Made by a program: the position numbers and the translations under genes | IMG/VR virus record: IMGVR_UViG_3300042301_004349 | Coordinates: 64,001 to 128,000 of that record | Length of the DNA stretch: 64,000 nucleotides | Direction: 5' to 3' (one strand) | Source: a virus | The notes under the pieces: model-generated | The model's input: only the letters and a program-made list of their open reading frames with translations | What the model was told of the DNA's origin: nothing | Database searches by the model: none | Shown: positions 1 through 64,000 of the stretch, in pieces | Layout: the number at the start of each line of letters is the position of its first letter | Position numbering within the stretch: the stretch's first letter is position 1

Positions 1-16
1 CAATAATATAAAACAT
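1..16 (-). CDS. 5' end of a gene running off the left edge (MFYII...)
   Basis: ATG at 16 (minus strand) after an A-rich leader and a TACATTTA element at 37-44; only 5 codons visible. Confidence 0.4.
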
Positions 17-60
17 AACCTTTTTTTTTGTAGACTTAAATGTAATGTAAAGACTTTGAC

Positions 61-555
61 TTAAAAAGTTTCTTCTTGAAGATAAAGTTTTATTCCAGGC
101 ATTTCTTTATCAGCTTGTTCTATTTCATTTATATCAAATGTTCCTCCTTTTCTAAATGCAAACCTTGTATCACACCTTAATACTAAAATTTGATATAAAG
201 GATTGTTTTTTACAGAATTATAAGTATCTATATTTATTTCCTTTATATAAACAGGGATAGTATGTATATATTTAATAAAATATCTCAACACAAATTCTGG
301 ATTTTCTGATACATTTCCTTCTTCATCTTCAGGAGGAATAACATCATTTATGTTAAAATAATACCCATTTGCTTTATTATTTTTAACTAAACTAGATGCT
401 AATATTAGTTGTTTTGCTCTCCCTGTATATACTTTTCCAGGATATGCTTTACCCCTAACTTCACAATAATATCCTACATAAGGGTTAAAATTTGAATCCA
501 AATATTTTCCCCCAGTTGTATAATTTACTTTTGCTATATTTTTAGGTACTCTCAT
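61..555 (-). CDS. hypothetical protein, last gene of the baseplate operon
   Basis: 164-aa ORF; ATG overlaps the stop of the upstream gene (TAATG at 555). Confidence 0.75.
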   Translation of the reverse strand: MRVPKNIAKVNYTTGGKYLDSNFNPYVGYYCEVRGKAYPGKVYTGRAKQLILASSLVKNNKANGYYFNINDVIPPEDEEGNVSENPEFVLRYFIKYIHTIPVYIKEINIDTYNSVKNNPLYQILVLRCDTRFAFRKGGTFDINEIEQADKEMPGIKLYLQEETF

Positions 556-3500
556 TATAAATTATTAAGTATATAATCTTTAATTGTTTTGCCTTCAGTA
601 ATTGGTCTATCTGAAGTGAGTTCACCATGTCCAAAAATTTGATTCTTTTTAAATCCTAAAAATTGTATAAGACGTGCTGCTGCTTCTACTTGAACAGGTA
701 ATACATCTGCATCATTTTTTGCTACCACTTCTACTCCTATTGATTGGCTATTATAATTACCAGCATGCCATCCTTTACCACCATCAGGTATAAATCTATA
801 AATTCCTCCATTTCTACCAATTACATACTGTGCTGGGTATCCTCTATCATAGAAAACTCTATATGTATGAATTGATCCCTCACGACCATCTCTTCCATCA
901 CTTCCCGCAGTATGGTGAACAACAAACATTGTTGGTGGTGAGGCAATTGTGCCTAAATTAAATCTGTTTAATTTTGTATCATCAATAATTCCAGATTCTG
1001 TTAAAGGTGTTAAGCCTTTCTTTGATAGATTAATATCTGAAGTTCCTTTTACAAATTTGTATTCTGGGTAGTATTTAGATAAGTTTTGGGTTGATACTGC
1101 TTCTCCTTCTTTAACTAGCCTTCCTCCTGCTCTGTTATTTACTGATTCTTTCCATGTACCACTACCATCTGTGTAATTAGTACTTCTAGATCCCCCTCCA
1201 CTACCTCCATTACCTCCGTTTCCGCTTCCAAGTTTTAAAACTACATCAAACCAATTTATTGGTTCACCATCTGGGTCTTCCAAAATAATTGTTTGTCCTT
1301 CTAATTTAGTGGTCCAACCATTATCATTAATAGTATGTGCTATACCAGTTAAAATATAGCCTAATCTTCTACCAATATCTTCACCATCAGTTTTATATCC
1401 TCTAGGAAGTAAATCTGGGTGTATATTAAATATATGTCCTATGATTAGGTTTGATATACCATCTATCTCTAGTGATAATTTTGTAGGTATGATTGCTTTG
1501 AATTTGATTGGGTTTTTAGATAATGCTCTAAAAACTGCTATAAGATCCCTAAGAGCACCCTCATATTTACTTGCATCTGCTAAATCAAAATCTGCTTCCC
1601 ATCCACCCATCCAACTAATAAATTCATATATAGGTTCTAAATTAGTTAATAGATTTTGTAATTGAACACTAGCTTCATTTTGGTCTTTAGGAGTGTTCAT
1701 AGCACTCATCCTAGGTTTTAAGCGGTCTTTTACCCCCTGATTAAAACCAACCATAGTATCATTCTCTAATCCTAATTCACCACCACCTGTTTGAGCTCCA
1801 ATTGCTACAATAGAAGATTGCTCAGAAAATATTTGTGATTCTAATGAATAACTTCTTACAGTAGAAAATAAACCATTATATTTTCCTGTTGGTTTACCAT
1901 CTTCTGAGTAGAATGTAAATGTCTTATCATAAGTGTCTTGTTTTGATTCTGGGTCGACAAAATTAAGATCTACAATTCTAGCTATAGAGTCAAGTGGGTC
2001 AACATGTATATCAAAGTTATTTACATTCCCTGTTGCAGTAGCTATATCTGCTAACATTTTCTTTAGAAAATCATACAGGTTAATAGTATTTTTTTCAGTT
2101 TTATCTTCTCCTTCTAATCCAGGATCTTTACTTATTTTTAATAAATAACGTAAACTAACATATATGTTTCCTATTTGACCTAAACCTGCTTTACAAGCAG
2201 GATCTGCGGTTCCAAGAGCATCAGATACAGAAAATGGTTTTAATTTAGATAAAAATTCAAGATTATCAGCAGCATCTTCTTGTTTATCTTTTATTTCTTT
2301 TATTTTATTTTCAGTTTCAATTTGAGCTGTAATTGTAGCTTTTCTAGTTTTAATTATGCCTAAATCTGTTCCTTTTAAATTTGCTAAACTTAAAGAAATA
2401 GCTTCTATTTCTGATTCCCATAAAGTAGCATCTAAAAATTCATAAAATTGTTCTTGTTTATAACTAATATCTCCACCTATAGTCACATTAGGAATTTCTT
2501 TCCCGTTTGCGTCTTTTCCTCTATCAACAGTTGCTGCTAATTCATATTGTCTTTGCAGTTCACGAACAGCTGAATCTTCATTAATACCTGCTATTTTACA
2601 GGCTTCAAGATAATTTATAATAGAATTTATAATAGCATCATCATTATTACTAGATCCACTAGATATTATACCTTGAGGTATTACTGTGCCCGTAATTACA
2701 GTTTTAGCAGCTGCTTCTACGGTAACACGAGAACCACCAAATTCCATTTCTTTTTGGGTGCCATCACTGTTTGTAACTTGAGGTCCAGGATCTCCAGGAA
2801 CTGTTGTAGGTTCTGATCCTGATGGGGTAGTACCAAAATCTTCAGGTAATTGGAAACTTCCCCAAACATCGTTTTTAATTAAACATACTGAAGGGTTTAC
2901 AGATATTTGTAAAGGATGGCATAAACTTAATAAGTAAGGGGTTGAAGGTTTTTTTAAATTTTCAGAAGACATTGATCCTCCATTTTGATAAGGCCTATCA
3001 CTTGTTGTTACCCCAATAATCGGTTTATTTCCACCTTCAGCTACAATGCCTACTGTTATGTGGTTATTTATTAACTTACATAGAGATTCTAATGAAATAT
3101 ATTTTTGGCAATCCATATCACCAAACTCTTCATCATCTTCTGTTGTTCCATGTAATTCAATATCCATAGCAAACATATCGTATGTAACGCCGTATTTATC
3201 AGTTACAGTAGAAGAAGCACTAGAATTTCCTGAGTCAATAGATTCCCATAACTCATATATTAATCCTGAGATAAAGTTTCTTTGATAGAATTTTTTCAAT
3301 TGACTTGGAGCAGGGGTGAATGCTGATTTTTGTATTTGTAGATATCCACTTGCTTCTAATGCTACTAGTGATAAATTAGCTGATTGGTAATTTATTTTTA
3401 ATGATTCTATCATTTCGCCGATAGAGATTAAAGTTGTACTACAATCATATCCACCATCTGGTCTTGCTGACCATTTATAGTTTTTAATTATGCCTAAGAA

Positions 3501-4109
3501 CCCACCATAATTTCCTTGTGCCCTTTCCTCTTTTTCAAATAGTTTATTAAAAACATATTGATAATCCTTATTATTGTATTCACTATTAAATATATCAAAT
3601 GGGGCTTCTGGGGTAGTTACTAAATTTCCACTATTATCAATATAAGAAGTCCAACCCCATTCTAATAATACAGAATAACCTGGTCTCATATAAAGTAATT
3701 CTAAATCTTCTAGTTGAGTTATGTCCCAACAATTAAAATTTATTGTTACTTCTCTTAATGAACCATAAGCACCTTTTGATTTAACTTCAGCACTTGTAAC
3801 ACCAGGCATTGGTCTAATACCGTACAAATGGGTTTTACCATTTGGTGTTTGTAATGAATAGGCGTTTTCAGGACCCTTACCAACACCACCTCTTAATTTA
3901 TCATTGTATAAAGCACCCCCTGCTAAAATATAATTTTTAGCTAATGCTCCACCATCCCCATCAACCTCAACAGATGAGGACATCCTTAACCAGGATTTTG
4001 ATCCGTTATGGATTACTAAATCTGATAAACTACGTCTAGCAATAGCCTTGCTTCTTGCTATAAGTTGTTCTTTAATAGTGGGTGAAAATGATTGTTTAAA
4101 TAAAGACAT
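555..4109 (-). CDS. large baseplate hub-like protein with C-terminal N-acetylmuramoyl-L-alanine amidase (Amidase_2-like) domain
   Basis: C-terminal VVHHTAG...AQYVIGRNG...WHAGNYNSQSIGVEV...FGHGE motifs after a Gly-rich linker; position in the baseplate cluster. Confidence 0.7.
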   Translation of the reverse strand: MSLFKQSFSPTIKEQLIARSKAIARRSLSDLVIHNGSKSWLRMSSSVEVDGDGGALAKNYILAGGALYNDKLRGGVGKGPENAYSLQTPNGKTHLYGIRPMPGVTSAEVKSKGAYGSLREVTINFNCWDITQLEDLELLYMRPGYSVLLEWGWTSYIDNSGNLVTTPEAPFDIFNSEYNNKDYQYVFNKLFEKEERAQGNYGGFLGIIKNYKWSARPDGGYDCSTTLISIGEMIESLKINYQSANLSLVALEASGYLQIQKSAFTPAPSQLKKFYQRNFISGLIYELWESIDSGNSSASSTVTDKYGVTYDMFAMDIELHGTTEDDEEFGDMDCQKYISLESLCKLINNHITVGIVAEGGNKPIIGVTTSDRPYQNGGSMSSENLKKPSTPYLLSLCHPLQISVNPSVCLIKNDVWGSFQLPEDFGTTPSGSEPTTVPGDPGPQVTNSDGTQKEMEFGGSRVTVEAAAKTVITGTVIPQGIISSGSSNNDDAIINSIINYLEACKIAGINEDSAVRELQRQYELAATVDRGKDANGKEIPNVTIGGDISYKQEQFYEFLDATLWESEIEAISLSLANLKGTDLGIIKTRKATITAQIETENKIKEIKDKQEDAADNLEFLSKLKPFSVSDALGTADPACKAGLGQIGNIYVSLRYLLKISKDPGLEGEDKTEKNTINLYDFLKKMLADIATATGNVNNFDIHVDPLDSIARIVDLNFVDPESKQDTYDKTFTFYSEDGKPTGKYNGLFSTVRSYSLESQIFSEQSSIVAIGAQTGGGELGLENDTMVGFNQGVKDRLKPRMSAMNTPKDQNEASVQLQNLLTNLEPIYEFISWMGGWEADFDLADASKYEGALRDLIAVFRALSKNPIKFKAIIPTKLSLEIDGISNLIIGHIFNIHPDLLPRGYKTDGEDIGRRLGYILTGIAHTINDNGWTTKLEGQTIILEDPDGEPINWFDVVLKLGSGNGGNGGSGGGSRSTNYTDGSGTWKESVNNRAGGRLVKEGEAVSTQNLSKYYPEYKFVKGTSDINLSKKGLTPLTESGIIDDTKLNRFNLGTIASPPTMFVVHHTAGSDGRDGREGSIHTYRVFYDRGYPAQYVIGRNGGIYRFIPDGGKGWHAGNYNSQSIGVEVVAKNDADVLPVQVEAAARLIQFLGFKKNQIFGHGELTSDRPITEGKTIKDYILNNL

Positions 4110-4113
4110 AACA

Positions 4114-4413
4114 TTATTTGTAATTTAAATCATTAAACAATTTTAAAACGGCTCCTAAATCTGTTGGGATTCGTAATTGAGTTCCTGGTGTTAAAAACAT
4201 GGATCCCTTGTTTATATTATTGTTTGCTGATGATATAATCCACCAATATTCGGGGTTTCTGTAGTATGAATATGCTAATAAGTCTAATCTATCACCTATT
4301 GTTGTAATAACATAGATATCATCCTCAGATAAAGGAATATTTGGGTATCTCTTTAACTTAAGGTATTTAGTACCTGTGGGTAATTGTATAATATCTCTTG
4401 TTGTGTATCTCAT
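4114..4413 (-). CDS. LysM-like / baseplate wedge (gp53/tail protein X-like) protein
   Basis: GDRLDLLAYSYYRNPEYWWIISSAN...PGTQLRIP, typical of contractile-tail baseplate LysM-like proteins. Confidence 0.7.
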   Translation of the reverse strand: MRYTTRDIIQLPTGTKYLKLKRYPNIPLSEDDIYVITTIGDRLDLLAYSYYRNPEYWWIISSANNNINKGSMFLTPGTQLRIPTDLGAVLKLFNDLNYK

Positions 4414-6734
4414 TATCTAGCTTGTGCTCCTGTTAAATAACCAGTTCCGGATATTGGATTTGGTAAATAATTTAAAAATCCACCTTCTTTATATGTAGGT
4501 AATTCTTTTCCAATAATAGTAAAACTAAATTGTGCATTTATATACATTGCTAATTTTTCATCTATATCCCAAGATGAAACATCAGGTATGTCAAAAGAAA
4601 TTGATGTTAATATTCCTGGTTCGCTTACTAAATAATTTCCTAATGTTACTTTTGTAATTATTCCCCCTAATCTGTTATTACTATCATATTTTCCAGCACC
4701 TGCTGATTGCAATTCACTCAATGCTCTATGTTTTTCAAATAAATGAGTTTTGTTGAAACATGGAATTTGTATATTAAAACTTACATCTCTCTTATGCTCA
4801 GTGAAGGTATAAAAACTTTCTGACCTACCCACATATTTTACTGGGTTCCAGGTGGAGTTTGAATTATATTTAAAACCTGATAGATATGCTGAAAATACTA
4901 CATTTCTTGCGTCTGTTGCTGTGAATGGGTCTATTGTGTCAAAACTAACAAGCATTATGTCTCGATCAACTCTATTAAAATGAGGAGTTGTATTTTCCCC
5001 ATTAAAATAAAACCCACGTTGGTTTTGTCTGTTTACTGGTACATCTGCTAATTTAAAGGACTCAGCCTCAGATGTTGATGTCATCTCATTGTTTTGGAAA
5101 ACTGTCTCTAATTTCCCTTCCATTTTAGAAACATCTATAATAGAGGCTTTAACAGATTTTGATATCCCCGGTTTACCACTTTTAACAACTAACTCATCCA
5201 ATTCATGCATTTCTTTATCCCAATTAGATAATTGAGCATCAGCTTCTGCCTGAGTTTTGCCATAAAAAATTTTATCTCCTGTACCAATATTAAAATTTGT
5301 TGGGGATTCTACGCCTGCCCCCCCTGGTGTTTCTTGTTGAATTTTGATTACTCTTGTACTTTTTGTGTAATCAGTATCTTCTTTTTGAGTTTTTAATACA
5401 ACAAATTTATCAGATAGGACATCTCTTAATGGGTTTATTGCTGGGGTTCCTTTTGCACCTTCAACTACACTAATATTTCCATTTCCAATATCCTTTTGTA
5501 ATTTACTTTCTGGGTGTTGGGGATTATATAAAAATTGGTTGGTTCCTGGTTTTGTAGAATCAATTTCAAGTGGAGTTCTCTTTAATGCATCAAATTGGCC
5601 TAATTCTTTAACATTATTTAAAGGAGTAATTTGAGGGGATATAGGAGTTGCAATTTTTCCACCTTTCCACCTAAGGATTTCTTGTCTTGTTTTACCTTGT
5701 TTGTCCTCAAGTACATAACTATCCCCAATATACCTACTTCTTTCGGTTAAAGGGTTAAAAGATAAACTTCCAAGTATAGTTTGAAATTCTGATTCAGTAA
5801 GAGCATCTCTTATTTTTCTTCTATCATCGGTAAATGCATATCTATTAATAGTGGTTCTTCCTATACCATACAATGAATTAGGACCCCCATTGTAACTATC
5901 AATAGTAAATTGTTCAAGTAATGATTTTACATCTAGTTTATTTCTTTTAAATTTAGTACGGTCAAAATCAGAACGAATAAATTTTTCTCGAAAAAAATCA
6001 CCACCTTCTTCCTCAGTTTTTTGTTTTAAAAGTTTATTAGTATCTCTAGTAGCTTGTCTTCCGTCTCTATTAGCTGCTCTATTAAGTTGTCTTCCTTCTC
6101 GGTTATTTGCTCTATTTTCTCTTCTTCCTTCTCGGTTAGCGGCTCTATTTTCTCTTCTTTCTTCTCGTAAATCAAAATCTTCACCAACTCCTCCTATCTG
6201 ATCTCCTAGATTAAATTTATCAGTTAAACCAACTAACCTATTATTATCAGAATTTTTATTATTTTCAGTAACTACACTAAGGTATTTAATACTGTCGTCT
6301 GTTACTGGGAAAAGACCATGTCTTGTTAAGTGTTTACCAAATGCTGTAAGAGGGATTTGGCGAAGGGTATTAATACCTAAATTATATAAACGAGTTGAAC
6401 CAAGTGCCCCACCAAGTCCTTTTTTTCTTTCAAGTTTAGGATTAGATAATTGTAACCCAACTTGTTTAGCTATAAATAAGGGTCCTTTAGGTGAGTCTTT
6501 AAGAAACTTACCTATACGAATTGTATCAACTACGGATGAATTTAAAGCACCGATTGCTCCCCCTCTGATTAAACCATCATCATATTTAGTAAGTCTAACT
6601 CTGGTAAGAGGTTTATCTAAATCTTCTAATTCGGTTTTTATATAAGGTTGCCCACTGTTACCTCCATCTGAGGTATCATTACCGTATTTTAAGCTGCGTA
6701 GTTGGGTAGCATTTAATTGCGTAATTATAGGCAT
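4413..6734 (-). CDS. putative baseplate/tail-tube initiator protein
   Basis: C-terminal W-x4-YVGRSESFYTFTEHKRDVSF...GILTSISF segment resembles tube-initiator folds; lies between tape measure and LysM-like genes. Confidence 0.55.
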   Translation of the reverse strand: MPIITQLNATQLRSLKYGNDTSDGGNSGQPYIKTELEDLDKPLTRVRLTKYDDGLIRGGAIGALNSSVVDTIRIGKFLKDSPKGPLFIAKQVGLQLSNPKLERKKGLGGALGSTRLYNLGINTLRQIPLTAFGKHLTRHGLFPVTDDSIKYLSVVTENNKNSDNNRLVGLTDKFNLGDQIGGVGEDFDLREERRENRAANREGRRENRANNREGRQLNRAANRDGRQATRDTNKLLKQKTEEEGGDFFREKFIRSDFDRTKFKRNKLDVKSLLEQFTIDSYNGGPNSLYGIGRTTINRYAFTDDRRKIRDALTESEFQTILGSLSFNPLTERSRYIGDSYVLEDKQGKTRQEILRWKGGKIATPISPQITPLNNVKELGQFDALKRTPLEIDSTKPGTNQFLYNPQHPESKLQKDIGNGNISVVEGAKGTPAINPLRDVLSDKFVVLKTQKEDTDYTKSTRVIKIQQETPGGAGVESPTNFNIGTGDKIFYGKTQAEADAQLSNWDKEMHELDELVVKSGKPGISKSVKASIIDVSKMEGKLETVFQNNEMTSTSEAESFKLADVPVNRQNQRGFYFNGENTTPHFNRVDRDIMLVSFDTIDPFTATDARNVVFSAYLSGFKYNSNSTWNPVKYVGRSESFYTFTEHKRDVSFNIQIPCFNKTHLFEKHRALSELQSAGAGKYDSNNRLGGIITKVTLGNYLVSEPGILTSISFDIPDVSSWDIDEKLAMYINAQFSFTIIGKELPTYKEGGFLNYLPNPISGTGYLTGAQAR
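6046..6168 (-). repeat. approx. 4 imperfect 33-bp (11-aa) repeats RRENRAANREG within the baseplate gene
   Basis: Translation RRENRAANREG RRENRANNREG RQLNRAANRDG RQATRDTN. Confidence 0.8.
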
Positions 6735-6749
6735 TCCTTAATTTATTTA

Positions 6750-7046
6750 TTAGTAACGACCTTCTGTTGGACCTAAATCGCTATATTTACGACCTTTTTT
6801 TGATTTGTATTGGGTTGCACGTGGATTACGTGGTGCCTTTGGATCTAATTCATCTAATGTAGATTCTGGTCTAACTTTAGAAGAACCATTAAAGTCAACT
6901 AATTTAACTTTAGGATCGGTATGGATTGAGTACTGATTGTGTAATTTATCAGTAGCTGTACCAGCAAAATATCCAAATTTTCTACCTTCTAATCTATTAG
7001 CTACTAAACCTAATTTGCTTTTGTCTTTTTGGTTAATGATTGCCAT
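6750..7046 (-). CDS. small basic hypothetical protein
   Basis: 98-aa ORF with ATATTTAT motif upstream. Confidence 0.75.
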   Translation of the reverse strand: MAIINQKDKSKLGLVANRLEGRKFGYFAGTATDKLHNQYSIHTDPKVKLVDFNGSSKVRPESTLDELDPKAPRNPRATQYKSKKGRKYSDLGPTEGRY

Positions 7047-7074
7047 TTTTATTTTAATTTAAAATTGTCTATGT

Positions 7075-7082
7075 ATAAATAT
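7075..7082 (-). promoter_or_regulatory. putative late promoter motif ATATTTAT (coding strand); representative of 22 intergenic copies
   Basis: Plus-strand ATAAATAT starts at 7075, 9778, 10825, 11343, 11921, 13695, 15057, 20119, 20671, 28770, 29204, 33143, 37506, 42501, 43848, 48658, 49366, 52334, 56949, 58845, 60448, 62401; each lies upstream of a minus-strand start codon. Confidence 0.75.
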
Positions 7083-7086
7083 TTAC

Positions 7087-9747
7087 TTAGGCCGTTTTAT
7101 AACGCCCGTTCATATTTTGTGTTGTACCTACTTTCACGCTATCCATCATCACTATACCTTCTTTATTGATTAGTTGACCAATAGCAGCTCTAACTTCATT
7201 AAGGGCTGAAACTACTGGTGATAGGTCAATAGCTACTCCACCACCTCCACTACTTTCACCACCCATTAAATCTGTACCTACTTTGATTTTACCATCAGCA
7301 CCGTACATTGCTTTATCGTTTGGATCTAATTGAACTGATCCAAACCCCCCAGTCATTACTGGTCCTTTGCTTGGGTCAATCACACCATCTCTCATAGCCA
7401 TGTAAGTACCTAAAGAAGCCATAACAGCGGCTAAACCTGCTATAATCCATACTGTAGCGGCACCGAATGAAACGGCTTCTGCTGCGGTAACTGTGGCTGC
7501 TGCTGTTCCTGCTGCAAGTGTTGCTTCTGTAGCTCTTAAACCCAACAATATTGGTATTTTAGCTATTTGTGCTAATATCCCAGCTTTACTAATTCCTTCA
7601 AATAGGGCTTTTCCTCTAGCTACAATTAAATCTTTAAGAGCCCAACCATATGCTATTACTTTAGTAGCTAATGATTCTTTTTCTAATGCTGAGCTTAATT
7701 GTCTAAATGATAATTTACTTCCTTCAGTGGCTAATCCTATTGCTGCCTGGGCGTTACCAAAAGTTGATAATGTATTTTCTGTTATTTTGTGTGTTAACGA
7801 TGCCGCTTGGTAACCTACTTTTCGACCCATTAAAGTTGCTGATAGTCCTTCAGTAATTGCTATTGCTTTGCCAATTCCATTTATAGCTAACATTGTTCCA
7901 TAAATGCCTAGAAATAATCCTCCTATTATTTTAATAGGAGTAGCCATATAATTAATTATATTTAAAGCTCCACTTAACATATCTATAAATGAACCTAACG
8001 GACCCGCCATTAAATTGCCAAATAAACTTTGTAATTTTTCTACAGCAGCATTAAATTTATCTTGAATATTTTGTCTTTCAAGAGCTTGTGCTGCTTCTTC
8101 CTCACTTATTTGTTGTAATGATTTCCCAGATTTAACTGCTTCTTCTCTTTTTCTCAATTGTTCAGCTAATTTATCTGAGGTAGTTCCTAAAGACTGAGCA
8201 TAAGCGTCTTGTGCTAATACATTCATTTTAGAGAACTTAGTAGCAGTCATACCTTGGTTTGCTAATTCTTGAGCAACACCAGCCATATCACCTTGTAAAG
8301 CTAATGCTCTAGCTCTTTCTAAATTTAGAGCCTGACCTGTTAATAACTCAGCTTTTAACTCATTTTCAATTGATGATTCAAAATTTAATAAAGATTCTGC
8401 TTGTGACTTAGTATCTTCTAATGTAGTACCTAATGCTTTAGCTTGAACTACAGCTCTAGCTATACGTTCAGGATTATATCCTAAATTAGCAGCCAATTGG
8501 CCTGATACTTTAACAGCTTCTGCTAATGTTGCTTTAAAATCAATACCAACTTTAAGTTGATTTCTTGCAGTTGTTAAACCTCTAACAAACGATCTGTATG
8601 TTTCTTCTGATGATTTACCTGATAATGTTGCAAATCTTTGAACTTGAGCAGCTTCTTCTGCTTGTAATCCAACTTGTTTTGTTAATTTAATTTGAGTTTC
8701 AAGTTGATCAGCAGTAAATTCATAAGCAAATCCTGTTACTTTAGCCAATTCTCCAAAAGCTTGGGTTAAATTAGCAGTAGTGACATTTAGATTATTAGAT
8801 GAGCTTTCAATAGCAACCATCTTTTCTCTAAAAGCATCAGCTCTTTGAGTTCCATAACCTAATTGCTTTCCTAATTCAACTGCTTGTGCGTTTGCATTTA
8901 AAGCAGCTTTAAAGAAGAAATTAGCGATTTTTAATAATATAGTAAGTTGTGTAACTGGGTCTTTTAATGCTTGGCCTATGCCAGAAACAATTCCTGTCAT
9001 TCCTTTCATCATCACCTCCCACTTAGTTCCTGTTTTAGCGGTATCTCTCATATCTTCCTTTAAATTCTCAAAGAAATCACTACTAATACCTAATTTACCT
9101 AAAGAACCAACGATACCATCTACTATTTTTCCAGATATACCTAGCTTTTCAATAATTTTATTTTCCTCATCTAATCTTTGTTGAGTAAGTGTTTGTGCTC
9201 TATATAAATAATTGTTATTCTGATCTAAAAATTTACCTTCCTTATCAAATAATCCATTTAATTCTCTGTATTGAGATATTTCTTCTAAAACATTTTTAAG
9301 GCCTCTTTCTTTAGCGTTTGCTTCAATTCTATCTAAATTTTGACCTTTATATTTACTATCTAAAAATTCTTTACTTTTATATAACTTTTGAGTTTCGATT
9401 TGAAGTTTTTTCTGGTTGCTTATTAAGTCTTGTTTAGATAGTCTACTAATATCTTGAGAGTCATATTTCAATTTATCAGCAAGACCACTTATTTTTTTAA
9501 AACTTGAATTAATATCTCTAGAAGTAACATTAGTTTTAGATAAGTCTCTTACAACATTTTTTAATTGATCTGCTAGATCTGTAAAATCATTAGATAAAGA
9601 ATCAAAGTGACGTTGAGCATTAATTAATTCTCTATTAAATTCAGCAGTACTAGCCTTAACCTCATCCATTCGCTTTCTAAGTTCGGTAGCGTTTAGACCT
9701 GAGTCTTTTAAATACTGTTCAATCTGTTTTAATAATTTCTCATCCAT
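7087..9747 (-). CDS. tail tape measure protein
   Basis: Long helical, Ala/Leu/Gln-rich protein with hydrophobic C-terminal stretches, downstream of tube and chaperone genes; start moved from TTG 9756 to ATG 9747 (MDEKLL). Confidence 0.8.
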   Translation of the reverse strand: MDEKLLKQIEQYLKDSGLNATELRKRMDEVKASTAEFNRELINAQRHFDSLSNDFTDLADQLKNVVRDLSKTNVTSRDINSSFKKISGLADKLKYDSQDISRLSKQDLISNQKKLQIETQKLYKSKEFLDSKYKGQNLDRIEANAKERGLKNVLEEISQYRELNGLFDKEGKFLDQNNNYLYRAQTLTQQRLDEENKIIEKLGISGKIVDGIVGSLGKLGISSDFFENLKEDMRDTAKTGTKWEVMMKGMTGIVSGIGQALKDPVTQLTILLKIANFFFKAALNANAQAVELGKQLGYGTQRADAFREKMVAIESSSNNLNVTTANLTQAFGELAKVTGFAYEFTADQLETQIKLTKQVGLQAEEAAQVQRFATLSGKSSEETYRSFVRGLTTARNQLKVGIDFKATLAEAVKVSGQLAANLGYNPERIARAVVQAKALGTTLEDTKSQAESLLNFESSIENELKAELLTGQALNLERARALALQGDMAGVAQELANQGMTATKFSKMNVLAQDAYAQSLGTTSDKLAEQLRKREEAVKSGKSLQQISEEEAAQALERQNIQDKFNAAVEKLQSLFGNLMAGPLGSFIDMLSGALNIINYMATPIKIIGGLFLGIYGTMLAINGIGKAIAITEGLSATLMGRKVGYQAASLTHKITENTLSTFGNAQAAIGLATEGSKLSFRQLSSALEKESLATKVIAYGWALKDLIVARGKALFEGISKAGILAQIAKIPILLGLRATEATLAAGTAAATVTAAEAVSFGAATVWIIAGLAAVMASLGTYMAMRDGVIDPSKGPVMTGGFGSVQLDPNDKAMYGADGKIKVGTDLMGGESSGGGGVAIDLSPVVSALNEVRAAIGQLINKEGIVMMDSVKVGTTQNMNGRYKTA

Positions 9748-9786
9748 GAGTAGCAATAATAGGTAATAATTACTCGTATAAATATA

Positions 9787-9812
9787 AAAAGCGCCTATTT
9801 CTTAGGCGCTTT
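9787..9812 (-). terminator. intrinsic terminator
   Basis: Coding strand AAAGCGCCTA-AGAAA-TAGGCGCTTT then TT; overlaps the TAG of the frameshift ORF. Confidence 0.8.
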
Positions 9813-10073
9813 CGTTGAATATGTAGGTTGTGATACGTTGGGTGTTAATGGTTTTGATGATGGTTTTGTTTTATTCTCAAGCTGTTTATTTTGTTTTTCA
9901 ATAGCTTCAGCTTCTTCTTCATAAAACTTTTTCATCTTATGGAATGTAAATCGACGCAACCATATCGGCATATTATATACTGTATTCCAATCATATCCAC
10001 CTTTTCCATGAAATACAATTTCGTGGATTTGGTCAAATATTATAGGTCTATCTTCCTGAGTCAGGCCAAAAAA
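9795..10073 (-). CDS. start-less ORF (gp51-like chaperone extension), probably reached by +1 frameshift from the 10048..10800 gene; not in ORF track
   Basis: Hand translation FFGLTQEDRPIIFDQIHEIVFHGKGGYDWNTVYNMPIWLRRFTFHKMKKFYEEEAEAIEKQNKQLENKTKPSSKPLTPNVSQPTYSTKAPKK*; in-frame TAG at 10085-10083 closes it upstream; U7 run at 10074-10068. Confidence 0.75.
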   Translation of the reverse strand, partial: FFGLTQEDRPIIFDQIHEIVFHGKGGYDWNTVYNMPIWLRRFTFHKMKKFYEEEAEAIEKQNKQLENKTKPSSKPLTPNVSQPTYSTKAPKK

Positions 10074-10800
10074 AGTTAATTCCTACTGGAATAGAAATGC
10101 CCTCCTCTGCACCTTCATGGTAATAAGTCATATCAATGTCTGGTTGGATTTCTGCATAGTATTCACGTAATGCTCTAGCGTCTTTTGCTGTTAATCCATT
10201 ATCAACAAAGTCACGAATAGTTGCTAATTCTCTACTACCATTAACCGATGTAATAATATATTTTAAACGTGTAGTGATTTCAAATGAACTTTGTGGATTG
10301 ATTTTTTTCAAACCTTTAATTTCACCATCAATTTTTTGTTCATCACCGTGTGTTAACAACTTAAATGTTACTGTATTTCCTGATAAAGGCATTTTAAATG
10401 TAAATTCATTTACACCTTCTTTAAACAATGATAAATCAACTTCTTTTTCTTTTAATGTTGATAAGTCAACAGTTATCATTTCTTCTACACCTGTCTCGTA
10501 GTTATAATTTTTGAATTGATATTCAGCACCATAACCTAAAATACGTGCTCCTAATAGTATTGCGTTTTTATCGCATACTAATATATCATTAAAACTAACT
10601 GGTGTTACGATTAATGATTGCATTACTCTGTTGAGTACTGATCCATCTTTAATATAGTTAGCATTGGTGAGAATATCTTCTTCCTTAGCTGTCATATATT
10701 TCATTTCAATTTCACCTTTAGAAAGTGGTGAGTCTTTCGGATATAGTAATCCTTTTGAAGGTAACGAAACCGTTTCGGTTGGCATTTTAAAATCGCTCAT
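10048..10800 (-). CDS. T4 gp26-like baseplate hub / tail assembly chaperone
   Basis: LPSKG...MKYMTAKEEDIL...FFWP motifs; lies between tube and tape measure genes. Confidence 0.7.
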   Translation of the reverse strand: MSDFKMPTETVSLPSKGLLYPKDSPLSKGEIEMKYMTAKEEDILTNANYIKDGSVLNRVMQSLIVTPVSFNDILVCDKNAILLGARILGYGAEYQFKNYNYETGVEEMITVDLSTLKEKEVDLSLFKEGVNEFTFKMPLSGNTVTFKLLTHGDEQKIDGEIKGLKKINPQSSFEITTRLKYIITSVNGSRELATIRDFVDNGLTAKDARALREYYAEIQPDIDMTYYHEGAEEGISIPVGINFFWPDSGR

Positions 10801-10849
10801 ATAACATTTTTATTTTGTTCGTATATAAATATATAGAAAAAGAAAAATA

Positions 10850-11338
10850 TTAAATATAGTTTTTAATAAAATTTAAATACGTTTTCTTCGGATGAAATAT
10901 TTGATTGTATTTAGTTGCAGCTTGCCCTTGGATTGGGGAGGACCCCGTTGTAGATGATCTTTTCTGTGTTATTGCTGGGTATACTGTTGGGTCATTTGCT
11001 TGCTTATATGGGATACCACCGCTTACTCCTGTTTTTTCAATATCAAGGTTAGTAGCATCAAATATTGTGTGTTTAGGTGCTGATTCGCTAGTAGCATCAA
11101 GACCAGTTAAATTTAGTAAATTACTTTTACTAGGTATTTCTTTAACATGTTGTAAATACGTTTCTTGTGGAACGAATTTTTGGAAAAAATGTTTTGGAGC
11201 ACCAGGATTAGCTTTATTTGTTGGAGTGCCTGAGTTATTTTGGTTAAAAGTAGTACTAGTATCAAGTCTATTAAAGCCAGATGGTTCCGGACTTTCTAGA
11301 TCTAATTTTGTTCTGTTGAATGATTTTAGTAATCCCAT
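10850..11338 (-). CDS. hypothetical protein with two internal repeats
   Basis: Start moved to ATG 11338 (MGLLKSF) because the upstream extension runs through a terminator; repeats TKLDLE..FVPQETYL / TNLDIE..FHPKKTYL. Confidence 0.7.
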   Translation of the reverse strand: MGLLKSFNRTKLDLESPEPSGFNRLDTSTTFNQNNSGTPTNKANPGAPKHFFQKFVPQETYLQHVKEIPSKSNLLNLTGLDATSESAPKHTIFDATNLDIEKTGVSGGIPYKQANDPTVYPAITQKRSSTTGSSPIQGQAATKYNQIFHPKKTYLNFIKNYI

Positions 11339-11352
11339 GGATATAAATATGA

Positions 11353-11383
11353 AAAAAAAAGAAAGCGTCTGCAAAGCAGACGC
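11353..11383 (-). terminator. intrinsic terminator after the tail tube gene
   Basis: GCGTCTGC-TTT-GCAGACGC followed by TTTCTTTTTTTT. Confidence 0.85.
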
Positions 11384-11411
11384 CTCTAAAAAAGAAATAT
11401 GAAAGGGGAAA

Positions 11412-11897
11412 TTAAAAATTCAATACACAATAATCCATAGCAATAGTAAGGGAAATGTTTATTGCTGATTCACTAGCCCAATCGTATTCACCAAAGTTTG
11501 CTGATTTTACATAAGCACCTTTGATTACCCATTCGCTAACAATGTCACCTACTGGGCCTAATACGTTTAATACTAAGTCTTTTTTATAGAAATCAGAATA
11601 ACCATCACGGCCTGTTACTGATTCGTGAGCCAAACGAGCCCATTCCATTACAGCTTGAGCACCACTTGGAGTGATTGGATCATAAAGTTCTAAGGTCATA
11701 TCTTGCCATCTAACTTTACCTTTTACTTTACGGTAAACGTTAATGTGGTCTAATACGATTTCACCGGCATCAAATTGAGGTGACGCTGCCTTCTTAATCA
11801 AATATGCAGGAATACCATCTACATACATGATGAAACGGTTTTGCACCTTTGGTTCGAAAGCGGTGAACATTATTTGATTTGCGTCTAATACAGCCAT
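11412..11897 (-). CDS. gp19: tail tube protein (T4 gp19-like)
   Basis: FEPKVQNRF...WQDMTLELYDPI...W...YKKD..L..LGPVGD.V..W.IKGA; directly downstream of sheath. Confidence 0.9.
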   Translation of the reverse strand: MAVLDANQIMFTAFEPKVQNRFIMYVDGIPAYLIKKAASPQFDAGEIVLDHINVYRKVKGKVRWQDMTLELYDPITPSGAQAVMEWARLAHESVTGRDGYSDFYKKDLVLNVLGPVGDIVSEWVIKGAYVKSANFGEYDWASESAINISLTIAMDYCVLNF

Positions 11898-11943
11898 TTT
11901 ATGTTAAATTTTGTCTATTAATAAATATTATTGTTTATAACTC

Positions 11944-13656
11944 TTACGCTGGGAATGTTGCCCCAGTTGGTAATACTGTGAAATCTAACACAATGAATTC
12001 TGCTGTTTTACTTGGTTGTAAATAGATTTGACCAACTAATTGGTTTCTATCGATTACATCAGGTGTGTTATTAGAATCATCCATTACCACTTTATAAGCA
12101 TATAAACCTTGACGTTGTACTACTGATTCTAAGTAAGGGTTTGCAATGCTCATAAATCTGTTTCTTGTAGCTGCTGTATTTTGTTCAAATACTAATGAAC
12201 GACCTACTTGACCTAAGAAACCTTTCAAGGTAATCAACAAACGACGAACGTTAATTCTGTCTAATGAAGTTGATTTTTTCTGTAATGTCTTTTGACCAAA
12301 CGCTACAACACCTTCTCCAGGGAATGAAGCTAATGGGTTAATGTTTGTATCATATAAAGTATCACGATCTTCTTGAGATAATCTTCTTTCAGCTCTTAAT
12401 ACTGATCCAATTCCACCACGGTTTAAACCTGCTGGAGCGAACCATTCAGCACCTACTTGGTCGTTGAATGCGAATACACCACCCATTACTACAGATGGAG
12501 GACACCATACAGCCTTACCTAAGTTATTGCTAAACAATTGTACCCATGGATAATATGCAGCACCATAACTTGAACCATTAGCAGCAGCCGCTGTAACAGC
12601 AGCAGCTACGTTAGCTCCATATGCTGTAGTATCGATAATTGCCATTGAATCACCTCTACCTTCACATACTGCAATTACATCATCTGAGATTGAACTTAAA
12701 GCACCAGTACCTAATGTTACACCAGGAACTAATAATAAGTTAAAGCTATAATCATCTTTATTTGATAATAAAGTTAAAGCAGATGTGTAATCAGCAGCAG
12801 CAAATCCTTGACAGTTTGTAGCTGCCGTGTCATTTGCTTCAAAAAATACAGCTGTTCTGTTAGTTGCAGCTACACCACCACTAAATGAACCACTACCTGC
12901 TGCTGGTAAATAACCACCAAAAGTTGAAGTTTTATAATTACCTAAGTTATCAATTGAATCGATAGTGTTGTTTACTGTTTTAACACGTACATGTGAAGAA
13001 CCACCTTGGAAACTACCTGAAATTTCTACTAAGCCTTTTGAAGCATTGTAAACAGGTTTTGCATCACCTACTACACGAGAGATGAAGTTTGGTTGAGCTG
13101 GGTCTAAAGATAAGTTTGAGAATGTTTCTAGAACATTTTTGTTATTTGTGTTGTCATCACCACGACGAACTACTAATGTAAATGTACCTTTTGTACTGTT
13201 AACATTAGTTACTTCCCAACGTACGTTCTCTATTGAACCAGAAGCTAAAGCACCTGATACTTCAGAACCACTGTTGTTTGCGATATCACCCCACTGAGTA
13301 GCTTCTAAAACAAAAGAAGCAGTTGCGTTTGATGTTGCTGCTGCTGATGAGCTAGCATAAGTGTCATAAGAAGAGCCACTAATAATTTTAGTTACTAACA
13401 ATGAATTTCCACCATTGTTGAAATATTCTTTAGCAGCAAGTGATGTAAAATATTCATAGTAGTTACTTCCACTTTTGAATATATCACCAAAAACTGATAA
13501 ATATTCACTATAAGAAGTTACAACTGTTGGGGCCATTGGGTTACCTTTAACTGTAGGACCAACAATAGCAGCTCCAACCTCTTGAATACCTCTTTGTACT
13601 AAACTCTTGTCGTTTTCGCGAGTAAAAACGCCTGGAGAGATAATTTTTTCTGCCAT
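11944..13656 (-). CDS. gp18: tail sheath protein (T4 gp18-like)
   Basis: SPGVFTRE N-terminus; YYPW, WFAPAGLNRG, INP, GQKTL, DRINVRRL, NNTPDVIDRN, KTAEFI motifs. Confidence 0.95.
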   Translation of the reverse strand: MAEKIISPGVFTRENDKSLVQRGIQEVGAAIVGPTVKGNPMAPTVVTSYSEYLSVFGDIFKSGSNYYEYFTSLAAKEYFNNGGNSLLVTKIISGSSYDTYASSSAAATSNATASFVLEATQWGDIANNSGSEVSGALASGSIENVRWEVTNVNSTKGTFTLVVRRGDDNTNNKNVLETFSNLSLDPAQPNFISRVVGDAKPVYNASKGLVEISGSFQGGSSHVRVKTVNNTIDSIDNLGNYKTSTFGGYLPAAGSGSFSGGVAATNRTAVFFEANDTAATNCQGFAAADYTSALTLLSNKDDYSFNLLLVPGVTLGTGALSSISDDVIAVCEGRGDSMAIIDTTAYGANVAAAVTAAAANGSSYGAAYYPWVQLFSNNLGKAVWCPPSVVMGGVFAFNDQVGAEWFAPAGLNRGGIGSVLRAERRLSQEDRDTLYDTNINPLASFPGEGVVAFGQKTLQKKSTSLDRINVRRLLITLKGFLGQVGRSLVFEQNTAATRNRFMSIANPYLESVVQRQGLYAYKVVMDDSNNTPDVIDRNQLVGQIYLQPSKTAEFIVLDFTVLPTGATFPA

Positions 13657-13728
13657 AGTATTTTTTAATTAATTTGATTTAAATTATTCTGATAATAAAT
13701 ATTCGGAGAAATACGTAACCGCTTGGGG

Positions 13729-13989
13729 TTATGGTAAGATCTCACCTGTCTGGGTGTCTAGATCTCCTTCTCCATATTTTTCACGAATCTTGGTAAGATA
13801 GTCATTTTGACGTTGATAGTTTGATGTTATATCCCCGTACAATTCTGTTAATTCAGTATCAATTATTTTTAATTGATTTTCTAGTTCGTGTTTTTCGTAT
13901 TGTATATGACCAATTTCAAATATTGTTTTTGAATATTGTTCACGAAGCTGGGTGAGTTCAGCCATTTCTTGTTCTGTAATTTTATTCAT
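13729..13989 (-). CDS. small coiled-coil hypothetical protein
   Basis: 86 aa, heptad pattern, ends KYGEGDLDTQTGEI. Confidence 0.75.
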   Translation of the reverse strand: MNKITEQEMAELTQLREQYSKTIFEIGHIQYEKHELENQLKIIDTELTELYGDITSNYQRQNDYLTKIREKYGEGDLDTQTGEILP

Positions 13990-13990
13990 A

Positions 13991-14218
13991 TTATTTTTCC
14001 CATTTATTTTTTGGACAACTTTTTTCTACAGGGCTAAATACCTTTTTATTTAAAGGACACCCACAAGCACCACAAAACCAAAATTTCATTACATCTTGGT
14101 GAGTTTTGTGTTCACACCCATCACACACTGCTAGTCTATGTTCTGCTATTAGTTGTTGTTCTGGTGTTGGGTTAGCTGCTGCTATCCAGGCTTTTCCTAT
14201 TTCTACTAGTTTATTCAT
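13991..14218 (-). CDS. small Cys-rich putative metal-binding protein
   Basis: RLAVCDGC...CGACGCPL...SCPKNKW. Confidence 0.75.
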   Translation of the reverse strand: MNKLVEIGKAWIAAANPTPEQQLIAEHRLAVCDGCEHKTHQDVMKFWFCGACGCPLNKKVFSPVEKSCPKNKWEK

Positions 14219-14231
14219 ATAACTTAATTTA

Positions 14232-14259
14232 ATAAAGAAAAGCCCCTAAATTAGAGGCT
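14232..14259 (-). terminator. probable intrinsic terminator
   Basis: Coding strand AGCCTCTAATTTAGGGGCT (one G-U pair) followed by TTTCTTT. Confidence 0.65.
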
Positions 14260-14283
14260 ATTTCTTCGTCTTATATAGAGGGA

Positions 14284-14754
14284 TTAGTCTTCAACTTTAA
14301 TCAATTGGAAGAAGGTACTATAATTACCATCTGTTTCAACATGCTTAAAATCATCTATGTTGAATGGTTTGTACTCTAATTCTCTTTCTTGGTTCAACAA
14401 ATCGTTGTATTCTTTTTGGAATTCAAAGAATTGTGGGTTTGGTTCGTTAATGAACTTTGGATTTCCATCTCCATCAACACCATCCTCTTTTCTGAAAGAT
14501 GGGATTAATTGCCATCCACCTTGCTCATCTTGAGTTCCGAACTTCATAATTAGCTCATCACGAAGTTTGTTAATTGATTCTTTTTCAGAAGTCAATCTTT
14601 TGTTTAGATCAGTAATCCAATACTTAGTAACCATATTAAGTTTTTCACCTAATAGTCCTTTAGAAATTGTTTCACCTGTTTGTTGGTTGATCAAACCATT
14701 AATTTCAGCCTCGAGATTTAGAAACTCGAATAATTTTAGACTAATTTTTTCCAT
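14284..14754 (-). CDS. hypothetical helical protein, possible fibre assembly chaperone
   Basis: 156-aa ORF with good coding pattern; function inferred from position only. Confidence 0.7.
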   Translation of the reverse strand: MEKISLKLFEFLNLEAEINGLINQQTGETISKGLLGEKLNMVTKYWITDLNKRLTSEKESINKLRDELIMKFGTQDEQGGWQLIPSFRKEDGVDGDGNPKFINEPNPQFFEFQKEYNDLLNQERELEYKPFNIDDFKHVETDGNYSTFFQLIKVED

Positions 14755-14769
14755 AACTGCAGTTGTTTC

Positions 14770-15033
14770 TTATTTTGTTTTGTTTGTTACTTTTTTCTTA
14801 GGAGCCGTTGAAGGTTGAACTTTTGGAGCTTTAGGTGCTCTAGTTTTTTTAACTTCAGCAACTACTTCTTTTACTTCGGCAACAGCTTCTTTTACTTCTT
14901 CTGTTACTTTAGCAGCTACATTTTCAAGAGCATCAGGAATGTTGTTGTTGTTTGCATCGGCTATTTTACCCTTTCTCATTAGAACAAAGGTAACAGCAGC
15001 CACAAGTACTAATACGATAATAAGTGTTAACAT
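14770..15033 (-). CDS. small membrane-anchored protein
   Basis: N-terminal hydrophobic helix, DANNNNIPD loop, Lys/Pro-rich tail. Confidence 0.75.
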   Translation of the reverse strand: MLTLIIVLVLVAAVTFVLMRKGKIADANNNNIPDALENVAAKVTEEVKEAVAEVKEVVAEVKKTRAPKAPKVQPSTAPKKKVTNKTK

Positions 15034-15088
15034 GTTTTATATTTTTTTGTTCGTATATAAATATATAAGAAAATCCAAAAACGCAATC

Positions 15089-15319
15089 TTATAAAGAAAG
15101 AAGACGAGTTTCTAATTCTTGTCGAACAGCATTAAATACTTCCTCTGTTGATTCTTCAATAACACCACTAGCTACATCTTCAGATATTCTATTGAAGAAT
15201 AAAGCGGGTGCTGCTACCCTCATAAAACATTCATTTGGTTCATTAACCAATGAAATAATTTTTTGGGTTTCACTATCTACTGATAAGTAAATTTGTTTCC
15301 CTTTGTAATAATTTATCAT
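15089..15319 (-). CDS. hypothetical protein
   Basis: 76-aa ORF with A-rich leader. Confidence 0.65.
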   Translation of the reverse strand: MINYYKGKQIYLSVDSETQKIISLVNEPNECFMRVAAPALFFNRISEDVASGVIEESTEEVFNAVRQELETRLLSL

Positions 15320-15336
15320 AATTTTATTTTATTAAT

Positions 15337-16749
15337 TTATATAAAGCATTCAGAACATCCATAATAATAACAAGGGTTTGGGTATTGTTCACAACCGAAC
15401 CCACAATCACAATAATAATTCTCTCCAGCATTATAACCACAAGTGAGTGAATTATATTCTTGTACTGTACCATAAATTCCACAGTTTCCATCAGTATATT
15501 GATTAATTAAATCAAAACCTGAACAGTATTGATCTACAAAAATATTAGCAGCAGGGCAACTTGGTCCAGTACCACCACCCAATGCTGTGGGGGCAATAAC
15601 CACTGATGTCCAGTTTTGAGAACCTGCCGAACTGAAGCCATCTACTCTTACATATGAGGCACCATAATTTCTTGATAGGTATAAATAATTATTAGAATAA
15701 CCATCAGCATCTGCTACTAGTACAGTTTTTCCACTAGATGATATTGATACCCCAATTCCCCAAAAATTACTATCTGGTGTTGTTATTCCAGTATTGCTCC
15801 AATATCCCGCTACTCCATAATTATTATTTTTTCTAACCCCAAAAGTAGTATTTGTTGTAGCAGCAACAACATATTGCCCAGTTCCTGATATGTCTACTGA
15901 TAGGTAGCGACCTGCATTTCCTGCTGTTGTGTTCTGCCATGATATTCCATAATTATTAGATACTGCAATCCAAGATTGCCAACCACCACCAATCCATCCA
16001 TCATTTCTAATAACTACTTGATATTGACCTGTATCAGATATTGCGCTTCCTTGATAATAATAAACATCAGTTGCAGCAGACCCAGCAACAGACCAACTAA
16101 CTCCATAATTTGTTGATCTATATAATCTATCATGATTATTACCTGCAGAAGCAAGCATATATTGCCCATTTCCTGATATTGATACATTTTTCCATTCCCT
16201 ACTTCCTATTGATGCTTTAGCAGTCCAATTTACTCCATAATCGTTGGAAACCCAAATATATCCTGGTGAAGAACTATTAGAAGGTTTACTTTCTGCCAGA
16301 ACAACATATTGGCCACTTCTAGAAACAGCTATATCTGTAAAATAGGAGGAAGATGCAGCTTTTACACTATTAAAAGAAAATTCACTCCCATAACCTGATG
16401 ATTTTAAAACATAAGAACCATCAGTAACGAAAACATATTGCCCGTTTTCAGATACATCTACTTTTACCCAATTAGCAGGTCCAGCACTTACAAACGAGTT
16501 ATACCAAGATAGACCACTATCATTTGATTTTTTCAAATAACTTCCACCTACCGTAGCATATTGTGTAAAATCTTCTGTTGGACAAACACCCACTTCATTT
16601 ATAATTCCTGTAGAGTTTGTTCTATAGTAATAATTTACCCCAGATACGACAGCAGATAAATACCCATCTGCATATATTGATGTTCTTTTAATGTCATTGT
16701 ATACAGGGCAGCTTAGAGCAAGTGTAGAACAATATGAATATTTACTCAT
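15337..16749 (-). CDS. Asp-box/BNR beta-propeller protein with Cys-rich termini, putative adhesin
   Basis: About 7 repeats of S-x-(D/N)-Y-G-x-x-W and S-x-S/T-G-Q-Y; C-terminus with 9 Cys. Confidence 0.8.
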   Translation of the reverse strand: MSKYSYCSTLALSCPVYNDIKRTSIYADGYLSAVVSGVNYYYRTNSTGIINEVGVCPTEDFTQYATVGGSYLKKSNDSGLSWYNSFVSAGPANWVKVDVSENGQYVFVTDGSYVLKSSGYGSEFSFNSVKAASSSYFTDIAVSRSGQYVVLAESKPSNSSSPGYIWVSNDYGVNWTAKASIGSREWKNVSISGNGQYMLASAGNNHDRLYRSTNYGVSWSVAGSAATDVYYYQGSAISDTGQYQVVIRNDGWIGGGWQSWIAVSNNYGISWQNTTAGNAGRYLSVDISGTGQYVVAATTNTTFGVRKNNNYGVAGYWSNTGITTPDSNFWGIGVSISSSGKTVLVADADGYSNNYLYLSRNYGASYVRVDGFSSAGSQNWTSVVIAPTALGGGTGPSCPAANIFVDQYCSGFDLINQYTDGNCGIYGTVQEYNSLTCGYNAGENYYCDCGFGCEQYPNPCYYYGCSECFI

Positions 16750-16769
16750 AGATTTAAATTATTTAACAA

Positions 16770-17516
16770 TTATGATATTATTCCATACCCACAATTACAA
16801 GAACTTAAGATATTACTATCTTCACAACCATATGTGTAGGTTACTAAGGAATATGCTTTAATATAATAGTTTGTATTTGCTTGGACTGTGAAAGTATAAC
16901 TTAATGATTGAAGTGTTGAAGATGAATTATTAGCTGGTTTAAATATGTTTTGATCACTTATTAAAGTTCCATTAGCAGATACTTCTAAAAATCCGTATCC
17001 TGGAGCTTCCCAACCATAACTCCCTGCATCGGGAGTAGGTAAGCCAAAATTTGCTTGAACATAAACACTATTTCCTACCCTCACCGCAGCATTCATTTGA
17101 GGAGAATATTGTGGTCCTCCAAAGAACATTCCACTTAAACCATTAGAAGGATCTAATAGAAGAGAATTTCCATTTACATACCCAAATAAATCTGTATTTA
17201 GATAAGGATTACCTTCTTGTCTCATCTCAAATAATACTGAAGATGATCTTAATGAGTTTATGTAGTTATAATTGCAAGTTAAGTTTGGAGAAGGTCCTGT
17301 AAAGAAAGTACTACCAATAGTCCAACTACTATTAGGAATAAAACCACCATCAGGTGAATCCCCAGTATAGACATGAACTGAGTTTGCTACTTCCTGACGA
17401 GTTAAACAACGGTTTGTAGCAGGTATTGATTGGCCTGCCTTCAAGCCAAGTAAATTTTCATTTACCATAGCTTGCAATTCATTTCCTGTTATCTGAAAAT
17501 TACTACTTCTAGCCAT
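16770..17516 (-). CDS. putative fibre-tip/adhesin partner protein
   Basis: Translationally coupled (TAATG) to the upstream S74-containing fibre gene; beta-rich. Confidence 0.65.
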   Translation of the reverse strand: MARSSNFQITGNELQAMVNENLLGLKAGQSIPATNRCLTRQEVANSVHVYTGDSPDGGFIPNSSWTIGSTFFTGPSPNLTCNYNYINSLRSSSVLFEMRQEGNPYLNTDLFGYVNGNSLLLDPSNGLSGMFFGGPQYSPQMNAAVRVGNSVYVQANFGLPTPDAGSYGWEAPGYGFLEVSANGTLISDQNIFKPANNSSSTLQSLSYTFTVQANTNYYIKAYSLVTYTYGCEDSNILSSCNCGYGIIS

Positions 17517-20095
17517 TATTTAGATTCTAATTCTTTTATTCTAGCTTCTAATTGTTGAATTGCTTTTATCAACACACCTACTGTTGATGCAACATCCATT
17601 GTATTTTTATTGATTGTTGATAGGTCTGATGGAGTATCTTCAGCAATGAAACCAATATGGGGTGTTTGTAATTCATCGTTTTTATAGCTAAATCTAACTA
17701 CATTAACTTGATTTAATAAAATTAAAGCATCATTAGTATAAGGAATGACATTATGTTTTAAGTAACGAGATGAATTTTGGAAGAAACCATCAGCATAAAT
17801 TGTATTTCCACTTACATATACACTTGCATTTGTATAGGCACCTGTTGAGGTACCGTTTGAAATTACAATTGCTGTATTTGTTGCAGGTGAAATTGCATTA
17901 AATCCAGGACCTGGTGTTCCGGGGTCGCCTTTATCGCCTTTAAAACCTTGGAATCCTCTATCGCCTGGGTCGCCTTTATCGCCTGGGTCGCCTTTATCGC
18001 CTTTAAAACCTTGGAATCCTCTTTCTCCTGGGTCGCCTTTATCGCCTTTAAAACCTTGGAATCCTCTATCGCCTTGATCTCCTTTGTCTCCTTTTTCTCC
18101 TTTGTCGCCTTTAAATCCTTGGTCGCCTTTGTCTCCTTTTTCTCCTTTATCGCCTTTAAAGCCTTGATCACCTTTGTCGCCTTTGTCTCCTTTAAAACCT
18201 TGGAAGCCTCTATCACCTTGATCACCTTTGTCGCCTTTAAAGCCTTGGAAACCTCTGTCGCCTTGGTCTCCTTTATCGCCTTTGTCGCCTTTAAAGCCTT
18301 GGAAACCTCTGTCGCCTTGGTCGCCTTTATCGCCTTTGAAGCCTTGGAAACCTCTGTCGCCTTGGAATCCTCTGTCGCCCTGGTCGCCTTTGTCGCCTTT
18401 ATCACCTTTTAATCCTATGTCACCTTGGAAGCCTCTGTCTCCTTGAAAACCTCTGTCGCCTTGGTCGCCTTTGTCACCTTTATCGCCTTTGAAACCTTGA
18501 AAGCCTCTGTCGCCTTGGTCGCCTTTGTCTCCTTTGAAGCCTTGAGTTCCAATATCGCCTTTATCGCCTTTTAATCCTGTAAAACCTTGGAAGCCTCTGT
18601 CGCCTTGGTCACCTTTGTCGCCTTTAAAGCCTTGAGTTCCTGTACTACCTTGATCACCTTTATCGCCTTTTAATCCTTGAACTCCTATACTACCTTGATC
18701 ACCTGTTGCTCCTACAGTCCCCTGAGGGCCTTGAGCTCCATTTGTACCTGCTATACCTTGAGCACCCTGTATACCAGTATCTCCCCTATCACCTGTTCTT
18801 GCAAATGTAATAATAATGTCTAAATCATTTGTAAATGAACTTACACCTGATAGCCAGGTAACAGGAACTTCAAAATAATTTGTGTTGTGAGTATGAGCTC
18901 CAGTTATTGAAAATAAAGCAAAATTTGTTGTTGATCCTTTTTCAGAAACGGTAAAATGTCCTTTAATTGCTGAAGTTGAATCATCAATTGTTTGTAAATA
19001 GTTGTATACAGAAACACTAGCATCATCTACCTCGCTTATATATAATACTGAGGCTGATGGTAGTGATAAGTTGTTTAATTTTAATTTTCCATTTCCAGGA
19101 ATTGTATTTGATGTATTTGTACTAAATGTATAATCAAAAGCAGCACCACCAAAATTACCTGTTAGACCTTGGTGACCTTGTGGTCCTTGAATCCCCTGAG
19201 CTCCAAATCCCGTTTGGCCTTGAATACCTTGAGGACCTATTGGTCCTTGAGGACCAGGAACTGTAGAATCATTTCCTGTTATACCTTGAAAACCTATATC
19301 ACCTTTAGCTCCTTGGATACCTTGGTTACCTGAGGGGCCTTGTATGCCTTGATCACCTTTTTCTCCTTGGTCACCTTTTATTCCTTGTATACCTTGATTA
19401 CCTGCTGAACCTTGAATACCCTGAATGCCAATAGGGCCTTGTATACCTTGATCACCAGTTGATCCTTGGTCACCTTTAATACCTACAGCTCCTTGAATGC
19501 CTTGAATACCTATAGGACCCTGGATGCCTTGATTGCCTATAGGGCCTGTAGTGCCTTGAATACCAACAGGACCTTGTATACCTTGGTCGCCAGTATCGCC
19601 TTTATCTCCTTGATCACCTTTCACACCTATACTACCTTGTACACCGATAGGGCCTTGTATACCTTGAAAACCTATACTACCTTGATCACCTTTTGCTCCT
19701 GTACTTCCTTGTACACCTATACCACCTTGAGCTCCTGTAGCACCTTGATCGCCTGATGGGCCTTGTATACCTTGGTCTCCTGTGTCACCTTTATTGCCTT
19801 TTGATCCTTGAGCACCTGTTGATCCTTGGACACCTTGAGCTCCATGATCACCTTGACTGCCTGTATCACCTTTAATACCTTGAATGCCTTGAGCACCAAC
19901 GGGACCTACAATACCTTGAGGTCCTATTATTCCTTGGGGGCCAGTTGCTCCTGTTAATCCAGTAGCTCCTTGAGCTCCTTGGGCACCATTTGATACAGTA
20001 ATTTGATCTATACTACCACTCAATTCGACCCAGTTTGTATCCATCTCTTCCCATGTGAGTGGACGACCTAGATCTGATCTTAAAGATAAAGCCAT
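17516..20095 (-). CDS. collagen-like tail fibre with C-terminal peptidase S74 intramolecular chaperone
   Basis: Two long Gly-X-Y tracts; SSRYLKHNV...HIGFIAED...GVLIKAIQQL C-terminus. Confidence 0.85.
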   Translation of the reverse strand: MALSLRSDLGRPLTWEEMDTNWVELSGSIDQITVSNGAQGAQGATGLTGATGPQGIIGPQGIVGPVGAQGIQGIKGDTGSQGDHGAQGVQGSTGAQGSKGNKGDTGDQGIQGPSGDQGATGAQGGIGVQGSTGAKGDQGSIGFQGIQGPIGVQGSIGVKGDQGDKGDTGDQGIQGPVGIQGTTGPIGNQGIQGPIGIQGIQGAVGIKGDQGSTGDQGIQGPIGIQGIQGSAGNQGIQGIKGDQGEKGDQGIQGPSGNQGIQGAKGDIGFQGITGNDSTVPGPQGPIGPQGIQGQTGFGAQGIQGPQGHQGLTGNFGGAAFDYTFSTNTSNTIPGNGKLKLNNLSLPSASVLYISEVDDASVSVYNYLQTIDDSTSAIKGHFTVSEKGSTTNFALFSITGAHTHNTNYFEVPVTWLSGVSSFTNDLDIIITFARTGDRGDTGIQGAQGIAGTNGAQGPQGTVGATGDQGSIGVQGLKGDKGDQGSTGTQGFKGDKGDQGDRGFQGFTGLKGDKGDIGTQGFKGDKGDQGDRGFQGFKGDKGDKGDQGDRGFQGDRGFQGDIGLKGDKGDKGDQGDRGFQGDRGFQGFKGDKGDQGDRGFQGFKGDKGDKGDQGDRGFQGFKGDKGDQGDRGFQGFKGDKGDKGDQGFKGDKGEKGDKGDQGFKGDKGEKGDKGDQGDRGFQGFKGDKGDPGERGFQGFKGDKGDPGDKGDPGDRGFQGFKGDKGDPGTPGPGFNAISPATNTAIVISNGTSTGAYTNASVYVSGNTIYADGFFQNSSRYLKHNVIPYTNDALILLNQVNVVRFSYKNDELQTPHIGFIAEDTPSDLSTINKNTMDVASTVGVLIKAIQQLEARIKELESK
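17905..19990 (-). repeat. collagen-like Gly-X-Y repeat tracts (approx. 17905-18795 and 19160-19990)
   Basis: 9-bp periodic DNA; [15 protein letters not shown] and GIQGPQ units. Confidence 0.9.
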
Positions 20096-20125
20096 AATTA
20101 TTTTTTAATTTGTCACGTATAAATA

Positions 20126-20152
20126 TGAAAGGGGATGATTGCTCATCCCCTT
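20126..20152 (-). terminator. probable intrinsic terminator
   Basis: AAGGGGATGA-GCAA-TCATCCCCTT 10-bp stem, adjoining the ATATTTAT motif. Confidence 0.75.
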
Positions 20153-20177
20153 CTAAAAACATATATTAAATATTTAA

Positions 20178-20636
20178 TTAACAGTCTTCGTAGCTTCCTG
20201 TTCCAAATACTTCAATAACTTTTTCTTTTAATTTAGCATATCCAAATTCGAAAATGTTTGCTTCTTCTACTGCAGTAAAATCAGGAACCATTACTGTTAC
20301 ACTTTCAGAAACTGTTGTTTCTACTGTTGTATAAGTGATGCTACCAGATTCACCAACACTTTGAGAAGGCATGTTTACTGTTCTAAAAACAACACTTTCA
20401 GATGGAACTCTTAAATCAACATATAAGCTTTCACCAATTTGTTGGTTACGAGCAGTCATACCACCCATACCTGGGTAAAGGTTTGATCCTGAAGTTGCTG
20501 CTTCTTCGTCTAAAAATAGTTGAGTTTGAAAATTAGCATATCCGCCTTTTTGAATATTGTAATTAACAATACGTAAATATGCTTCGCTTGTAATACCTAA
20601 ATCAGTACCAATTTGAGTTGTGATTTTAATTGCCAT
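20178..20636 (-). CDS. hypothetical fibre-associated protein
   Basis: 152-aa ORF with ATATTTAT motif upstream. Confidence 0.7.
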   Translation of the reverse strand: MAIKITTQIGTDLGITSEAYLRIVNYNIQKGGYANFQTQLFLDEEAATSGSNLYPGMGGMTARNQQIGESLYVDLRVPSESVVFRTVNMPSQSVGESGSITYTTVETTVSESVTVMVPDFTAVEEANIFEFGYAKLKEKVIEVFGTGSYEDC

Positions 20637-20677
20637 GTTTAATTTGCTTTATGTTTTATAATTTGCGTGTATAAATA

Positions 20678-21268
20678 TTAACGATAGTGTTCTCCCCCAA
20701 GCCACAACACAAAAGATCTACGAGTTCCAACAGTAACTGGTGAAACACGGTGCATCATATATGAAGGAAATATAACTACTGTGCCTTTACCGCGAGGTGC
20801 GGTGATATGATCTTTACCCCCTTGCCAAATATCTAAATCTCCACCTTCATATTCGCTAGGATCGGATAATTGGACCGTAATAGACACTTTACGGAGCGAT
20901 AACATCCCAGGCCCAATGTCTTGATGCCAAATATAATGTCCACCTTCACTAGCATAGTATTCAGTGTATTGTATTTGTTCTGGGGCCGAATGTAAGTCAA
21001 AATCCCATAAATTTTTATTAGCTTCAGCAGCCATATCCATTAGTTTGTTATATAGCCAATTCCATTTGAAATTTTGTGGAACCCATTTAACAGAAGATGA
21101 ACGTGATTCTTTATCATCACCACCAACTGTAGTAGCTTTAATAAAATCAATATCAGCAACATCTTTGTATATTCTATCTAATTCTTCACTATCAAAACCA
21201 TTATTAAAATAGTAATAATTTTGTAGATCAGCGTGTTTCTTAGGAAATAAATAACCAGTTTGTACCAT
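20678..21268 (-). CDS. 2OG-Fe(II) oxygenase, prolyl-4-hydroxylase-like
   Basis: WHQD (HxD)...RKVSITVQL..YEGGDL...FPSYMMHRVSPVTVGTRRSFVLW. Confidence 0.9.
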   Translation of the reverse strand: MVQTGYLFPKKHADLQNYYYFNNGFDSEELDRIYKDVADIDFIKATTVGGDDKESRSSSVKWVPQNFKWNWLYNKLMDMAAEANKNLWDFDLHSAPEQIQYTEYYASEGGHYIWHQDIGPGMLSLRKVSITVQLSDPSEYEGGDLDIWQGGKDHITAPRGKGTVVIFPSYMMHRVSPVTVGTRRSFVLWLGGEHYR

Positions 21269-21277
21269 TTTTATAGT

Positions 21278-21850
21278 TTATTCAGTTTCAAAAATATTCA
21301 TTTTACTTGAGTATGGCTCTTCAGCCCATAAATTTATAGCAATCGCTCTTCTAGTTCCTGTTAAAACAGTATCTACTCTATGAGGTACCTTCCCAGCATC
21401 AAATATAATTAGACGATTTGGTCTACATAACACAATATCAGGAGGGTTAGATTCACCATCTGTATACACATTTAAGGCACCACCTGTGAATTCTGATCCT
21501 ATTGGGTAATAAACACATCCAACTGTTGGTGACATTCTATCTCCTGTTGCTTTTCTATAAGCAACATCATCATCGTAATGCATTTCTAAATAGTTTCTAA
21601 ATCTTCCATTTGGGTCTGCTTCTTGTACGCCTGTCCAATATTCAAATCCATCTATTGTATATAGTTTATTAATTGGACAATTATTTTTCCAAATATATTC
21701 TATTAGTTTCTTTTTAGTAGTATTAACTTCACTATTCCACCAACCATTCCAATAGTAATAAACACCAGGATCCTTAAAAAAGGTAGTGTCATTAGCTATT
21801 TCATCTAGTAAGGTTTGATCTGTTATAAAATCATCAAATACTGTTATCAT
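21278..21850 (-). CDS. 2OG-Fe(II) oxygenase
   Basis: MHYDDD (HxD)...VYYP...GGAL...NRLIIFD...HRV...GTRRAIAIN. Confidence 0.85.
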   Translation of the reverse strand: MITVFDDFITDQTLLDEIANDTTFFKDPGVYYYWNGWWNSEVNTTKKKLIEYIWKNNCPINKLYTIDGFEYWTGVQEADPNGRFRNYLEMHYDDDVAYRKATGDRMSPTVGCVYYPIGSEFTGGALNVYTDGESNPPDIVLCRPNRLIIFDAGKVPHRVDTVLTGTRRAIAINLWAEEPYSSKMNIFETE

Positions 21851-21861
21851 TTTATTTTATT

Positions 21862-23676
21862 TTAGGGATTATAAATATAGTTTACATATCCTTCATCATC
21901 ACCAAATCTACTTTCAACCCATAAAGGATGTTGTGGGTTTTCTTTATAAGCCCAATCTTCCATTCCTAATTCTTCAAATCGTTTTGCAATTCTCTCATTA
22001 TAATGATACATAATTGTTCTTACTCTACGTTGAATATCAGCACGAGATAAATCGTGTGTATTTTGTCCTGAGTGGTTGTTATAGATGAATTGAATATAGC
22101 CAAGTTTAGGTATTTTACAAATTTTAGTATGTAAAAATGTTCTAACTATTAATTCATAATCATCAGCTATAGCTAAATCTCTATTATGTCCACCAACAGC
22201 AAAATAAGTATCTCTTCTCCAAGCACGAACGTGATTTGGAACACCAACAATATGTCTTATTGTTTTTGGATTAATATTTTGTGTAATTACAACATCCCAA
22301 TTATAACCTCTATATTGTTCTTTTCTATATTTACCATATCCAAAAGCAAAACCATCATCATATGTTAATGATTCCCATTTTTCATTTATTTCAACACTAT
22401 CATTGAAAAAGAAACCAGCATCTGGGTATGCTTTTGTAGCATTAACTAGATCCATTGTACAGTTGTCTGTTAATAAATCATCATGGTCTAATTCTGCTAG
22501 TAAGAATCCTCTTGTTAAGCAAGCTGCTCTATATTTTGATTCCCCAATAATACCACCTGTTTTTTCTCTAAAATCATATACTCTTACTCTCGGATCTCGT
22601 CTAGCTATTTCTTCAGCTATCTTAAGTGTTTTACCACCATCAGATGAATCATTAACCAACACCCATTCCCAATCTTCGTACGTTTGTTCAAGCAATGAAC
22701 GAAAAGTATTCCATAATTTATTTCCAGTATTATATATTGGGGTAAAATATGATACTAAATGATTATTTGACGCTGATAGCATTTGGTTCATAGCTACATT
22801 ATAAGCTATATCTCCATTTTCAGCATCATCTTTTTCAACATTTAACCATTTTTTTCTTACTTCAAGAGGTTGAGTAGCTAAATTAGGAAATTCTGAAAAG
22901 TGTTTTCCAATAGTAATAATTGAATCTGGTTTGAATGTTGTTAGCAATTCTTCAATTTTAGTATCATTTGGTACATTTAATACATTTAAACTTGTATCTT
23001 CATATCCTAAATGTTTAGTACTTTTCAATTCTGTTGTACCACCTATATAAAGTACTTTTGGTACTCTAGCTTTTTTAGGTTGGGTTAAACGATTATAGTA
23101 GCAAAGTTCTGAATGGATGAAATGGAATTTATCAGAGAATTGTTTGTATAAATTTTCAATAAATACTCCATCACCGCAATATCCACCTTCATATCTACCT
23201 TGTTTATATAGACTTTGTTTAATAACATATTGAGCTGAGTCTATATGTTTTAATTTCATATGTTCAGGACCTACATTTCTAACTTCTAAGCCAGTAAAGT
23301 CCTTTTTATCAACAAATTGTTCAAACACAAATGCTTCTTTATCAGGATTTGCCTCTATTTCTGATTTAATTGTATTATAGAAATCAGGATGAATAATATT
23401 ATCATCATCTAATATTACAATATAATTTTCAGGGTATAATTTTTCAATTATATCGCTTAATTGAGGGTATAAATAATCACTACCATCTCCTTTTATAAAA
23501 TGGAATCTAGTACTTGGAGATTGCAATTCACTTAATAATTCAGCATCAATGTCTTTTAATGTTGTTGTATCAAAAATGATATGCCAAACAACAGTTATAG
23601 GACTAGGGAATACTGTATTCTTAATTGTTAATAAATTCTGCTGTCGCGTACAACGCGTTAATATATGCATTACCAT
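21862..23676 (-). CDS. two-domain GT-A (GT2-like) glycosyltransferase
   Basis: N-terminal domain with ILDDDN; C-terminal domain FTPIYNT..SLLEQTYEDWEWVLVNDSSDG...ELDHDD...ADDYEL. Confidence 0.88.
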   Translation of the reverse strand: MVMHILTRCTRQQNLLTIKNTVFPSPITVVWHIIFDTTTLKDIDAELLSELQSPSTRFHFIKGDGSDYLYPQLSDIIEKLYPENYIVILDDDNIIHPDFYNTIKSEIEANPDKEAFVFEQFVDKKDFTGLEVRNVGPEHMKLKHIDSAQYVIKQSLYKQGRYEGGYCGDGVFIENLYKQFSDKFHFIHSELCYYNRLTQPKKARVPKVLYIGGTTELKSTKHLGYEDTSLNVLNVPNDTKIEELLTTFKPDSIITIGKHFSEFPNLATQPLEVRKKWLNVEKDDAENGDIAYNVAMNQMLSASNNHLVSYFTPIYNTGNKLWNTFRSLLEQTYEDWEWVLVNDSSDGGKTLKIAEEIARRDPRVRVYDFREKTGGIIGESKYRAACLTRGFLLAELDHDDLLTDNCTMDLVNATKAYPDAGFFFNDSVEINEKWESLTYDDGFAFGYGKYRKEQYRGYNWDVVITQNINPKTIRHIVGVPNHVRAWRRDTYFAVGGHNRDLAIADDYELIVRTFLHTKICKIPKLGYIQFIYNNHSGQNTHDLSRADIQRRVRTIMYHYNERIAKRFEELGMEDWAYKENPQHPLWVESRFGDDEGYVNYIYNP

Positions 23677-24605
23677 TCTACATCAAAGAAAAATAGGTGA
23701 AAGAATCTAGCATTTTCAATTTCGTCTCCGAAATAACCTGTTGCTGCGTGTATTGCTTTTGAATCAAACATAACTAATCTATTGTAAATGTTAGCTATAC
23801 TATCTACTAATTCGAAGGTTGATTTATCGTAGAAATTCATTTCACTACTTAATCCCTTAAAGGTATTATAATACTCATCTCCTCCTGGTTGATCGAACCT
23901 AGTAGCTCCTGTTATTTTGCTTTTATATGTAGCTGTACCTGTTTGTAATGGGGCATCTGGTGTTAAATAAACCATTGCAGCATACGTTTGAGAATCAACG
24001 TGATAAACTATTGGATCTTGAGAGGTACAATATTGAAAAACACCATTTGCATATGATGAATGGTTCCAATTTGTAATTTTCTTACCTAAAATTTCTTCAA
24101 ATTTTTCTTTAGTACCGTTTAGAATAAATCTATCGTAACTGCGTTTGCCTTTATGATAACCTGATTCTTTGAAATCAAGATTATTCATAGCATATTCTCT
24201 TACTAAATCAGGATTGTCATAAAAATTATCTACAACGACAACACCTTTTTTAGCTGTTTGAATAAATCCAGAATGGTATACTATCCATTTTTTAAAAGAA
24301 TCAATATTATCTACTACTGAATTGTCTTGTAATATGATTCCAAGAGGTTTGTTTATGTCTTGTTCTGTAAGAAGAATTTTAAATTCAACTAGATCTGTTG
24401 GGATGTTAGGGTAAAATTCCTTTACATCTGGTCTTGATTCAAATCCAGGAGAAATAATTTCTTCACCAATTGTGAATGCTTTAATAGGTTGTGTTGCGTG
24501 TGATATCCATCCTTTAATAGTGTAAACATTATTATTAGAGAAAACATCATCAATGTACCACAACACACCATCAACATTAGTTAAATGATTAATATGATCG
24601 GCCAT
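23670..24605 (-). CDS. 2OG-Fe(II) oxygenase-like protein (DUF6445-like) with extra N-terminal domain
   Basis: VVVDNFYDNPDLVREYA...YHVD...YLTPDAP..GT...YNRLVMFD..IHAA..YFG....RFFHLFFFD. Confidence 0.8.
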   Translation of the reverse strand: MADHINHLTNVDGVLWYIDDVFSNNNVYTIKGWISHATQPIKAFTIGEEIISPGFESRPDVKEFYPNIPTDLVEFKILLTEQDINKPLGIILQDNSVVDNIDSFKKWIVYHSGFIQTAKKGVVVVDNFYDNPDLVREYAMNNLDFKESGYHKGKRSYDRFILNGTKEKFEEILGKKITNWNHSSYANGVFQYCTSQDPIVYHVDSQTYAAMVYLTPDAPLQTGTATYKSKITGATRFDQPGGDEYYNTFKGLSSEMNFYDKSTFELVDSIANIYNRLVMFDSKAIHAATGYFGDEIENARFFHLFFFDVEW

Positions 24606-24622
24606 AAAAGTTATTGTTTTAT

Positions 24623-24654
24623 GGAATGTACGATAAAACTATTTAATTTCCAAA
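24623..24654 (-). promoter_or_regulatory. possible Bacteroidota sigma-A-like promoter for the oxygenase/glycosyltransferase cassette
   Basis: Coding strand TTTG-N20-TACATTCC versus consensus TTTG-N19-21-TAnnTTTG; last two bases mismatch. Confidence 0.35.
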
Positions 24655-24658
24655 CCTT

Positions 24659-27600
24659 TTATTTATTATCTACTAAGTAGTTAATTTGTTGTTTTAGATC
24701 TTCGATTTGTTGTTGTTGTTCTTTAATACCTTCAATTAATAGAGGTACAATTCTATCATACTTTACAGTAAGATAATTTTCACCAGTCTTAGATACTACT
24801 TCTCCTGTTTCAGCCACACCTTGCATATCAAATGGAGCTAAAGAAACAGCTTGAGGCAATACAGCCTGAATTTGTTGAGCAGACACACCCGCTTGTTCTT
24901 TTTGGTTTGTATAACCAAGACTACGTGCTAATTCATTTTCCACATATACAAATCCTTCTAATGATTTAATCTTTTCTATAGCATCTGTAATAGTATTTAT
25001 CTTAGTTTTTAATCTTTCATCAGAATAATATGCTGTAACATCTCCTGTACCATAATAGTTACCACTTCCAAAGTTACCACCACCCGCATTCAAACCACAT
25101 AATGATGAACCATTAATTACTTGGTGATGCCATGTTGCTCCGTTACCACAGTTCCAAACTACACCATAACTTTCAGTCATTCTTGTTCCTGTAGAGTTTC
25201 CTATTTCTGCACCAGATCCTGAAAGAACCATAGTTCCCGCTAAACGAAAGTTAGCTGTTCTTACTATATCATTAGATGATATAGCTCCATTTACATCAAG
25301 CTTATATGCAGGAGTAGTAGTGCCTATGCCTACTCTACTAGGGTAAGTATTTGTAGCACCAGATACGTTAAGAAGTATATTTCCAGCATGGTCTCTAACT
25401 CTAAACCCTTCATTAGAATGGGTACCTATAACAGTCCAATACCCATCCTGCATAATATACTTATTCAGGTCAGCATTATCAGCTGTTTTGAATACAACTT
25501 TACCTGATGTTCCACTTGAACCTGATTCAAATATATAATCACCACCCTGAGTAATTTTAAAGTAGTCTCCACGAAAACCTGTACCAATACTAAACTCGTT
25601 ACCTGCTGAACCTGTATGTCCAATAGACCAAGTAGTAGGGCCATTAAAACCTATTCTACCATAGTATTGACCACCACCATAATCGTTATACCCAAGTCTA
25701 ATTCTAGTGTCTCCACTAGGTGTAGTAATTGTAAAAGGTCTTGCATTTGCACTAAACAAACCATCAGTTGTATACCCTGAAAATGTTGCATTAAATCCTA
25801 TATTAGATGCCCCATTAACAATGTACCCAGGGCCGTTAGAAAGTTGACTAAGATTAGTAAGATTACCACTATGCCACATTGTTACCCAACCACCCCATGT
25901 ACCTGCATCAGCAGATCTCATATATAATCTGTTCCCACCTGTATCAAAAAATAATTGTTGGTGATAATTGCCCGGGTGAGTATCTATTTGTAATAAAGCA
26001 CCCCCATTATGAATAACAGTTGGTCTATTACTCCAATCACCCGTAGATCCTCTGTATAAACCTGTACCATTAAATGCATTTACATTAACACCAGGTTGAG
26101 CAGCTTGATATAAAGAATCAAGAATCCCATACCCACTAAGTGTTGTAGGTTTTGATGAAACATTAGCAAATGATATACCAGTTATATATCCAGGCCCGTT
26201 GCTTAATTGGTTAAGATTAGTAAGATTACCACTATGATATACTGTGTTACCATTCCAGTTAATGCCTGTTCTAGTAATTCTAGCTATCTCTTGGTAAGTT
26301 CCAGTTGAAGCAGATTTAAAATACCAACCTGTTGTGTCATTTGCTTCAGCAAACTCTATAAATGTTGTTTGGTGGACCGCTGTAAATGTAGGACTAGAAG
26401 TAGCACCTGTAACAGATGCTCTAAAAGTCATCATATGGTTATTGTTTTCATAACCAGCTATTATACCATATGTATTTACACCCCCTGTACTTACAGTTAA
26501 TCTTCCTCCTGTTATTTGAAGGGACCCCGTTAATGTTCCTCCTGAAAGTGGTAAATAATTGCCTGGTGTAAAATTACCACTATGCCAAACATCTACATAA
26601 GAAGAATATGCTGTTCCTGAACCAAATGTCTGTTGCCATATCCTCATTCCAATTCCACTCTTAAGAAACATTACTAAGTTATCAGAACCTCCAGAACTAT
26701 CAGAATAAGAACGTAAATGTAAATAATCAGCATAAGGAGCACTATCATTATTAGCCCAAGATGTAAACCCAAATCTTAATTCAGCTGCATTATCTTCAGA
26801 AGGAGATATTGTTCTATTATCTCTAGAAGATAATCTACCTGAAGCACCAGATATTGTTGCAGAAGAAGTAATATATCCAGATGGATTACTACTATTATAA
26901 GGAGTATATCCTAAAGCTGTAGTAACTTGACTACTTGTTATACCTGTAAGATAAGATTGATTAGTAACCCAAGTTCTAGTAGCTACTTCATTTCCTCCAT
27001 ATCTTAATATACCACCATTTGATTGTAGGTCTAAATCAAATGAAGCAAAATCACTTGTTCTAGCTGCTTGAACTGCAACTTTATATCCACCGGCAGCTCC
27101 AAGAGATGCTACATATAAATGTACATCAGACCCACCAATCCTTGCATGAGCTACAGAATCTGAGTTTAGAGAAGATGGTCTTGTTAATCCATTACCTATA
27201 TTTACTCTACCATCTAGATTAAGAGTTGTAGATGTAGATGCCCCACGTCCTGTAACAGTAGCTAAAGTTTCACTTGCTGCTAAACCTGAAATATTTGTTT
27301 GGTCTCCTGTATTTGTACCACTTAAGTTTGCAGCACTAAGATTACCTGTAAAGGCAGCAGTACCATCTAAAGCCATACTAAATCTTGTTTCAGAATCTAA
27401 TGCTGCCCAACTTCTAGCTATTTTAAATTTATCAGCATCTGAATTATCAATACCCATTGACCACCCAATAACATCACCTATGTCAAAAGATAATATCGGA
27501 TCTCCACCTGTTGCAGTGCTTGTTCTTAAAGAAAGAACTGCATTTGATGTACTAGTAGTACCAGTATTATATAAATAAATTACTGGAACATTAGTATTTG

Positions 27601-28744
27601 CAGGAGTGCTATAGGTGTTATTAGCATTTGTAATAGTAAAACCAGTATTAGTTGTACCGTTTCTTAATATTACATTTTGTAAAGTACTTGTTTCAGTATA
27701 AGATGTTAAATATGTAGAATTATCATAGCTTATAGTAGCACCACTTGCTTTTACAAAACCAGTACCATTAATATTTGCAGTACCAGTAGCACCTTGGATA
27801 CCTTGAAAGCCTTGATCACCCTTAGCACCTTGAAAGCCTTGATTACCTTGAAATCCAAATCCTTGGAAACCTTGGTCGCCTTTAGCTCCTTGGAAACCTT
27901 GATCGCCTTTCGCTCCTTGGAAACCTTGGTTGCCTTGGAATCCAAAACCTTGAAAGCCTTGATCACCCTTTGCACCTTGATTTCCTTGATCTCCCTTAGC
28001 ACCTTGTGCTCCTGTATTTCCTTGAGGTCCTGTTGGGCCTTGAGCACCAGTATTTCCTTGGTCACCTTTTACACCCTGAGCTCCTTGAGAACCCTGAATG
28101 CCTTGCACAGACATATCTGTAGTAAATGCCCAAGTTCCTCCACTACGTAAATACAATTTACCATAATCAGGATCTGATGTTGATAGAGAACCTGCTACTA
28201 AACCGAATTGTCCTTCAGGACAAGTGGTGTCAGCTAAAAGTGCAGCTACGCTGTTATATGTTTGATAGATTATAAATCCCTGGCCTGTAATACCTTGGAA
28301 TCCTTGGTCGCCCTTAAATCCTTGATCTCCTTTTATACCTTGAATACCTTGGATGCCTTGTGCTCCTGTAGTGCCTTGGTCACCTTGAAAGCCTTGATCG
28401 CCTTTAGTTCCTTGGATACCTTGAAATCCTTGGAAGCCTTGGTCGCCCTGATCTCCCTGAAAGCCCTGGTCACCTTTAGTTCCTTGAATACCTTGTGCAC
28501 CTTGAATGCCTTGAAAACCTTGACGTCCCTGAGCACCTTGTGCTCCATCGGCACCAACATAACCATTAGCACCCTGTGGTCCCTGGTCTCCCTGAGCCCC
28601 AACTGGTGTGAAATGTATTTCTCCAGTACTTTGATTAAGTACTAGATACTTGTCTAATGAACCTGTGTCTTGTGTTAAAGTAGGTAGTTTAAAACTACCT
28701 GATACTTCTAATGAACCTGTAACGGAGGCGTTGTGTATTCTCAT
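24659..28744 (-). CDS. collagen-like long tail fibre with C-terminal S74 chaperone
   Basis: N-terminal Gly-X-Gln tracts (approx. 27785-28600), beta-rich fibre modules, YSDERLK...GVSAQQIQAVLP...YDRIVPLLIEGIKE. Confidence 0.88.
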   Translation of the reverse strand: MRIHNASVTGSLEVSGSFKLPTLTQDTGSLDKYLVLNQSTGEIHFTPVGAQGDQGPQGANGYVGADGAQGAQGRQGFQGIQGAQGIQGTKGDQGFQGDQGDQGFQGFQGIQGTKGDQGFQGDQGTTGAQGIQGIQGIKGDQGFKGDQGFQGITGQGFIIYQTYNSVAALLADTTCPEGQFGLVAGSLSTSDPDYGKLYLRSGGTWAFTTDMSVQGIQGSQGAQGVKGDQGNTGAQGPTGPQGNTGAQGAKGDQGNQGAKGDQGFQGFGFQGNQGFQGAKGDQGFQGAKGDQGFQGFGFQGNQGFQGAKGDQGFQGIQGATGTANINGTGFVKASGATISYDNSTYLTSYTETSTLQNVILRNGTTNTGFTITNANNTYSTPANTNVPVIYLYNTGTTSTSNAVLSLRTSTATGGDPILSFDIGDVIGWSMGIDNSDADKFKIARSWAALDSETRFSMALDGTAAFTGNLSAANLSGTNTGDQTNISGLAASETLATVTGRGASTSTTLNLDGRVNIGNGLTRPSSLNSDSVAHARIGGSDVHLYVASLGAAGGYKVAVQAARTSDFASFDLDLQSNGGILRYGGNEVATRTWVTNQSYLTGITSSQVTTALGYTPYNSSNPSGYITSSATISGASGRLSSRDNRTISPSEDNAAELRFGFTSWANNDSAPYADYLHLRSYSDSSGGSDNLVMFLKSGIGMRIWQQTFGSGTAYSSYVDVWHSGNFTPGNYLPLSGGTLTGSLQITGGRLTVSTGGVNTYGIIAGYENNNHMMTFRASVTGATSSPTFTAVHQTTFIEFAEANDTTGWYFKSASTGTYQEIARITRTGINWNGNTVYHSGNLTNLNQLSNGPGYITGISFANVSSKPTTLSGYGILDSLYQAAQPGVNVNAFNGTGLYRGSTGDWSNRPTVIHNGGALLQIDTHPGNYHQQLFFDTGGNRLYMRSADAGTWGGWVTMWHSGNLTNLSQLSNGPGYIVNGASNIGFNATFSGYTTDGLFSANARPFTITTPSGDTRIRLGYNDYGGGQYYGRIGFNGPTTWSIGHTGSAGNEFSIGTGFRGDYFKITQGGDYIFESGSSGTSGKVVFKTADNADLNKYIMQDGYWTVIGTHSNEGFRVRDHAGNILLNVSGATNTYPSRVGIGTTTPAYKLDVNGAISSNDIVRTANFRLAGTMVLSGSGAEIGNSTGTRMTESYGVVWNCGNGATWHHQVINGSSLCGLNAGGGNFGSGNYYGTGDVTAYYSDERLKTKINTITDAIEKIKSLEGFVYVENELARSLGYTNQKEQAGVSAQQIQAVLPQAVSLAPFDMQGVAETGEVVSKTGENYLTVKYDRIVPLLIEGIKEQQQQIEDLKQQINYLVDNK

Positions 28745-28818
28745 TATTTTATACCTGGATTATTCTGGTATAAATATTAATTCTTAAATGTTAGTTAACA
28801 AATAATAATATATTGTTT

Positions 28819-29199
28819 TTAACAGAATGTTGTACAATACCCAACAACACTTCCTGCAACTCCATTACTAAATGAATAAATTGCTGCATCAAGATTATAA
28901 ACTCCTGAAAGTGGAGTAGAGCCAATGCTATTACCTCTTAACCATCTACCTGCACTTGTTTGATAAACAGTTAAATTCTCATTACAACCGCAATACCAAT
29001 CTAATGAAAAATAATAGGCATCCATTGCATTGCTCGTTACACCAGTCATAGATTCTGAGGCATAACCATAAAATTCACTCATAGCATCTGGTGTAGAGAA
29101 GCCTGCTAAACTACTGAGGGCACGTAAACTCCCATTACTAGTACCTAATTCACTTCTAATTTGTGAGATACTTATCTGTCCACTACTTGGTAAAGGCAT
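28819..29199 (-). CDS. small fibre-tip (gp38-like position) protein
   Basis: MPLPSSGQISISQIRSELG...MSEFYG N-terminal module; follows an S74 fibre gene. Confidence 0.65.
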   Translation of the reverse strand: MPLPSSGQISISQIRSELGTSNGSLRALSSLAGFSTPDAMSEFYGYASESMTGVTSNAMDAYYFSLDWYCGCNENLTVYQTSAGRWLRGNSIGSTPLSGVYNLDAAIYSFSNGVAGSVVGYCTTFC

Positions 29200-29211
29200 A
29201 TATATAAATAT

Positions 29212-32200
29212 TTACTTTTGTGATTTTAATTCGTCTATTTCTGCTTTTAATTCTTTGATTGCTTCGATAAGCACACCAACTATATTACCATACTTAACAC
29301 CATACTCATCTACGTCAGCAGCATAAGTGACAACTTCAGGTAATACTTCGTTTATTTCTTGAGCAATAACCCCTGTTTGTCTTCCTTTTTCTACTTCATC
29401 TATTTTAGTATAATACACACCTCTTAATTGTGTTACTTTATCTAAAGCATTATCTATAGTAGTAATATCTGTTTTCTTTCTTCTATCTGAGTATGCTGTA
29501 ATGTCTCCTGTTGCGTAAAGGCTACCATTAACATACACACGGTATGAACTAGATGTTGATGAATCACCAAGACCTAGACATACATTTCCTCTATGCCAGT
29601 ACCATGGCCAACGTCCACCCTGATTTTCACAGTATAAACCACCATTTCCACCTTCGTGCATATAGTTGCTAAAATATCCAGCATCATCTTTAATTAAAAG
29701 ACCATTGTAACCACCTTTAGCATATCCAAATATCTCCCAAGTACCATGGGATGATGATGCATTTCTTCTAAAATGTCCACCATAATCTTGTGAATATAAA
29801 CCAACATCACCATAAACCCTAAACCAGTTATTTGCATAAACAGCACCAAAAGAAGGATTTGTTTTATCAAAACCTGATAAACTTCCAGCACTACCAGTAA
29901 CATTAATACTCCATGTACCAGAGGCACCACCTCCTGTTAATGTAGGAGAGTAACTAGTATAGTTGTAATCAGTAAGTAATCTCTTCCAAGCTTTCCAGGT
30001 TCCATTATCTCCATTTCTACTTCTCATAGAAAATGAATCCCCTCCATAATCACCATTAAGTTGAATACCATACCCTGCTGCACCAAAATGTGCAACACAT
30101 CCTGTTAAAGGAGCACCATTAGAATAAGTAAATGCTGACCTATTACTAGGCATATTGTTTGCATTTGTTCCTGGGTATCCCTCAGTAAATCCATAATCAA
30201 AGAAATATCTGCCATCTAAAGTGCTAGTGTAATTGCTTGTAGTAAGGCCACCTGAAACACTTCCTGCACTGTTTGCATAGTTTACTGATTGGGATCCAAT
30301 ATTACCAGCATGTATAACAGCATTTCCAGTAGACATACCCCCACTAGTACCATTAACATAGAGCATACCTCTAATCTTAGTATTACCAGATGTATCTATT
30401 ATTAAACGACCATGATGAACATCACTACCTGACCAACCATCTCCAACCCCGTAATGGCCATTACCATCTTGTTGGTCACTGTATCCTATACTAAAAATAC
30501 CTGGGTTAAGATTAGCTATACCCATTGTCCATAGTCTATAACCTCCAGCACTTAAGTTACCACTCATTACAATATATGCCCCATGAGTACTGTTGTTAGC
30601 CGCATAGGCGTTAAGATGTAATCCAGGATAATATTCTGCATTAATAACTAATGCTTTTCTTGCATTATCATTAATAACTCTAGATGTGTTTGTTGATCCA
30701 ATAAGTAAAGCTGCTCCTGAAACTGCATTATTTACTATAAGCCTACTTAAATTTGATGTATCATTAGGATCTAGATAGTATCCTGTATCATTAGAATCGT
30801 AGAAAATTGGAGCACGTAATGAACCTGCGGCTTCTAAATATACATCAGTGTAAATATAAGAGTTAGCAATTACCATTCTTCTACTACCAGCCCACATCAT
30901 ACTAACATCATGTCCTGTATAACTTCCTATATATACAGAACTAGGAGTGTGTACATACATACCTGCTTCAATACCAGGAGATCTAGCATGTAAAACAAAT
31001 TTAACGTGAGGGCTATTACTAAATCTTACTTGTGTACCCCATCCTCCTGGATCTGACCAATCATCACCACTATCTCCTACATAAAGGTTTCTTAAACGAG
31101 AACCCCCTGCTGGGTTTAAATAATATGCTGTGTCATTTGAATCATAAAATATAGGAGCACGCATAGAGTGGTCACTAAACCAGTTTCCGCTATTATCACA
31201 ATAAGCACCCCAACTACTAGAAGTATTTAAAAATCCTATTCTACCACTATTAGTATGAATACGTCTAGTATTTTCATCAGTATCAGTCATATAGATATCG
31301 GATGATGTACTATTCCCTACGGTTAACGCTCCATATATTTGAACATTATAACTATTGTCCATTCTTAATCCCCAGTTACCTCCAGAGTTTAAGAAACCAA
31401 TTTCATTTGATGTATTAGCATATACATAACCTCTTAATGCACTCATATGACCACCAGTATAAAATCTAATTGATGATACACTAGTTGTTGATGACATATC
31501 CCAATACCCATTTGTATTAGAAGACAAGTGTTGGGTTGTTACCTGATTATATAAACCTTCATTTGAGCCATTATTTCTAAACCAGTTGTCTGCATAGACT
31601 TCAGTAAATGTTGGGGATGAACCACCTGTAACTAATCCTAATTGACTAATTAAGTGGGCAGGTGTAGATTTTCTTAAATAGTTATCTCCTGTACTTTGTG
31701 TCCATATCTGACCAATGGTAGGATTTTCTGAGTTGCCAGCAGATGAATTAAAATACGATCCAAAAATGTAGTTACCACTGATATGACCACTTCCATCTCT
31801 ATATACAATGGTATTAGCAGTAGCTGATGTTGTTGGGTTGTTAAATCCTGATATAGAACCTGCTGTACCTGTAATATGAATGCCCCAAGTGCCACTATTA
31901 GTTACAATAGTTTGCCATGCTCCTTTACCCCCACCGGTTGCTGGTCTTAAATAAAATTGACTTGTTGTACTATCATTACATGCTAAATCAAAACCTGCAA
32001 GATTGCCTGGAGAATAATAAGCGGTATGTAAAACAAAGTTTACACTAGTAGCATTTGGTATACCACCTGAATCTACTGTGTAGAATCCACTTTTTAATGC
32101 TCCGTTTAATGTTGCATTGCTTATATAAGTTGTTGCAGTTGAATTATCTCCAAAAACATAATTTGCAGTTGAGGCTATAGCACCTGTTGCTCCTTGAGCA

Positions 32201-33114
32201 CCAGTAGCTCCTTGAACTCCTGTACCTGTAGCTCCCTGCGCACCTGTTGCACCTTGTGCACCATTTGATCCATTAGTACCATTCGTTCCTGCAGCTCCCT
32301 GTGCGCCTGTAGCGCCTTGCGCTCCATTAGAACCATTGGTTCCGTTTGTGCCAGCAGCACCTTGTGCTCCTGTTGAGCCTTGGGCTCCATTCGATCCGTT
32401 AGTGCCGTTTGTTCCTGCTGTGCCTTGTAAACCAGTAGCGCCTGTAGAACCCTGTAATCCTGTTGCTCCTTGAGTACCAGTAGTACCTTGTAAACCTTGC
32501 AATCCTCTATCGCCTTGATCGCCTTTGTCACCTTTGTCGCCCTTAGCGCCTTGAAAACCTTGAAGGCCTCTGTCACCTTGAAAACCTTGTCTACCTTGGT
32601 CGCCCTGAGCGCCTTGTCTACCTTGGTCGCCTTGGAAACCTTGAAAACCTCTTGCTCCTTGGTCGCCTTGGAAGCCTCTAGGGCCTTGATCGCCTTGGTC
32701 GCCTTTAGCACCTTGTGAACCTGTAGCACCCTGTGCTCCATCAGCACCAACATAACCATTCGCACCTTGCAGACCCTGAGGTCCAATAGCTGGAGAACCA
32801 TTTACTAAAACAGAACCAGATATATTTACAGTTCCTGTAAATACGTGAGTATCGTCTTCTGAATTTCCAAATTTGGTTGATCCACTTTCATATAATATAG
32901 AAGAGGAAACATATTCTGTATGAAATTCTTGTGCTGTAATTCTTCCCCCTATCGTTAAATCCCCCGTCACTGAACCTGAGCCTCCAATAGTAACAGTATG
33001 GCCATTGTCTTGGATTATACTATCATGTATTTCACCACCAGTTGCTCTTAATACAGAACCAGATGTGGCGCGGCTTAAAAGTGAGGCAAGGATTGTATTT
33101 TTACTTTTACTCAT
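29212..33114 (-). CDS. collagen-like long tail fibre with C-terminal S74 chaperone
   Basis: Gly-X-Y tract approx. 32178-32790; [10 protein letters not shown] and YA(D/N)NWFR repeats; YSDRRKK...GVIAQE...YGNIVGVLIEAIKE. Confidence 0.88.
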   Translation of the reverse strand: MSKSKNTILASLLSRATSGSVLRATGGEIHDSIIQDNGHTVTIGGSGSVTGDLTIGGRITAQEFHTEYVSSSILYESGSTKFGNSEDDTHVFTGTVNISGSVLVNGSPAIGPQGLQGANGYVGADGAQGATGSQGAKGDQGDQGPRGFQGDQGARGFQGFQGDQGRQGAQGDQGRQGFQGDRGLQGFQGAKGDKGDKGDQGDRGLQGLQGTTGTQGATGLQGSTGATGLQGTAGTNGTNGSNGAQGSTGAQGAAGTNGTNGSNGAQGATGAQGAAGTNGTNGSNGAQGATGAQGATGTGVQGATGAQGATGAIASTANYVFGDNSTATTYISNATLNGALKSGFYTVDSGGIPNATSVNFVLHTAYYSPGNLAGFDLACNDSTTSQFYLRPATGGGKGAWQTIVTNSGTWGIHITGTAGSISGFNNPTTSATANTIVYRDGSGHISGNYIFGSYFNSSAGNSENPTIGQIWTQSTGDNYLRKSTPAHLISQLGLVTGGSSPTFTEVYADNWFRNNGSNEGLYNQVTTQHLSSNTNGYWDMSSTTSVSSIRFYTGGHMSALRGYVYANTSNEIGFLNSGGNWGLRMDNSYNVQIYGALTVGNSTSSDIYMTDTDENTRRIHTNSGRIGFLNTSSSWGAYCDNSGNWFSDHSMRAPIFYDSNDTAYYLNPAGGSRLRNLYVGDSGDDWSDPGGWGTQVRFSNSPHVKFVLHARSPGIEAGMYVHTPSSVYIGSYTGHDVSMMWAGSRRMVIANSYIYTDVYLEAAGSLRAPIFYDSNDTGYYLDPNDTSNLSRLIVNNAVSGAALLIGSTNTSRVINDNARKALVINAEYYPGLHLNAYAANNSTHGAYIVMSGNLSAGGYRLWTMGIANLNPGIFSIGYSDQQDGNGHYGVGDGWSGSDVHHGRLIIDTSGNTKIRGMLYVNGTSGGMSTGNAVIHAGNIGSQSVNYANSAGSVSGGLTTSNYTSTLDGRYFFDYGFTEGYPGTNANNMPSNRSAFTYSNGAPLTGCVAHFGAAGYGIQLNGDYGGDSFSMRSRNGDNGTWKAWKRLLTDYNYTSYSPTLTGGGASGTWSINVTGSAGSLSGFDKTNPSFGAVYANNWFRVYGDVGLYSQDYGGHFRRNASSSHGTWEIFGYAKGGYNGLLIKDDAGYFSNYMHEGGNGGLYCENQGGRWPWYWHRGNVCLGLGDSSTSSSYRVYVNGSLYATGDITAYSDRRKKTDITTIDNALDKVTQLRGVYYTKIDEVEKGRQTGVIAQEINEVLPEVVTYAADVDEYGVKYGNIVGVLIEAIKELKAEIDELKSQK

Positions 33115-33162
33115 TATATTGTTTCCTTATTAGCTATTTAATATAAATATGAAGATTACTAT

Positions 33163-33492
33163 TTATGCTGTTGGTTTTGGATACTTAGCTTTAATAGCTA
33201 TACATTTTTGAATGTATTCATCTATTTGATCTTGATCACCTTTTACAACCCCATCAATATAATCTTCAATTGGGGGGTATTCAGAACGTCTTAATCTTTG
33301 ATAAAGAGAAGCATTGTATTCATCTATTAATTCTTGGCGTTTTTCTTCTATATCTAAAGGTAAATCTATAAGATTACCTTGTAAATCTTTAAGTATATTA
33401 TCTTCAAGTATAGATTTGATACCATACTTTATACTCAGTACAGAAACATTATCAATGTATGTTACTGGTTCTATTTTGTTTTTGTTTATCAT
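33163..33492 (-). CDS. putative tail fibre assembly protein
   Basis: YQRLRRSEYPPI...IKAKYPKP C-terminus; follows the one collagen fibre lacking S74. Confidence 0.65.
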   Translation of the reverse strand: MINKNKIEPVTYIDNVSVLSIKYGIKSILEDNILKDLQGNLIDLPLDIEEKRQELIDEYNASLYQRLRRSEYPPIEDYIDGVVKGDQDQIDEYIQKCIAIKAKYPKPTA

Positions 33493-33507
33493 AAAATTTA
33501 ATATTTT

Positions 33508-36500
33508 TTAAACCCAATATCCAACACAATATAAAGCAATGTGGTGGGTACCACCACTAAGTCCATGTCCTAGTGTATAGTATACTGTACCATTTGCATT
33601 TACATTTATAATACCATTATGCCATGAACCATAATAATGCATAAAATTGGTCATATTTGTTCCTGAAGCGTCTCCATCATGTTCTAAAACAAATGAACCA
33701 TGATATTGTGGAGTAAAAGTATTACTAACACCAGGCCAAGCAGCTCCTGGTCCGCCCCAAGAAATAACACTAACATCATTAGCTAATCCAAACCAAGATA
33801 CTGCATGGTCTCCTTGACCTGCCCCTGAACCATATCCTGTAATGTGGTACCAACCATATACTAATAATGCTTTAGCATTTGAAGGAACACCACTAAAATC
33901 TGTTACAGCAAAATTACCTTGTGTTTGACCACTTACTGAAAATGTTTTTGTAGCTACTGAAGTTAATTGTATAAAAGTATTTGCTTTATAGCTACCACTA
34001 TTTGAAATTGTTCCACCATTTACTGTAACATCTCCACCAGAAGCAATAGTTACTCTAGTATTAGGTCCATTAGTATTAAATTTAATACCAACACCCACAC
34101 CAGATTCAATACCTAAATCTCCAGATATAATATCTGAGAAAACATAATGTGTTTTTAAGTTTGTAGCATTGTTAATTCTTATATCAGTATTTGATGTTTC
34201 TGCGGTGCCAAGTGTTAAACTTCCAGCAATTCCAGCATCACCTAACCCATTTAAAGTCATTGCGGTTAATGGTGGTTGATCTTGAGCTGCATTGCCTTGG
34301 TATACTCTGAATCTTAAAACATTTGCTGAAGGGCCACCAGCAGTAAGGACAGCGTCTATTCCTATCCATCTATTATTATTAACACCAATATCTGAATTGG
34401 CCATGTATTTAATAAGATTATCATAGGTTCCATCAAATCCATTATGTGTAGCTTTTATTATGTCTCCACCAGAGGTAATGTGCAAACGTTGAGAGGCATT
34501 AGTTGAAAATCTTAAATACCCATTTGCATTATTATCCATATTAAGATTAAGACCATTGCTTGTAATATCCATTACAGAGGTTGCGTTAGCAAACCATCTC
34601 ATTAATCTGTAACTACCTGAGTAAAGTGTGTTAGCAAAGAAGTATGCTACATAATTGCTTGAATTATTATGTACTTGAAGTATTGCATCATTTTCACTAA
34701 CTGTATTAAGTAATAATCTACCATTTGCAGTGATTTGTGCAACACTGCTGTTTGTAGTATAAGAATAAAAATGATAAGACCCTGTATTGTTTGCACTTCT
34801 TAAACCTATATACCAATTATCTGATCCTCCTGTTGATAATTTCCAACCGGTTTCAAAAGAAGTACTTGATCTATTTACTCTTGGATAAACATTAGCATTA
34901 GTATTTGATATTAACATTACATCGCCAAATCCACTTGTATTATTACCTACACCTAAACTATTTGCAGTCACCGATGAACTAAATGTAGCTGCACCTGTTG
35001 AGGTCATTGTGAATACATTGGCACCACCGCCATTAACTCTGAAGTTTATACCTTGACCTGTTGCAGCATTTAGATATATGCCATCAGTAGCATCATTAGC
35101 AGCAAATATTCTATTAAAACCGTTTGAATTAGTACCAAATGCAAATGTTCTATATGCACCACCAAATGTTTGGTCTGTACCGATTACTGTTCCATTTATA
35201 ATAATATTCTCTGTAAACCTACCCGTTCCACTCACATCAAGTTTATAAGAAGGATTTAATGTTCCTATACCGACATCACCATTAGTACCTTTAATTACTA
35301 TGCCTAAATTAGCACCTCTTAAATGTAAATCAGCATAAGTACCTCCAGTTTGTTTGTAAGAAACTATTTGAGCAGTACCATCTTGTTCTTGGATAACTAC
35401 TCCAGTTGAGGTCATATCAAAAGCTGCTTGACCCATTACATGGAGAGTTCTAAGTGGGTTTGAAGTACCTATACCAACACTTCCATCTAATAATACTAAG
35501 TTATAAAGATTAAAAGAATTATTTGCTGAGTTTGGTGTTACAAATTGAGCGCCTCTTCTAAATAATATTTCTCTACCATCTCCACTAAAGGCACCATTAG
35601 CATTTCCTGAAGGATCATATCCAATTGAGATTGTAGTAGAGTTTGATGTATCACCAAGCATTACAACTTTATAAGTACTTGGACTATATCCCCATCCTGT
35701 ACCTTTTAAAGCTTGAAAATCTACACTATTAGCTCTTAAACCTATTGTGTTTAAAACTTGAAGTTGGTAAGAAGATGCTGTAATACCAACACCAACATTA
35801 GTTCCATTATCAAAAATTTGACTATTTCCTATAGCACTACTACTTGTAAACTTAGCTACATAATTAGTAGTACCTGATACTCCTGGTCCTTGTGTTCCTT
35901 GGAAACCTTGAGCACCAGTTGCACCTTGAATACCTTGAGCTCCAGTTGTTCCTTGAGCACCTGTTGCCCCTTGAGCACCAGTACTACCTTGAGCTCCTGT
36001 ACTTCCTTGTAATCCAGTAGGTCCAACAGAACCTTGTAATCCAGTAGCACCTTGGGACCCAGTAGCACCTTGAGCGCCTGTATCTCCTTGATCGCCTTTT
36101 GCTCCTTGAGCACCAACACTACCTTGTAGTCCAGTAGGTCCTTGAGAGCCAGTTGCACCTTGATTACCTGTAGCTCCCTGAGGTCCAACAGCACCTTGAG
36201 CACCTGCTGCTCCTTGATTACCCTGAGATCCTATTTCTCCTAAATAATTGTCTATTTCTATTGTATCACCAGCACTAGCAGCATTTGTTAGTACTACTGT
36301 TGTACCATTTGTTGCAGTATAATCTACTCCTGATGTTTGTTTAACACCATTCCAGAATACATCTACTAATCCAGCAGTATAACCACCAGGTACTGTAAAT
36401 GTTGTTTGACCATTTGTTGCAGTAAATATATTTACATTTCTAGCTGATGAGCTTACTGCTCCTTGAGCACCAGTTGCACCTTGATCGCCTTGATTACCTT

Positions 36501-37443
36501 GGAATCCTTGGTCGCCCTTAGCACCTTGGAAGCCCTGGTCGCCCTGTGCTCCTTGGTAGCCTTGATCACCTTGAAATCCAAATCCTTGAAAACCTTGATC
36601 GCCTTGTGCTCCTTGGAAACCTTGGTCACCCTGTGCTCCCTGGTAGCCTTGGTCACCCTGTGCTCCTTGTGCACCTTGATAGCCCTGGTCGCCTTGAGCT
36701 CCTTGGTAGCCTTGATCACCTTGTGCACCTTGATAGCCCTGGTCGCCTTGAGCTCCCTGAATGCCTTGAAAACCTTGGTCGCCTTGTGCACCTTGTGCCC
36801 CAGTTGCTCCTTGAGCTCCATCTACTCCAATAAATCCATTTGCTCCTTGAGCACCTGCTGGTCCTTGAGGACCCATCATACCACCTACAGTAGCTACTGC
36901 TTTACCTGCTACAGGCACTGCAAATGTAACAACTAAATTGTTAGTACTTACTGCTGTTATAGTAGAAGGAATAATAACTTGATTGTTATTATCGTATAAT
37001 TCGATTACGGGATATTGTTCACTTAAATTATGATTAAATGACCAAGTTGTTGCTGACGCGAATGTTTGTTTAGCGGTTCTTCCATCTCCTGTATTAGCAG
37101 CTACATTATCTACCCATACAGCACCATTTGCTGTTACTTGTAGAATTTGTCCTACAGATCCTGTACTATTGGTATAGTCACGGACTGTTAATGGTAATTT
37201 TACACTACCACTTAATTCTAAAGATCCTGTAATTTGATGAGATGAACCTGAGATTATAAGTGATCCTGATATTTGGGTGTTTGTTGTAAGTATTTCTTCA
37301 ATACTTTCACCTGCTGATCCACTTTTCTCAAAATAAATTTTACCGTCGTAGGTATTCATTGCCAATTCACCCAACTCCAACTGCGATGTAGTTGGTTTGT
37401 TGCCAGTGGTTGCACTCCTACGTAACTTAACAATTTGCGCCAT
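33508..37443 (-). CDS. collagen-like fibre protein, Mtd_N-like N-terminus, no S74 domain
   Basis: MAQIVKLRRS...[15 protein letters not shown]; Gly-X-Gln tracts approx. 35885-36875; NVGIGT-type repeats. Confidence 0.85.
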   Translation of the reverse strand: MAQIVKLRRSATTGNKPTTSQLELGELAMNTYDGKIYFEKSGSAGESIEEILTTNTQISGSLIISGSSHQITGSLELSGSVKLPLTVRDYTNSTGSVGQILQVTANGAVWVDNVAANTGDGRTAKQTFASATTWSFNHNLSEQYPVIELYDNNNQVIIPSTITAVSTNNLVVTFAVPVAGKAVATVGGMMGPQGPAGAQGANGFIGVDGAQGATGAQGAQGDQGFQGIQGAQGDQGYQGAQGDQGYQGAQGDQGYQGAQGAQGDQGYQGAQGDQGFQGAQGDQGFQGFGFQGDQGYQGAQGDQGFQGAKGDQGFQGNQGDQGATGAQGAVSSSARNVNIFTATNGQTTFTVPGGYTAGLVDVFWNGVKQTSGVDYTATNGTTVVLTNAASAGDTIEIDNYLGEIGSQGNQGAAGAQGAVGPQGATGNQGATGSQGPTGLQGSVGAQGAKGDQGDTGAQGATGSQGATGLQGSVGPTGLQGSTGAQGSTGAQGATGAQGTTGAQGIQGATGAQGFQGTQGPGVSGTTNYVAKFTSSSAIGNSQIFDNGTNVGVGITASSYQLQVLNTIGLRANSVDFQALKGTGWGYSPSTYKVVMLGDTSNSTTISIGYDPSGNANGAFSGDGREILFRRGAQFVTPNSANNSFNLYNLVLLDGSVGIGTSNPLRTLHVMGQAAFDMTSTGVVIQEQDGTAQIVSYKQTGGTYADLHLRGANLGIVIKGTNGDVGIGTLNPSYKLDVSGTGRFTENIIINGTVIGTDQTFGGAYRTFAFGTNSNGFNRIFAANDATDGIYLNAATGQGINFRVNGGGANVFTMTSTGAATFSSSVTANSLGVGNNTSGFGDVMLISNTNANVYPRVNRSSTSFETGWKLSTGGSDNWYIGLRSANNTGSYHFYSYTTNSSVAQITANGRLLLNTVSENDAILQVHNNSSNYVAYFFANTLYSGSYRLMRWFANATSVMDITSNGLNLNMDNNANGYLRFSTNASQRLHITSGGDIIKATHNGFDGTYDNLIKYMANSDIGVNNNRWIGIDAVLTAGGPSANVLRFRVYQGNAAQDQPPLTAMTLNGLGDAGIAGSLTLGTAETSNTDIRINNATNLKTHYVFSDIISGDLGIESGVGVGIKFNTNGPNTRVTIASGGDVTVNGGTISNSGSYKANTFIQLTSVATKTFSVSGQTQGNFAVTDFSGVPSNAKALLVYGWYHITGYGSGAGQGDHAVSWFGLANDVSVISWGGPGAAWPGVSNTFTPQYHGSFVLEHDGDASGTNMTNFMHYYGSWHNGIINVNANGTVYYTLGHGLSGGTHHIALYCVGYWV

Positions 37444-37513
37444 ATCTATGGTCTGTTTTTAATTTAGTATGTACTAGTATATCCTTCGATCTATATAGAT
37501 CGTGTATAAATAT

Positions 37514-40500
37514 TTACTTAGAAGCTAATTGTGCCTCTAAATTTGCTATTTTTGCATTTAATTCTTTGATTGCTTCGATGAATAAACCTGCCATGTTGCC
37601 ATAAGCTACTGAATAGTATCCTTTCTGATCTTCACTTACTGCTTCTGGTAGTACGTTTAATACGTCTTGTGCAATAACTCCAGTATGACGTTTATTTTTA
37701 TCATTTATATCATTACGAGTAAAGGTCACACCACGAATTGCTTTAACTTTTTCTACAGCGTTTTCTATTACTTCTACATTATTTTTAACACGAGAATCTG
37801 AGAATGCAGTGATGTCTTGGAAACAGAAAAATGGATTAACAGATACTACAGTATTACATCCTAAATTTAATGCATAATCGTGACCACCGTTTGCATTATT
37901 ACCAAGTAAAACTTTTCCACTACTCCAACCTAAAAATAAAGTATTACAACTACCCCATGCTGAACTAGCCTCTAAGTGCCTTACAATATATACCGTATTA
38001 ACGTCACTTCTTACAAAAGATGAAGCATGTAATCCGTCTACAGTATCGGAATTACCAGCTGAGTTTGCATAGTTTACTGATTGGCTACCAATATTAGCAC
38101 TATGTATAATTTGTCTCCAAGCATACCAAGAACCAGCATAACCTGCTCTCCACCTTAAATCTGTACTGTTGTAATAATCTCCTTGTATTTGCCACATAGT
38201 ATCTCCACCACCCAAATGTAATACAGGAGCATAGCTTAAGTTTCCACCATTACCATTCTCATTTCTATAAACAGCTGTTCCTCCATTGTTTACATTCATA
38301 GAACCATTGCCTAGACCTTGTAAATTCAATCCAGCTACATATGAACTAGCTGTAACATACCCAGAGTTATTAGTAAATTGGGATACGTTCATATTGGATA
38401 ATGAACCTGCAGAGCCTGTTATATTTATATCCCATGTTCCATTATTATGAACAAATCTATAACCAGTGTTACCATAATTTACAGCTCCATTAGAAAGAAT
38501 CTTTATACCCCCATTAGCCCAATCCCCATTTTTAGCAATCATAAATTCATCAGAGGCCATAGTAGCAACTTGATACCAAGCACCACCTGAAACACCACCA
38601 GAACGACCCATACGTACACCGGCACCATTGGATGTACCATTCCAAGTAGCATGCATGTTATTAATCATTACGCCTGGTTCTGCTCCTCCACTTGCCCCAA
38701 GTGTGCCATAAGTTACCCCGTCACCCCAGTTATTAGATGCTGTAAAAGAAAGTCGTGTCCAACCGCCGCTTGTAGTAATGTTAGTTTGCCAAACACCATT
38801 TAATGTAGTATTCCCACTAACTGTTAATCCACTATATACAGTTGTTAATCCACCACCATAACCTAAACCTACTGGTCCATTGTGGCCGTAATTTAACCAT
38901 ATGTTTCCTCCAGAACTAACGTTCTGGATTGTATCAGTTAAAGATGCACTGCTTATTTGAATATTTCTAAACACAGCACCACCTGCATTATTTGATGATA
39001 TACCTGTACTATTAGGATCTAAATAAAAAGTAGTATCGTTTGAGTCATAAAATATTGGAGCTCTAAAATCAGCTGCTGCTTGGATAGGAGTAGTTCCCCA
39101 CCCAATATCTCTACCCATTAATATCCTTCCGGTTGATGACTGGTAGATAAATAAAGATTCTACAGAATTTCCACTATCATGAATAGCAAATTCATACTCA
39201 TCAGCACAGTTAGCAAGAATACCAGCAGTTACACTACTTGCCCAAGAACCATTCAAAAAATTAAAATTATGGCTTGTAGAACCTAATATTAATTGACCAG
39301 TATAAGAAGGTTGATAGTAACTTCCTAAAACAATGTTATTCATTCTAGAAGTACTAGCAAAATCTCCGTAGTATCCTGTATCATTTGAATCATAGAATAT
39401 TGGTGCTCTAAAGCTAGTAGGAGCAGCAACATAACCACCTTCTCCATAATAAATTTGCAAGGCTCCATATCCACCCCCACCAGCATTGTTATGTGTAGTA
39501 AAATTATAAGCTAAACCATTAGCTCCTTGAACATCTTGCCATGCCCTAGACATAAATGTCATAGTGCTATAATCATTATTAATTACACTATTAAATCTAA
39601 TCTGAGTAGCATCGGATGCTTGTAAATTATATGCAACAGTTGATGTAGCAGAATTTCCTGAAGTATTATCAGAAACTCTTGCACTATCTACACGAACACC
39701 ATATGTGGTATTACCATTCCAACCCATAAGAGTTGGATAGGAAGCAGTCCAAGCAACTGTGGAATTGGTTTGGCTTACACCACCCCCACTTGGGGATGTG
39801 CCTTGAGAAGCATCAAATATAACATGATTATTACCATAATTTTTCCATGCCATTAAACCTATAACATTGTTAATAACAGTAGAATCATTCCAGTTTGATT
39901 GACCTCTTGAAACTACGTTACCTGTTGCTGTTATACTCCAAGTACCACTTGCACCACCCCCTGTTAGAGTTGGAGAATAAGAATTGTAATTAGCAGAAGA
40001 AAGCATAGTAACCCAAGATGACCAATCACTACAACAGTCTCTTAAAGTTCTAAGTGATAATGTAGCACTTGGATTATGCCATGAAGCAGCAAATTCAAAT
40101 CCTCTTCCTGCTGTTACAAACTGAGCAGCTAAATCATAAGTATATGGGCTATTGGCACCACCATCATATGCACCATATATAGCAAGACCACTAGATATTT
40201 TAGTAGTTCTATCATTGTTATAACTCACACCTGTTCCTAAAACAGTTGCAGCATTTGCACCTTGATCGCCTTTAAAGCCTTGGAAACCTCTGTCGCCTTG
40301 GTCGCCTTTAAAGCCTTGGAAGCCTCTGTCGCCTTGGTCTCCTTTATCGCCTTTGTCGCCTTTAAAGCCTTGGAAACCTCTGTCGCCTTGGTCGCCTTTA
40401 AAGCCTTGGAAGCCTTGGTCGCCTTTATCGCCTTTGTCGCCTTTAAAGCCTTGGAAACCTCTGTCGCCTTGGTCGCCTTTGAAGCCTTGGTCTCCTTTAT

Positions 40501-42439
40501 CGCCTTTGTCGCCTTTAAAACCTTGGAAGCCTCTGTCGCCTTGAGCTCCAACACCACCTTGATGGCCTTGTTGTCCAGCAAATCCTTGATCGCCTTTATC
40601 TCCTTTAGCACCTTGAGATCCAGTTGCACCTTGCAAACCAGTATTACCTTGTGGTCCTATTGGGCCAGTTGGTCCTTGGTTTCCTTGATCGCCTTTAGCT
40701 CCTTGTAAACCAGTAAAACCTTGATCGCCTTTTGTTCCTTGTATGCCTTGAAAACCTTGGTCGCCTTTAGCACCCTGAACTCCATTAGTGCCTGCTGTAC
40801 CTTGTAAACCTGTTGCACCCGTTGCTCCTTGAAGGCCTGTTGCACCTGCTGATCCTTGAAGACCAGTGGGACCTGTTGGGCCTATATCTCCTTGGGCTCC
40901 ATTTGCACCTGCTGATCCTTGAAGTCCTGTTGGGCCTGTAGCTCCAATAGAACCTTGTAATCCAGTTGGTCCAGTAGTACCTTGCAACCCAACAGGACCT
41001 ATTGAGCCTTGTAATCCAGTTGGGCCTGTTGACCCAGTTGGGCCTTGAAAACCTTGATATCCATCACCTTGGTATCCTTGAAAACCTCTATCACCTTGAT
41101 CTCCTTGAAAACCTTTATCACCCATAGCACCTTGGAAGCCTTGGTATCCATCACCTTGATATCCTTGAAAACCCATATCGCCTTGATATCCTTGAAAACC
41201 TTTATCTCCTATTGTTCCTTGAGCGCCTTGATTTCCTAAGGCTCCTTGATCACCTTGTGGGCCTTGAGAACCTACTACTGCACCAACACTAGTTAATACA
41301 TAAGAATAACTTGATGTTCCTTCAGTATACCACCCAATATTGTGATTACCATTTGATTGATCTTTAACATAGATTTTAACAATCATTCTGTTTGTAGGAT
41401 CAATTACTGTTGAAGGTAAAACAATATCAACAAACGTTTCAACGGTATTTATAGAATCCATCCAACCCACAGCAGCCATACCTGATGTAATTAAAGGTCC
41501 TATTGCTGTACCTGAGGAGTTGGCTAATTGAATTGTTACATATGTGTCTATATTATTACCTTGGGAATCTCTTAAATAATGAAGATGAAATCTTTGAGTT
41601 CCTCCAGGAATAATAGCAAATCCTAATTGAGGTGTTAAAAATTGACTTATTAAAACAGGGGTTGAACCATTTGTTGAAGTAGTTACAATTTGTTCTGGAG
41701 AAGTTGATGGGTCTTTTGATAATACTTTATAAGGAGAAATATCTGATGATTGACTCTGATTAAAATAGTATGTTTGACCTGCGCTTATACCTCCACTACC
41801 TTGATTACCTTGAAAACCTTGATCGCCTTTGGCTCCTTGTATACCTTGATCGCCTTTGGCTCCCTGAAATCCTAAAGATCCTTGAGGGCCTACTATGCCT
41901 TGAAATCCTTGATCACCTTTAGTTCCTTGAATACCAATTGAACCTTGAAGGCCTATTGGTCCTTGAATACCTTGAGCACCAACACTACCATTAAATCCTT
42001 GGTCACCTTTATCGCCTTTTTCTCCCTGTATACCTATTGGGCCTTGAATACCTTGAGGGCCAATTATACCTTGCAAACCAGTAGCTCCTTGCAAACCAGT
42101 AGCTCCTTGAAGACCAGTTGGACCTATATCTCCTTGAGGTCCAGTTGGACCTTGGGTTCCTATAGGGCCTATGGCTCCTTGAGGGCCTGGATCTCCTATT
42201 GAGCCTTGTGGACCTAATGGACCAGGACCTCCTGAAGGACCTGTTGCTCCAGTTGCTCCTTGAGCTCCTGTACCTCCTGTTTCACCAAGAGTTACAATAG
42301 TTTCAACACCGTTAACGTTTTTCTTGAGATAAACCTTACCATCGTAAGTATTCATTGCTAATTCACCTAGTTGTAGGTCAGCAATTGTAGGGATCTTTCC
42401 AGGCGTAGCTGTTCTACGCAGAGTAATAAGACGAGACAT
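37514..42439 (-). CDS. giant collagen-like fibre with Mtd_N-like N-terminus and C-terminal S74 chaperone
   Basis: LRRT...[15 protein letters not shown]; Gly-X-Y tracts approx. 40258-41275 and 41795-42275; FSDSRVK...GVIAQDV...[14 protein letters not shown]. Confidence 0.88.
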
Positions 42440-42507
42440 AAGCGCTCAATAATTTAAAGTATATACTTACACCTTACGGTGACCTATCTATCAGGCACGT
42501 ATAAATA

Positions 42508-42532
42508 TAAAAGGGCTCCGAATTGGAGCCCT
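42508..42532 (-). terminator. intrinsic terminator
   Basis: AGGGCTCC-AATTC-GGAGCCCT then TTT running into ATATTTAT. Confidence 0.75.
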
Positions 42533-42559
42533 ATTAATTATATTTGAAACGGTTAAATT

Positions 42560-43810
42560 TTAGAAATTACCACCATCTATTACATTTGTCATTGTCCAAG
42601 CACTACCATCCCACTTAGCATATTGATCTGCTAATGATGGAGCAGTCATTGATACTATTTGACTTGAAGCATTACCAAATATTAAAGCATTTGTTGTTAA
42701 AGAATTTGAATTTTGAACTGCAATTCTTTTTTCTGATCCTAATGGACCTGCTATCCAGTAGTCATTTGTTGTGTCCCAAAGTAATGAACCAGAAACTGTA
42801 TTTGGAGAAGTTGGATCTTTAACAACCAAACCTGCGTTTGTAGCTCCAGTACCATTTAATGAAATTATATTATCACCAATTTCAACTGTTGTTGAGTTAA
42901 CAATTGTTGAAGTACCACTTACTGTTAAATTACCTCCAACTACTAAGTTATTAGCAAATGAAGCATTTGAACCACTTAAAGTTAATACTGTGTCTCCAGT
43001 GCTTGATTTAATATCATTACCGCCTACTGTTAAATCACCACCAATTGTTACGTTATTTGGTAAACCAATTGTTAATGTTTGTCCTGAGATTGAAGTTTCA
43101 ATTTCATTAGCAGTTCCTACAATAGATAAAGCTTGAGTTAATAAATCAACACTTCCAGAACCGCTATCTGATGTAATATCTAATTCAGTTACTAATCCTG
43201 TTAATCCAGCACCATTACCTACGAATGAACCACTGAATGAACCACTAACTGAAGTAAATACACCTTGTTGTGCATAAATTGTTCTCCAACGTTTGCTGTT
43301 TGTACCTAAATCAAAAGCAATATCAACATCTGGTATAATAGATGAGCTGATGTCTGCGCCAAAAGTTACAAAATCTGTATTAGCGTCACCAACTGTAATA
43401 TTACCACCTAAAGTAATGTTACCATCAATTGTTGCGTTTCCACTTAAATATAAGTTAGAACCTGTAATTATACCTGTAGTAATACTTAAAGGATTAATTG
43501 CGCTTCCACTTACAGCACCTGCTAAATCTAAACGAGTATTACCAGCTGCTTTTAAAATGTAAAGATTCTTATCTGTAGAATTATAGAAAGAAACACCTTC
43601 TAATTGACTGTAACTAGAGATATCTGGTGCAGAAGAACCATAGTATAATTGAGGAACTGCTTTGTATGAGGTTGAATCTCCTACAAATAATACAGGACCT
43701 ACTAAATTACCTATCGAGCCTGTACCTAATATAATTTCACCAGCATTAACAGGTGAAAGGGTACCGACGTTGGCTATCGAACCGCGACGGTGTTTAATTA
43801 TTTGGGCCAT
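42560..43810 (-). CDS. fibre/whisker-like structural protein
   Basis: MAQIIKHRRG N-terminus, GNLTVSG/ISGS beta repeats, C-terminal IDGGNF. Confidence 0.75.
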   Translation of the reverse strand: MAQIIKHRRGSIANVGTLSPVNAGEIILGTGSIGNLVGPVLFVGDSTSYKAVPQLYYGSSAPDISSYSQLEGVSFYNSTDKNLYILKAAGNTRLDLAGAVSGSAINPLSITTGIITGSNLYLSGNATIDGNITLGGNITVGDANTDFVTFGADISSSIIPDVDIAFDLGTNSKRWRTIYAQQGVFTSVSGSFSGSFVGNGAGLTGLVTELDITSDSGSGSVDLLTQALSIVGTANEIETSISGQTLTIGLPNNVTIGGDLTVGGNDIKSSTGDTVLTLSGSNASFANNLVVGGNLTVSGTSTIVNSTTVEIGDNIISLNGTGATNAGLVVKDPTSPNTVSGSLLWDTTNDYWIAGPLGSEKRIAVQNSNSLTTNALIFGNASSQIVSMTAPSLADQYAKWDGSAWTMTNVIDGGNF

Positions 43811-43859
43811 ACTTTTTATTTATAATTTAATGGAATTATGTCTATTAATAAATATTAAG

Positions 43860-44120
43860 TTAGAACGTACCCAAATCAACTGATTGTGGAGTTGTTTCGT
43901 CTCCTAAAGTATCTATGTTGTCTATTGTTAGAGAAGCCGAGGATACACCAGGCATATCATGAATTACAGCATCTCCATACACGGTTATTGCGGGGATTGA
44001 TGATGTTTGTTGATAGAAGGTTGAGGATCCACTAACTACAGTTAAATCACCTTCTATTACTAATCCACTACCTGATAGGCTTAATGGGGATAATATTTGT
44101 TCTAATCTAATTCGTGCCAT
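43860..44120 (-). CDS. small structural protein
   Basis: 86 aa; ends VDLGTF, similar to the IDGGNF end of its neighbour. Confidence 0.65.
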   Translation of the reverse strand: MARIRLEQILSPLSLSGSGLVIEGDLTVVSGSSTFYQQTSSIPAITVYGDAVIHDMPGVSSASLTIDNIDTLGDETTPQSVDLGTF

Positions 44121-44121
44121 T

Positions 44122-45354
44122 TTATGTTACTTTACCTACTACTATAATGGTATCAGTTGAAACTAATGTATACCCTAATATTGAAGGATTAATTGTTAAT
44201 ATTGAATTAGCACCAACGTCTACAAACGATACAATTGCTTGGTGTGGTATATAAAGACCATTTGCTGTAAATGTAAAGTTTGCTAATGTTGGGTTTGGTA
44301 TAAGTGACCCTTCTGGTGGGTTTAGTATACTTACTCCAACAAATGTTGCTGTGTTTGATGTTACAGTTGTAGCTGTTCTTGTGTTATTTGTTTGTAAATA
44401 TTCAAGATCACTAGCTGCTGTATCTGTAATAGTAACATTGGTAGAACCTTCAACAAATGATGTACCACCACCTATATTTGGTCTAATACCAATTGTTTGT
44501 ACTTCTTCAGCATCACCTGTTGTTGTTTCTAAACCAAATACTATTTGAGATTTAGAATAAAACATATCACTGTTTGCTAATTCTTTATTAATAGAATCAG
44601 GAATTATATATCCATTTAATGTAATACTAAATGTTGTTTTTGCAATTCTATCATTATCTGATTCTACTGCTACTGTTGTTGCAAATGAATCAATTCTAGA
44701 TCTAAATTGAAAACGTTTTGGATCACCCCAATATGAATCAGAAGCAAATTGTATTGCTTCAACAATTTTATTATTTTGTTCTACATAGTTTGTAAATATA
44801 ATACATTCATATGTTACAGTAACATAATCAGGTACTACAGATACATAAAATTGAGATGATGGGATTTTATTTGTTAATATTGAGAATTTATCATAATGGT
44901 TTTTAGCATTGTATTTTGTTTCAAACACTTGAAATAAATGAGCTTTGTTACCATCTATTTTATTGCCTAAAGTTCTATTTTTTTCAACATTATTACGTCT
45001 AAATACTATAATAGGGACTCTAACCTTATTATTTGAATCTCTTAAAAATCCGTCTTGTTGTATTGATTTCCATCTTTCAGGAGAACCATATATTATAGGA
45101 ACATTAATCATTTCCCCATCTTGGAATACTTGGGGTTTAATAGTGTTGTTAAAATAATATATAATAGCTGCGTCTAAATCTTGTAAACCAACAGAAAAAT
45201 CTTTTATTTTATCGTTTTTACGAGAAATTTCTCTAGCACGATTTTGAGTAAAAGAAGTAGTAGAAACTGGCTTGCCTATTGATTTATCATAGGCTTCTAT
45301 TTGTGACTGTGCAGCCTCAAATGGTTTTGTTGTTTCTATTGATCTTTTTCTCAT
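44122..45354 (-). CDS. tail completion / sheath stabiliser (T4 gp15-like) with C-terminal extension
   Basis: VPIIYGSPERW...PDYVTVTYE...F.ITLNGYI motifs; neck-region position. Confidence 0.65.
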   Translation of the reverse strand: MRKRSIETTKPFEAAQSQIEAYDKSIGKPVSTTSFTQNRAREISRKNDKIKDFSVGLQDLDAAIIYYFNNTIKPQVFQDGEMINVPIIYGSPERWKSIQQDGFLRDSNNKVRVPIIVFRRNNVEKNRTLGNKIDGNKAHLFQVFETKYNAKNHYDKFSILTNKIPSSQFYVSVVPDYVTVTYECIIFTNYVEQNNKIVEAIQFASDSYWGDPKRFQFRSRIDSFATTVAVESDNDRIAKTTFSITLNGYIIPDSINKELANSDMFYSKSQIVFGLETTTGDAEEVQTIGIRPNIGGGTSFVEGSTNVTITDTAASDLEYLQTNNTRTATTVTSNTATFVGVSILNPPEGSLIPNPTLANFTFTANGLYIPHQAIVSFVDVGANSILTINPSILGYTLVSTDTIIVVGKVT

Positions 45355-45707
45355 TATATTCTACCTTGCTTTTCTAAAGCCATTAATTTATCTAAAGCAT
45401 TCATTGCTCTAAATAATTGGTTGTATAGTTTACTAATTTCTTTTGCTGTAGAAGCAATATCTGGATTTGTGGAGAAAGTGAATACATCAAATTCTCTTTT
45501 ATTTTGAATGATGGTTCTCTTAATATTATCAATTTTAGGTAGATTAATTACTTGAGAAGCAGACATTTCAGGACGATTTGGGTCCTGAGGTAATGGGACT
45601 AAAAGTCTACCTGTTTTATATAATTCTCTTTTTTGCTCAGGAGATAAATCTGAAATAGAAACTTCAGGACTTCCCATGATTTCGTCTAATATATCTGTTA
45701 ATTTCAT
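45354..45707 (-). CDS. hypothetical protein, candidate internal head protein
   Basis: N-terminus MKLTDILDE. Confidence 0.7.
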   Translation of the reverse strand: MKLTDILDEIMGSPEVSISDLSPEQKRELYKTGRLLVPLPQDPNRPEMSASQVINLPKIDNIKRTIIQNKREFDVFTFSTNPDIASTAKEISKLYNQLFRAMNALDKLMALEKQGRI

Positions 45708-45709
45708 AA

Positions 45710-46048
45710 TTAATATTGTCCTATTTTTTCAATTGTTTGTAATCTAGGAATAAATTGTAATAAACCGTCTACTTTATGAGTAGTTGATGAAGCTATTTTA
45801 ATTTTTTGAATATCTTCTTCTGGTGTTGTTGATACAATGTATTTAAGTTTTAGTAAAGCAAATTCAGCTACATTAGTTGCTTTTGCGTCTAAAAAATCAC
45901 TTTGTTGTACAGTTACAACCACAACTCCAGGAAGAGCTCTAATCTCATTATAAATCAATACTTGATTATAATTTGAATTAGTTTTTATCAATACTTCTAT
46001 TCGGTATATAGATAAAATCTCGTTTAATATATTTTCTAGTTTCATCAT
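45710..46048 (-). CDS. hypothetical protein, candidate internal head protein
   Basis: Start moved to ATG 46048 (ATGA overlap with the upstream stop); N-terminus MMKLENILNE. Confidence 0.7.
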   Translation of the reverse strand: MMKLENILNEILSIYRIEVLIKTNSNYNQVLIYNEIRALPGVVVVTVQQSDFLDAKATNVAEFALLKLKYIVSTTPEEDIQKIKIASSTTHKVDGLLQFIPRLQTIEKIGQY

Positions 46049-46638
46049 GATTCTAATATATTTAATCTTGTCATTCTTGTTAGAGAACAAGTCAAGATAT
46101 ATATAATAAGGTTACCAGTTGCATTTGCCGATTGAGCTGATATAGGAGTTCCAGCAGCTGTATAAAACTGAGCATCTGTTGATGTTACCTCATAATATCT
46201 GTCTCTATCAACTACTATATCTCCAACCTCTGGTGTGAAATTGAATTGTTCAACTGTTAATTTTGGTATACTTATTGTAATGTTTTGAGTAGGGTCGGAA
46301 CCATATTCAGCATCTACATAAGATAAAGCAGTTCTTTCAATTAAACACTTTATTTCCATTGGAGGATAATACCACTTCTCCATTGACTCACCATACATAT
46401 TAGCTACTGTATTATCTAGGTCACATTTAAAGTATCCTACTTTCATACCAGCAAAATTAATTGCTTGTTGAACAGTAGCTGCTGCCTGTCCACTAGGACC
46501 AGGAGATGGAGTTGGTGGTGCTGGTGGTGGAGTCGGTGTGGTAGGAGCAGGAGAGCCTATTCCACCTCCCCTTGGTGGGGGAGCAACAATAGGAGCCTGT
46601 GAAACTGTTCCTCCTTCTTTTATAATTCCTTTAGCCAT
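46045..46638 (-). CDS. head completion/neck protein (T4 gp14-like) with Pro-rich N-terminus
   Basis: NMYGES..K.YYPP...CLIER...PEVGDIV....YYEV motifs. Confidence 0.65.
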   Translation of the reverse strand: MAKGIIKEGGTVSQAPIVAPPPRGGGIGSPAPTTPTPPPAPPTPSPGPSGQAAATVQQAINFAGMKVGYFKCDLDNTVANMYGESMEKWYYPPMEIKCLIERTALSYVDAEYGSDPTQNITISIPKLTVEQFNFTPEVGDIVVDRDRYYEVTSTDAQFYTAAGTPISAQSANATGNLIIYILTCSLTRMTRLNILES

Positions 46639-48635
46639 TATTTAATATAAATTGGTAATGGAATAGATGCTAAAGTATCTTTTAAGAATCCAGCTTCTTG
46701 TTGTTTTCTTTCAAGTTGACTCTTACGAGAAACTTCATTTAGCATCTCTTTTAATTCCAAAATTAAATCTTCTTTTTCTTTTCTAGCATCTGTAATCAAT
46801 TCAGAACCATTTATTGGTCCTATACCTTGAATACTTGTAGAAGAATATTGAATACGAATATGTGCTTCAACTTCCCTAGCTAATGCTAAAGTATATTTAA
46901 ATATCCACATTCTACCAACAGTATTAATGTTCATATATACAGGATTTCTATAAGGAACATTCATTACATCAGTAACAACGTTCTTTCTTCTATCTCTTAA
47001 TATAGAATTTTTATTACTCTTTTTAACATATTCAAAGAATAAGTTTAAATCGATAGAAGGTCTTGGGAATATTCTTAATTTATTATTTTGTAATTCAAAT
47101 GAATAACCAGCACGTCTGATAGTGTCATTTAATTCAATTGATTGAATCTTTTGTAAGTCAAAATTCATAGGCATTAGCAAAAAGTTAATACCAGGGGAGA
47201 ATTGACCAAATCCAAATGTTTCAAGTAATGATTGAACACCAGTACCTGTGCCTGCATATGGGTCAAAATATCTAGCGATTGCTGGAGGTTGTTCATGATA
47301 TACTCTTCGAACCTCAATTGTATCTCCAAGTTCTAATGACTCTGATACAGCAGCCCATTCATTTAAATCATAATCCTGTTCACCAGGAATTAATTTCAAA
47401 CTACCTTTTTTAATATCATAATTTCCACCAACACTTGCTTCAGCTCCATAACCATCAGCAATAACTGATGTTATTGTTGTTAAGTTGTTGCTTAATACTT
47501 TATCATTAAATGTATCAACAGTTGTTTGAATATAAACTGTTGGGATAGTACCATTTGATCCTGTAAATCTTGCTCCATTACCTGCAATATTAGGTGTTGT
47601 AGTAAAGAAATAGATATGAGAATAACCTTCAGGTATACTATAATTAGATCCTGAAGTTACTCCTGTGAATTGAGCACTAGTTCCATTAATTCTAAAATTA
47701 GTAATATTAGAATATGATAATGAAGAAGAAATATTTAAAGTTGTTGCAGGAGAACCTGTAACAAATGTCATAGGTGTACCAAATGAAGCAGAAGATACTG
47801 CAGTTAATTTAGCTGCTATATTTGCTGCTGTTAATGCTGCTGTACTTCCAGTTACAATATAAAAATTAGTATCTGTATCAACCCCTGTATCATCTCCTAC
47901 ATAGAAATTAGTAATTGTATTGTTACTACCTGTAACAACAAATGATGTTGAACCTGATGTAATACTAACACTAGCTGCATTCCATGATGAAGTAGCAGCA
48001 TTATAATATGGTGTAACAACAGTTGCACCACCCGTTCTATTAAATTGATTATACACAAACTGGCTCAAATCCATTACAAGATTACCTGGTCCTGTGTATG
48101 TTGGATCAACAAATCCAGATCCCAAAGTAAATGAGTTGATATAGCTAAAGTCAGGCGCGATAAAATCGTTGATAGAGGCGGAAATAACCCAGATCTCATT
48201 ATCTACGATAGACGCTGAATAAGACTGATTAAAGTTTACTTCAGCCCAATTCGCTGGTCTTGGAGCAGACCAACTAACAGGAGAACCAATATCATCACTT
48301 AATATATGAGTATAACCTATATTTGAAAATGGAGAGGTTTCTGAGCCTTCCATGTTGATATAGTTGTCTCTAATTTTATATTGGTAAACTAAGTTACCAT
48401 ATGTAGTAACTGCTTCTTCAAAAGCAGCATATATAGTTAAATCGCTAATGTTTAATGTTGACAAACCTATACCTGTACCTAAACGTTGAGCAACGTACTT
48501 AGCAGCATTCTTAGCATCACGTAAGAATTCAGGATCATCAGTATAATATTCAAAGGGGCAATTGCCCTTTACATTTGAAAGATATGATACATCACCATTG
48601 TAATTATCATATAGTTGCATTAAGTTAATCGCCAT
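46638..48635 (-). CDS. neck/head-tail adaptor protein (T4 gp13-like) with a Ser/Thr-rich insertion
   Basis: VAQRLG...YAAFEEAVTTY N-terminus; WIFKYTLALARE...NGSELI..A..EK..L..EL...PLPIYI C-terminus. Confidence 0.7.
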   Translation of the reverse strand: MAINLMQLYDNYNGDVSYLSNVKGNCPFEYYTDDPEFLRDAKNAAKYVAQRLGTGIGLSTLNISDLTIYAAFEEAVTTYGNLVYQYKIRDNYINMEGSETSPFSNIGYTHILSDDIGSPVSWSAPRPANWAEVNFNQSYSASIVDNEIWVISASINDFIAPDFSYINSFTLGSGFVDPTYTGPGNLVMDLSQFVYNQFNRTGGATVVTPYYNAATSSWNAASVSITSGSTSFVVTGSNNTITNFYVGDDTGVDTDTNFYIVTGSTAALTAANIAAKLTAVSSASFGTPMTFVTGSPATTLNISSSLSYSNITNFRINGTSAQFTGVTSGSNYSIPEGYSHIYFFTTTPNIAGNGARFTGSNGTIPTVYIQTTVDTFNDKVLSNNLTTITSVIADGYGAEASVGGNYDIKKGSLKLIPGEQDYDLNEWAAVSESLELGDTIEVRRVYHEQPPAIARYFDPYAGTGTGVQSLLETFGFGQFSPGINFLLMPMNFDLQKIQSIELNDTIRRAGYSFELQNNKLRIFPRPSIDLNLFFEYVKKSNKNSILRDRRKNVVTDVMNVPYRNPVYMNINTVGRMWIFKYTLALAREVEAHIRIQYSSTSIQGIGPINGSELITDARKEKEDLILELKEMLNEVSRKSQLERKQQEAGFLKDTLASIPLPIYIK

Positions 48636-48673
48636 TATTCACTAGTATTTGTCATGTATAAATATTGAATATA

Positions 48674-49342
48674 TTATTTCCCATATTCATAATCCAATAT
48701 CTTACCAACTAGGTCCGATCTATGGTTAGTTGCTAATTTAATCCACTGAATTTCTTCAATTTTTTTAGATAATTCAATGACATACAACAATCCATTTAAT
48801 TCACCTGTTGGATTTTTAATATCAGTTTGTTCATTATCCCCATTAATTACTATCTTACCATTTTTACCTAAACGTGTTAATATAGCTAACATTTCACCTT
48901 TAGTTAGATTTTGAGCTTCTTCAACAATTAAAATATCATCAATTGTTTTACCACGAATGAATTGAACAGGTAATGCTTTAATTTTTTCTTCTTGTACTAA
49001 CTTCGCAACCTCATTTTTATCAGAACAACATTTAGATAGGTTTTCTAACAACGCTTCCATATATGGATCAAATTTTTCACTTAAGGCTCCTGGTAGGAAT
49101 CCTAAACTTTTGCCTACTTCAACAGCAGCACGTGTATTGTATATACAATCTATTTGTTTTCTTTTAAGGAAATCTAATGCTGCTTGTGCACATACTAATG
49201 ATTTACCACTTCCTGCTCTACCTGTTATTATAACAATTTGGTTTTCTACTATTAATCGTTTTGCTTCTTTTTGTTCTTCATTTAATTGAACTGCGTTAAT
49301 TGATTTAATTTCACTTTTGCGTTCGCGATTAGGTTCTCTCAT
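48674..49342 (-). CDS. phoH: PhoH-like ATPase
   Basis: GRAGSGKS Walker A, TRAAVE, LGFLPG, FIRGKT, EEAQN, TRLG, GDNEQTD, HRS; start moved to ATG 49342 (MREPNR). Confidence 0.92.
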   Translation of the reverse strand: MREPNRERKSEIKSINAVQLNEEQKEAKRLIVENQIVIITGRAGSGKSLVCAQAALDFLKRKQIDCIYNTRAAVEVGKSLGFLPGALSEKFDPYMEALLENLSKCCSDKNEVAKLVQEEKIKALPVQFIRGKTIDDILIVEEAQNLTKGEMLAILTRLGKNGKIVINGDNEQTDIKNPTGELNGLLYVIELSKKIEEIQWIKLATNHRSDLVGKILDYEYGK

Positions 49343-49377
49343 ATGTAACGGTTGTTTAATTTCCAATAAATATTAAC

Positions 49378-49407
49378 AAAAAAAGCCCGACCTTACGGGG
49401 TCGGGCT
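49378..49407 (-). terminator. strong intrinsic terminator after the major capsid gene
   Basis: AGCCCGACC-CCGTAA-GGTCGGGCT followed by TTTTTT. Confidence 0.9.
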
Positions 49408-49450
49408 ATTTAGAACTATAATACTGAGATTATAGTGGGGCTAGTTTAGA

Positions 49451-51046
49451 TTAAACTGTTTCTAAACCGTGTACAATCACTTTACCATAGAATTCAGGAC
49501 GAACCATTTTCTTAGCGTAACGAGTCATCAAACCTTTACGTGGAGTAAATGTTGTTGGATCGTATACTAATGGAGTCATCATTACTGGGATATATGGAGC
49601 GAATACAGCACCTGTTTCCAAGAACTGAGCACCTTTGTAACCCATCAAGATGATGTTTTCAGTGAAGTAAGGGTTTTTGTAAACTTTGTAACGGCTGTTT
49701 AAAGAACCGATCTTTTGGATACCGAAGTTGAATTCAGCTTTATCACCATCACCATCAGAAGCAAATCCTGGGATTGATTCTAAGATAGTAGCTACAGTTG
49801 GAGATACTACTAAGAAGTTAGCACCACCACGTAATGTTAATTGGTGAATCTTGTTAGAAACTTTCTGTAATTTAGTTCCTAAAGTTTGGAACCAACCACC
49901 TTGAGTGTTGAAGAAAGTGTTTGTTAAAGCAGCGAAAGAGCTACCGTTCCAAGCCACGTTGTTCTGAGCTGACCAATATTCAGTTGTAGAAGTTGGTACG
50001 TTCTTAATCAACATTTCTAAGATTTCTAAATCGATTTCCATAGAGATGTACTGGCTCATTAAGCTAGTTAATTCAGCTTCAGCATCGATTGAATGGTAAG
50101 CATTCAAATCCTGAGCGAATTCTGGAGTCCATTGTGCTTTTAACTTACGAGTCTTAGCAACAACTGCTTCAGACTTCATGTTAACATCCAATGAAGGGAT
50201 AACGATTTGAGAAGCGCTATTAGCGTTAGGAACGCTATAATCAGCTCTATCTTCGAAATCACCACGAGCGTTATCACGGTTAGCTTTGTTGAAGAACAAT
50301 ACTACGTTTTCTTTAGCACCACCGTCTACTACGTAAACGATATCGCTACCTACAACTTTAGTGTACTGAGGTAATACTTTAGATTCGTCAGCAGTAGAAC
50401 CACTAATGAAAGTACCACGAACAGCTTCAACATCTAAATCTGTAATACCAGCAGCACCAGTAACAGTTACTTTTTTCAAAGTAGTTAAAGATACTGTTGT
50501 ATCATAATTAACATCAGCTAAAGTAGCAGAAGCAGTAGCAACTGAAGCAGAAGCAAATGATTGAGAGAATTGGTTGATTGAATAACCAAATTTACCAACA
50601 CCATACAAACCTTTTGCTGTATCAGTTGATTTTAAATCAGTAGAAGCACCATATAAAGATCCTTCAAATGCTTTCTTATCTGTACCATATTTGAAGTCAA
50701 GATAGAAAATAAGACCTGAAGGTAAGCTCATAGATTGAACTGAAACGAATTCTTTAGCGCTGATATCACCGAATACACGACGAACTAACGGTAAAGCAAC
50801 TCCAGCCCAGTTCTCACCGAAACCAGCACCGAAAGTAGCTGCACCACCACCTAAACCAGTGTTGTTGCTTTCTACTACTAATTGCTTAGCTTGGTTTTCT
50901 AACAAGATAGCCATGTTGTTCTTCTCGATTTCATTCTTAAGACCTTCTAAAAGGCCAGACTTAGTCCACTTAGAAACTAAGGTATTAGCTGTATCCATTA
51001 CACGAGCGTAAGGATTAGCTGATTCTAATAATTGTTGAATTTCCAT
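49451..51046 (-). CDS. gp23: major capsid protein (T4 gp23-like)
   Basis: LLENQ, PLVRR, VSVQ.M..PSGLIFY, AKTRKLKAQWT.E.AQDL, EAEL, APYIP, FTPRKGLMTRY motifs. Confidence 0.95.
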   Translation of the reverse strand: MEIQQLLESANPYARVMDTANTLVSKWTKSGLLEGLKNEIEKNNMAILLENQAKQLVVESNNTGLGGGAATFGAGFGENWAGVALPLVRRVFGDISAKEFVSVQSMSLPSGLIFYLDFKYGTDKKAFEGSLYGASTDLKSTDTAKGLYGVGKFGYSINQFSQSFASASVATASATLADVNYDTTVSLTTLKKVTVTGAAGITDLDVEAVRGTFISGSTADESKVLPQYTKVVGSDIVYVVDGGAKENVVLFFNKANRDNARGDFEDRADYSVPNANSASQIVIPSLDVNMKSEAVVAKTRKLKAQWTPEFAQDLNAYHSIDAEAELTSLMSQYISMEIDLEILEMLIKNVPTSTTEYWSAQNNVAWNGSSFAALTNTFFNTQGGWFQTLGTKLQKVSNKIHQLTLRGGANFLVVSPTVATILESIPGFASDGDGDKAEFNFGIQKIGSLNSRYKVYKNPYFTENIILMGYKGAQFLETGAVFAPYIPVMMTPLVYDPTTFTPRKGLMTRYAKKMVRPEFYGKVIVHGLETV

Positions 51047-51072
51047 TTTTAAATGAATTTTTGTTTTTAATT

Positions 51073-52224
51073 TTAATACTTTGTTATACCTGCTAACTTT
51101 TGGAATCTAGAAATTTGTTCGTTTGTTTCAACGATTTGTTTGCTAGGTGAATTGCCAGCTGGTTTTGAAGCGAATCCTTTAATGATTCCTTCTTTTACCA
51201 TACCTTTTGAAGTTTCTTTAGCTTCTAAAGACTCGTTAAGAGCTTCAAATACTAATTTAGCTTCGTTTGGTGTAGTTGCTTTGTCAAAAGCGTTAATTAC
51301 TTTAATTTTGTTGTCTTCAGATAAATTTTTAGCTTTGAAAATCTTGTTAACATACAATAACTTAGCGTTCAATAAGTTAACTTCATTCAATTCATTACGT
51401 AAAGTTTTGATTGTAGCAACTGCTTCATCCAATTCTTTTTCGTCTTTTTTAGCTTTCTTAGCTTCATCTACTACATCTTCATTTGCTTCGTTTGTATCTA
51501 AAGCATCTAATTCAGCTAATAGTTCTTCTAAGTTGATTTCGTCTTCTGCCATTTCTGGTTCAGCACCATCCATTTCAACTTCATCATCCATCATTTCTTC
51601 TTCACCTTCAGCTTCGCCGCCTTCTAATTCAGAATCTACGATGTCTTTGATAATGTCTTTTAAATCTTCGATGGTTAAATCAGCTACTGACATTTCTTCT
51701 TCAGGCATTTCTTCAGTCTCTTCTTCAGTTTCTTCTTGACCTTCGTTTCTGGCACTGAAATCAGATCCAGAATGTGTACCCATTTTTGAGGTACCAGCAG
51801 CTGCTAATTTTTCTAATTCAGCATACGCTTTCTTAGCCATAGGTCCACCTTTTTTAATAAGAGATTTAATACCGTTGATGATAACTTCTAAACCAGCACC
51901 GGCTGCATTAGATGGATCATATCCACCACTTGCTCCAGTTACTTCGTCAATCTCTTCATCAGAACCTTCTTCAAGTTCTAATTCAGCTAAAAACTCGTCT
52001 AAATTCAACTCTTCTTCCATGTTTTCTTCATAGGAAGGAGCTACTTCATCGATTTCTTCTTTACCTTCGTCATCTTTTGCCATTTCTTCTAACTTAGAAG
52101 CTAACATAGACTGTAGATGAGGAGTTAAAGTTTCTTCAAGAGCAGCTTTTGCATTAACTAACGCAGCTTCGCGAATAGTTTTTGCTTCAGCAATTGCTTG
52201 CTTAAATAATTCTTTGTTTGTCAT
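51073..52224 (-). CDS. prohead scaffold/core protein (gp22-like)
   Basis: Highly acidic coiled-coil protein between protease and capsid genes; many (I/L)xE sites. Confidence 0.75.
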   Translation of the reverse strand: MTNKELFKQAIAEAKTIREAALVNAKAALEETLTPHLQSMLASKLEEMAKDDEGKEEIDEVAPSYEENMEEELNLDEFLAELELEEGSDEEIDEVTGASGGYDPSNAAGAGLEVIINGIKSLIKKGGPMAKKAYAELEKLAAAGTSKMGTHSGSDFSARNEGQEETEEETEEMPEEEMSVADLTIEDLKDIIKDIVDSELEGGEAEGEEEMMDDEVEMDGAEPEMAEDEINLEELLAELDALDTNEANEDVVDEAKKAKKDEKELDEAVATIKTLRNELNEVNLLNAKLLYVNKIFKAKNLSEDNKIKVINAFDKATTPNEAKLVFEALNESLEAKETSKGMVKEGIIKGFASKPAGNSPSKQIVETNEQISRFQKLAGITKY

Positions 52225-52303
52225 TTGTCCTTAAATTTTTTTCGGAAATAAGCTTATTAGAGGGGAAGCTTAATAGAGGGTTGTATAATACCTGAACTAC
52301 AAT

Positions 52304-52335
52304 AAAAAATGGGTAGTCCATTTTAGGCTACCCAT
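52304..52335 (-). terminator. terminator-like hairpin overlapping the ATATTTAT motif
   Basis: ATGGGTAG-CCTAAAATGGA-CTACCCAT then TTTTT. Confidence 0.65.
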
Positions 52336-52367
52336 AAATATATGTAGATACGAAAAACCGTGAACTG

Positions 52368-52976
52368 CTAGCAAAGAGGGCAAACGCCTGTTTGGTTGCA
52401 AATAATTTCTGTGATTAATCCGCTTACTTTACTATAATCTTTACTAACTTGTGTTGTTTTACCTTCAGATAATGACATGTAAGCACCAGGTGTTGAAGGT
52501 ACTGATACTAGATCCCAACATAATAGTTCGAAATCGTCTTGTACTTCTACTGTTTCACCCAATTGCTTAACACTACCCATACCACGAGATGAAATACCTA
52601 ATGGAATGCCTGCTAATACAATTTCTTGTGCGATTTTACCTGATGGGGTGTTTAGTAATTCTAATTCACCCATAACATCGTTACCTTCCCACCACACTTT
52701 AGTAATGATGTGAGAAACGTTATTTAAATTAATAATTGATGATTCTGGGTGGTCTAATTCACCTGTTGCTGTTCTAGTAGCTACCGGCCCTTTAGTATAC
52801 ATTTCCACTTGCTTTCTAAGAATATTCATAGGGTAAACACGTCCATTGCCGTTTTTAACTTCGGCTTCTTGTAATTTACCTTTGATACGCATTCTACTAC
52901 CATTCATTTCTTTACCTTCAGATAAAGTAAGTTTGGCTACGTGGAATGGTGTATGGTCTACTAATAGTTGTTTCAT
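52368..52976 (-). CDS. gp21: prohead core protease (T4 gp21-like)
   Basis: KNGNGRVYP, GELDHP, TPSG, GISSRGMGS, DLVSVPSTPGA. Confidence 0.93.
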   Translation of the reverse strand: MKQLLVDHTPFHVAKLTLSEGKEMNGSRMRIKGKLQEAEVKNGNGRVYPMNILRKQVEMYTKGPVATRTATGELDHPESSIINLNNVSHIITKVWWEGNDVMGELELLNTPSGKIAQEIVLAGIPLGISSRGMGSVKQLGETVEVQDDFELLCWDLVSVPSTPGAYMSLSEGKTTQVSKDYSKVSGLITEIICNQTGVCPLC

Positions 52977-52978
52977 AT

Positions 52979-54076
52979 TTATTTACTATTTTCTTCTGCT
53001 AGTACTTCACGTACAATATTTTCTAATGTTGCTTTAAATTTATCAAAAGCAGCACCCACATCTACTTTACCAATTGGTCTTAATGGAGTTAAAATATAAG
53101 CAGTTGTTGGTAATCTATCATCATGTTCTTCTACATCTTCTTCAACATTAAATTGTAATTTGAATTTTTCTAAAAGAGTTGATGGTAATTTTGCCCAATA
53201 ACTATATCTTAATACGGCTCTATTATTATCTGTACCAATATTTTGTAAAACAAATTTATCTGAGAATGGTTTTAGAGTGTCATTCATTTCAATGAATTTA
53301 GCTGCTTGTTTTACAGTGTCATTTGGTTCTTCACCAGGAAACATATTTAATTTAGTTTCTTGAAGATTATTTACAAAATCTCTACCTACATAATAGCTAT
53401 CACCTTTTACTCTAATATAACCACCTTGAATAATTGGATTTTTTTCAATTTTTGCAGTTCCATATTCTTTTTCACGTGGGATTCTTGAACCAGCACCACT
53501 TTGTCTATATCTAGAATTAGGAATAATTACATAATCAATTTCAAAATATTCAGGAGTATTATCAATTACTTTAAATTCAATTGAAGATCCAGTATCACCC
53601 ATATTCTGTCCAGTACCACCAAATACTTTATTGGCCCAGTCTAAATTTTCTTTAACAACCTTCATACCATTTTCTTTATCAACTAATTCACCTTTCTTTG
53701 GTGATTTAGGAGATTTAGTTTTAGCTTTCGCTTTTGGTCTTTCTTGATGAGAATCAATACCAGATAATTTCAATTGACTATAGTATGATGGATTTTCTTT
53801 TAAATGATCCATAGCAATTTTTTCTGCTTTTTTAGGATCATCTGTATGTTCCATTTCAACTTTAATACCCATTGCTAATTCAACTGGATTGCACTGGTAT
53901 TCTTGTTTTTTAACTTCAGATAAAATTCCTTTATTTTTTAGAATTTTAACTGAGTCATCAAATGATGTTATATTGTTAATGTATTGAGGAAAAGTCATAC
54001 GAATAGCTCTCATGAAGTTAGCTTGAGATAAATTTCCTTCTAATAATTGGGTGTATTGATTTTGTATACTTTTCAT
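52979..54076 (-). CDS. head-region protein with a DUF5661-like domain
   Basis: ELAMGIKVEMEHTDD..AEKIAMDHLKENPSYYSQL; C-terminal LENIVREVLAEE. Confidence 0.7.
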   Translation of the reverse strand: MKSIQNQYTQLLEGNLSQANFMRAIRMTFPQYINNITSFDDSVKILKNKGILSEVKKQEYQCNPVELAMGIKVEMEHTDDPKKAEKIAMDHLKENPSYYSQLKLSGIDSHQERPKAKAKTKSPKSPKKGELVDKENGMKVVKENLDWANKVFGGTGQNMGDTGSSIEFKVIDNTPEYFEIDYVIIPNSRYRQSGAGSRIPREKEYGTAKIEKNPIIQGGYIRVKGDSYYVGRDFVNNLQETKLNMFPGEEPNDTVKQAAKFIEMNDTLKPFSDKFVLQNIGTDNNRAVLRYSYWAKLPSTLLEKFKLQFNVEEDVEEHDDRLPTTAYILTPLRPIGKVDVGAAFDKFKATLENIVREVLAEENSK

Positions 54077-54089
54077 ATGTGTTTATATT

Positions 54090-54218
54090 TTATCTACCTT
54101 GTCCTCTATATTTTTTTGGTTTTTGTTCTGTTGGGCCATAACCTTTTTTTGCTTTACCCGTTGTTTTTTTACCAAATGAAATCTTTTGAGAAGAAGATGA
54201 TGATTTTGCCTTTGCCAT
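54090..54218 (-). CDS. 42-aa highly basic protein ending KKYRGQGR; not in ORF track
   Basis: Hand translation MAKAKSSSSSQKISFGKKTTGKAKKGYGPTEQKPKKYRGQGR*; TAATG coupling with the upstream stop; fills the gap. Confidence 0.8.
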   Translation of the reverse strand: MAKAKSSSSSQKISFGKKTTGKAKKGYGPTEQKPKKYRGQGR

Positions 54219-55378
54219 TATTGGTTTAAGTTTTTAATTTTGTTATTAAGTTGATTAACCATTTCTGAGATATTAGCAACATTCTTTTGGGTTGCTTTCC
54301 AATATTTAATTCCTTCTTCCCCTTCACTTAATTCTTGTTTCATACGAGATGTATATTCAACAATACGATCAATTTCAGCTAATTTACGTTTTACTTCACG
54401 GATAGCTTTATGTAATTGTTCAGATTTAGTTCTATATGTTACTTCTTTTTTGAACTTACCATAGGATACTTCATTAAGTACTCCTTGTTCAATAATATCG
54501 TTTAATTTCATTTCGTATATTTTTTTATAATCAAACATTTTTGAGTTTTTTGGTAGTGTTAAATCTGCTACTGTCCAACCCATTTTCTTTAAAAATTTTA
54601 CTGCTCTATTTTCACCTTTTTTCTTCCCAAAAGCACGAGGTGTAGCATAATTTTCACCTGATCCTGCACTAAAAGAAGCACCACTACCAGTTACATTTTC
54701 CTCGTTCATTATTTCACGAGCGTATGCTTTAATAGCTGATTTTAATGCTGCTCTTTTTTCTTCATCTAGTCCTTCTCTTCTTATTAAATTTATATTTTGT
54801 GTAAAAAGTTGGGTATGAGATTTAAATATATCAATAGTTGATTTCATTACTTTATAAAGTATTTCAACCCCTTTGATAATTGGTTGTATCCATCCTAAAT
54901 AAGAACTCCAATCTGTAAAGGTAGAAATAAGCTTGTCTAACCCTGCTTCAGATATATATTTTTTAATAAAATCTTCAATTGAAGTTGGTATAACACTACG
55001 CATCTTATCTATCACATATGTAGCAATAGATGCAATTCCTGTAGCTGCTAAAAGTTTCTTCCACCCTTCAAGACTAGTAATTCGAGCTACTATATCATTG
55101 ATAGAAGTAACTAAATTATTTAATCCTTTTTCATTTAAAAAGTTTGTTAAGAGTCTTAATGTGCCTGTTCTAAATCTATACCAAATATCATCTGCAAAAC
55201 GATGTAATATTCTTGAATTTTGGATTACCTGCCACATAACAGCAGCAGCATCTTTCCAATCATTAATTTTAGTAATTACATCATCATATTTGTCTTGAGC
55301 ATATGCTTTCACACTATCCAAGAATGCTTCTTGTAATAGTTGTTCTTGTAAAAGTTTATTTTCTATGCTCAATTCCAT
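54218..55378 (-). CDS. multi-module head-region protein
   Basis: 386-aa ORF; helical N-terminal domain, YATPRAFG module, internal MKLNDII..LNE module. Confidence 0.75.
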   Translation of the reverse strand: MELSIENKLLQEQLLQEAFLDSVKAYAQDKYDDVITKINDWKDAAAVMWQVIQNSRILHRFADDIWYRFRTGTLRLLTNFLNEKGLNNLVTSINDIVARITSLEGWKKLLAATGIASIATYVIDKMRSVIPTSIEDFIKKYISEAGLDKLISTFTDWSSYLGWIQPIIKGVEILYKVMKSTIDIFKSHTQLFTQNINLIRREGLDEEKRAALKSAIKAYAREIMNEENVTGSGASFSAGSGENYATPRAFGKKKGENRAVKFLKKMGWTVADLTLPKNSKMFDYKKIYEMKLNDIIEQGVLNEVSYGKFKKEVTYRTKSEQLHKAIREVKRKLAEIDRIVEYTSRMKQELSEGEEGIKYWKATQKNVANISEMVNQLNNKIKNLNQ

Positions 55379-56070
55379 TATTTGTATCCTAACTTAGTTA
55401 ATACTTTTTCAACTTCGCTACGTACAGTAGATTTACTAATTTTACCTGGTTCAAATCCTAAAGTTTTAAACCAAGCTTCAAAAGCTCCAGGAAATTCCTG
55501 AATGCTGTTAATATTTTTGGATTTATTAGCTACAGTAGTTGCAGATGATTGAGCTCTATTTAAAGCAGCAACATCTGAAGGTATGTTAGATGATTTTTCA
55601 GGAGCTGTTGCTTCTTCATTTAAATTCTTACCTAACTCATCTACTATTTGATAAACAATAGATTGTTGTGCTTTTAAATATCCTGCTTCTGCTTCAACAG
55701 CCTCATCATATCCTCTATATGTGCTTCCCTCTTGTCTACCTATAATAAGAGAAAGACCATTTGGTTGAATACTAATAGTGCTTTGAGTACTGTTTTTATC
55801 AGCTGTATTTACTCCTTTTGATAATGAACTGTTTCTATTACCAGCAAATTCTTTTGCTAATTCTACTAATGCTTTAGCTTCTTCAGTAGAAAGAGTTACT
55901 TCATTCTCACTCCAACCACCACCTAATACACTAAGGGTTATTTGATTATTACCCTCTTTACTAGTACCTTTTTGAATATTTAAAGTATCAACAGCTTCGT
56001 CTAGTTTAGATTCAGTTATTAAACCAGCTAATTGCTGCATTCTTCTAATTTCGTTAATTTGTGTTTTCAT
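55378..56070 (-). CDS. candidate internal head protein
   Basis: N-terminus INEIRRMQQLAGLITE resembles the scaffold C-terminus. Confidence 0.75.
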   Translation of the reverse strand: MKTQINEIRRMQQLAGLITESKLDEAVDTLNIQKGTSKEGNNQITLSVLGGGWSENEVTLSTEEAKALVELAKEFAGNRNSSLSKGVNTADKNSTQSTISIQPNGLSLIIGRQEGSTYRGYDEAVEAEAGYLKAQQSIVYQIVDELGKNLNEEATAPEKSSNIPSDVAALNRAQSSATTVANKSKNINSIQEFPGAFEAWFKTLGFEPGKISKSTVRSEVEKVLTKLGYK

Positions 56071-56071
56071 T

Positions 56072-56926
56072 TTATTTAACAGATTTTAATTCGGCTACTA
56101 ATTGATGATAAGTTAAAAGTGTAATGATGTCTTCATCTTTTACACTTTGATTTTTGTCTAAAGGTTTAATTAAATTAACTACTTCATTGATTTTAATCTT
56201 GATAGTATTATCTTCAACCTTTTCAACTAATTTAATTAATTGTTTTTTAATTCCGTCTATGTTGTTATTAACAAAATCTTTTAATTTTGTAGTACTAGAC
56301 ACGTTATTGATAAATTCTTTTAGTACTAATTTTTGATCATTAGTTAAATCGCCATATTTCTCATTGAATTTTTCAATAAGCATTTTGTAAGCTAAAATAC
56401 GAGTGCTCTTATCCATTGCACTATATTCTTCCATTACACGGTCCTTAACTTCTTCTTTATTTATCTCTTTACGAGTAATATGCTCAAGTAAAGTTACTTT
56501 ATTATCAATAACATTAGCTGGGTCTACAAATTCTAATGTAGAATAAGCTTCCATTAGTGTATAAACAGCAGCGTGTTGTTTGTAGTTATTTACTTTTGCT
56601 TTGAAGAATTCTTCTAAATTATAGTGTGACTTAATTTCTTTAATTAAGTTATACTTTTCTTTACGAAGAGCCGTACGATTTAAACGGGAATGAATTTCTA
56701 AGGTAGTATTAATTAGCGATTCAGCTTTACCTTCAGAAATAGCTTTATTAGCAGTTAATGTTTGGTATAATTTATATTCCTTAGCTAATTCAGATTTGCT
56801 AAAATACTTTTTAATTAATGGTAAAGATGCGGAATCCTTACCAGAAATAGTGTCGGATGTTACTTGTCTCAATAAGAGTTCAAATAAAATTCCAGTATTT
56901 TTGTATTTGTTATGTTTTATTTTCAT
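56072..56926 (-). CDS. helical head-region protein following portal
   Basis: 284-aa ORF MKIKHNKYKNTGILFELL..., own ATATTTAT motif. Confidence 0.75.
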   Translation of the reverse strand: MKIKHNKYKNTGILFELLLRQVTSDTISGKDSASLPLIKKYFSKSELAKEYKLYQTLTANKAISEGKAESLINTTLEIHSRLNRTALRKEKYNLIKEIKSHYNLEEFFKAKVNNYKQHAAVYTLMEAYSTLEFVDPANVIDNKVTLLEHITRKEINKEEVKDRVMEEYSAMDKSTRILAYKMLIEKFNEKYGDLTNDQKLVLKEFINNVSSTTKLKDFVNNNIDGIKKQLIKLVEKVEDNTIKIKINEVVNLIKPLDKNQSVKDEDIITLLTYHQLVAELKSVK

Positions 56927-56957
56927 AAAAAGTATATAATCACTGCGTATAAATATG

Positions 56958-58820
56958 TTATTTTTCTATACCCTTGATGTTATCTTCATTTAATAAATTA
57001 GATTCTACAGGTTTTGTATTCTCGTATAATGTTATCTTTTTCTGTTCAGCAGCTTCTTTAGCTTTTTTCAATTCAGATAATGCTAGTGGTGAACCACCCT
57101 TATACGCTGTTTGCATTGGGTTTTTATCCTGGTTAGCAGTCATATTGTATTCCTTACTACCAATTGGGTCTTTACCAAATGAACTTTTCTGAGTGCCGAA
57201 TATAGATGCTTTTTGTGTTGGGCGACCAACTGGATCTTTTTCATCATATCCTATTGGTACAGCACCTTGTCCACTTCTACCCTTACCATATAGTGAAGCT
57301 AAGTCATGTGGTGTACCGAATGATCTACCTGTTTTAGCTGGGTCATTACCTTCATTTTCAACTTGTTGAAGTCTAAATGCACGTTTTTTATCCTCTAATA
57401 CTAAATCACGATATTCATCTATTTGATCATCACTAAATTGGAATATTCTATCGTATATAAAATCAGATGGGATAATACCTGTATCAAGAGCATCTTTAGC
57501 TAATGATACTTTTTCCTTCCACATTGCTACCTGTTCTTGTTGGTAGATGATTGAAGGAGGTGTTAATGATAATTCAAAGCTTGTTAATGAATCACCATCA
57601 AATCCTTGTGTATATAAGTGTACTAATGCAATTTTATGCAATTCAGATACAATTACTTTTTGGATACGTTCAATTGTACGAGCAAATCGAATATCTTCAG
57701 CAGCTAATGTAGCCTTACCAGTTAAATCTTTTTCAAATCCAAAGAATGCTTTAGGTACCTTAAGAGCAGCTAACATTTCATCACGTAAGAAGTTTACATC
57801 CTCAATACCGTTGTATTCTAAACCTTTTAAGGTATCAATTTTAGTATTTTGGTTTGCACCCCTAACTGGTATAATAAAATCTTCAAGTGAATTTTGAATA
57901 TTGAAACGTAAATTATATTCACCTGTTTGAGCATCCATGAATGGAGTCTTCTTCATTTTATTGGTGATACGCTCCATGTAGTTATCAACTTCATGAGCTG
58001 GTATTCCACCTACGTCTACATAAAAAATACGTTTTTCTGGAGATCTCATAATACGATGTATTAACATCGCATCTTTCATTAATGTATATTGCTTGTAAAC
58101 CTTACGAGCTGGTTCAATAAATGAACGTCCATAAGGAAGATAATTAGCATCAGCATATAATCTAAAGTGAGCAACTTCATAGTTTTCAAAGCGCTTCTTC
58201 ATATTACTTTTATCCATATGAAGCGTACTTGCTAATGCATTTGGATCATATTCATAATAAACCTCAAATGGGTTTTCAGGATTTAAACCTTCTCTTCTAG
58301 CTAACTCATATGATGATAAAGGCATAACATTATATACCCCCATTTCACTATTAATTTCTAAGAATAAGTAAAAATCACCGTATTTACACATTTGGCGAGT
58401 CCAGGGCCAAAGATTAAATTCGATATTTAATATATCATAAAATAAATTATAAAGTACTCTTTGTACTTTTTCATCTGAAGAACGTATTTGTAATACTTCT
58501 CCAGCTTCATTTTTTAATGTAGTTTCATCAGCAACAATATCAAGAGCAGAAGCAATAATCGATTCTGAATCCATTGCTTCGTAATCATTGTATAATTGTG
58601 TTCTTAATGTCTGATAGTTAATAGCAGGATTGAACATAGCTGACATGCTAGTTCTATGTAAACGTGTAAAACGGTCTACTAAGCTATTTGTTTGTACACT
58701 TCCATAGGCTTGAACACGATCCGTGTCTACCACTTTTAATTGATTTCCACCAATGTTTCTTACGATAACATCAGTTGAAAATAATCTTCTTAGCCTTGAA
58801 AATAAATCTGTATTAGCCAT
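56958..58820 (-). CDS. gp20: portal protein (T4 gp20-like)
   Basis: ALDIVADE, KYGD, DAMLIHRIMRSPEKRIFYVDVG, EDFIIPVRG, IEDV..L...ALKVP, EDIRFARTI.RIQ. Confidence 0.93.
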   Translation of the reverse strand: MANTDLFSRLRRLFSTDVIVRNIGGNQLKVVDTDRVQAYGSVQTNSLVDRFTRLHRTSMSAMFNPAINYQTLRTQLYNDYEAMDSESIIASALDIVADETTLKNEAGEVLQIRSSDEKVQRVLYNLFYDILNIEFNLWPWTRQMCKYGDFYLFLEINSEMGVYNVMPLSSYELARREGLNPENPFEVYYEYDPNALASTLHMDKSNMKKRFENYEVAHFRLYADANYLPYGRSFIEPARKVYKQYTLMKDAMLIHRIMRSPEKRIFYVDVGGIPAHEVDNYMERITNKMKKTPFMDAQTGEYNLRFNIQNSLEDFIIPVRGANQNTKIDTLKGLEYNGIEDVNFLRDEMLAALKVPKAFFGFEKDLTGKATLAAEDIRFARTIERIQKVIVSELHKIALVHLYTQGFDGDSLTSFELSLTPPSIIYQQEQVAMWKEKVSLAKDALDTGIIPSDFIYDRIFQFSDDQIDEYRDLVLEDKKRAFRLQQVENEGNDPAKTGRSFGTPHDLASLYGKGRSGQGAVPIGYDEKDPVGRPTQKASIFGTQKSSFGKDPIGSKEYNMTANQDKNPMQTAYKGGSPLALSELKKAKEAAEQKKITLYENTKPVESNLLNEDNIKGIEK

Positions 58821-58853
58821 TTGCTTATTTTAGTATGTATAATAATAAATATT

Positions 58854-60431
58854 CTAACCCAACAACCATCGTGTATCTTCTACATTTCCACGACCATCAT
58901 CTATTTTGTATGGGTTGCCACCAGATATCCACTGCCCACCCCCATACATTTGATCTCCAGTTTTTCTAAAGTTTAATAAACTAGAAACCGCTAAATCACG
59001 ACCTATTTGCGCAAATCTGGATGCTGTGTCTCTAATAAACAGACCCATTGATAATGATAATACTAAATCATCATTGTACCCATTTTGTGCTTGTCCCTTA
59101 CCGTGCATCCATATAAACACTCTTAATTCTTCAAGTAAGCGTTTCGAATGAAAGGTAAATGATTTGTCTCGAAGGTACGACTCCATTTTTGAGATAACAA
59201 GTGGTCTTGTCTTTGCTGATGTAGTAAATCCAGGAACTGTTTGCCCTGAGTCTAATTTTGATAGATATTTGTCAGCACTTAATTCACCATATGAACGAGG
59301 TGAATAGTATAAATTAGCGTATTCACGGTCTATAATAGTATTTACAACATCCCAACCAATATTAGCATTTTCCACCACTAAAAGCGCATTATTATATTCA
59401 GTAGCAACTGATACTAACATGTTTCCATATTCACGTGTGCCTATTTGAGATTTAAATTCAGCCACTTGTTGACATGCTTCAAGATCAATAACTTGGAATG
59501 CAGAATAGTCACTTCCATCACCTCGGGCCACGTCAGCCGATACAATATAATTTTTATTATAATCCGGGTATTGCCATATCCAAAAATCACCACCCATGAA
59601 TCGACGTTCAACAGGGTCCATTATAAACCCATCATAATATTCTAATGTTTCTGGGTCAATTACTGTTGCTCCAGATCCTAAAAAGTCACAATCATATTCC
59701 TGCGCGAAATCTCTTGCAGTCATATTTTCTTTTTCATTCTTAACCCAAGCAGCATCTCTATCAGGGTGAACATCCCATTTTAGTTGGATAGGAACAAAAC
59801 TATTTTTACTTAATTCTGCTTCAACCCAAGTTTTATGGAACCAGTTACCTACACCGTTTGGTGAAGATAATGCTACGCAACCACCCCCTGTTGAAATGGT
59901 AGGTTTAATCGCGGTATAAATTTTATCAATACCTTCAATAAAGGCGGCCTCATCCATAATCAACCAAGATACAGCAAATGAACGACCAGCATCACTAGAG
60001 GCTGATGTTGCTTTAATAAATGATCCGTTTGATAATTTTAATGAGGTTTGGTTTGATGCTACTGGTTTAGAACCTTTTAACCATGATGGTAAGTTATTAT
60101 ACATGAATTGAACTTTCTCAACCATGTTTTGTGCAGTAAGTTGCTTAGTAGCAATACACAATATTGCTTTGTCTTTATGGAATAACATTAACCACAAAGC
60201 ATAACCAGCACATAATGTAGAAATACCTAACTGACGAGACTTATTAATAATATTGTAATCGTTTGCTCGAAATGATTTTAATACATCTTCCTGGAAAGGG
60301 TATAGATGGAATAAAATTCTGCCTTTAATTGGGTGGGTAATGAAACAATATTTTCTAAAGAAATGGACAGGATCAGAAGCACATTTAATGTATTCCTGTT
60401 TAATTATATCTTTTATATTTTGATCACTCAT
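58854..60431 (-). CDS. terL: terminase large subunit (T4 gp17-like)
   Basis: KSRQLGIST Walker A, LIMDEAAF Walker B, SSPNG, QEYDC, ADVARGDGSDYS, DDLV nuclease motifs. Confidence 0.95.
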   Translation of the reverse strand: MSDQNIKDIIKQEYIKCASDPVHFFRKYCFITHPIKGRILFHLYPFQEDVLKSFRANDYNIINKSRQLGISTLCAGYALWLMLFHKDKAILCIATKQLTAQNMVEKVQFMYNNLPSWLKGSKPVASNQTSLKLSNGSFIKATSASSDAGRSFAVSWLIMDEAAFIEGIDKIYTAIKPTISTGGGCVALSSPNGVGNWFHKTWVEAELSKNSFVPIQLKWDVHPDRDAAWVKNEKENMTARDFAQEYDCDFLGSGATVIDPETLEYYDGFIMDPVERRFMGGDFWIWQYPDYNKNYIVSADVARGDGSDYSAFQVIDLEACQQVAEFKSQIGTREYGNMLVSVATEYNNALLVVENANIGWDVVNTIIDREYANLYYSPRSYGELSADKYLSKLDSGQTVPGFTTSAKTRPLVISKMESYLRDKSFTFHSKRLLEELRVFIWMHGKGQAQNGYNDDLVLSLSMGLFIRDTASRFAQIGRDLAVSSLLNFRKTGDQMYGGGQWISGGNPYKIDDGRGNVEDTRWLLG

Positions 60432-60457
60432 ATATTAATTGTTGTATATAAATATAT

Positions 60458-60485
60458 AAAAGAAACCCCAACTTACGTTGGGGTC
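60458..60485 (-). terminator. intrinsic terminator
   Basis: GACCCCAAC-GTAA-GTTGGGGTT then TCTTTT. Confidence 0.85.
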
Positions 60486-60527
60486 GGTCCTACAAGACTA
60501 TTGTAGGAGGGGAGCTTTTATAAATAA

Positions 60528-61223
60528 TTATTTTACTAACATTAAGTAACCTAAACCTCCGATTACTATATAACTTCCTATACGTTGGAATTTAGATTTT
60601 ACTTTTAATTTCTTTAATTGTAAATCTATTTGATTGTATTGATCTTCCCAACCTGCAATTTCTTTATCTTTATTGATTAAGATTGTTTTATACTTATTTT
60701 CTTTATTTTCAAAACCAGTAATAATATTATCTTTAATAACTACTTTTGCTTCTAATGTAGAAATAGTACTATCTTTCAATATAATAATTTCTTTAGTTCC
60801 ATCTAATTCTACTAAATCTTTAGCAGCAGCAACTAATACTGGTTGGGCTACTGGTAGTGGGTTAGTAATTGTGTCTTTAGGATAACGAGTGTTAAATGAA
60901 CTAACTAATTCGTGTTCTGTAAACGTATCAACTTTGTTTTTTTCTACCTCAATAGTTTCAACAATTTTAATTACTTTTGTCTTTTGGTGTTCTATATTAT
61001 ATGTTAATACTTCACTAACTTCATTTAACGAATCAATGACAGCATCATCTTTTTTAATTTCAGCAAATAATGAATCATTTACTTTATGTAAACTATCCAT
61101 TTCAACTAGAAATGCTTTGTGATCAGCATTGCTACTACACTTTTCGAACAATACACCACCTATTGCTATAATAGCTACTACTATAATAACTTTTGGTAAC
61201 CATTTTTTAACTAATAACATCAT
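60528..61223 (-). CDS. membrane coiled-coil protein, putative spanin-like lysis protein
   Basis: N-terminal hydrophobic helix followed by Cys, long coiled coil, C-terminal hydrophobic segment. Confidence 0.55.
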   Translation of the reverse strand: MMLLVKKWLPKVIIVVAIIAIGGVLFEKCSSNADHKAFLVEMDSLHKVNDSLFAEIKKDDAVIDSLNEVSEVLTYNIEHQKTKVIKIVETIEVEKNKVDTFTEHELVSSFNTRYPKDTITNPLPVAQPVLVAAAKDLVELDGTKEIIILKDSTISTLEAKVVIKDNIITGFENKENKYKTILINKDKEIAGWEDQYNQIDLQLKKLKVKSKFQRIGSYIVIGGLGYLMLVK

Positions 61224-61227
61224 ATCT

Positions 61228-62388
61228 TTATTTTTTTATTCCTGCGTAATATTGCATTCTGTGTTTAAATGCACTTTCATTTAAATTATCCATTTCATCT
61301 TCATCCTCAAGTGGATTTTCGATTGGTGGTGTTGGGATGTATTCTTTACCTGCTTTTTTAGCAATATCTTTTTGCAAATATTCTGATTTAGCAACTAAAG
61401 CATCAATTCTTTGTTCTAAGCTTGCTTTTAAGTCAGTTAAACCCTTAATTTCTCTAGCGGTACTACCTACGTCATTAATGTCGCCAGGTGTACTTCTATA
61501 TCTTTTAGTTTTTAATAGATTAGATTTAACACTTCTTAAACGATCAGATAATTTTGAATATTCCATCCAATCTTGATAATCTTCATCTGAAATAGTTGAT
61601 GCAGATTTTGATTTTGTTGCTGTTGCCATTTCAGGTTCTGGTTCTTCTCCTGATGCTTTTGCTGCTGCAAATGCTGCTTCTACTTCTTCATCTGACATAT
61701 CTTCTTGTCCTGATATTCCTAGTGATGTTAACTCACGTGGAGTGAACATATTGCCTAAGTCTCTTCTACCTCTTGGGTTATAAAATAATTCCTCATCCCC
61801 CGTTGCTGTTGCAGACGGAGCTGCAGCTGGTCTTGGATTTGTTAGACGAGGTGCTGCTTGTTCAGATGATGAAACAATAACACCAGCATCAACTAATTCC
61901 ATAAAATCTTTATTGATTGGGTTTTGTTTGTTGTAACCCATATCACCAGCTACGTTCATTTTTGATACTGCTGATCCTGCTGCTTGAAGAGCGGCTAATA
62001 TTTTAGCTTTTTTACCTGAGAATCCTGCAATTTGCTCATCAGTAACATCATCTGATAGTTGATAACGAACACCAACATTTGCCATTTCATCCAATTCTGT
62101 TGAAGACATACCTGGTTTAGATAGTTTATTAACTCTAATTTGAGCTGCTTGCATATTTTTATTAATAGCATTTATTTCAGCATCCTTTCCAGGTTTGTCT
62201 GCTGGGGCTACTTGTTGGGTACTTAATTCTTGTCTTTTCTTATTAAGTGCGGCCAATTGTGCTTTTTCAGCAGCCAATGCCATATCTTGTGCTTTTTTAT
62301 CCTCAGCAGCACCTTCTTCAATTACTTCAAGTAATGCTTCACGGATAATATCTTGCAGTTCAGATTTTTTCATAGTATCGTTATTCAT
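61228..62388 (-). CDS. candidate internal head protein
   Basis: Start moved to ATG 62388 (or 62373), downstream of the motif at 62401; MKKSELQDIIREAL.E N-terminus; LNESAFKHRMQYYAGI C-terminus. Confidence 0.75.
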   Translation of the reverse strand: MNNDTMKKSELQDIIREALLEVIEEGAAEDKKAQDMALAAEKAQLAALNKKRQELSTQQVAPADKPGKDAEINAINKNMQAAQIRVNKLSKPGMSSTELDEMANVGVRYQLSDDVTDEQIAGFSGKKAKILAALQAAGSAVSKMNVAGDMGYNKQNPINKDFMELVDAGVIVSSSEQAAPRLTNPRPAAAPSATATGDEELFYNPRGRRDLGNMFTPRELTSLGISGQEDMSDEEVEAAFAAAKASGEEPEPEMATATKSKSASTISDEDYQDWMEYSKLSDRLRSVKSNLLKTKRYRSTPGDINDVGSTAREIKGLTDLKASLEQRIDALVAKSEYLQKDIAKKAGKEYIPTPPIENPLEDEDEMDNLNESAFKHRMQYYAGIKK

Positions 62389-62407
62389 AATTTTATACGT
62401 ATAAATA

Positions 62408-62926
62408 TTAAAGATTTTGTAAAATTGTAGCGATACGTTCTTCTGTTGTACCTTCAACCTTAATTAATTTATTAGGTTTATATTCATCTAATGATAATTG
62501 TATAGCTACATCTATTTTTCTACGATATTCTAAATCAGTTTCACGAATACCATTATCTTCCATTTCAACGCCATTGGGAGATACATAAATAACCAAATCA
62601 TAATAACCACGAAGATGCATAGCTGCTTCAACAAATGAACGTTTTTCCCAACCACCAATAGTTTTTGATGATAAAGTAAACGAACACACATCCCATATTG
62701 TACGATCTGTAATAATCTTAGGTTGTAATAATTCACTAGCACGTTCTGCTAGAAATATAAATTGTCCTGGTAGTATAGAATCTGTATTCAAAGGAATACC
62801 TAATCCGCTAAGATATTTACTACGTTCAGTTTGAATAATATAGTCTTTAAATTGTTCTACCTCACCCAATGCTTTGGCTAATGTAGTTTTACCTACAGAC
62901 ATTGTTCCTGCTAATCCTATTCTCAT
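62408..62926 (-). CDS. P-loop NTPase / nucleotide kinase (NadR/AAA_28-like)
   Basis: GTMSVGKTT Walker A, IITDRT..D, YDLVIY, EDNGIR. Confidence 0.8.
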   Translation of the reverse strand: MRIGLAGTMSVGKTTLAKALGEVEQFKDYIIQTERSKYLSGLGIPLNTDSILPGQFIFLAERASELLQPKIITDRTIWDVCSFTLSSKTIGGWEKRSFVEAAMHLRGYYDLVIYVSPNGVEMEDNGIRETDLEYRRKIDVAIQLSLDEYKPNKLIKVEGTTEERIATILQNL

Positions 62927-63180
62927 TTTTTATTCCTTTCGTTTATTTTTTTCATCTGACGCGCTACTTTTTTCTGTTGCAGTGCTTCTTTAACCTGTTG
63001 TTTTATACGCTTCTCAGCACCTGGTTTATATTTGATATCTACCTCAATAGGTCCTTTATCAAATTTATCCAAATCATACTTCCATGTTTCGATAGTGTTA
63101 TCATCCTCGTAAACTCTGTTGAATTTACGAGGTTGATCTACTGGTTGTGTTTCTTTAGGTCTACCTCTTCTTTCTTCCAT
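62923..63180 (-). CDS. hypothetical protein
   Basis: 85-aa ORF with RRGRPK N-terminus; ATGA coupling to the next gene. Confidence 0.7.
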   Translation of the reverse strand: MEERRGRPKETQPVDQPRKFNRVYEDDNTIETWKYDLDKFDKGPIEVDIKYKPGAEKRIKQQVKEALQQKKVARQMKKINERNKK

Positions 63181-63206
63181 ACTTAAATATATGAATTGAA
63201 TCTTGC

Positions 63207-63437
63207 CTAAACTCTAGCACCTGCTGCTTTACCTGCTGCTGTTTTGTGGAATGGTTGACCGTTACCGTCTTTTTTTCGATCATCCCATTGTTCTTTAGTG
63301 AATTGGAAACCAAATAACCAATATTCAGCTAAACGCTTATTACCTTGTGGTATATAAGCGGGACCATCCCAGTTATGCATTTTTCCATCTAGATAGTATA
63401 CTATACTTCCATCTGCTGTTTTAATTCTTCTTGTCAT
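63207..63437 (-). CDS. hypothetical protein with an H-x-x-DGPA motif
   Basis: GKMHNWDGPA...EYWLFG. Confidence 0.7.
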   Translation of the reverse strand: MTRRIKTADGSIVYYLDGKMHNWDGPAYIPQGNKRLAEYWLFGFQFTKEQWDDRKKDGNGQPFHKTAAGKAAGARV

Positions 63438-63441
63438 TGTT

Positions 63442-64000
63442 TTATTTTAAAAGTGATTCTGCTACGTAAATACCATGTGCACCTGAAACTGTAATACCAC
63501 GAGCTGATAGAGCATCACCTACAAAGTGTACATTTGAATAATTTGTTAATGATAGATCATTGTAATTAACTAAAGGCTCAGGTGATAGATATTTTACCTC
63601 AGGCATGTAAATACCCCAATCATTTTTCAATTTTGGGAATACAATCTGCATATTAGTAATAAAATCTTCAATATATTGAGCATATTCTTCTCCTAATGCA
63701 TTAAATAAAACATCCATTGTATCTACCTGTACAGCAGATACTGTATTATTTTCTGATGTTAATCCTGGTTTGCGAGTTTTGTTTGGTGAATAGTAAGTAC
63801 CAGTTCCATCAATCTGTAGTTTTTGAACTACATCGCGTGACCAAGCAAATGGATCTTCAATACCTTTAATTTCCATTAATATACCAAAGTTAGTCATTTG
63901 ATTTTCAAATTCCTTACCTTTTTTAGCATGACCATTATAACTTACATCCCCATAAGTTTCTTCCACAGCGACGTAAGCAGCATTGTTGTTAGTACAAAAG
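63442..64000 (-). CDS. C-terminal part of an FAD-dependent oxidoreductase (COG2509-like); 5' end outside the window
   Basis: Frame open to the window edge (FCTNNNAAYVAVEETY...NGH); C-terminal FVGDALSARGITVSGAHG FAD-binding motif. Confidence 0.8.
   Translation of the reverse strand, partial: FCTNNNAAYVAVEETYGDVSYNGHAKKGKEFENQMTNFGILMEIKGIEDPFAWSRDVVQKLQIDGTGTYYSPNKTRKPGLTSENNTVSAVQVDTMDVLFNALGEEYAQYIEDFITNMQIVFPKLKNDWGIYMPEVKYLSPEPLVNYNDLSLTNYSNVHFVGDALSARGITVSGAHGIYVAESLLK

Follow-up and report, generated by a model that had tools for sequence, protein, structure and literature searches.

A DUF6445 oxygenase and a GT2-type glycosyltransferase recur beside Gly-X-Gln collagen genes and form a candidate modification kit for phage fibres

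A cassette of three 2OG-Fe(II) oxygenases and one glycosyltransferase, set among the collagen-like fibre genes of an uncultured aquatic myophage, is a real, conserved module. It is not one unit, however: its core consists of a DUF6445 oxygenase (OX3) and a glycosyltransferase (GT) of one GT2 subfamily, while the oxygenases OX1 and OX2 are accessory. Judging from gene context, we somewhat favour the view that the cassette is an optional glycosylation and hydroxylation kit for the phage's own Gly-X-Y fibres. In particular, the core probably decorates the fibres, because the pair recurs beside Gln-containing collagens in unrelated phages and in bacteria.

The window analysed here is a stretch of 64,000 nucleotides from a virus record of 171,171 bp (33.6% GC, 127-nt terminal repeat), and it carries genes for the head, the fibres and the contractile tail of a T4-like myophage. 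Judged by the capsid protein, its closest cultured relative is Flavobacterium phage vB_FspM_immuto_2-6A (Immutovirus), which makes a Bacteroidota host likely. The order of structural genes is similar in the two phages, but immuto lacks collagen, PF13640 oxygenases, OX3 and any GT of the window subfamily. All cassette and fibre ORFs were recovered on the minus strand, at the positions where the initial annotation had placed them:

49451..51046, minus strand: T4-like major capsid protein, given for context (57.8% identical to that of Flavobacterium phage immuto)
37514..42439, minus strand: collagen-like fibre 5 (1641 aa, 168 GXY triplets, C-terminal S74 chaperone)
33508..37443, minus strand: collagen-like fibre 4 (1311 aa, 87 triplets, no S74 match)
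29212..33114, minus strand: collagen-like fibre 3 (1300 aa, 63 triplets, S74)
24659..28744, minus strand: collagen-like fibre 2 (1361 aa, 71 triplets, S74)
24625..24654, minus strand: putative host-sigma-type promoter, TTTG-N18-CGTACATT, 19 nt upstream of OX3
23670..24605, minus strand: OX3, 2OG-Fe(II) oxygenase of the DUF6445 (Syn9 gp52) family, PF20043 match
21862..23676, minus strand: glycosyltransferase of 604 aa, composed of a GT-A domain (1-200), an alpha/beta linker domain (206-300) and a GT2 domain (305-604)
21278..21850, minus strand: OX2, accessory PF13640 oxygenase
20678..21268, minus strand: OX1, accessory PKHD/prolyl-4-hydroxylase-like oxygenase
20178..20636, minus strand: 152-aa protein of no assigned family, between OX1 and fibre 1, retained in close relatives
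17516..20095, minus strand: collagen-like fibre 1 (859 aa, 191 triplets, the richest in Lys-Gly-Asp, S74)
11944..13656, minus strand: tail sheath, given for context (contractile-tail module downstream of the fibre array)

The five giant Gly-X-Y genes described initially are indeed an array of collagen genes, with 580 triplets in total. Their longest Gly-X-Y runs span 36-99 triplets per gene, compared to at most 10 in shuffled sequences (500 shuffles each). All five genes match Pfam Collagen and four of them end in a Peptidase_S74 chaperone, so that long GXY tracts, a trimerising chaperone and a location within the tail module identify them as collagen-like tail fibres. The Y position is mostly occupied by Gln (49.8%), Lys (15.5%) and Thr (12.2%) and rarely by Pro (1.2%; X-Pro-Gly in 7 out of 580 triplets), as had been noted before, while Asp (24.8%), Ala (19.1%), Phe (14.1%) and Pro (8.6%) are found at X. 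Gly-Asp follows 85 of the 90 lysines at Y. Lys-Gly-Asp forms stabilising charge pairs in collagen, and the motif may simply be such a pair in these fibres. Gln at Y is itself common in unmodified prokaryotic collagens (PMC3368898).

The three oxygenases differ from each other, as first proposed: their pairwise identity does not exceed 30%, and each retains an intact HxD...H...R triad (H115-x-D117/H173/R183 in OX1, H91-x-D93/H157/R167 in OX2 and H202-x-D204/H286/R300 in OX3, the last two invariant in the alignment). The triad with its 2OG-binding Arg, together with family profiles above cut-off (PF13640 for OX1 and OX2, PF20043 for OX3), places all three in the 2OG-Fe(II) superfamily. None of them has a Pfam match to the TET/JBP or AlkB families at E 0.01. 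PHROG annotates these oxygenases as 'minor coat protein' and 'DNA endonuclease V', labels that were set aside as unreliable. Protein prolyl hydroxylases are the nearest structures to the OX3 model (pLDDT 84), with OGFOD1 as top neighbour (Z 13.8, rmsd 2.6, 160 aligned residues), followed by PHD (Z 12.9) and Pseudomonas P4H (Z 12.8), in a near-tie with small-molecule enzymes (HalB, Z 12.4). Lysyl hydroxylases score lower against the top match of 13.8 (L230 ranks 28th with Z 10.8, LH3 reaches Z 9.9), and AlkB-type structures also rank low. The N-terminus of OX3 adds a beta-rich domain of some 105 aa (residues ~1-105), which was absent from the initial annotation and matches nothing beyond unnamed Atlas clusters, apart from a weak Ig-like lead (0.79). 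A literature search that covered few subscription papers returned no publication on DUF6445.

The end of OX3 overlaps the start of the GT by 7 nt. In the GT, Pfam recognises the C-terminal GT2 domain alone (PF00535, E 6e-20), which bears a conserved P-x-H-x-R-x-W motif. The presence of two GT-A domains was nevertheless corroborated, since the N-terminal one is backed by the invariant D90-D92 and by the structure model (pLDDT 77), whose residues 1-233 match GlcAT-P (Z 16.9, rmsd 3.7, 195 aligned residues). D90-92, D397/D399-400 and D505-506 are all invariant in the alignment, and the protein has the GT-A fold (through matches of Z 19-21 to GT2 structures), the DxD motif and the catalytic Asp. 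A middle alpha/beta domain of about 100 aa had been overlooked. The whole model resembles bacterial GT2s and two-domain polymerases, with K4CP (Z 21.7), heparosan synthase (Z 21.5), GalT1 (Z 20.4) and TarS (Z 19.3) as best matches, and LH3/ColGalT1 only in 47th place (Z 11.4, compared to 21.7 for the top match). A fold in common does not establish a common substrate. The comparison with P4H, PLOD and L230 structures that had been suggested puts protein prolyl hydroxylases first for OX3, by a narrow margin over small-molecule enzymes, with L230 and LH3 lower for OX3 and LH3/ColGalT1 low for the GT.

The initial annotation had also proposed that the cassette would co-occur with collagen genes across related genomes. 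This applies to the OX3/GT core only; OX2 usually lies in a replication block. The following counts, uncorrected for kinship, are based on records that are related and in many cases fragmentary: collagen tracts are present in 40 of the 48 records selected by OX3, including all 34 longer than 35 kb, the eight collagen-less ones being fragments of at most 33 kb; as a background, 7 of 36 family records selected by structural genes are collagen-rich, and none of the 29 other family records, immuto included, has the GT subfamily or a close OX3. GT2 genes of any kind occur in 32 of 43 records irrespective of collagen. OX3 and the C-terminal GT2 domain are usually encoded by adjacent genes, and a family of 88 viral proteins fuses GT2 with DUF6445. 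In the cultured cyanophage DSL-LC02, OX3 and two other transferase genes are flanked by a collagen gene and a fibre gene. The core recurs beside collagen in S-SCSM2R, in L016 and in Saprospirales, Porticoccaceae and Balneola bins, and Thiothrix/Thiolinea chromosomes hold OX3, GT and a Gly-X-Gln/Thr gene together. The pair lies apart from the fibres in some genomes (G154, G078, L011), and no collagen was found near distant DUF6445 clades (Methylophilaceae, Streptomyces, Acidobacteriota).

The dependence between the core and collagen is one-way. Neither OX3 nor GT is present in 37 of 46 Gln-collagen phage records, including most complete ones, and any modification would therefore be optional. 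The two enzymes also occur separately. The GT directly adjoins a Gln-collagen without OX3 in three records (G043, G061, G083), and cyanophage S-CRM01 has the GT subfamily and a Gln-collagen with OX3 absent; conversely, G021, G057 and DSL-LC02 have OX3 with no GT of the window subfamily. A fixed two-step relay is consequently not required. Related cassettes additionally contain GT2, GT2-TPR, methyltransferase and sugar-epimerase-like genes, a set consistent with a capped glycan.

To compare the collagen residues, we considered the 96 OX3-linked loci with OX3 and at least 40 triplets. Gln at Y accounts for 8-81% and is absent in none of them, whereas the share drops to 2% or below for Y-Lys in 45 loci, for Y-Pro in 87, for X-Asp in 42 and for Y-Thr in 3. 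Y-Gln is the sole residue common to all OX3-linked collagens, every other dropping to such levels somewhere. In G154, the 519 triplets are almost all GAQ, GFQ or GIQ and both enzymes are retained; Y-Thr is about 0-2% there and in L420. Neither enzyme is present in the near-complete relatives G014, G018 and G027, whose GSS/GTS collagens have 0-1% Y-Gln. When phage records were found by a Gly-X-Gln or by a Gly-X-Thr/Ser pattern, 9 out of 46 Gln-anchored and 0 out of 39 Thr/Ser-anchored ones had OX3 or GT (Fisher p 0.003, kinship uncorrected). On the other side, Gln at Y is frequent in prokaryotic collagens in any case, and it also reaches at least 9% in 26 of 91 Thr/Ser-anchored loci. Taken together, these comparisons of gene and residue content make Gln, which had initially been raised as an alternative target, the best-supported residue and our leading candidate, whether it is itself modified or provides the context for recognition. 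The stricter notion that OX3 needs a Gln-dominated collagen was dropped, as mixed Ser/Gln fibres with 8-20% Gln also have OX3.

Only tentatively do we suggest that the Gln at Y is itself modified, by hydroxylation or by glycosylation on its amide. Modification of a neighbouring Thr instead, as by SgtA, is less likely still; Thr occurs in most OX3-linked loci. Similarly tentative is the broader proposal that DUF6445 and the PxHxRxW GT2 form a widespread prokaryotic pathway of collagen maturation that would hydroxylate and/or glycosylate Y-Gln, with the add-on oxygenases fitting the Pro or Lys/Asp content. Searches weak on subscription literature found no paper on hydroxylation or glycosylation of Gln in collagen, and none on phage collagen together with an oxygenase or GT, most subscription papers lying outside their reach. 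Phage collagens generally pass for unmodified proteins, and the 2OG oxygenases of phages are classed among metabolic genes whose use is unknown. The DUF6445 family and the GT2 subfamily thereby obtain a specific, testable candidate substrate, and cultured systems for testing it exist in the cyanophages DSL-LC02, S-SCSM2R and S-CRM01 and in Thiothrix eikelboomii. If Gln were the target, the modification would be new for proteins and would give collagen tailoring a second route, with a bearing on the shielding of virions, on host recognition by aquatic phages and on the engineering of recombinant collagen.

The accessory oxygenases have different associations. In all seven family-B contigs examined, and also in G147/G172, the OX2 orthologs (50-75% identity) are located between recA and dnaB; within the cassette they are found only in the window clade and L649. 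Most OX2 orthologs examined lie in this replication block of another phage family, and the association of OX2 with Lys-Gly-Asp is loose. The three OX2 lineages with readable collagen (the window clade, L649 and G147) have 15-35% Y-Lys, and collagens of relatives without OX2 are mostly Lys-poor. A strict OX2-Lys rule was abandoned because of a counter-example, G153, whose fibre has 17% Lys without OX2. Since Gly-Asp trails nearly all window Y-Lys, Lys and Asp are inseparable as OX2 targets, and OX2 may hydroxylate either as an add-on. The OX2 profile has only weak matches in the PDB (E 0.05 or worse), and PLOD is not among the matches of sequence and profile searches with OX1 and OX2. OX1 matches PKHD hydroxylases (E 1e-6) and a Phytophthora P4H (E 0.0014), falls under the NCBIfam YbiX cut-offs and is also seen in tandem arrays of its type. 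It has the catalytic motifs of the P4H/PHD type; the window fibres, however, do not offer the canonical P4H substrate, Pro at Y, and OX1 goes with Pro at X instead. OX1 and X-Pro collagen coincide in 15 of 21 compared to 1 of 13 loci, a link that failed kinship correction (4 independent pairs, p 0.25), so OX1 seems to track Pro at X only loosely.

The promoter-like element upstream of OX3 has similar counterparts in close relatives (L001, L004, L005 and L007), and its pattern, TTTG-N18-CGTACATT, occurs eight times on the coding strand and once on the other. It is unlike the motif ATATTTAT upstream of the structural genes, which has 57 copies on the coding strand and 5 on the other. A separate OX3 promoter would suit enzymes that are made before their substrate, and equally a host-directed role. 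In the mechanism that we propose, the enzymes would be expressed from this promoter, probably before or alongside the fibres, and would act on unfolded or newly folded Gly-X-Gln tracts. OX3 would add a hydroxyl and the C-terminal GT2 domain would attach the first sugar; the N-terminal GT-A domain would then extend and cap the glycan, joined in relatives by further GTs and methyltransferases. OX1 and OX2 would be swappable add-ons, acting possibly on X-Pro and on the Lys/Asp of Lys-Gly-Asp. The likely purpose would be shielding or surface tuning, with regard to proteases, solubility or host binding, rather than helix formation. Stabilisation of the fibres, which had been suggested as a purpose, is doubtful: most Gln-collagen phages lack the enzymes, and one phage collagen melts at 42 C without modification (PMC3368898).

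Other substrates have to be weighed against the fibres. If the enzymes sit among fibre genes because the region is a host-recognition island, they could instead act on a surface glycan of the host (LPS or capsule) or make a glycan or a small molecule destined for some other substrate. The nearest structures of the GT act on carbohydrates or teichoic acids (K4CP, heparosan synthase, TarS), the putative cassette promoter is of host type, and islands of oxygenases and GTs follow the fibres in collagen-less relatives too; Zaragoza-Solas et al. interpret GTs in pelagimyophage fibre islands as modifiers of the host O-chain (PMC7029224). We consider this unlikely nonetheless, since the islands of collagen-less relatives never hold the window GT subfamily or a close OX3, the pair adjoins a collagen-like gene both in Thiothrix chromosomes and in unrelated small phages, and the tie to Gln-containing collagen would be left unexplained. 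That the genes are passengers of a recombination-prone island, with no substrate in common with the fibres, is improbable. The gene content of the island does vary among close relatives, and the recA/dnaB location of OX2 orthologs, the OX1-type arrays and the collagen-independent GT2 genes agree with such mobility, but this explanation applies at most to OX1 and OX2, as the OX3/GT linkage recurs in unrelated replicons and as fusions.

The initial annotation had modelled the core on the animal and L230 chain, in which the Lys of GDK/GFK would be hydroxylated and the resulting hydroxylysine glycosylated by the double GT. L230 is a viral precedent (PMC9546862), and OX2 does occur in the three Lys-rich lineages and is absent from Lys-poor relatives. 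This chain is a poor candidate for the core, with little probability left to it: about half of the linked collagens are nearly Lys-free and still retain the GT, the GT is far nearer to bacterial GT2s than to LH3/ColGalT1 and is found beside collagen without OX3, and L230 ranks low for OX3. The charge-pair pattern of the Y-Lys and the case of G153 argue in the same direction. Least of all do we expect hypermodification of DNA by an oxygenase and a glycosyltransferase in the manner of TET/JBP. Phage GTs that glycosylate DNA are known (PMC12619734), and OX2 orthologs are located in replication blocks. Yet the oxygenases lack TET/JBP and AlkB matches, AlkB-type structures are remote from OX3, and the cassette is linked to collagen; separate FolE, QueC and QueD genes in the window genome suggest 7-deazaguanine chemistry.

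Several known systems resemble this fibre-directed cassette. Mycobacteriophage GTs decorate virion proteins (Freeman et al. 2023, as cited in PMC12619734); that citing account gives the C-termini of capsid and tail-tube proteins as the targets, and neither collagen nor oxygenases are involved, unlike in the window. Bacterial operons of a dioxygenase, a sulfotransferase and collagen or tail-collar proteins were predicted from gene neighbourhoods by Iyer et al. in 2010 (PMC2938197). They share with the window the logic of hydroxylation followed by conjugation on co-encoded collagen-like proteins, and the Syn9-gp52 family is named in the same work; they differ in their oxygenase families (beta-hydroxylase, PhyH) and in using sulfation, and gp52-like genes were tied there to halogenase and secondary-metabolite clusters rather than to collagen or GTs (PMC2938197). 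In Clostridioides difficile, the GT-A transferase SgtA is encoded beside BclA3 and adds O-GlcNAc to Thr in its collagen region with no prior hydroxylation (PMC7157674). As in the window, where Thr makes up 12% of Y, a GT-A transferase gene adjoins a collagen-like gene. SgtA is a GT2-TPR protein, however, whereas the GT of the window belongs to a different subfamily, has two GT-A domains and shows no TPR match in Pfam (GT2-TPR genes occur in related cassettes). Further differences of the window are its oxygenases, a fibre that belongs to a phage, and a link with Gln instead of GPT. Mimivirus L230/R699 and human LH3 (PLOD3)/COLGALT1 likewise combine an oxygenase and a GT-A enzyme, in the viral case with virus-encoded collagens (PMC9546862). 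The window enzymes have no homology to L230 or LH3 beyond the fold, with low structural ranks, no family match and linked collagens that are often Lys-free. The window system would work like L230/R699 or SgtA/BclA3 and is a member of neither, and the GT2-DUF6445 fusions found in its enzyme families parallel the fused architecture of the L230 type.

The motif ATATTTAT, which is the T4 late promoter core in reverse complement, was found 10-70 nt before most structural genes of the window phage (window 7082-62408), with a strong strand bias (57 versus 5). Three further features of its genome (G000) were recorded:

Window 555-4109: probable baseplate lysin, a tail-region protein of 1184 aa that carries an Amidase_2 domain at its C-terminus.
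L809:802-6312 (G000 ~48.8-54.3 kb, outside the window): clustered FolE, QueC and QueD/PTPS genes.
L808:1029-5505 and L808:18484-19344 (G000, outside the window): second sugar cluster, with GT25, a methyltransferase, two GT4 enzymes and an NAD-dependent epimerase.

Since FolE, QueC and QueD/PTPS occur together, preQ0 / 7-deazaguanine synthesis is suggested. The epimerase of the second sugar cluster could be a source of donors.

Long GSS/GTS repeats form the fibres of three near-complete relatives, G027 (L781, L297), G014 (L176) and G018 (L182), and those of G027 exceed 1,000 such triplets. All three carry other glycosyltransferase and oxygenase islands, and possibly have a separate Ser/Thr glycosylation system. 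Larger relatives without collagen (G007, G012 and G008; L287-L291, L294-L295) have Ser/Thr-rich fibres with the S74 chaperone domain, behind which lie big islands of oxygenases, glycosyltransferases and a carbamoyltransferase-like gene.

Contig L008 has two ORFs of 126 aa and 434 aa (4636-6349) in place of one ortholog of GT, the cassette's double GT-A transferase. This split is a frameshift or assembly error; fibre 1, one of the five collagen-like fibres, is likewise split there. Upstream of the pair formed by GT and the DUF6445-type oxygenase OX3, two lineages bear five to seven different 2OG oxygenases in tandem (L075:223-4748; L298:10952-15162), an array comparable to that of Syn9. OX3 also occurs in a chromosomal module of Thiothrix and Thiolinea:

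L695:7998-11822 and L690:7914-12707: OX3, a GT2-methyltransferase, a 164-aa gene and a collagen-like gene, adjoining dnaE.

In the cultured cyanophage DSL-LC02, a protein beside OX3 (L768:9794-11947) is a fusion of TPR, FkbM methyltransferase and radical SAM/SPASM domains. Another cassette oxygenase, OX2, is an optional insert in another large-phage family (L643-L648, L650, L626), flanked on one side by recA together with a 100-aa gene and on the other by dnaB; DNA polymerase B is split in that family.
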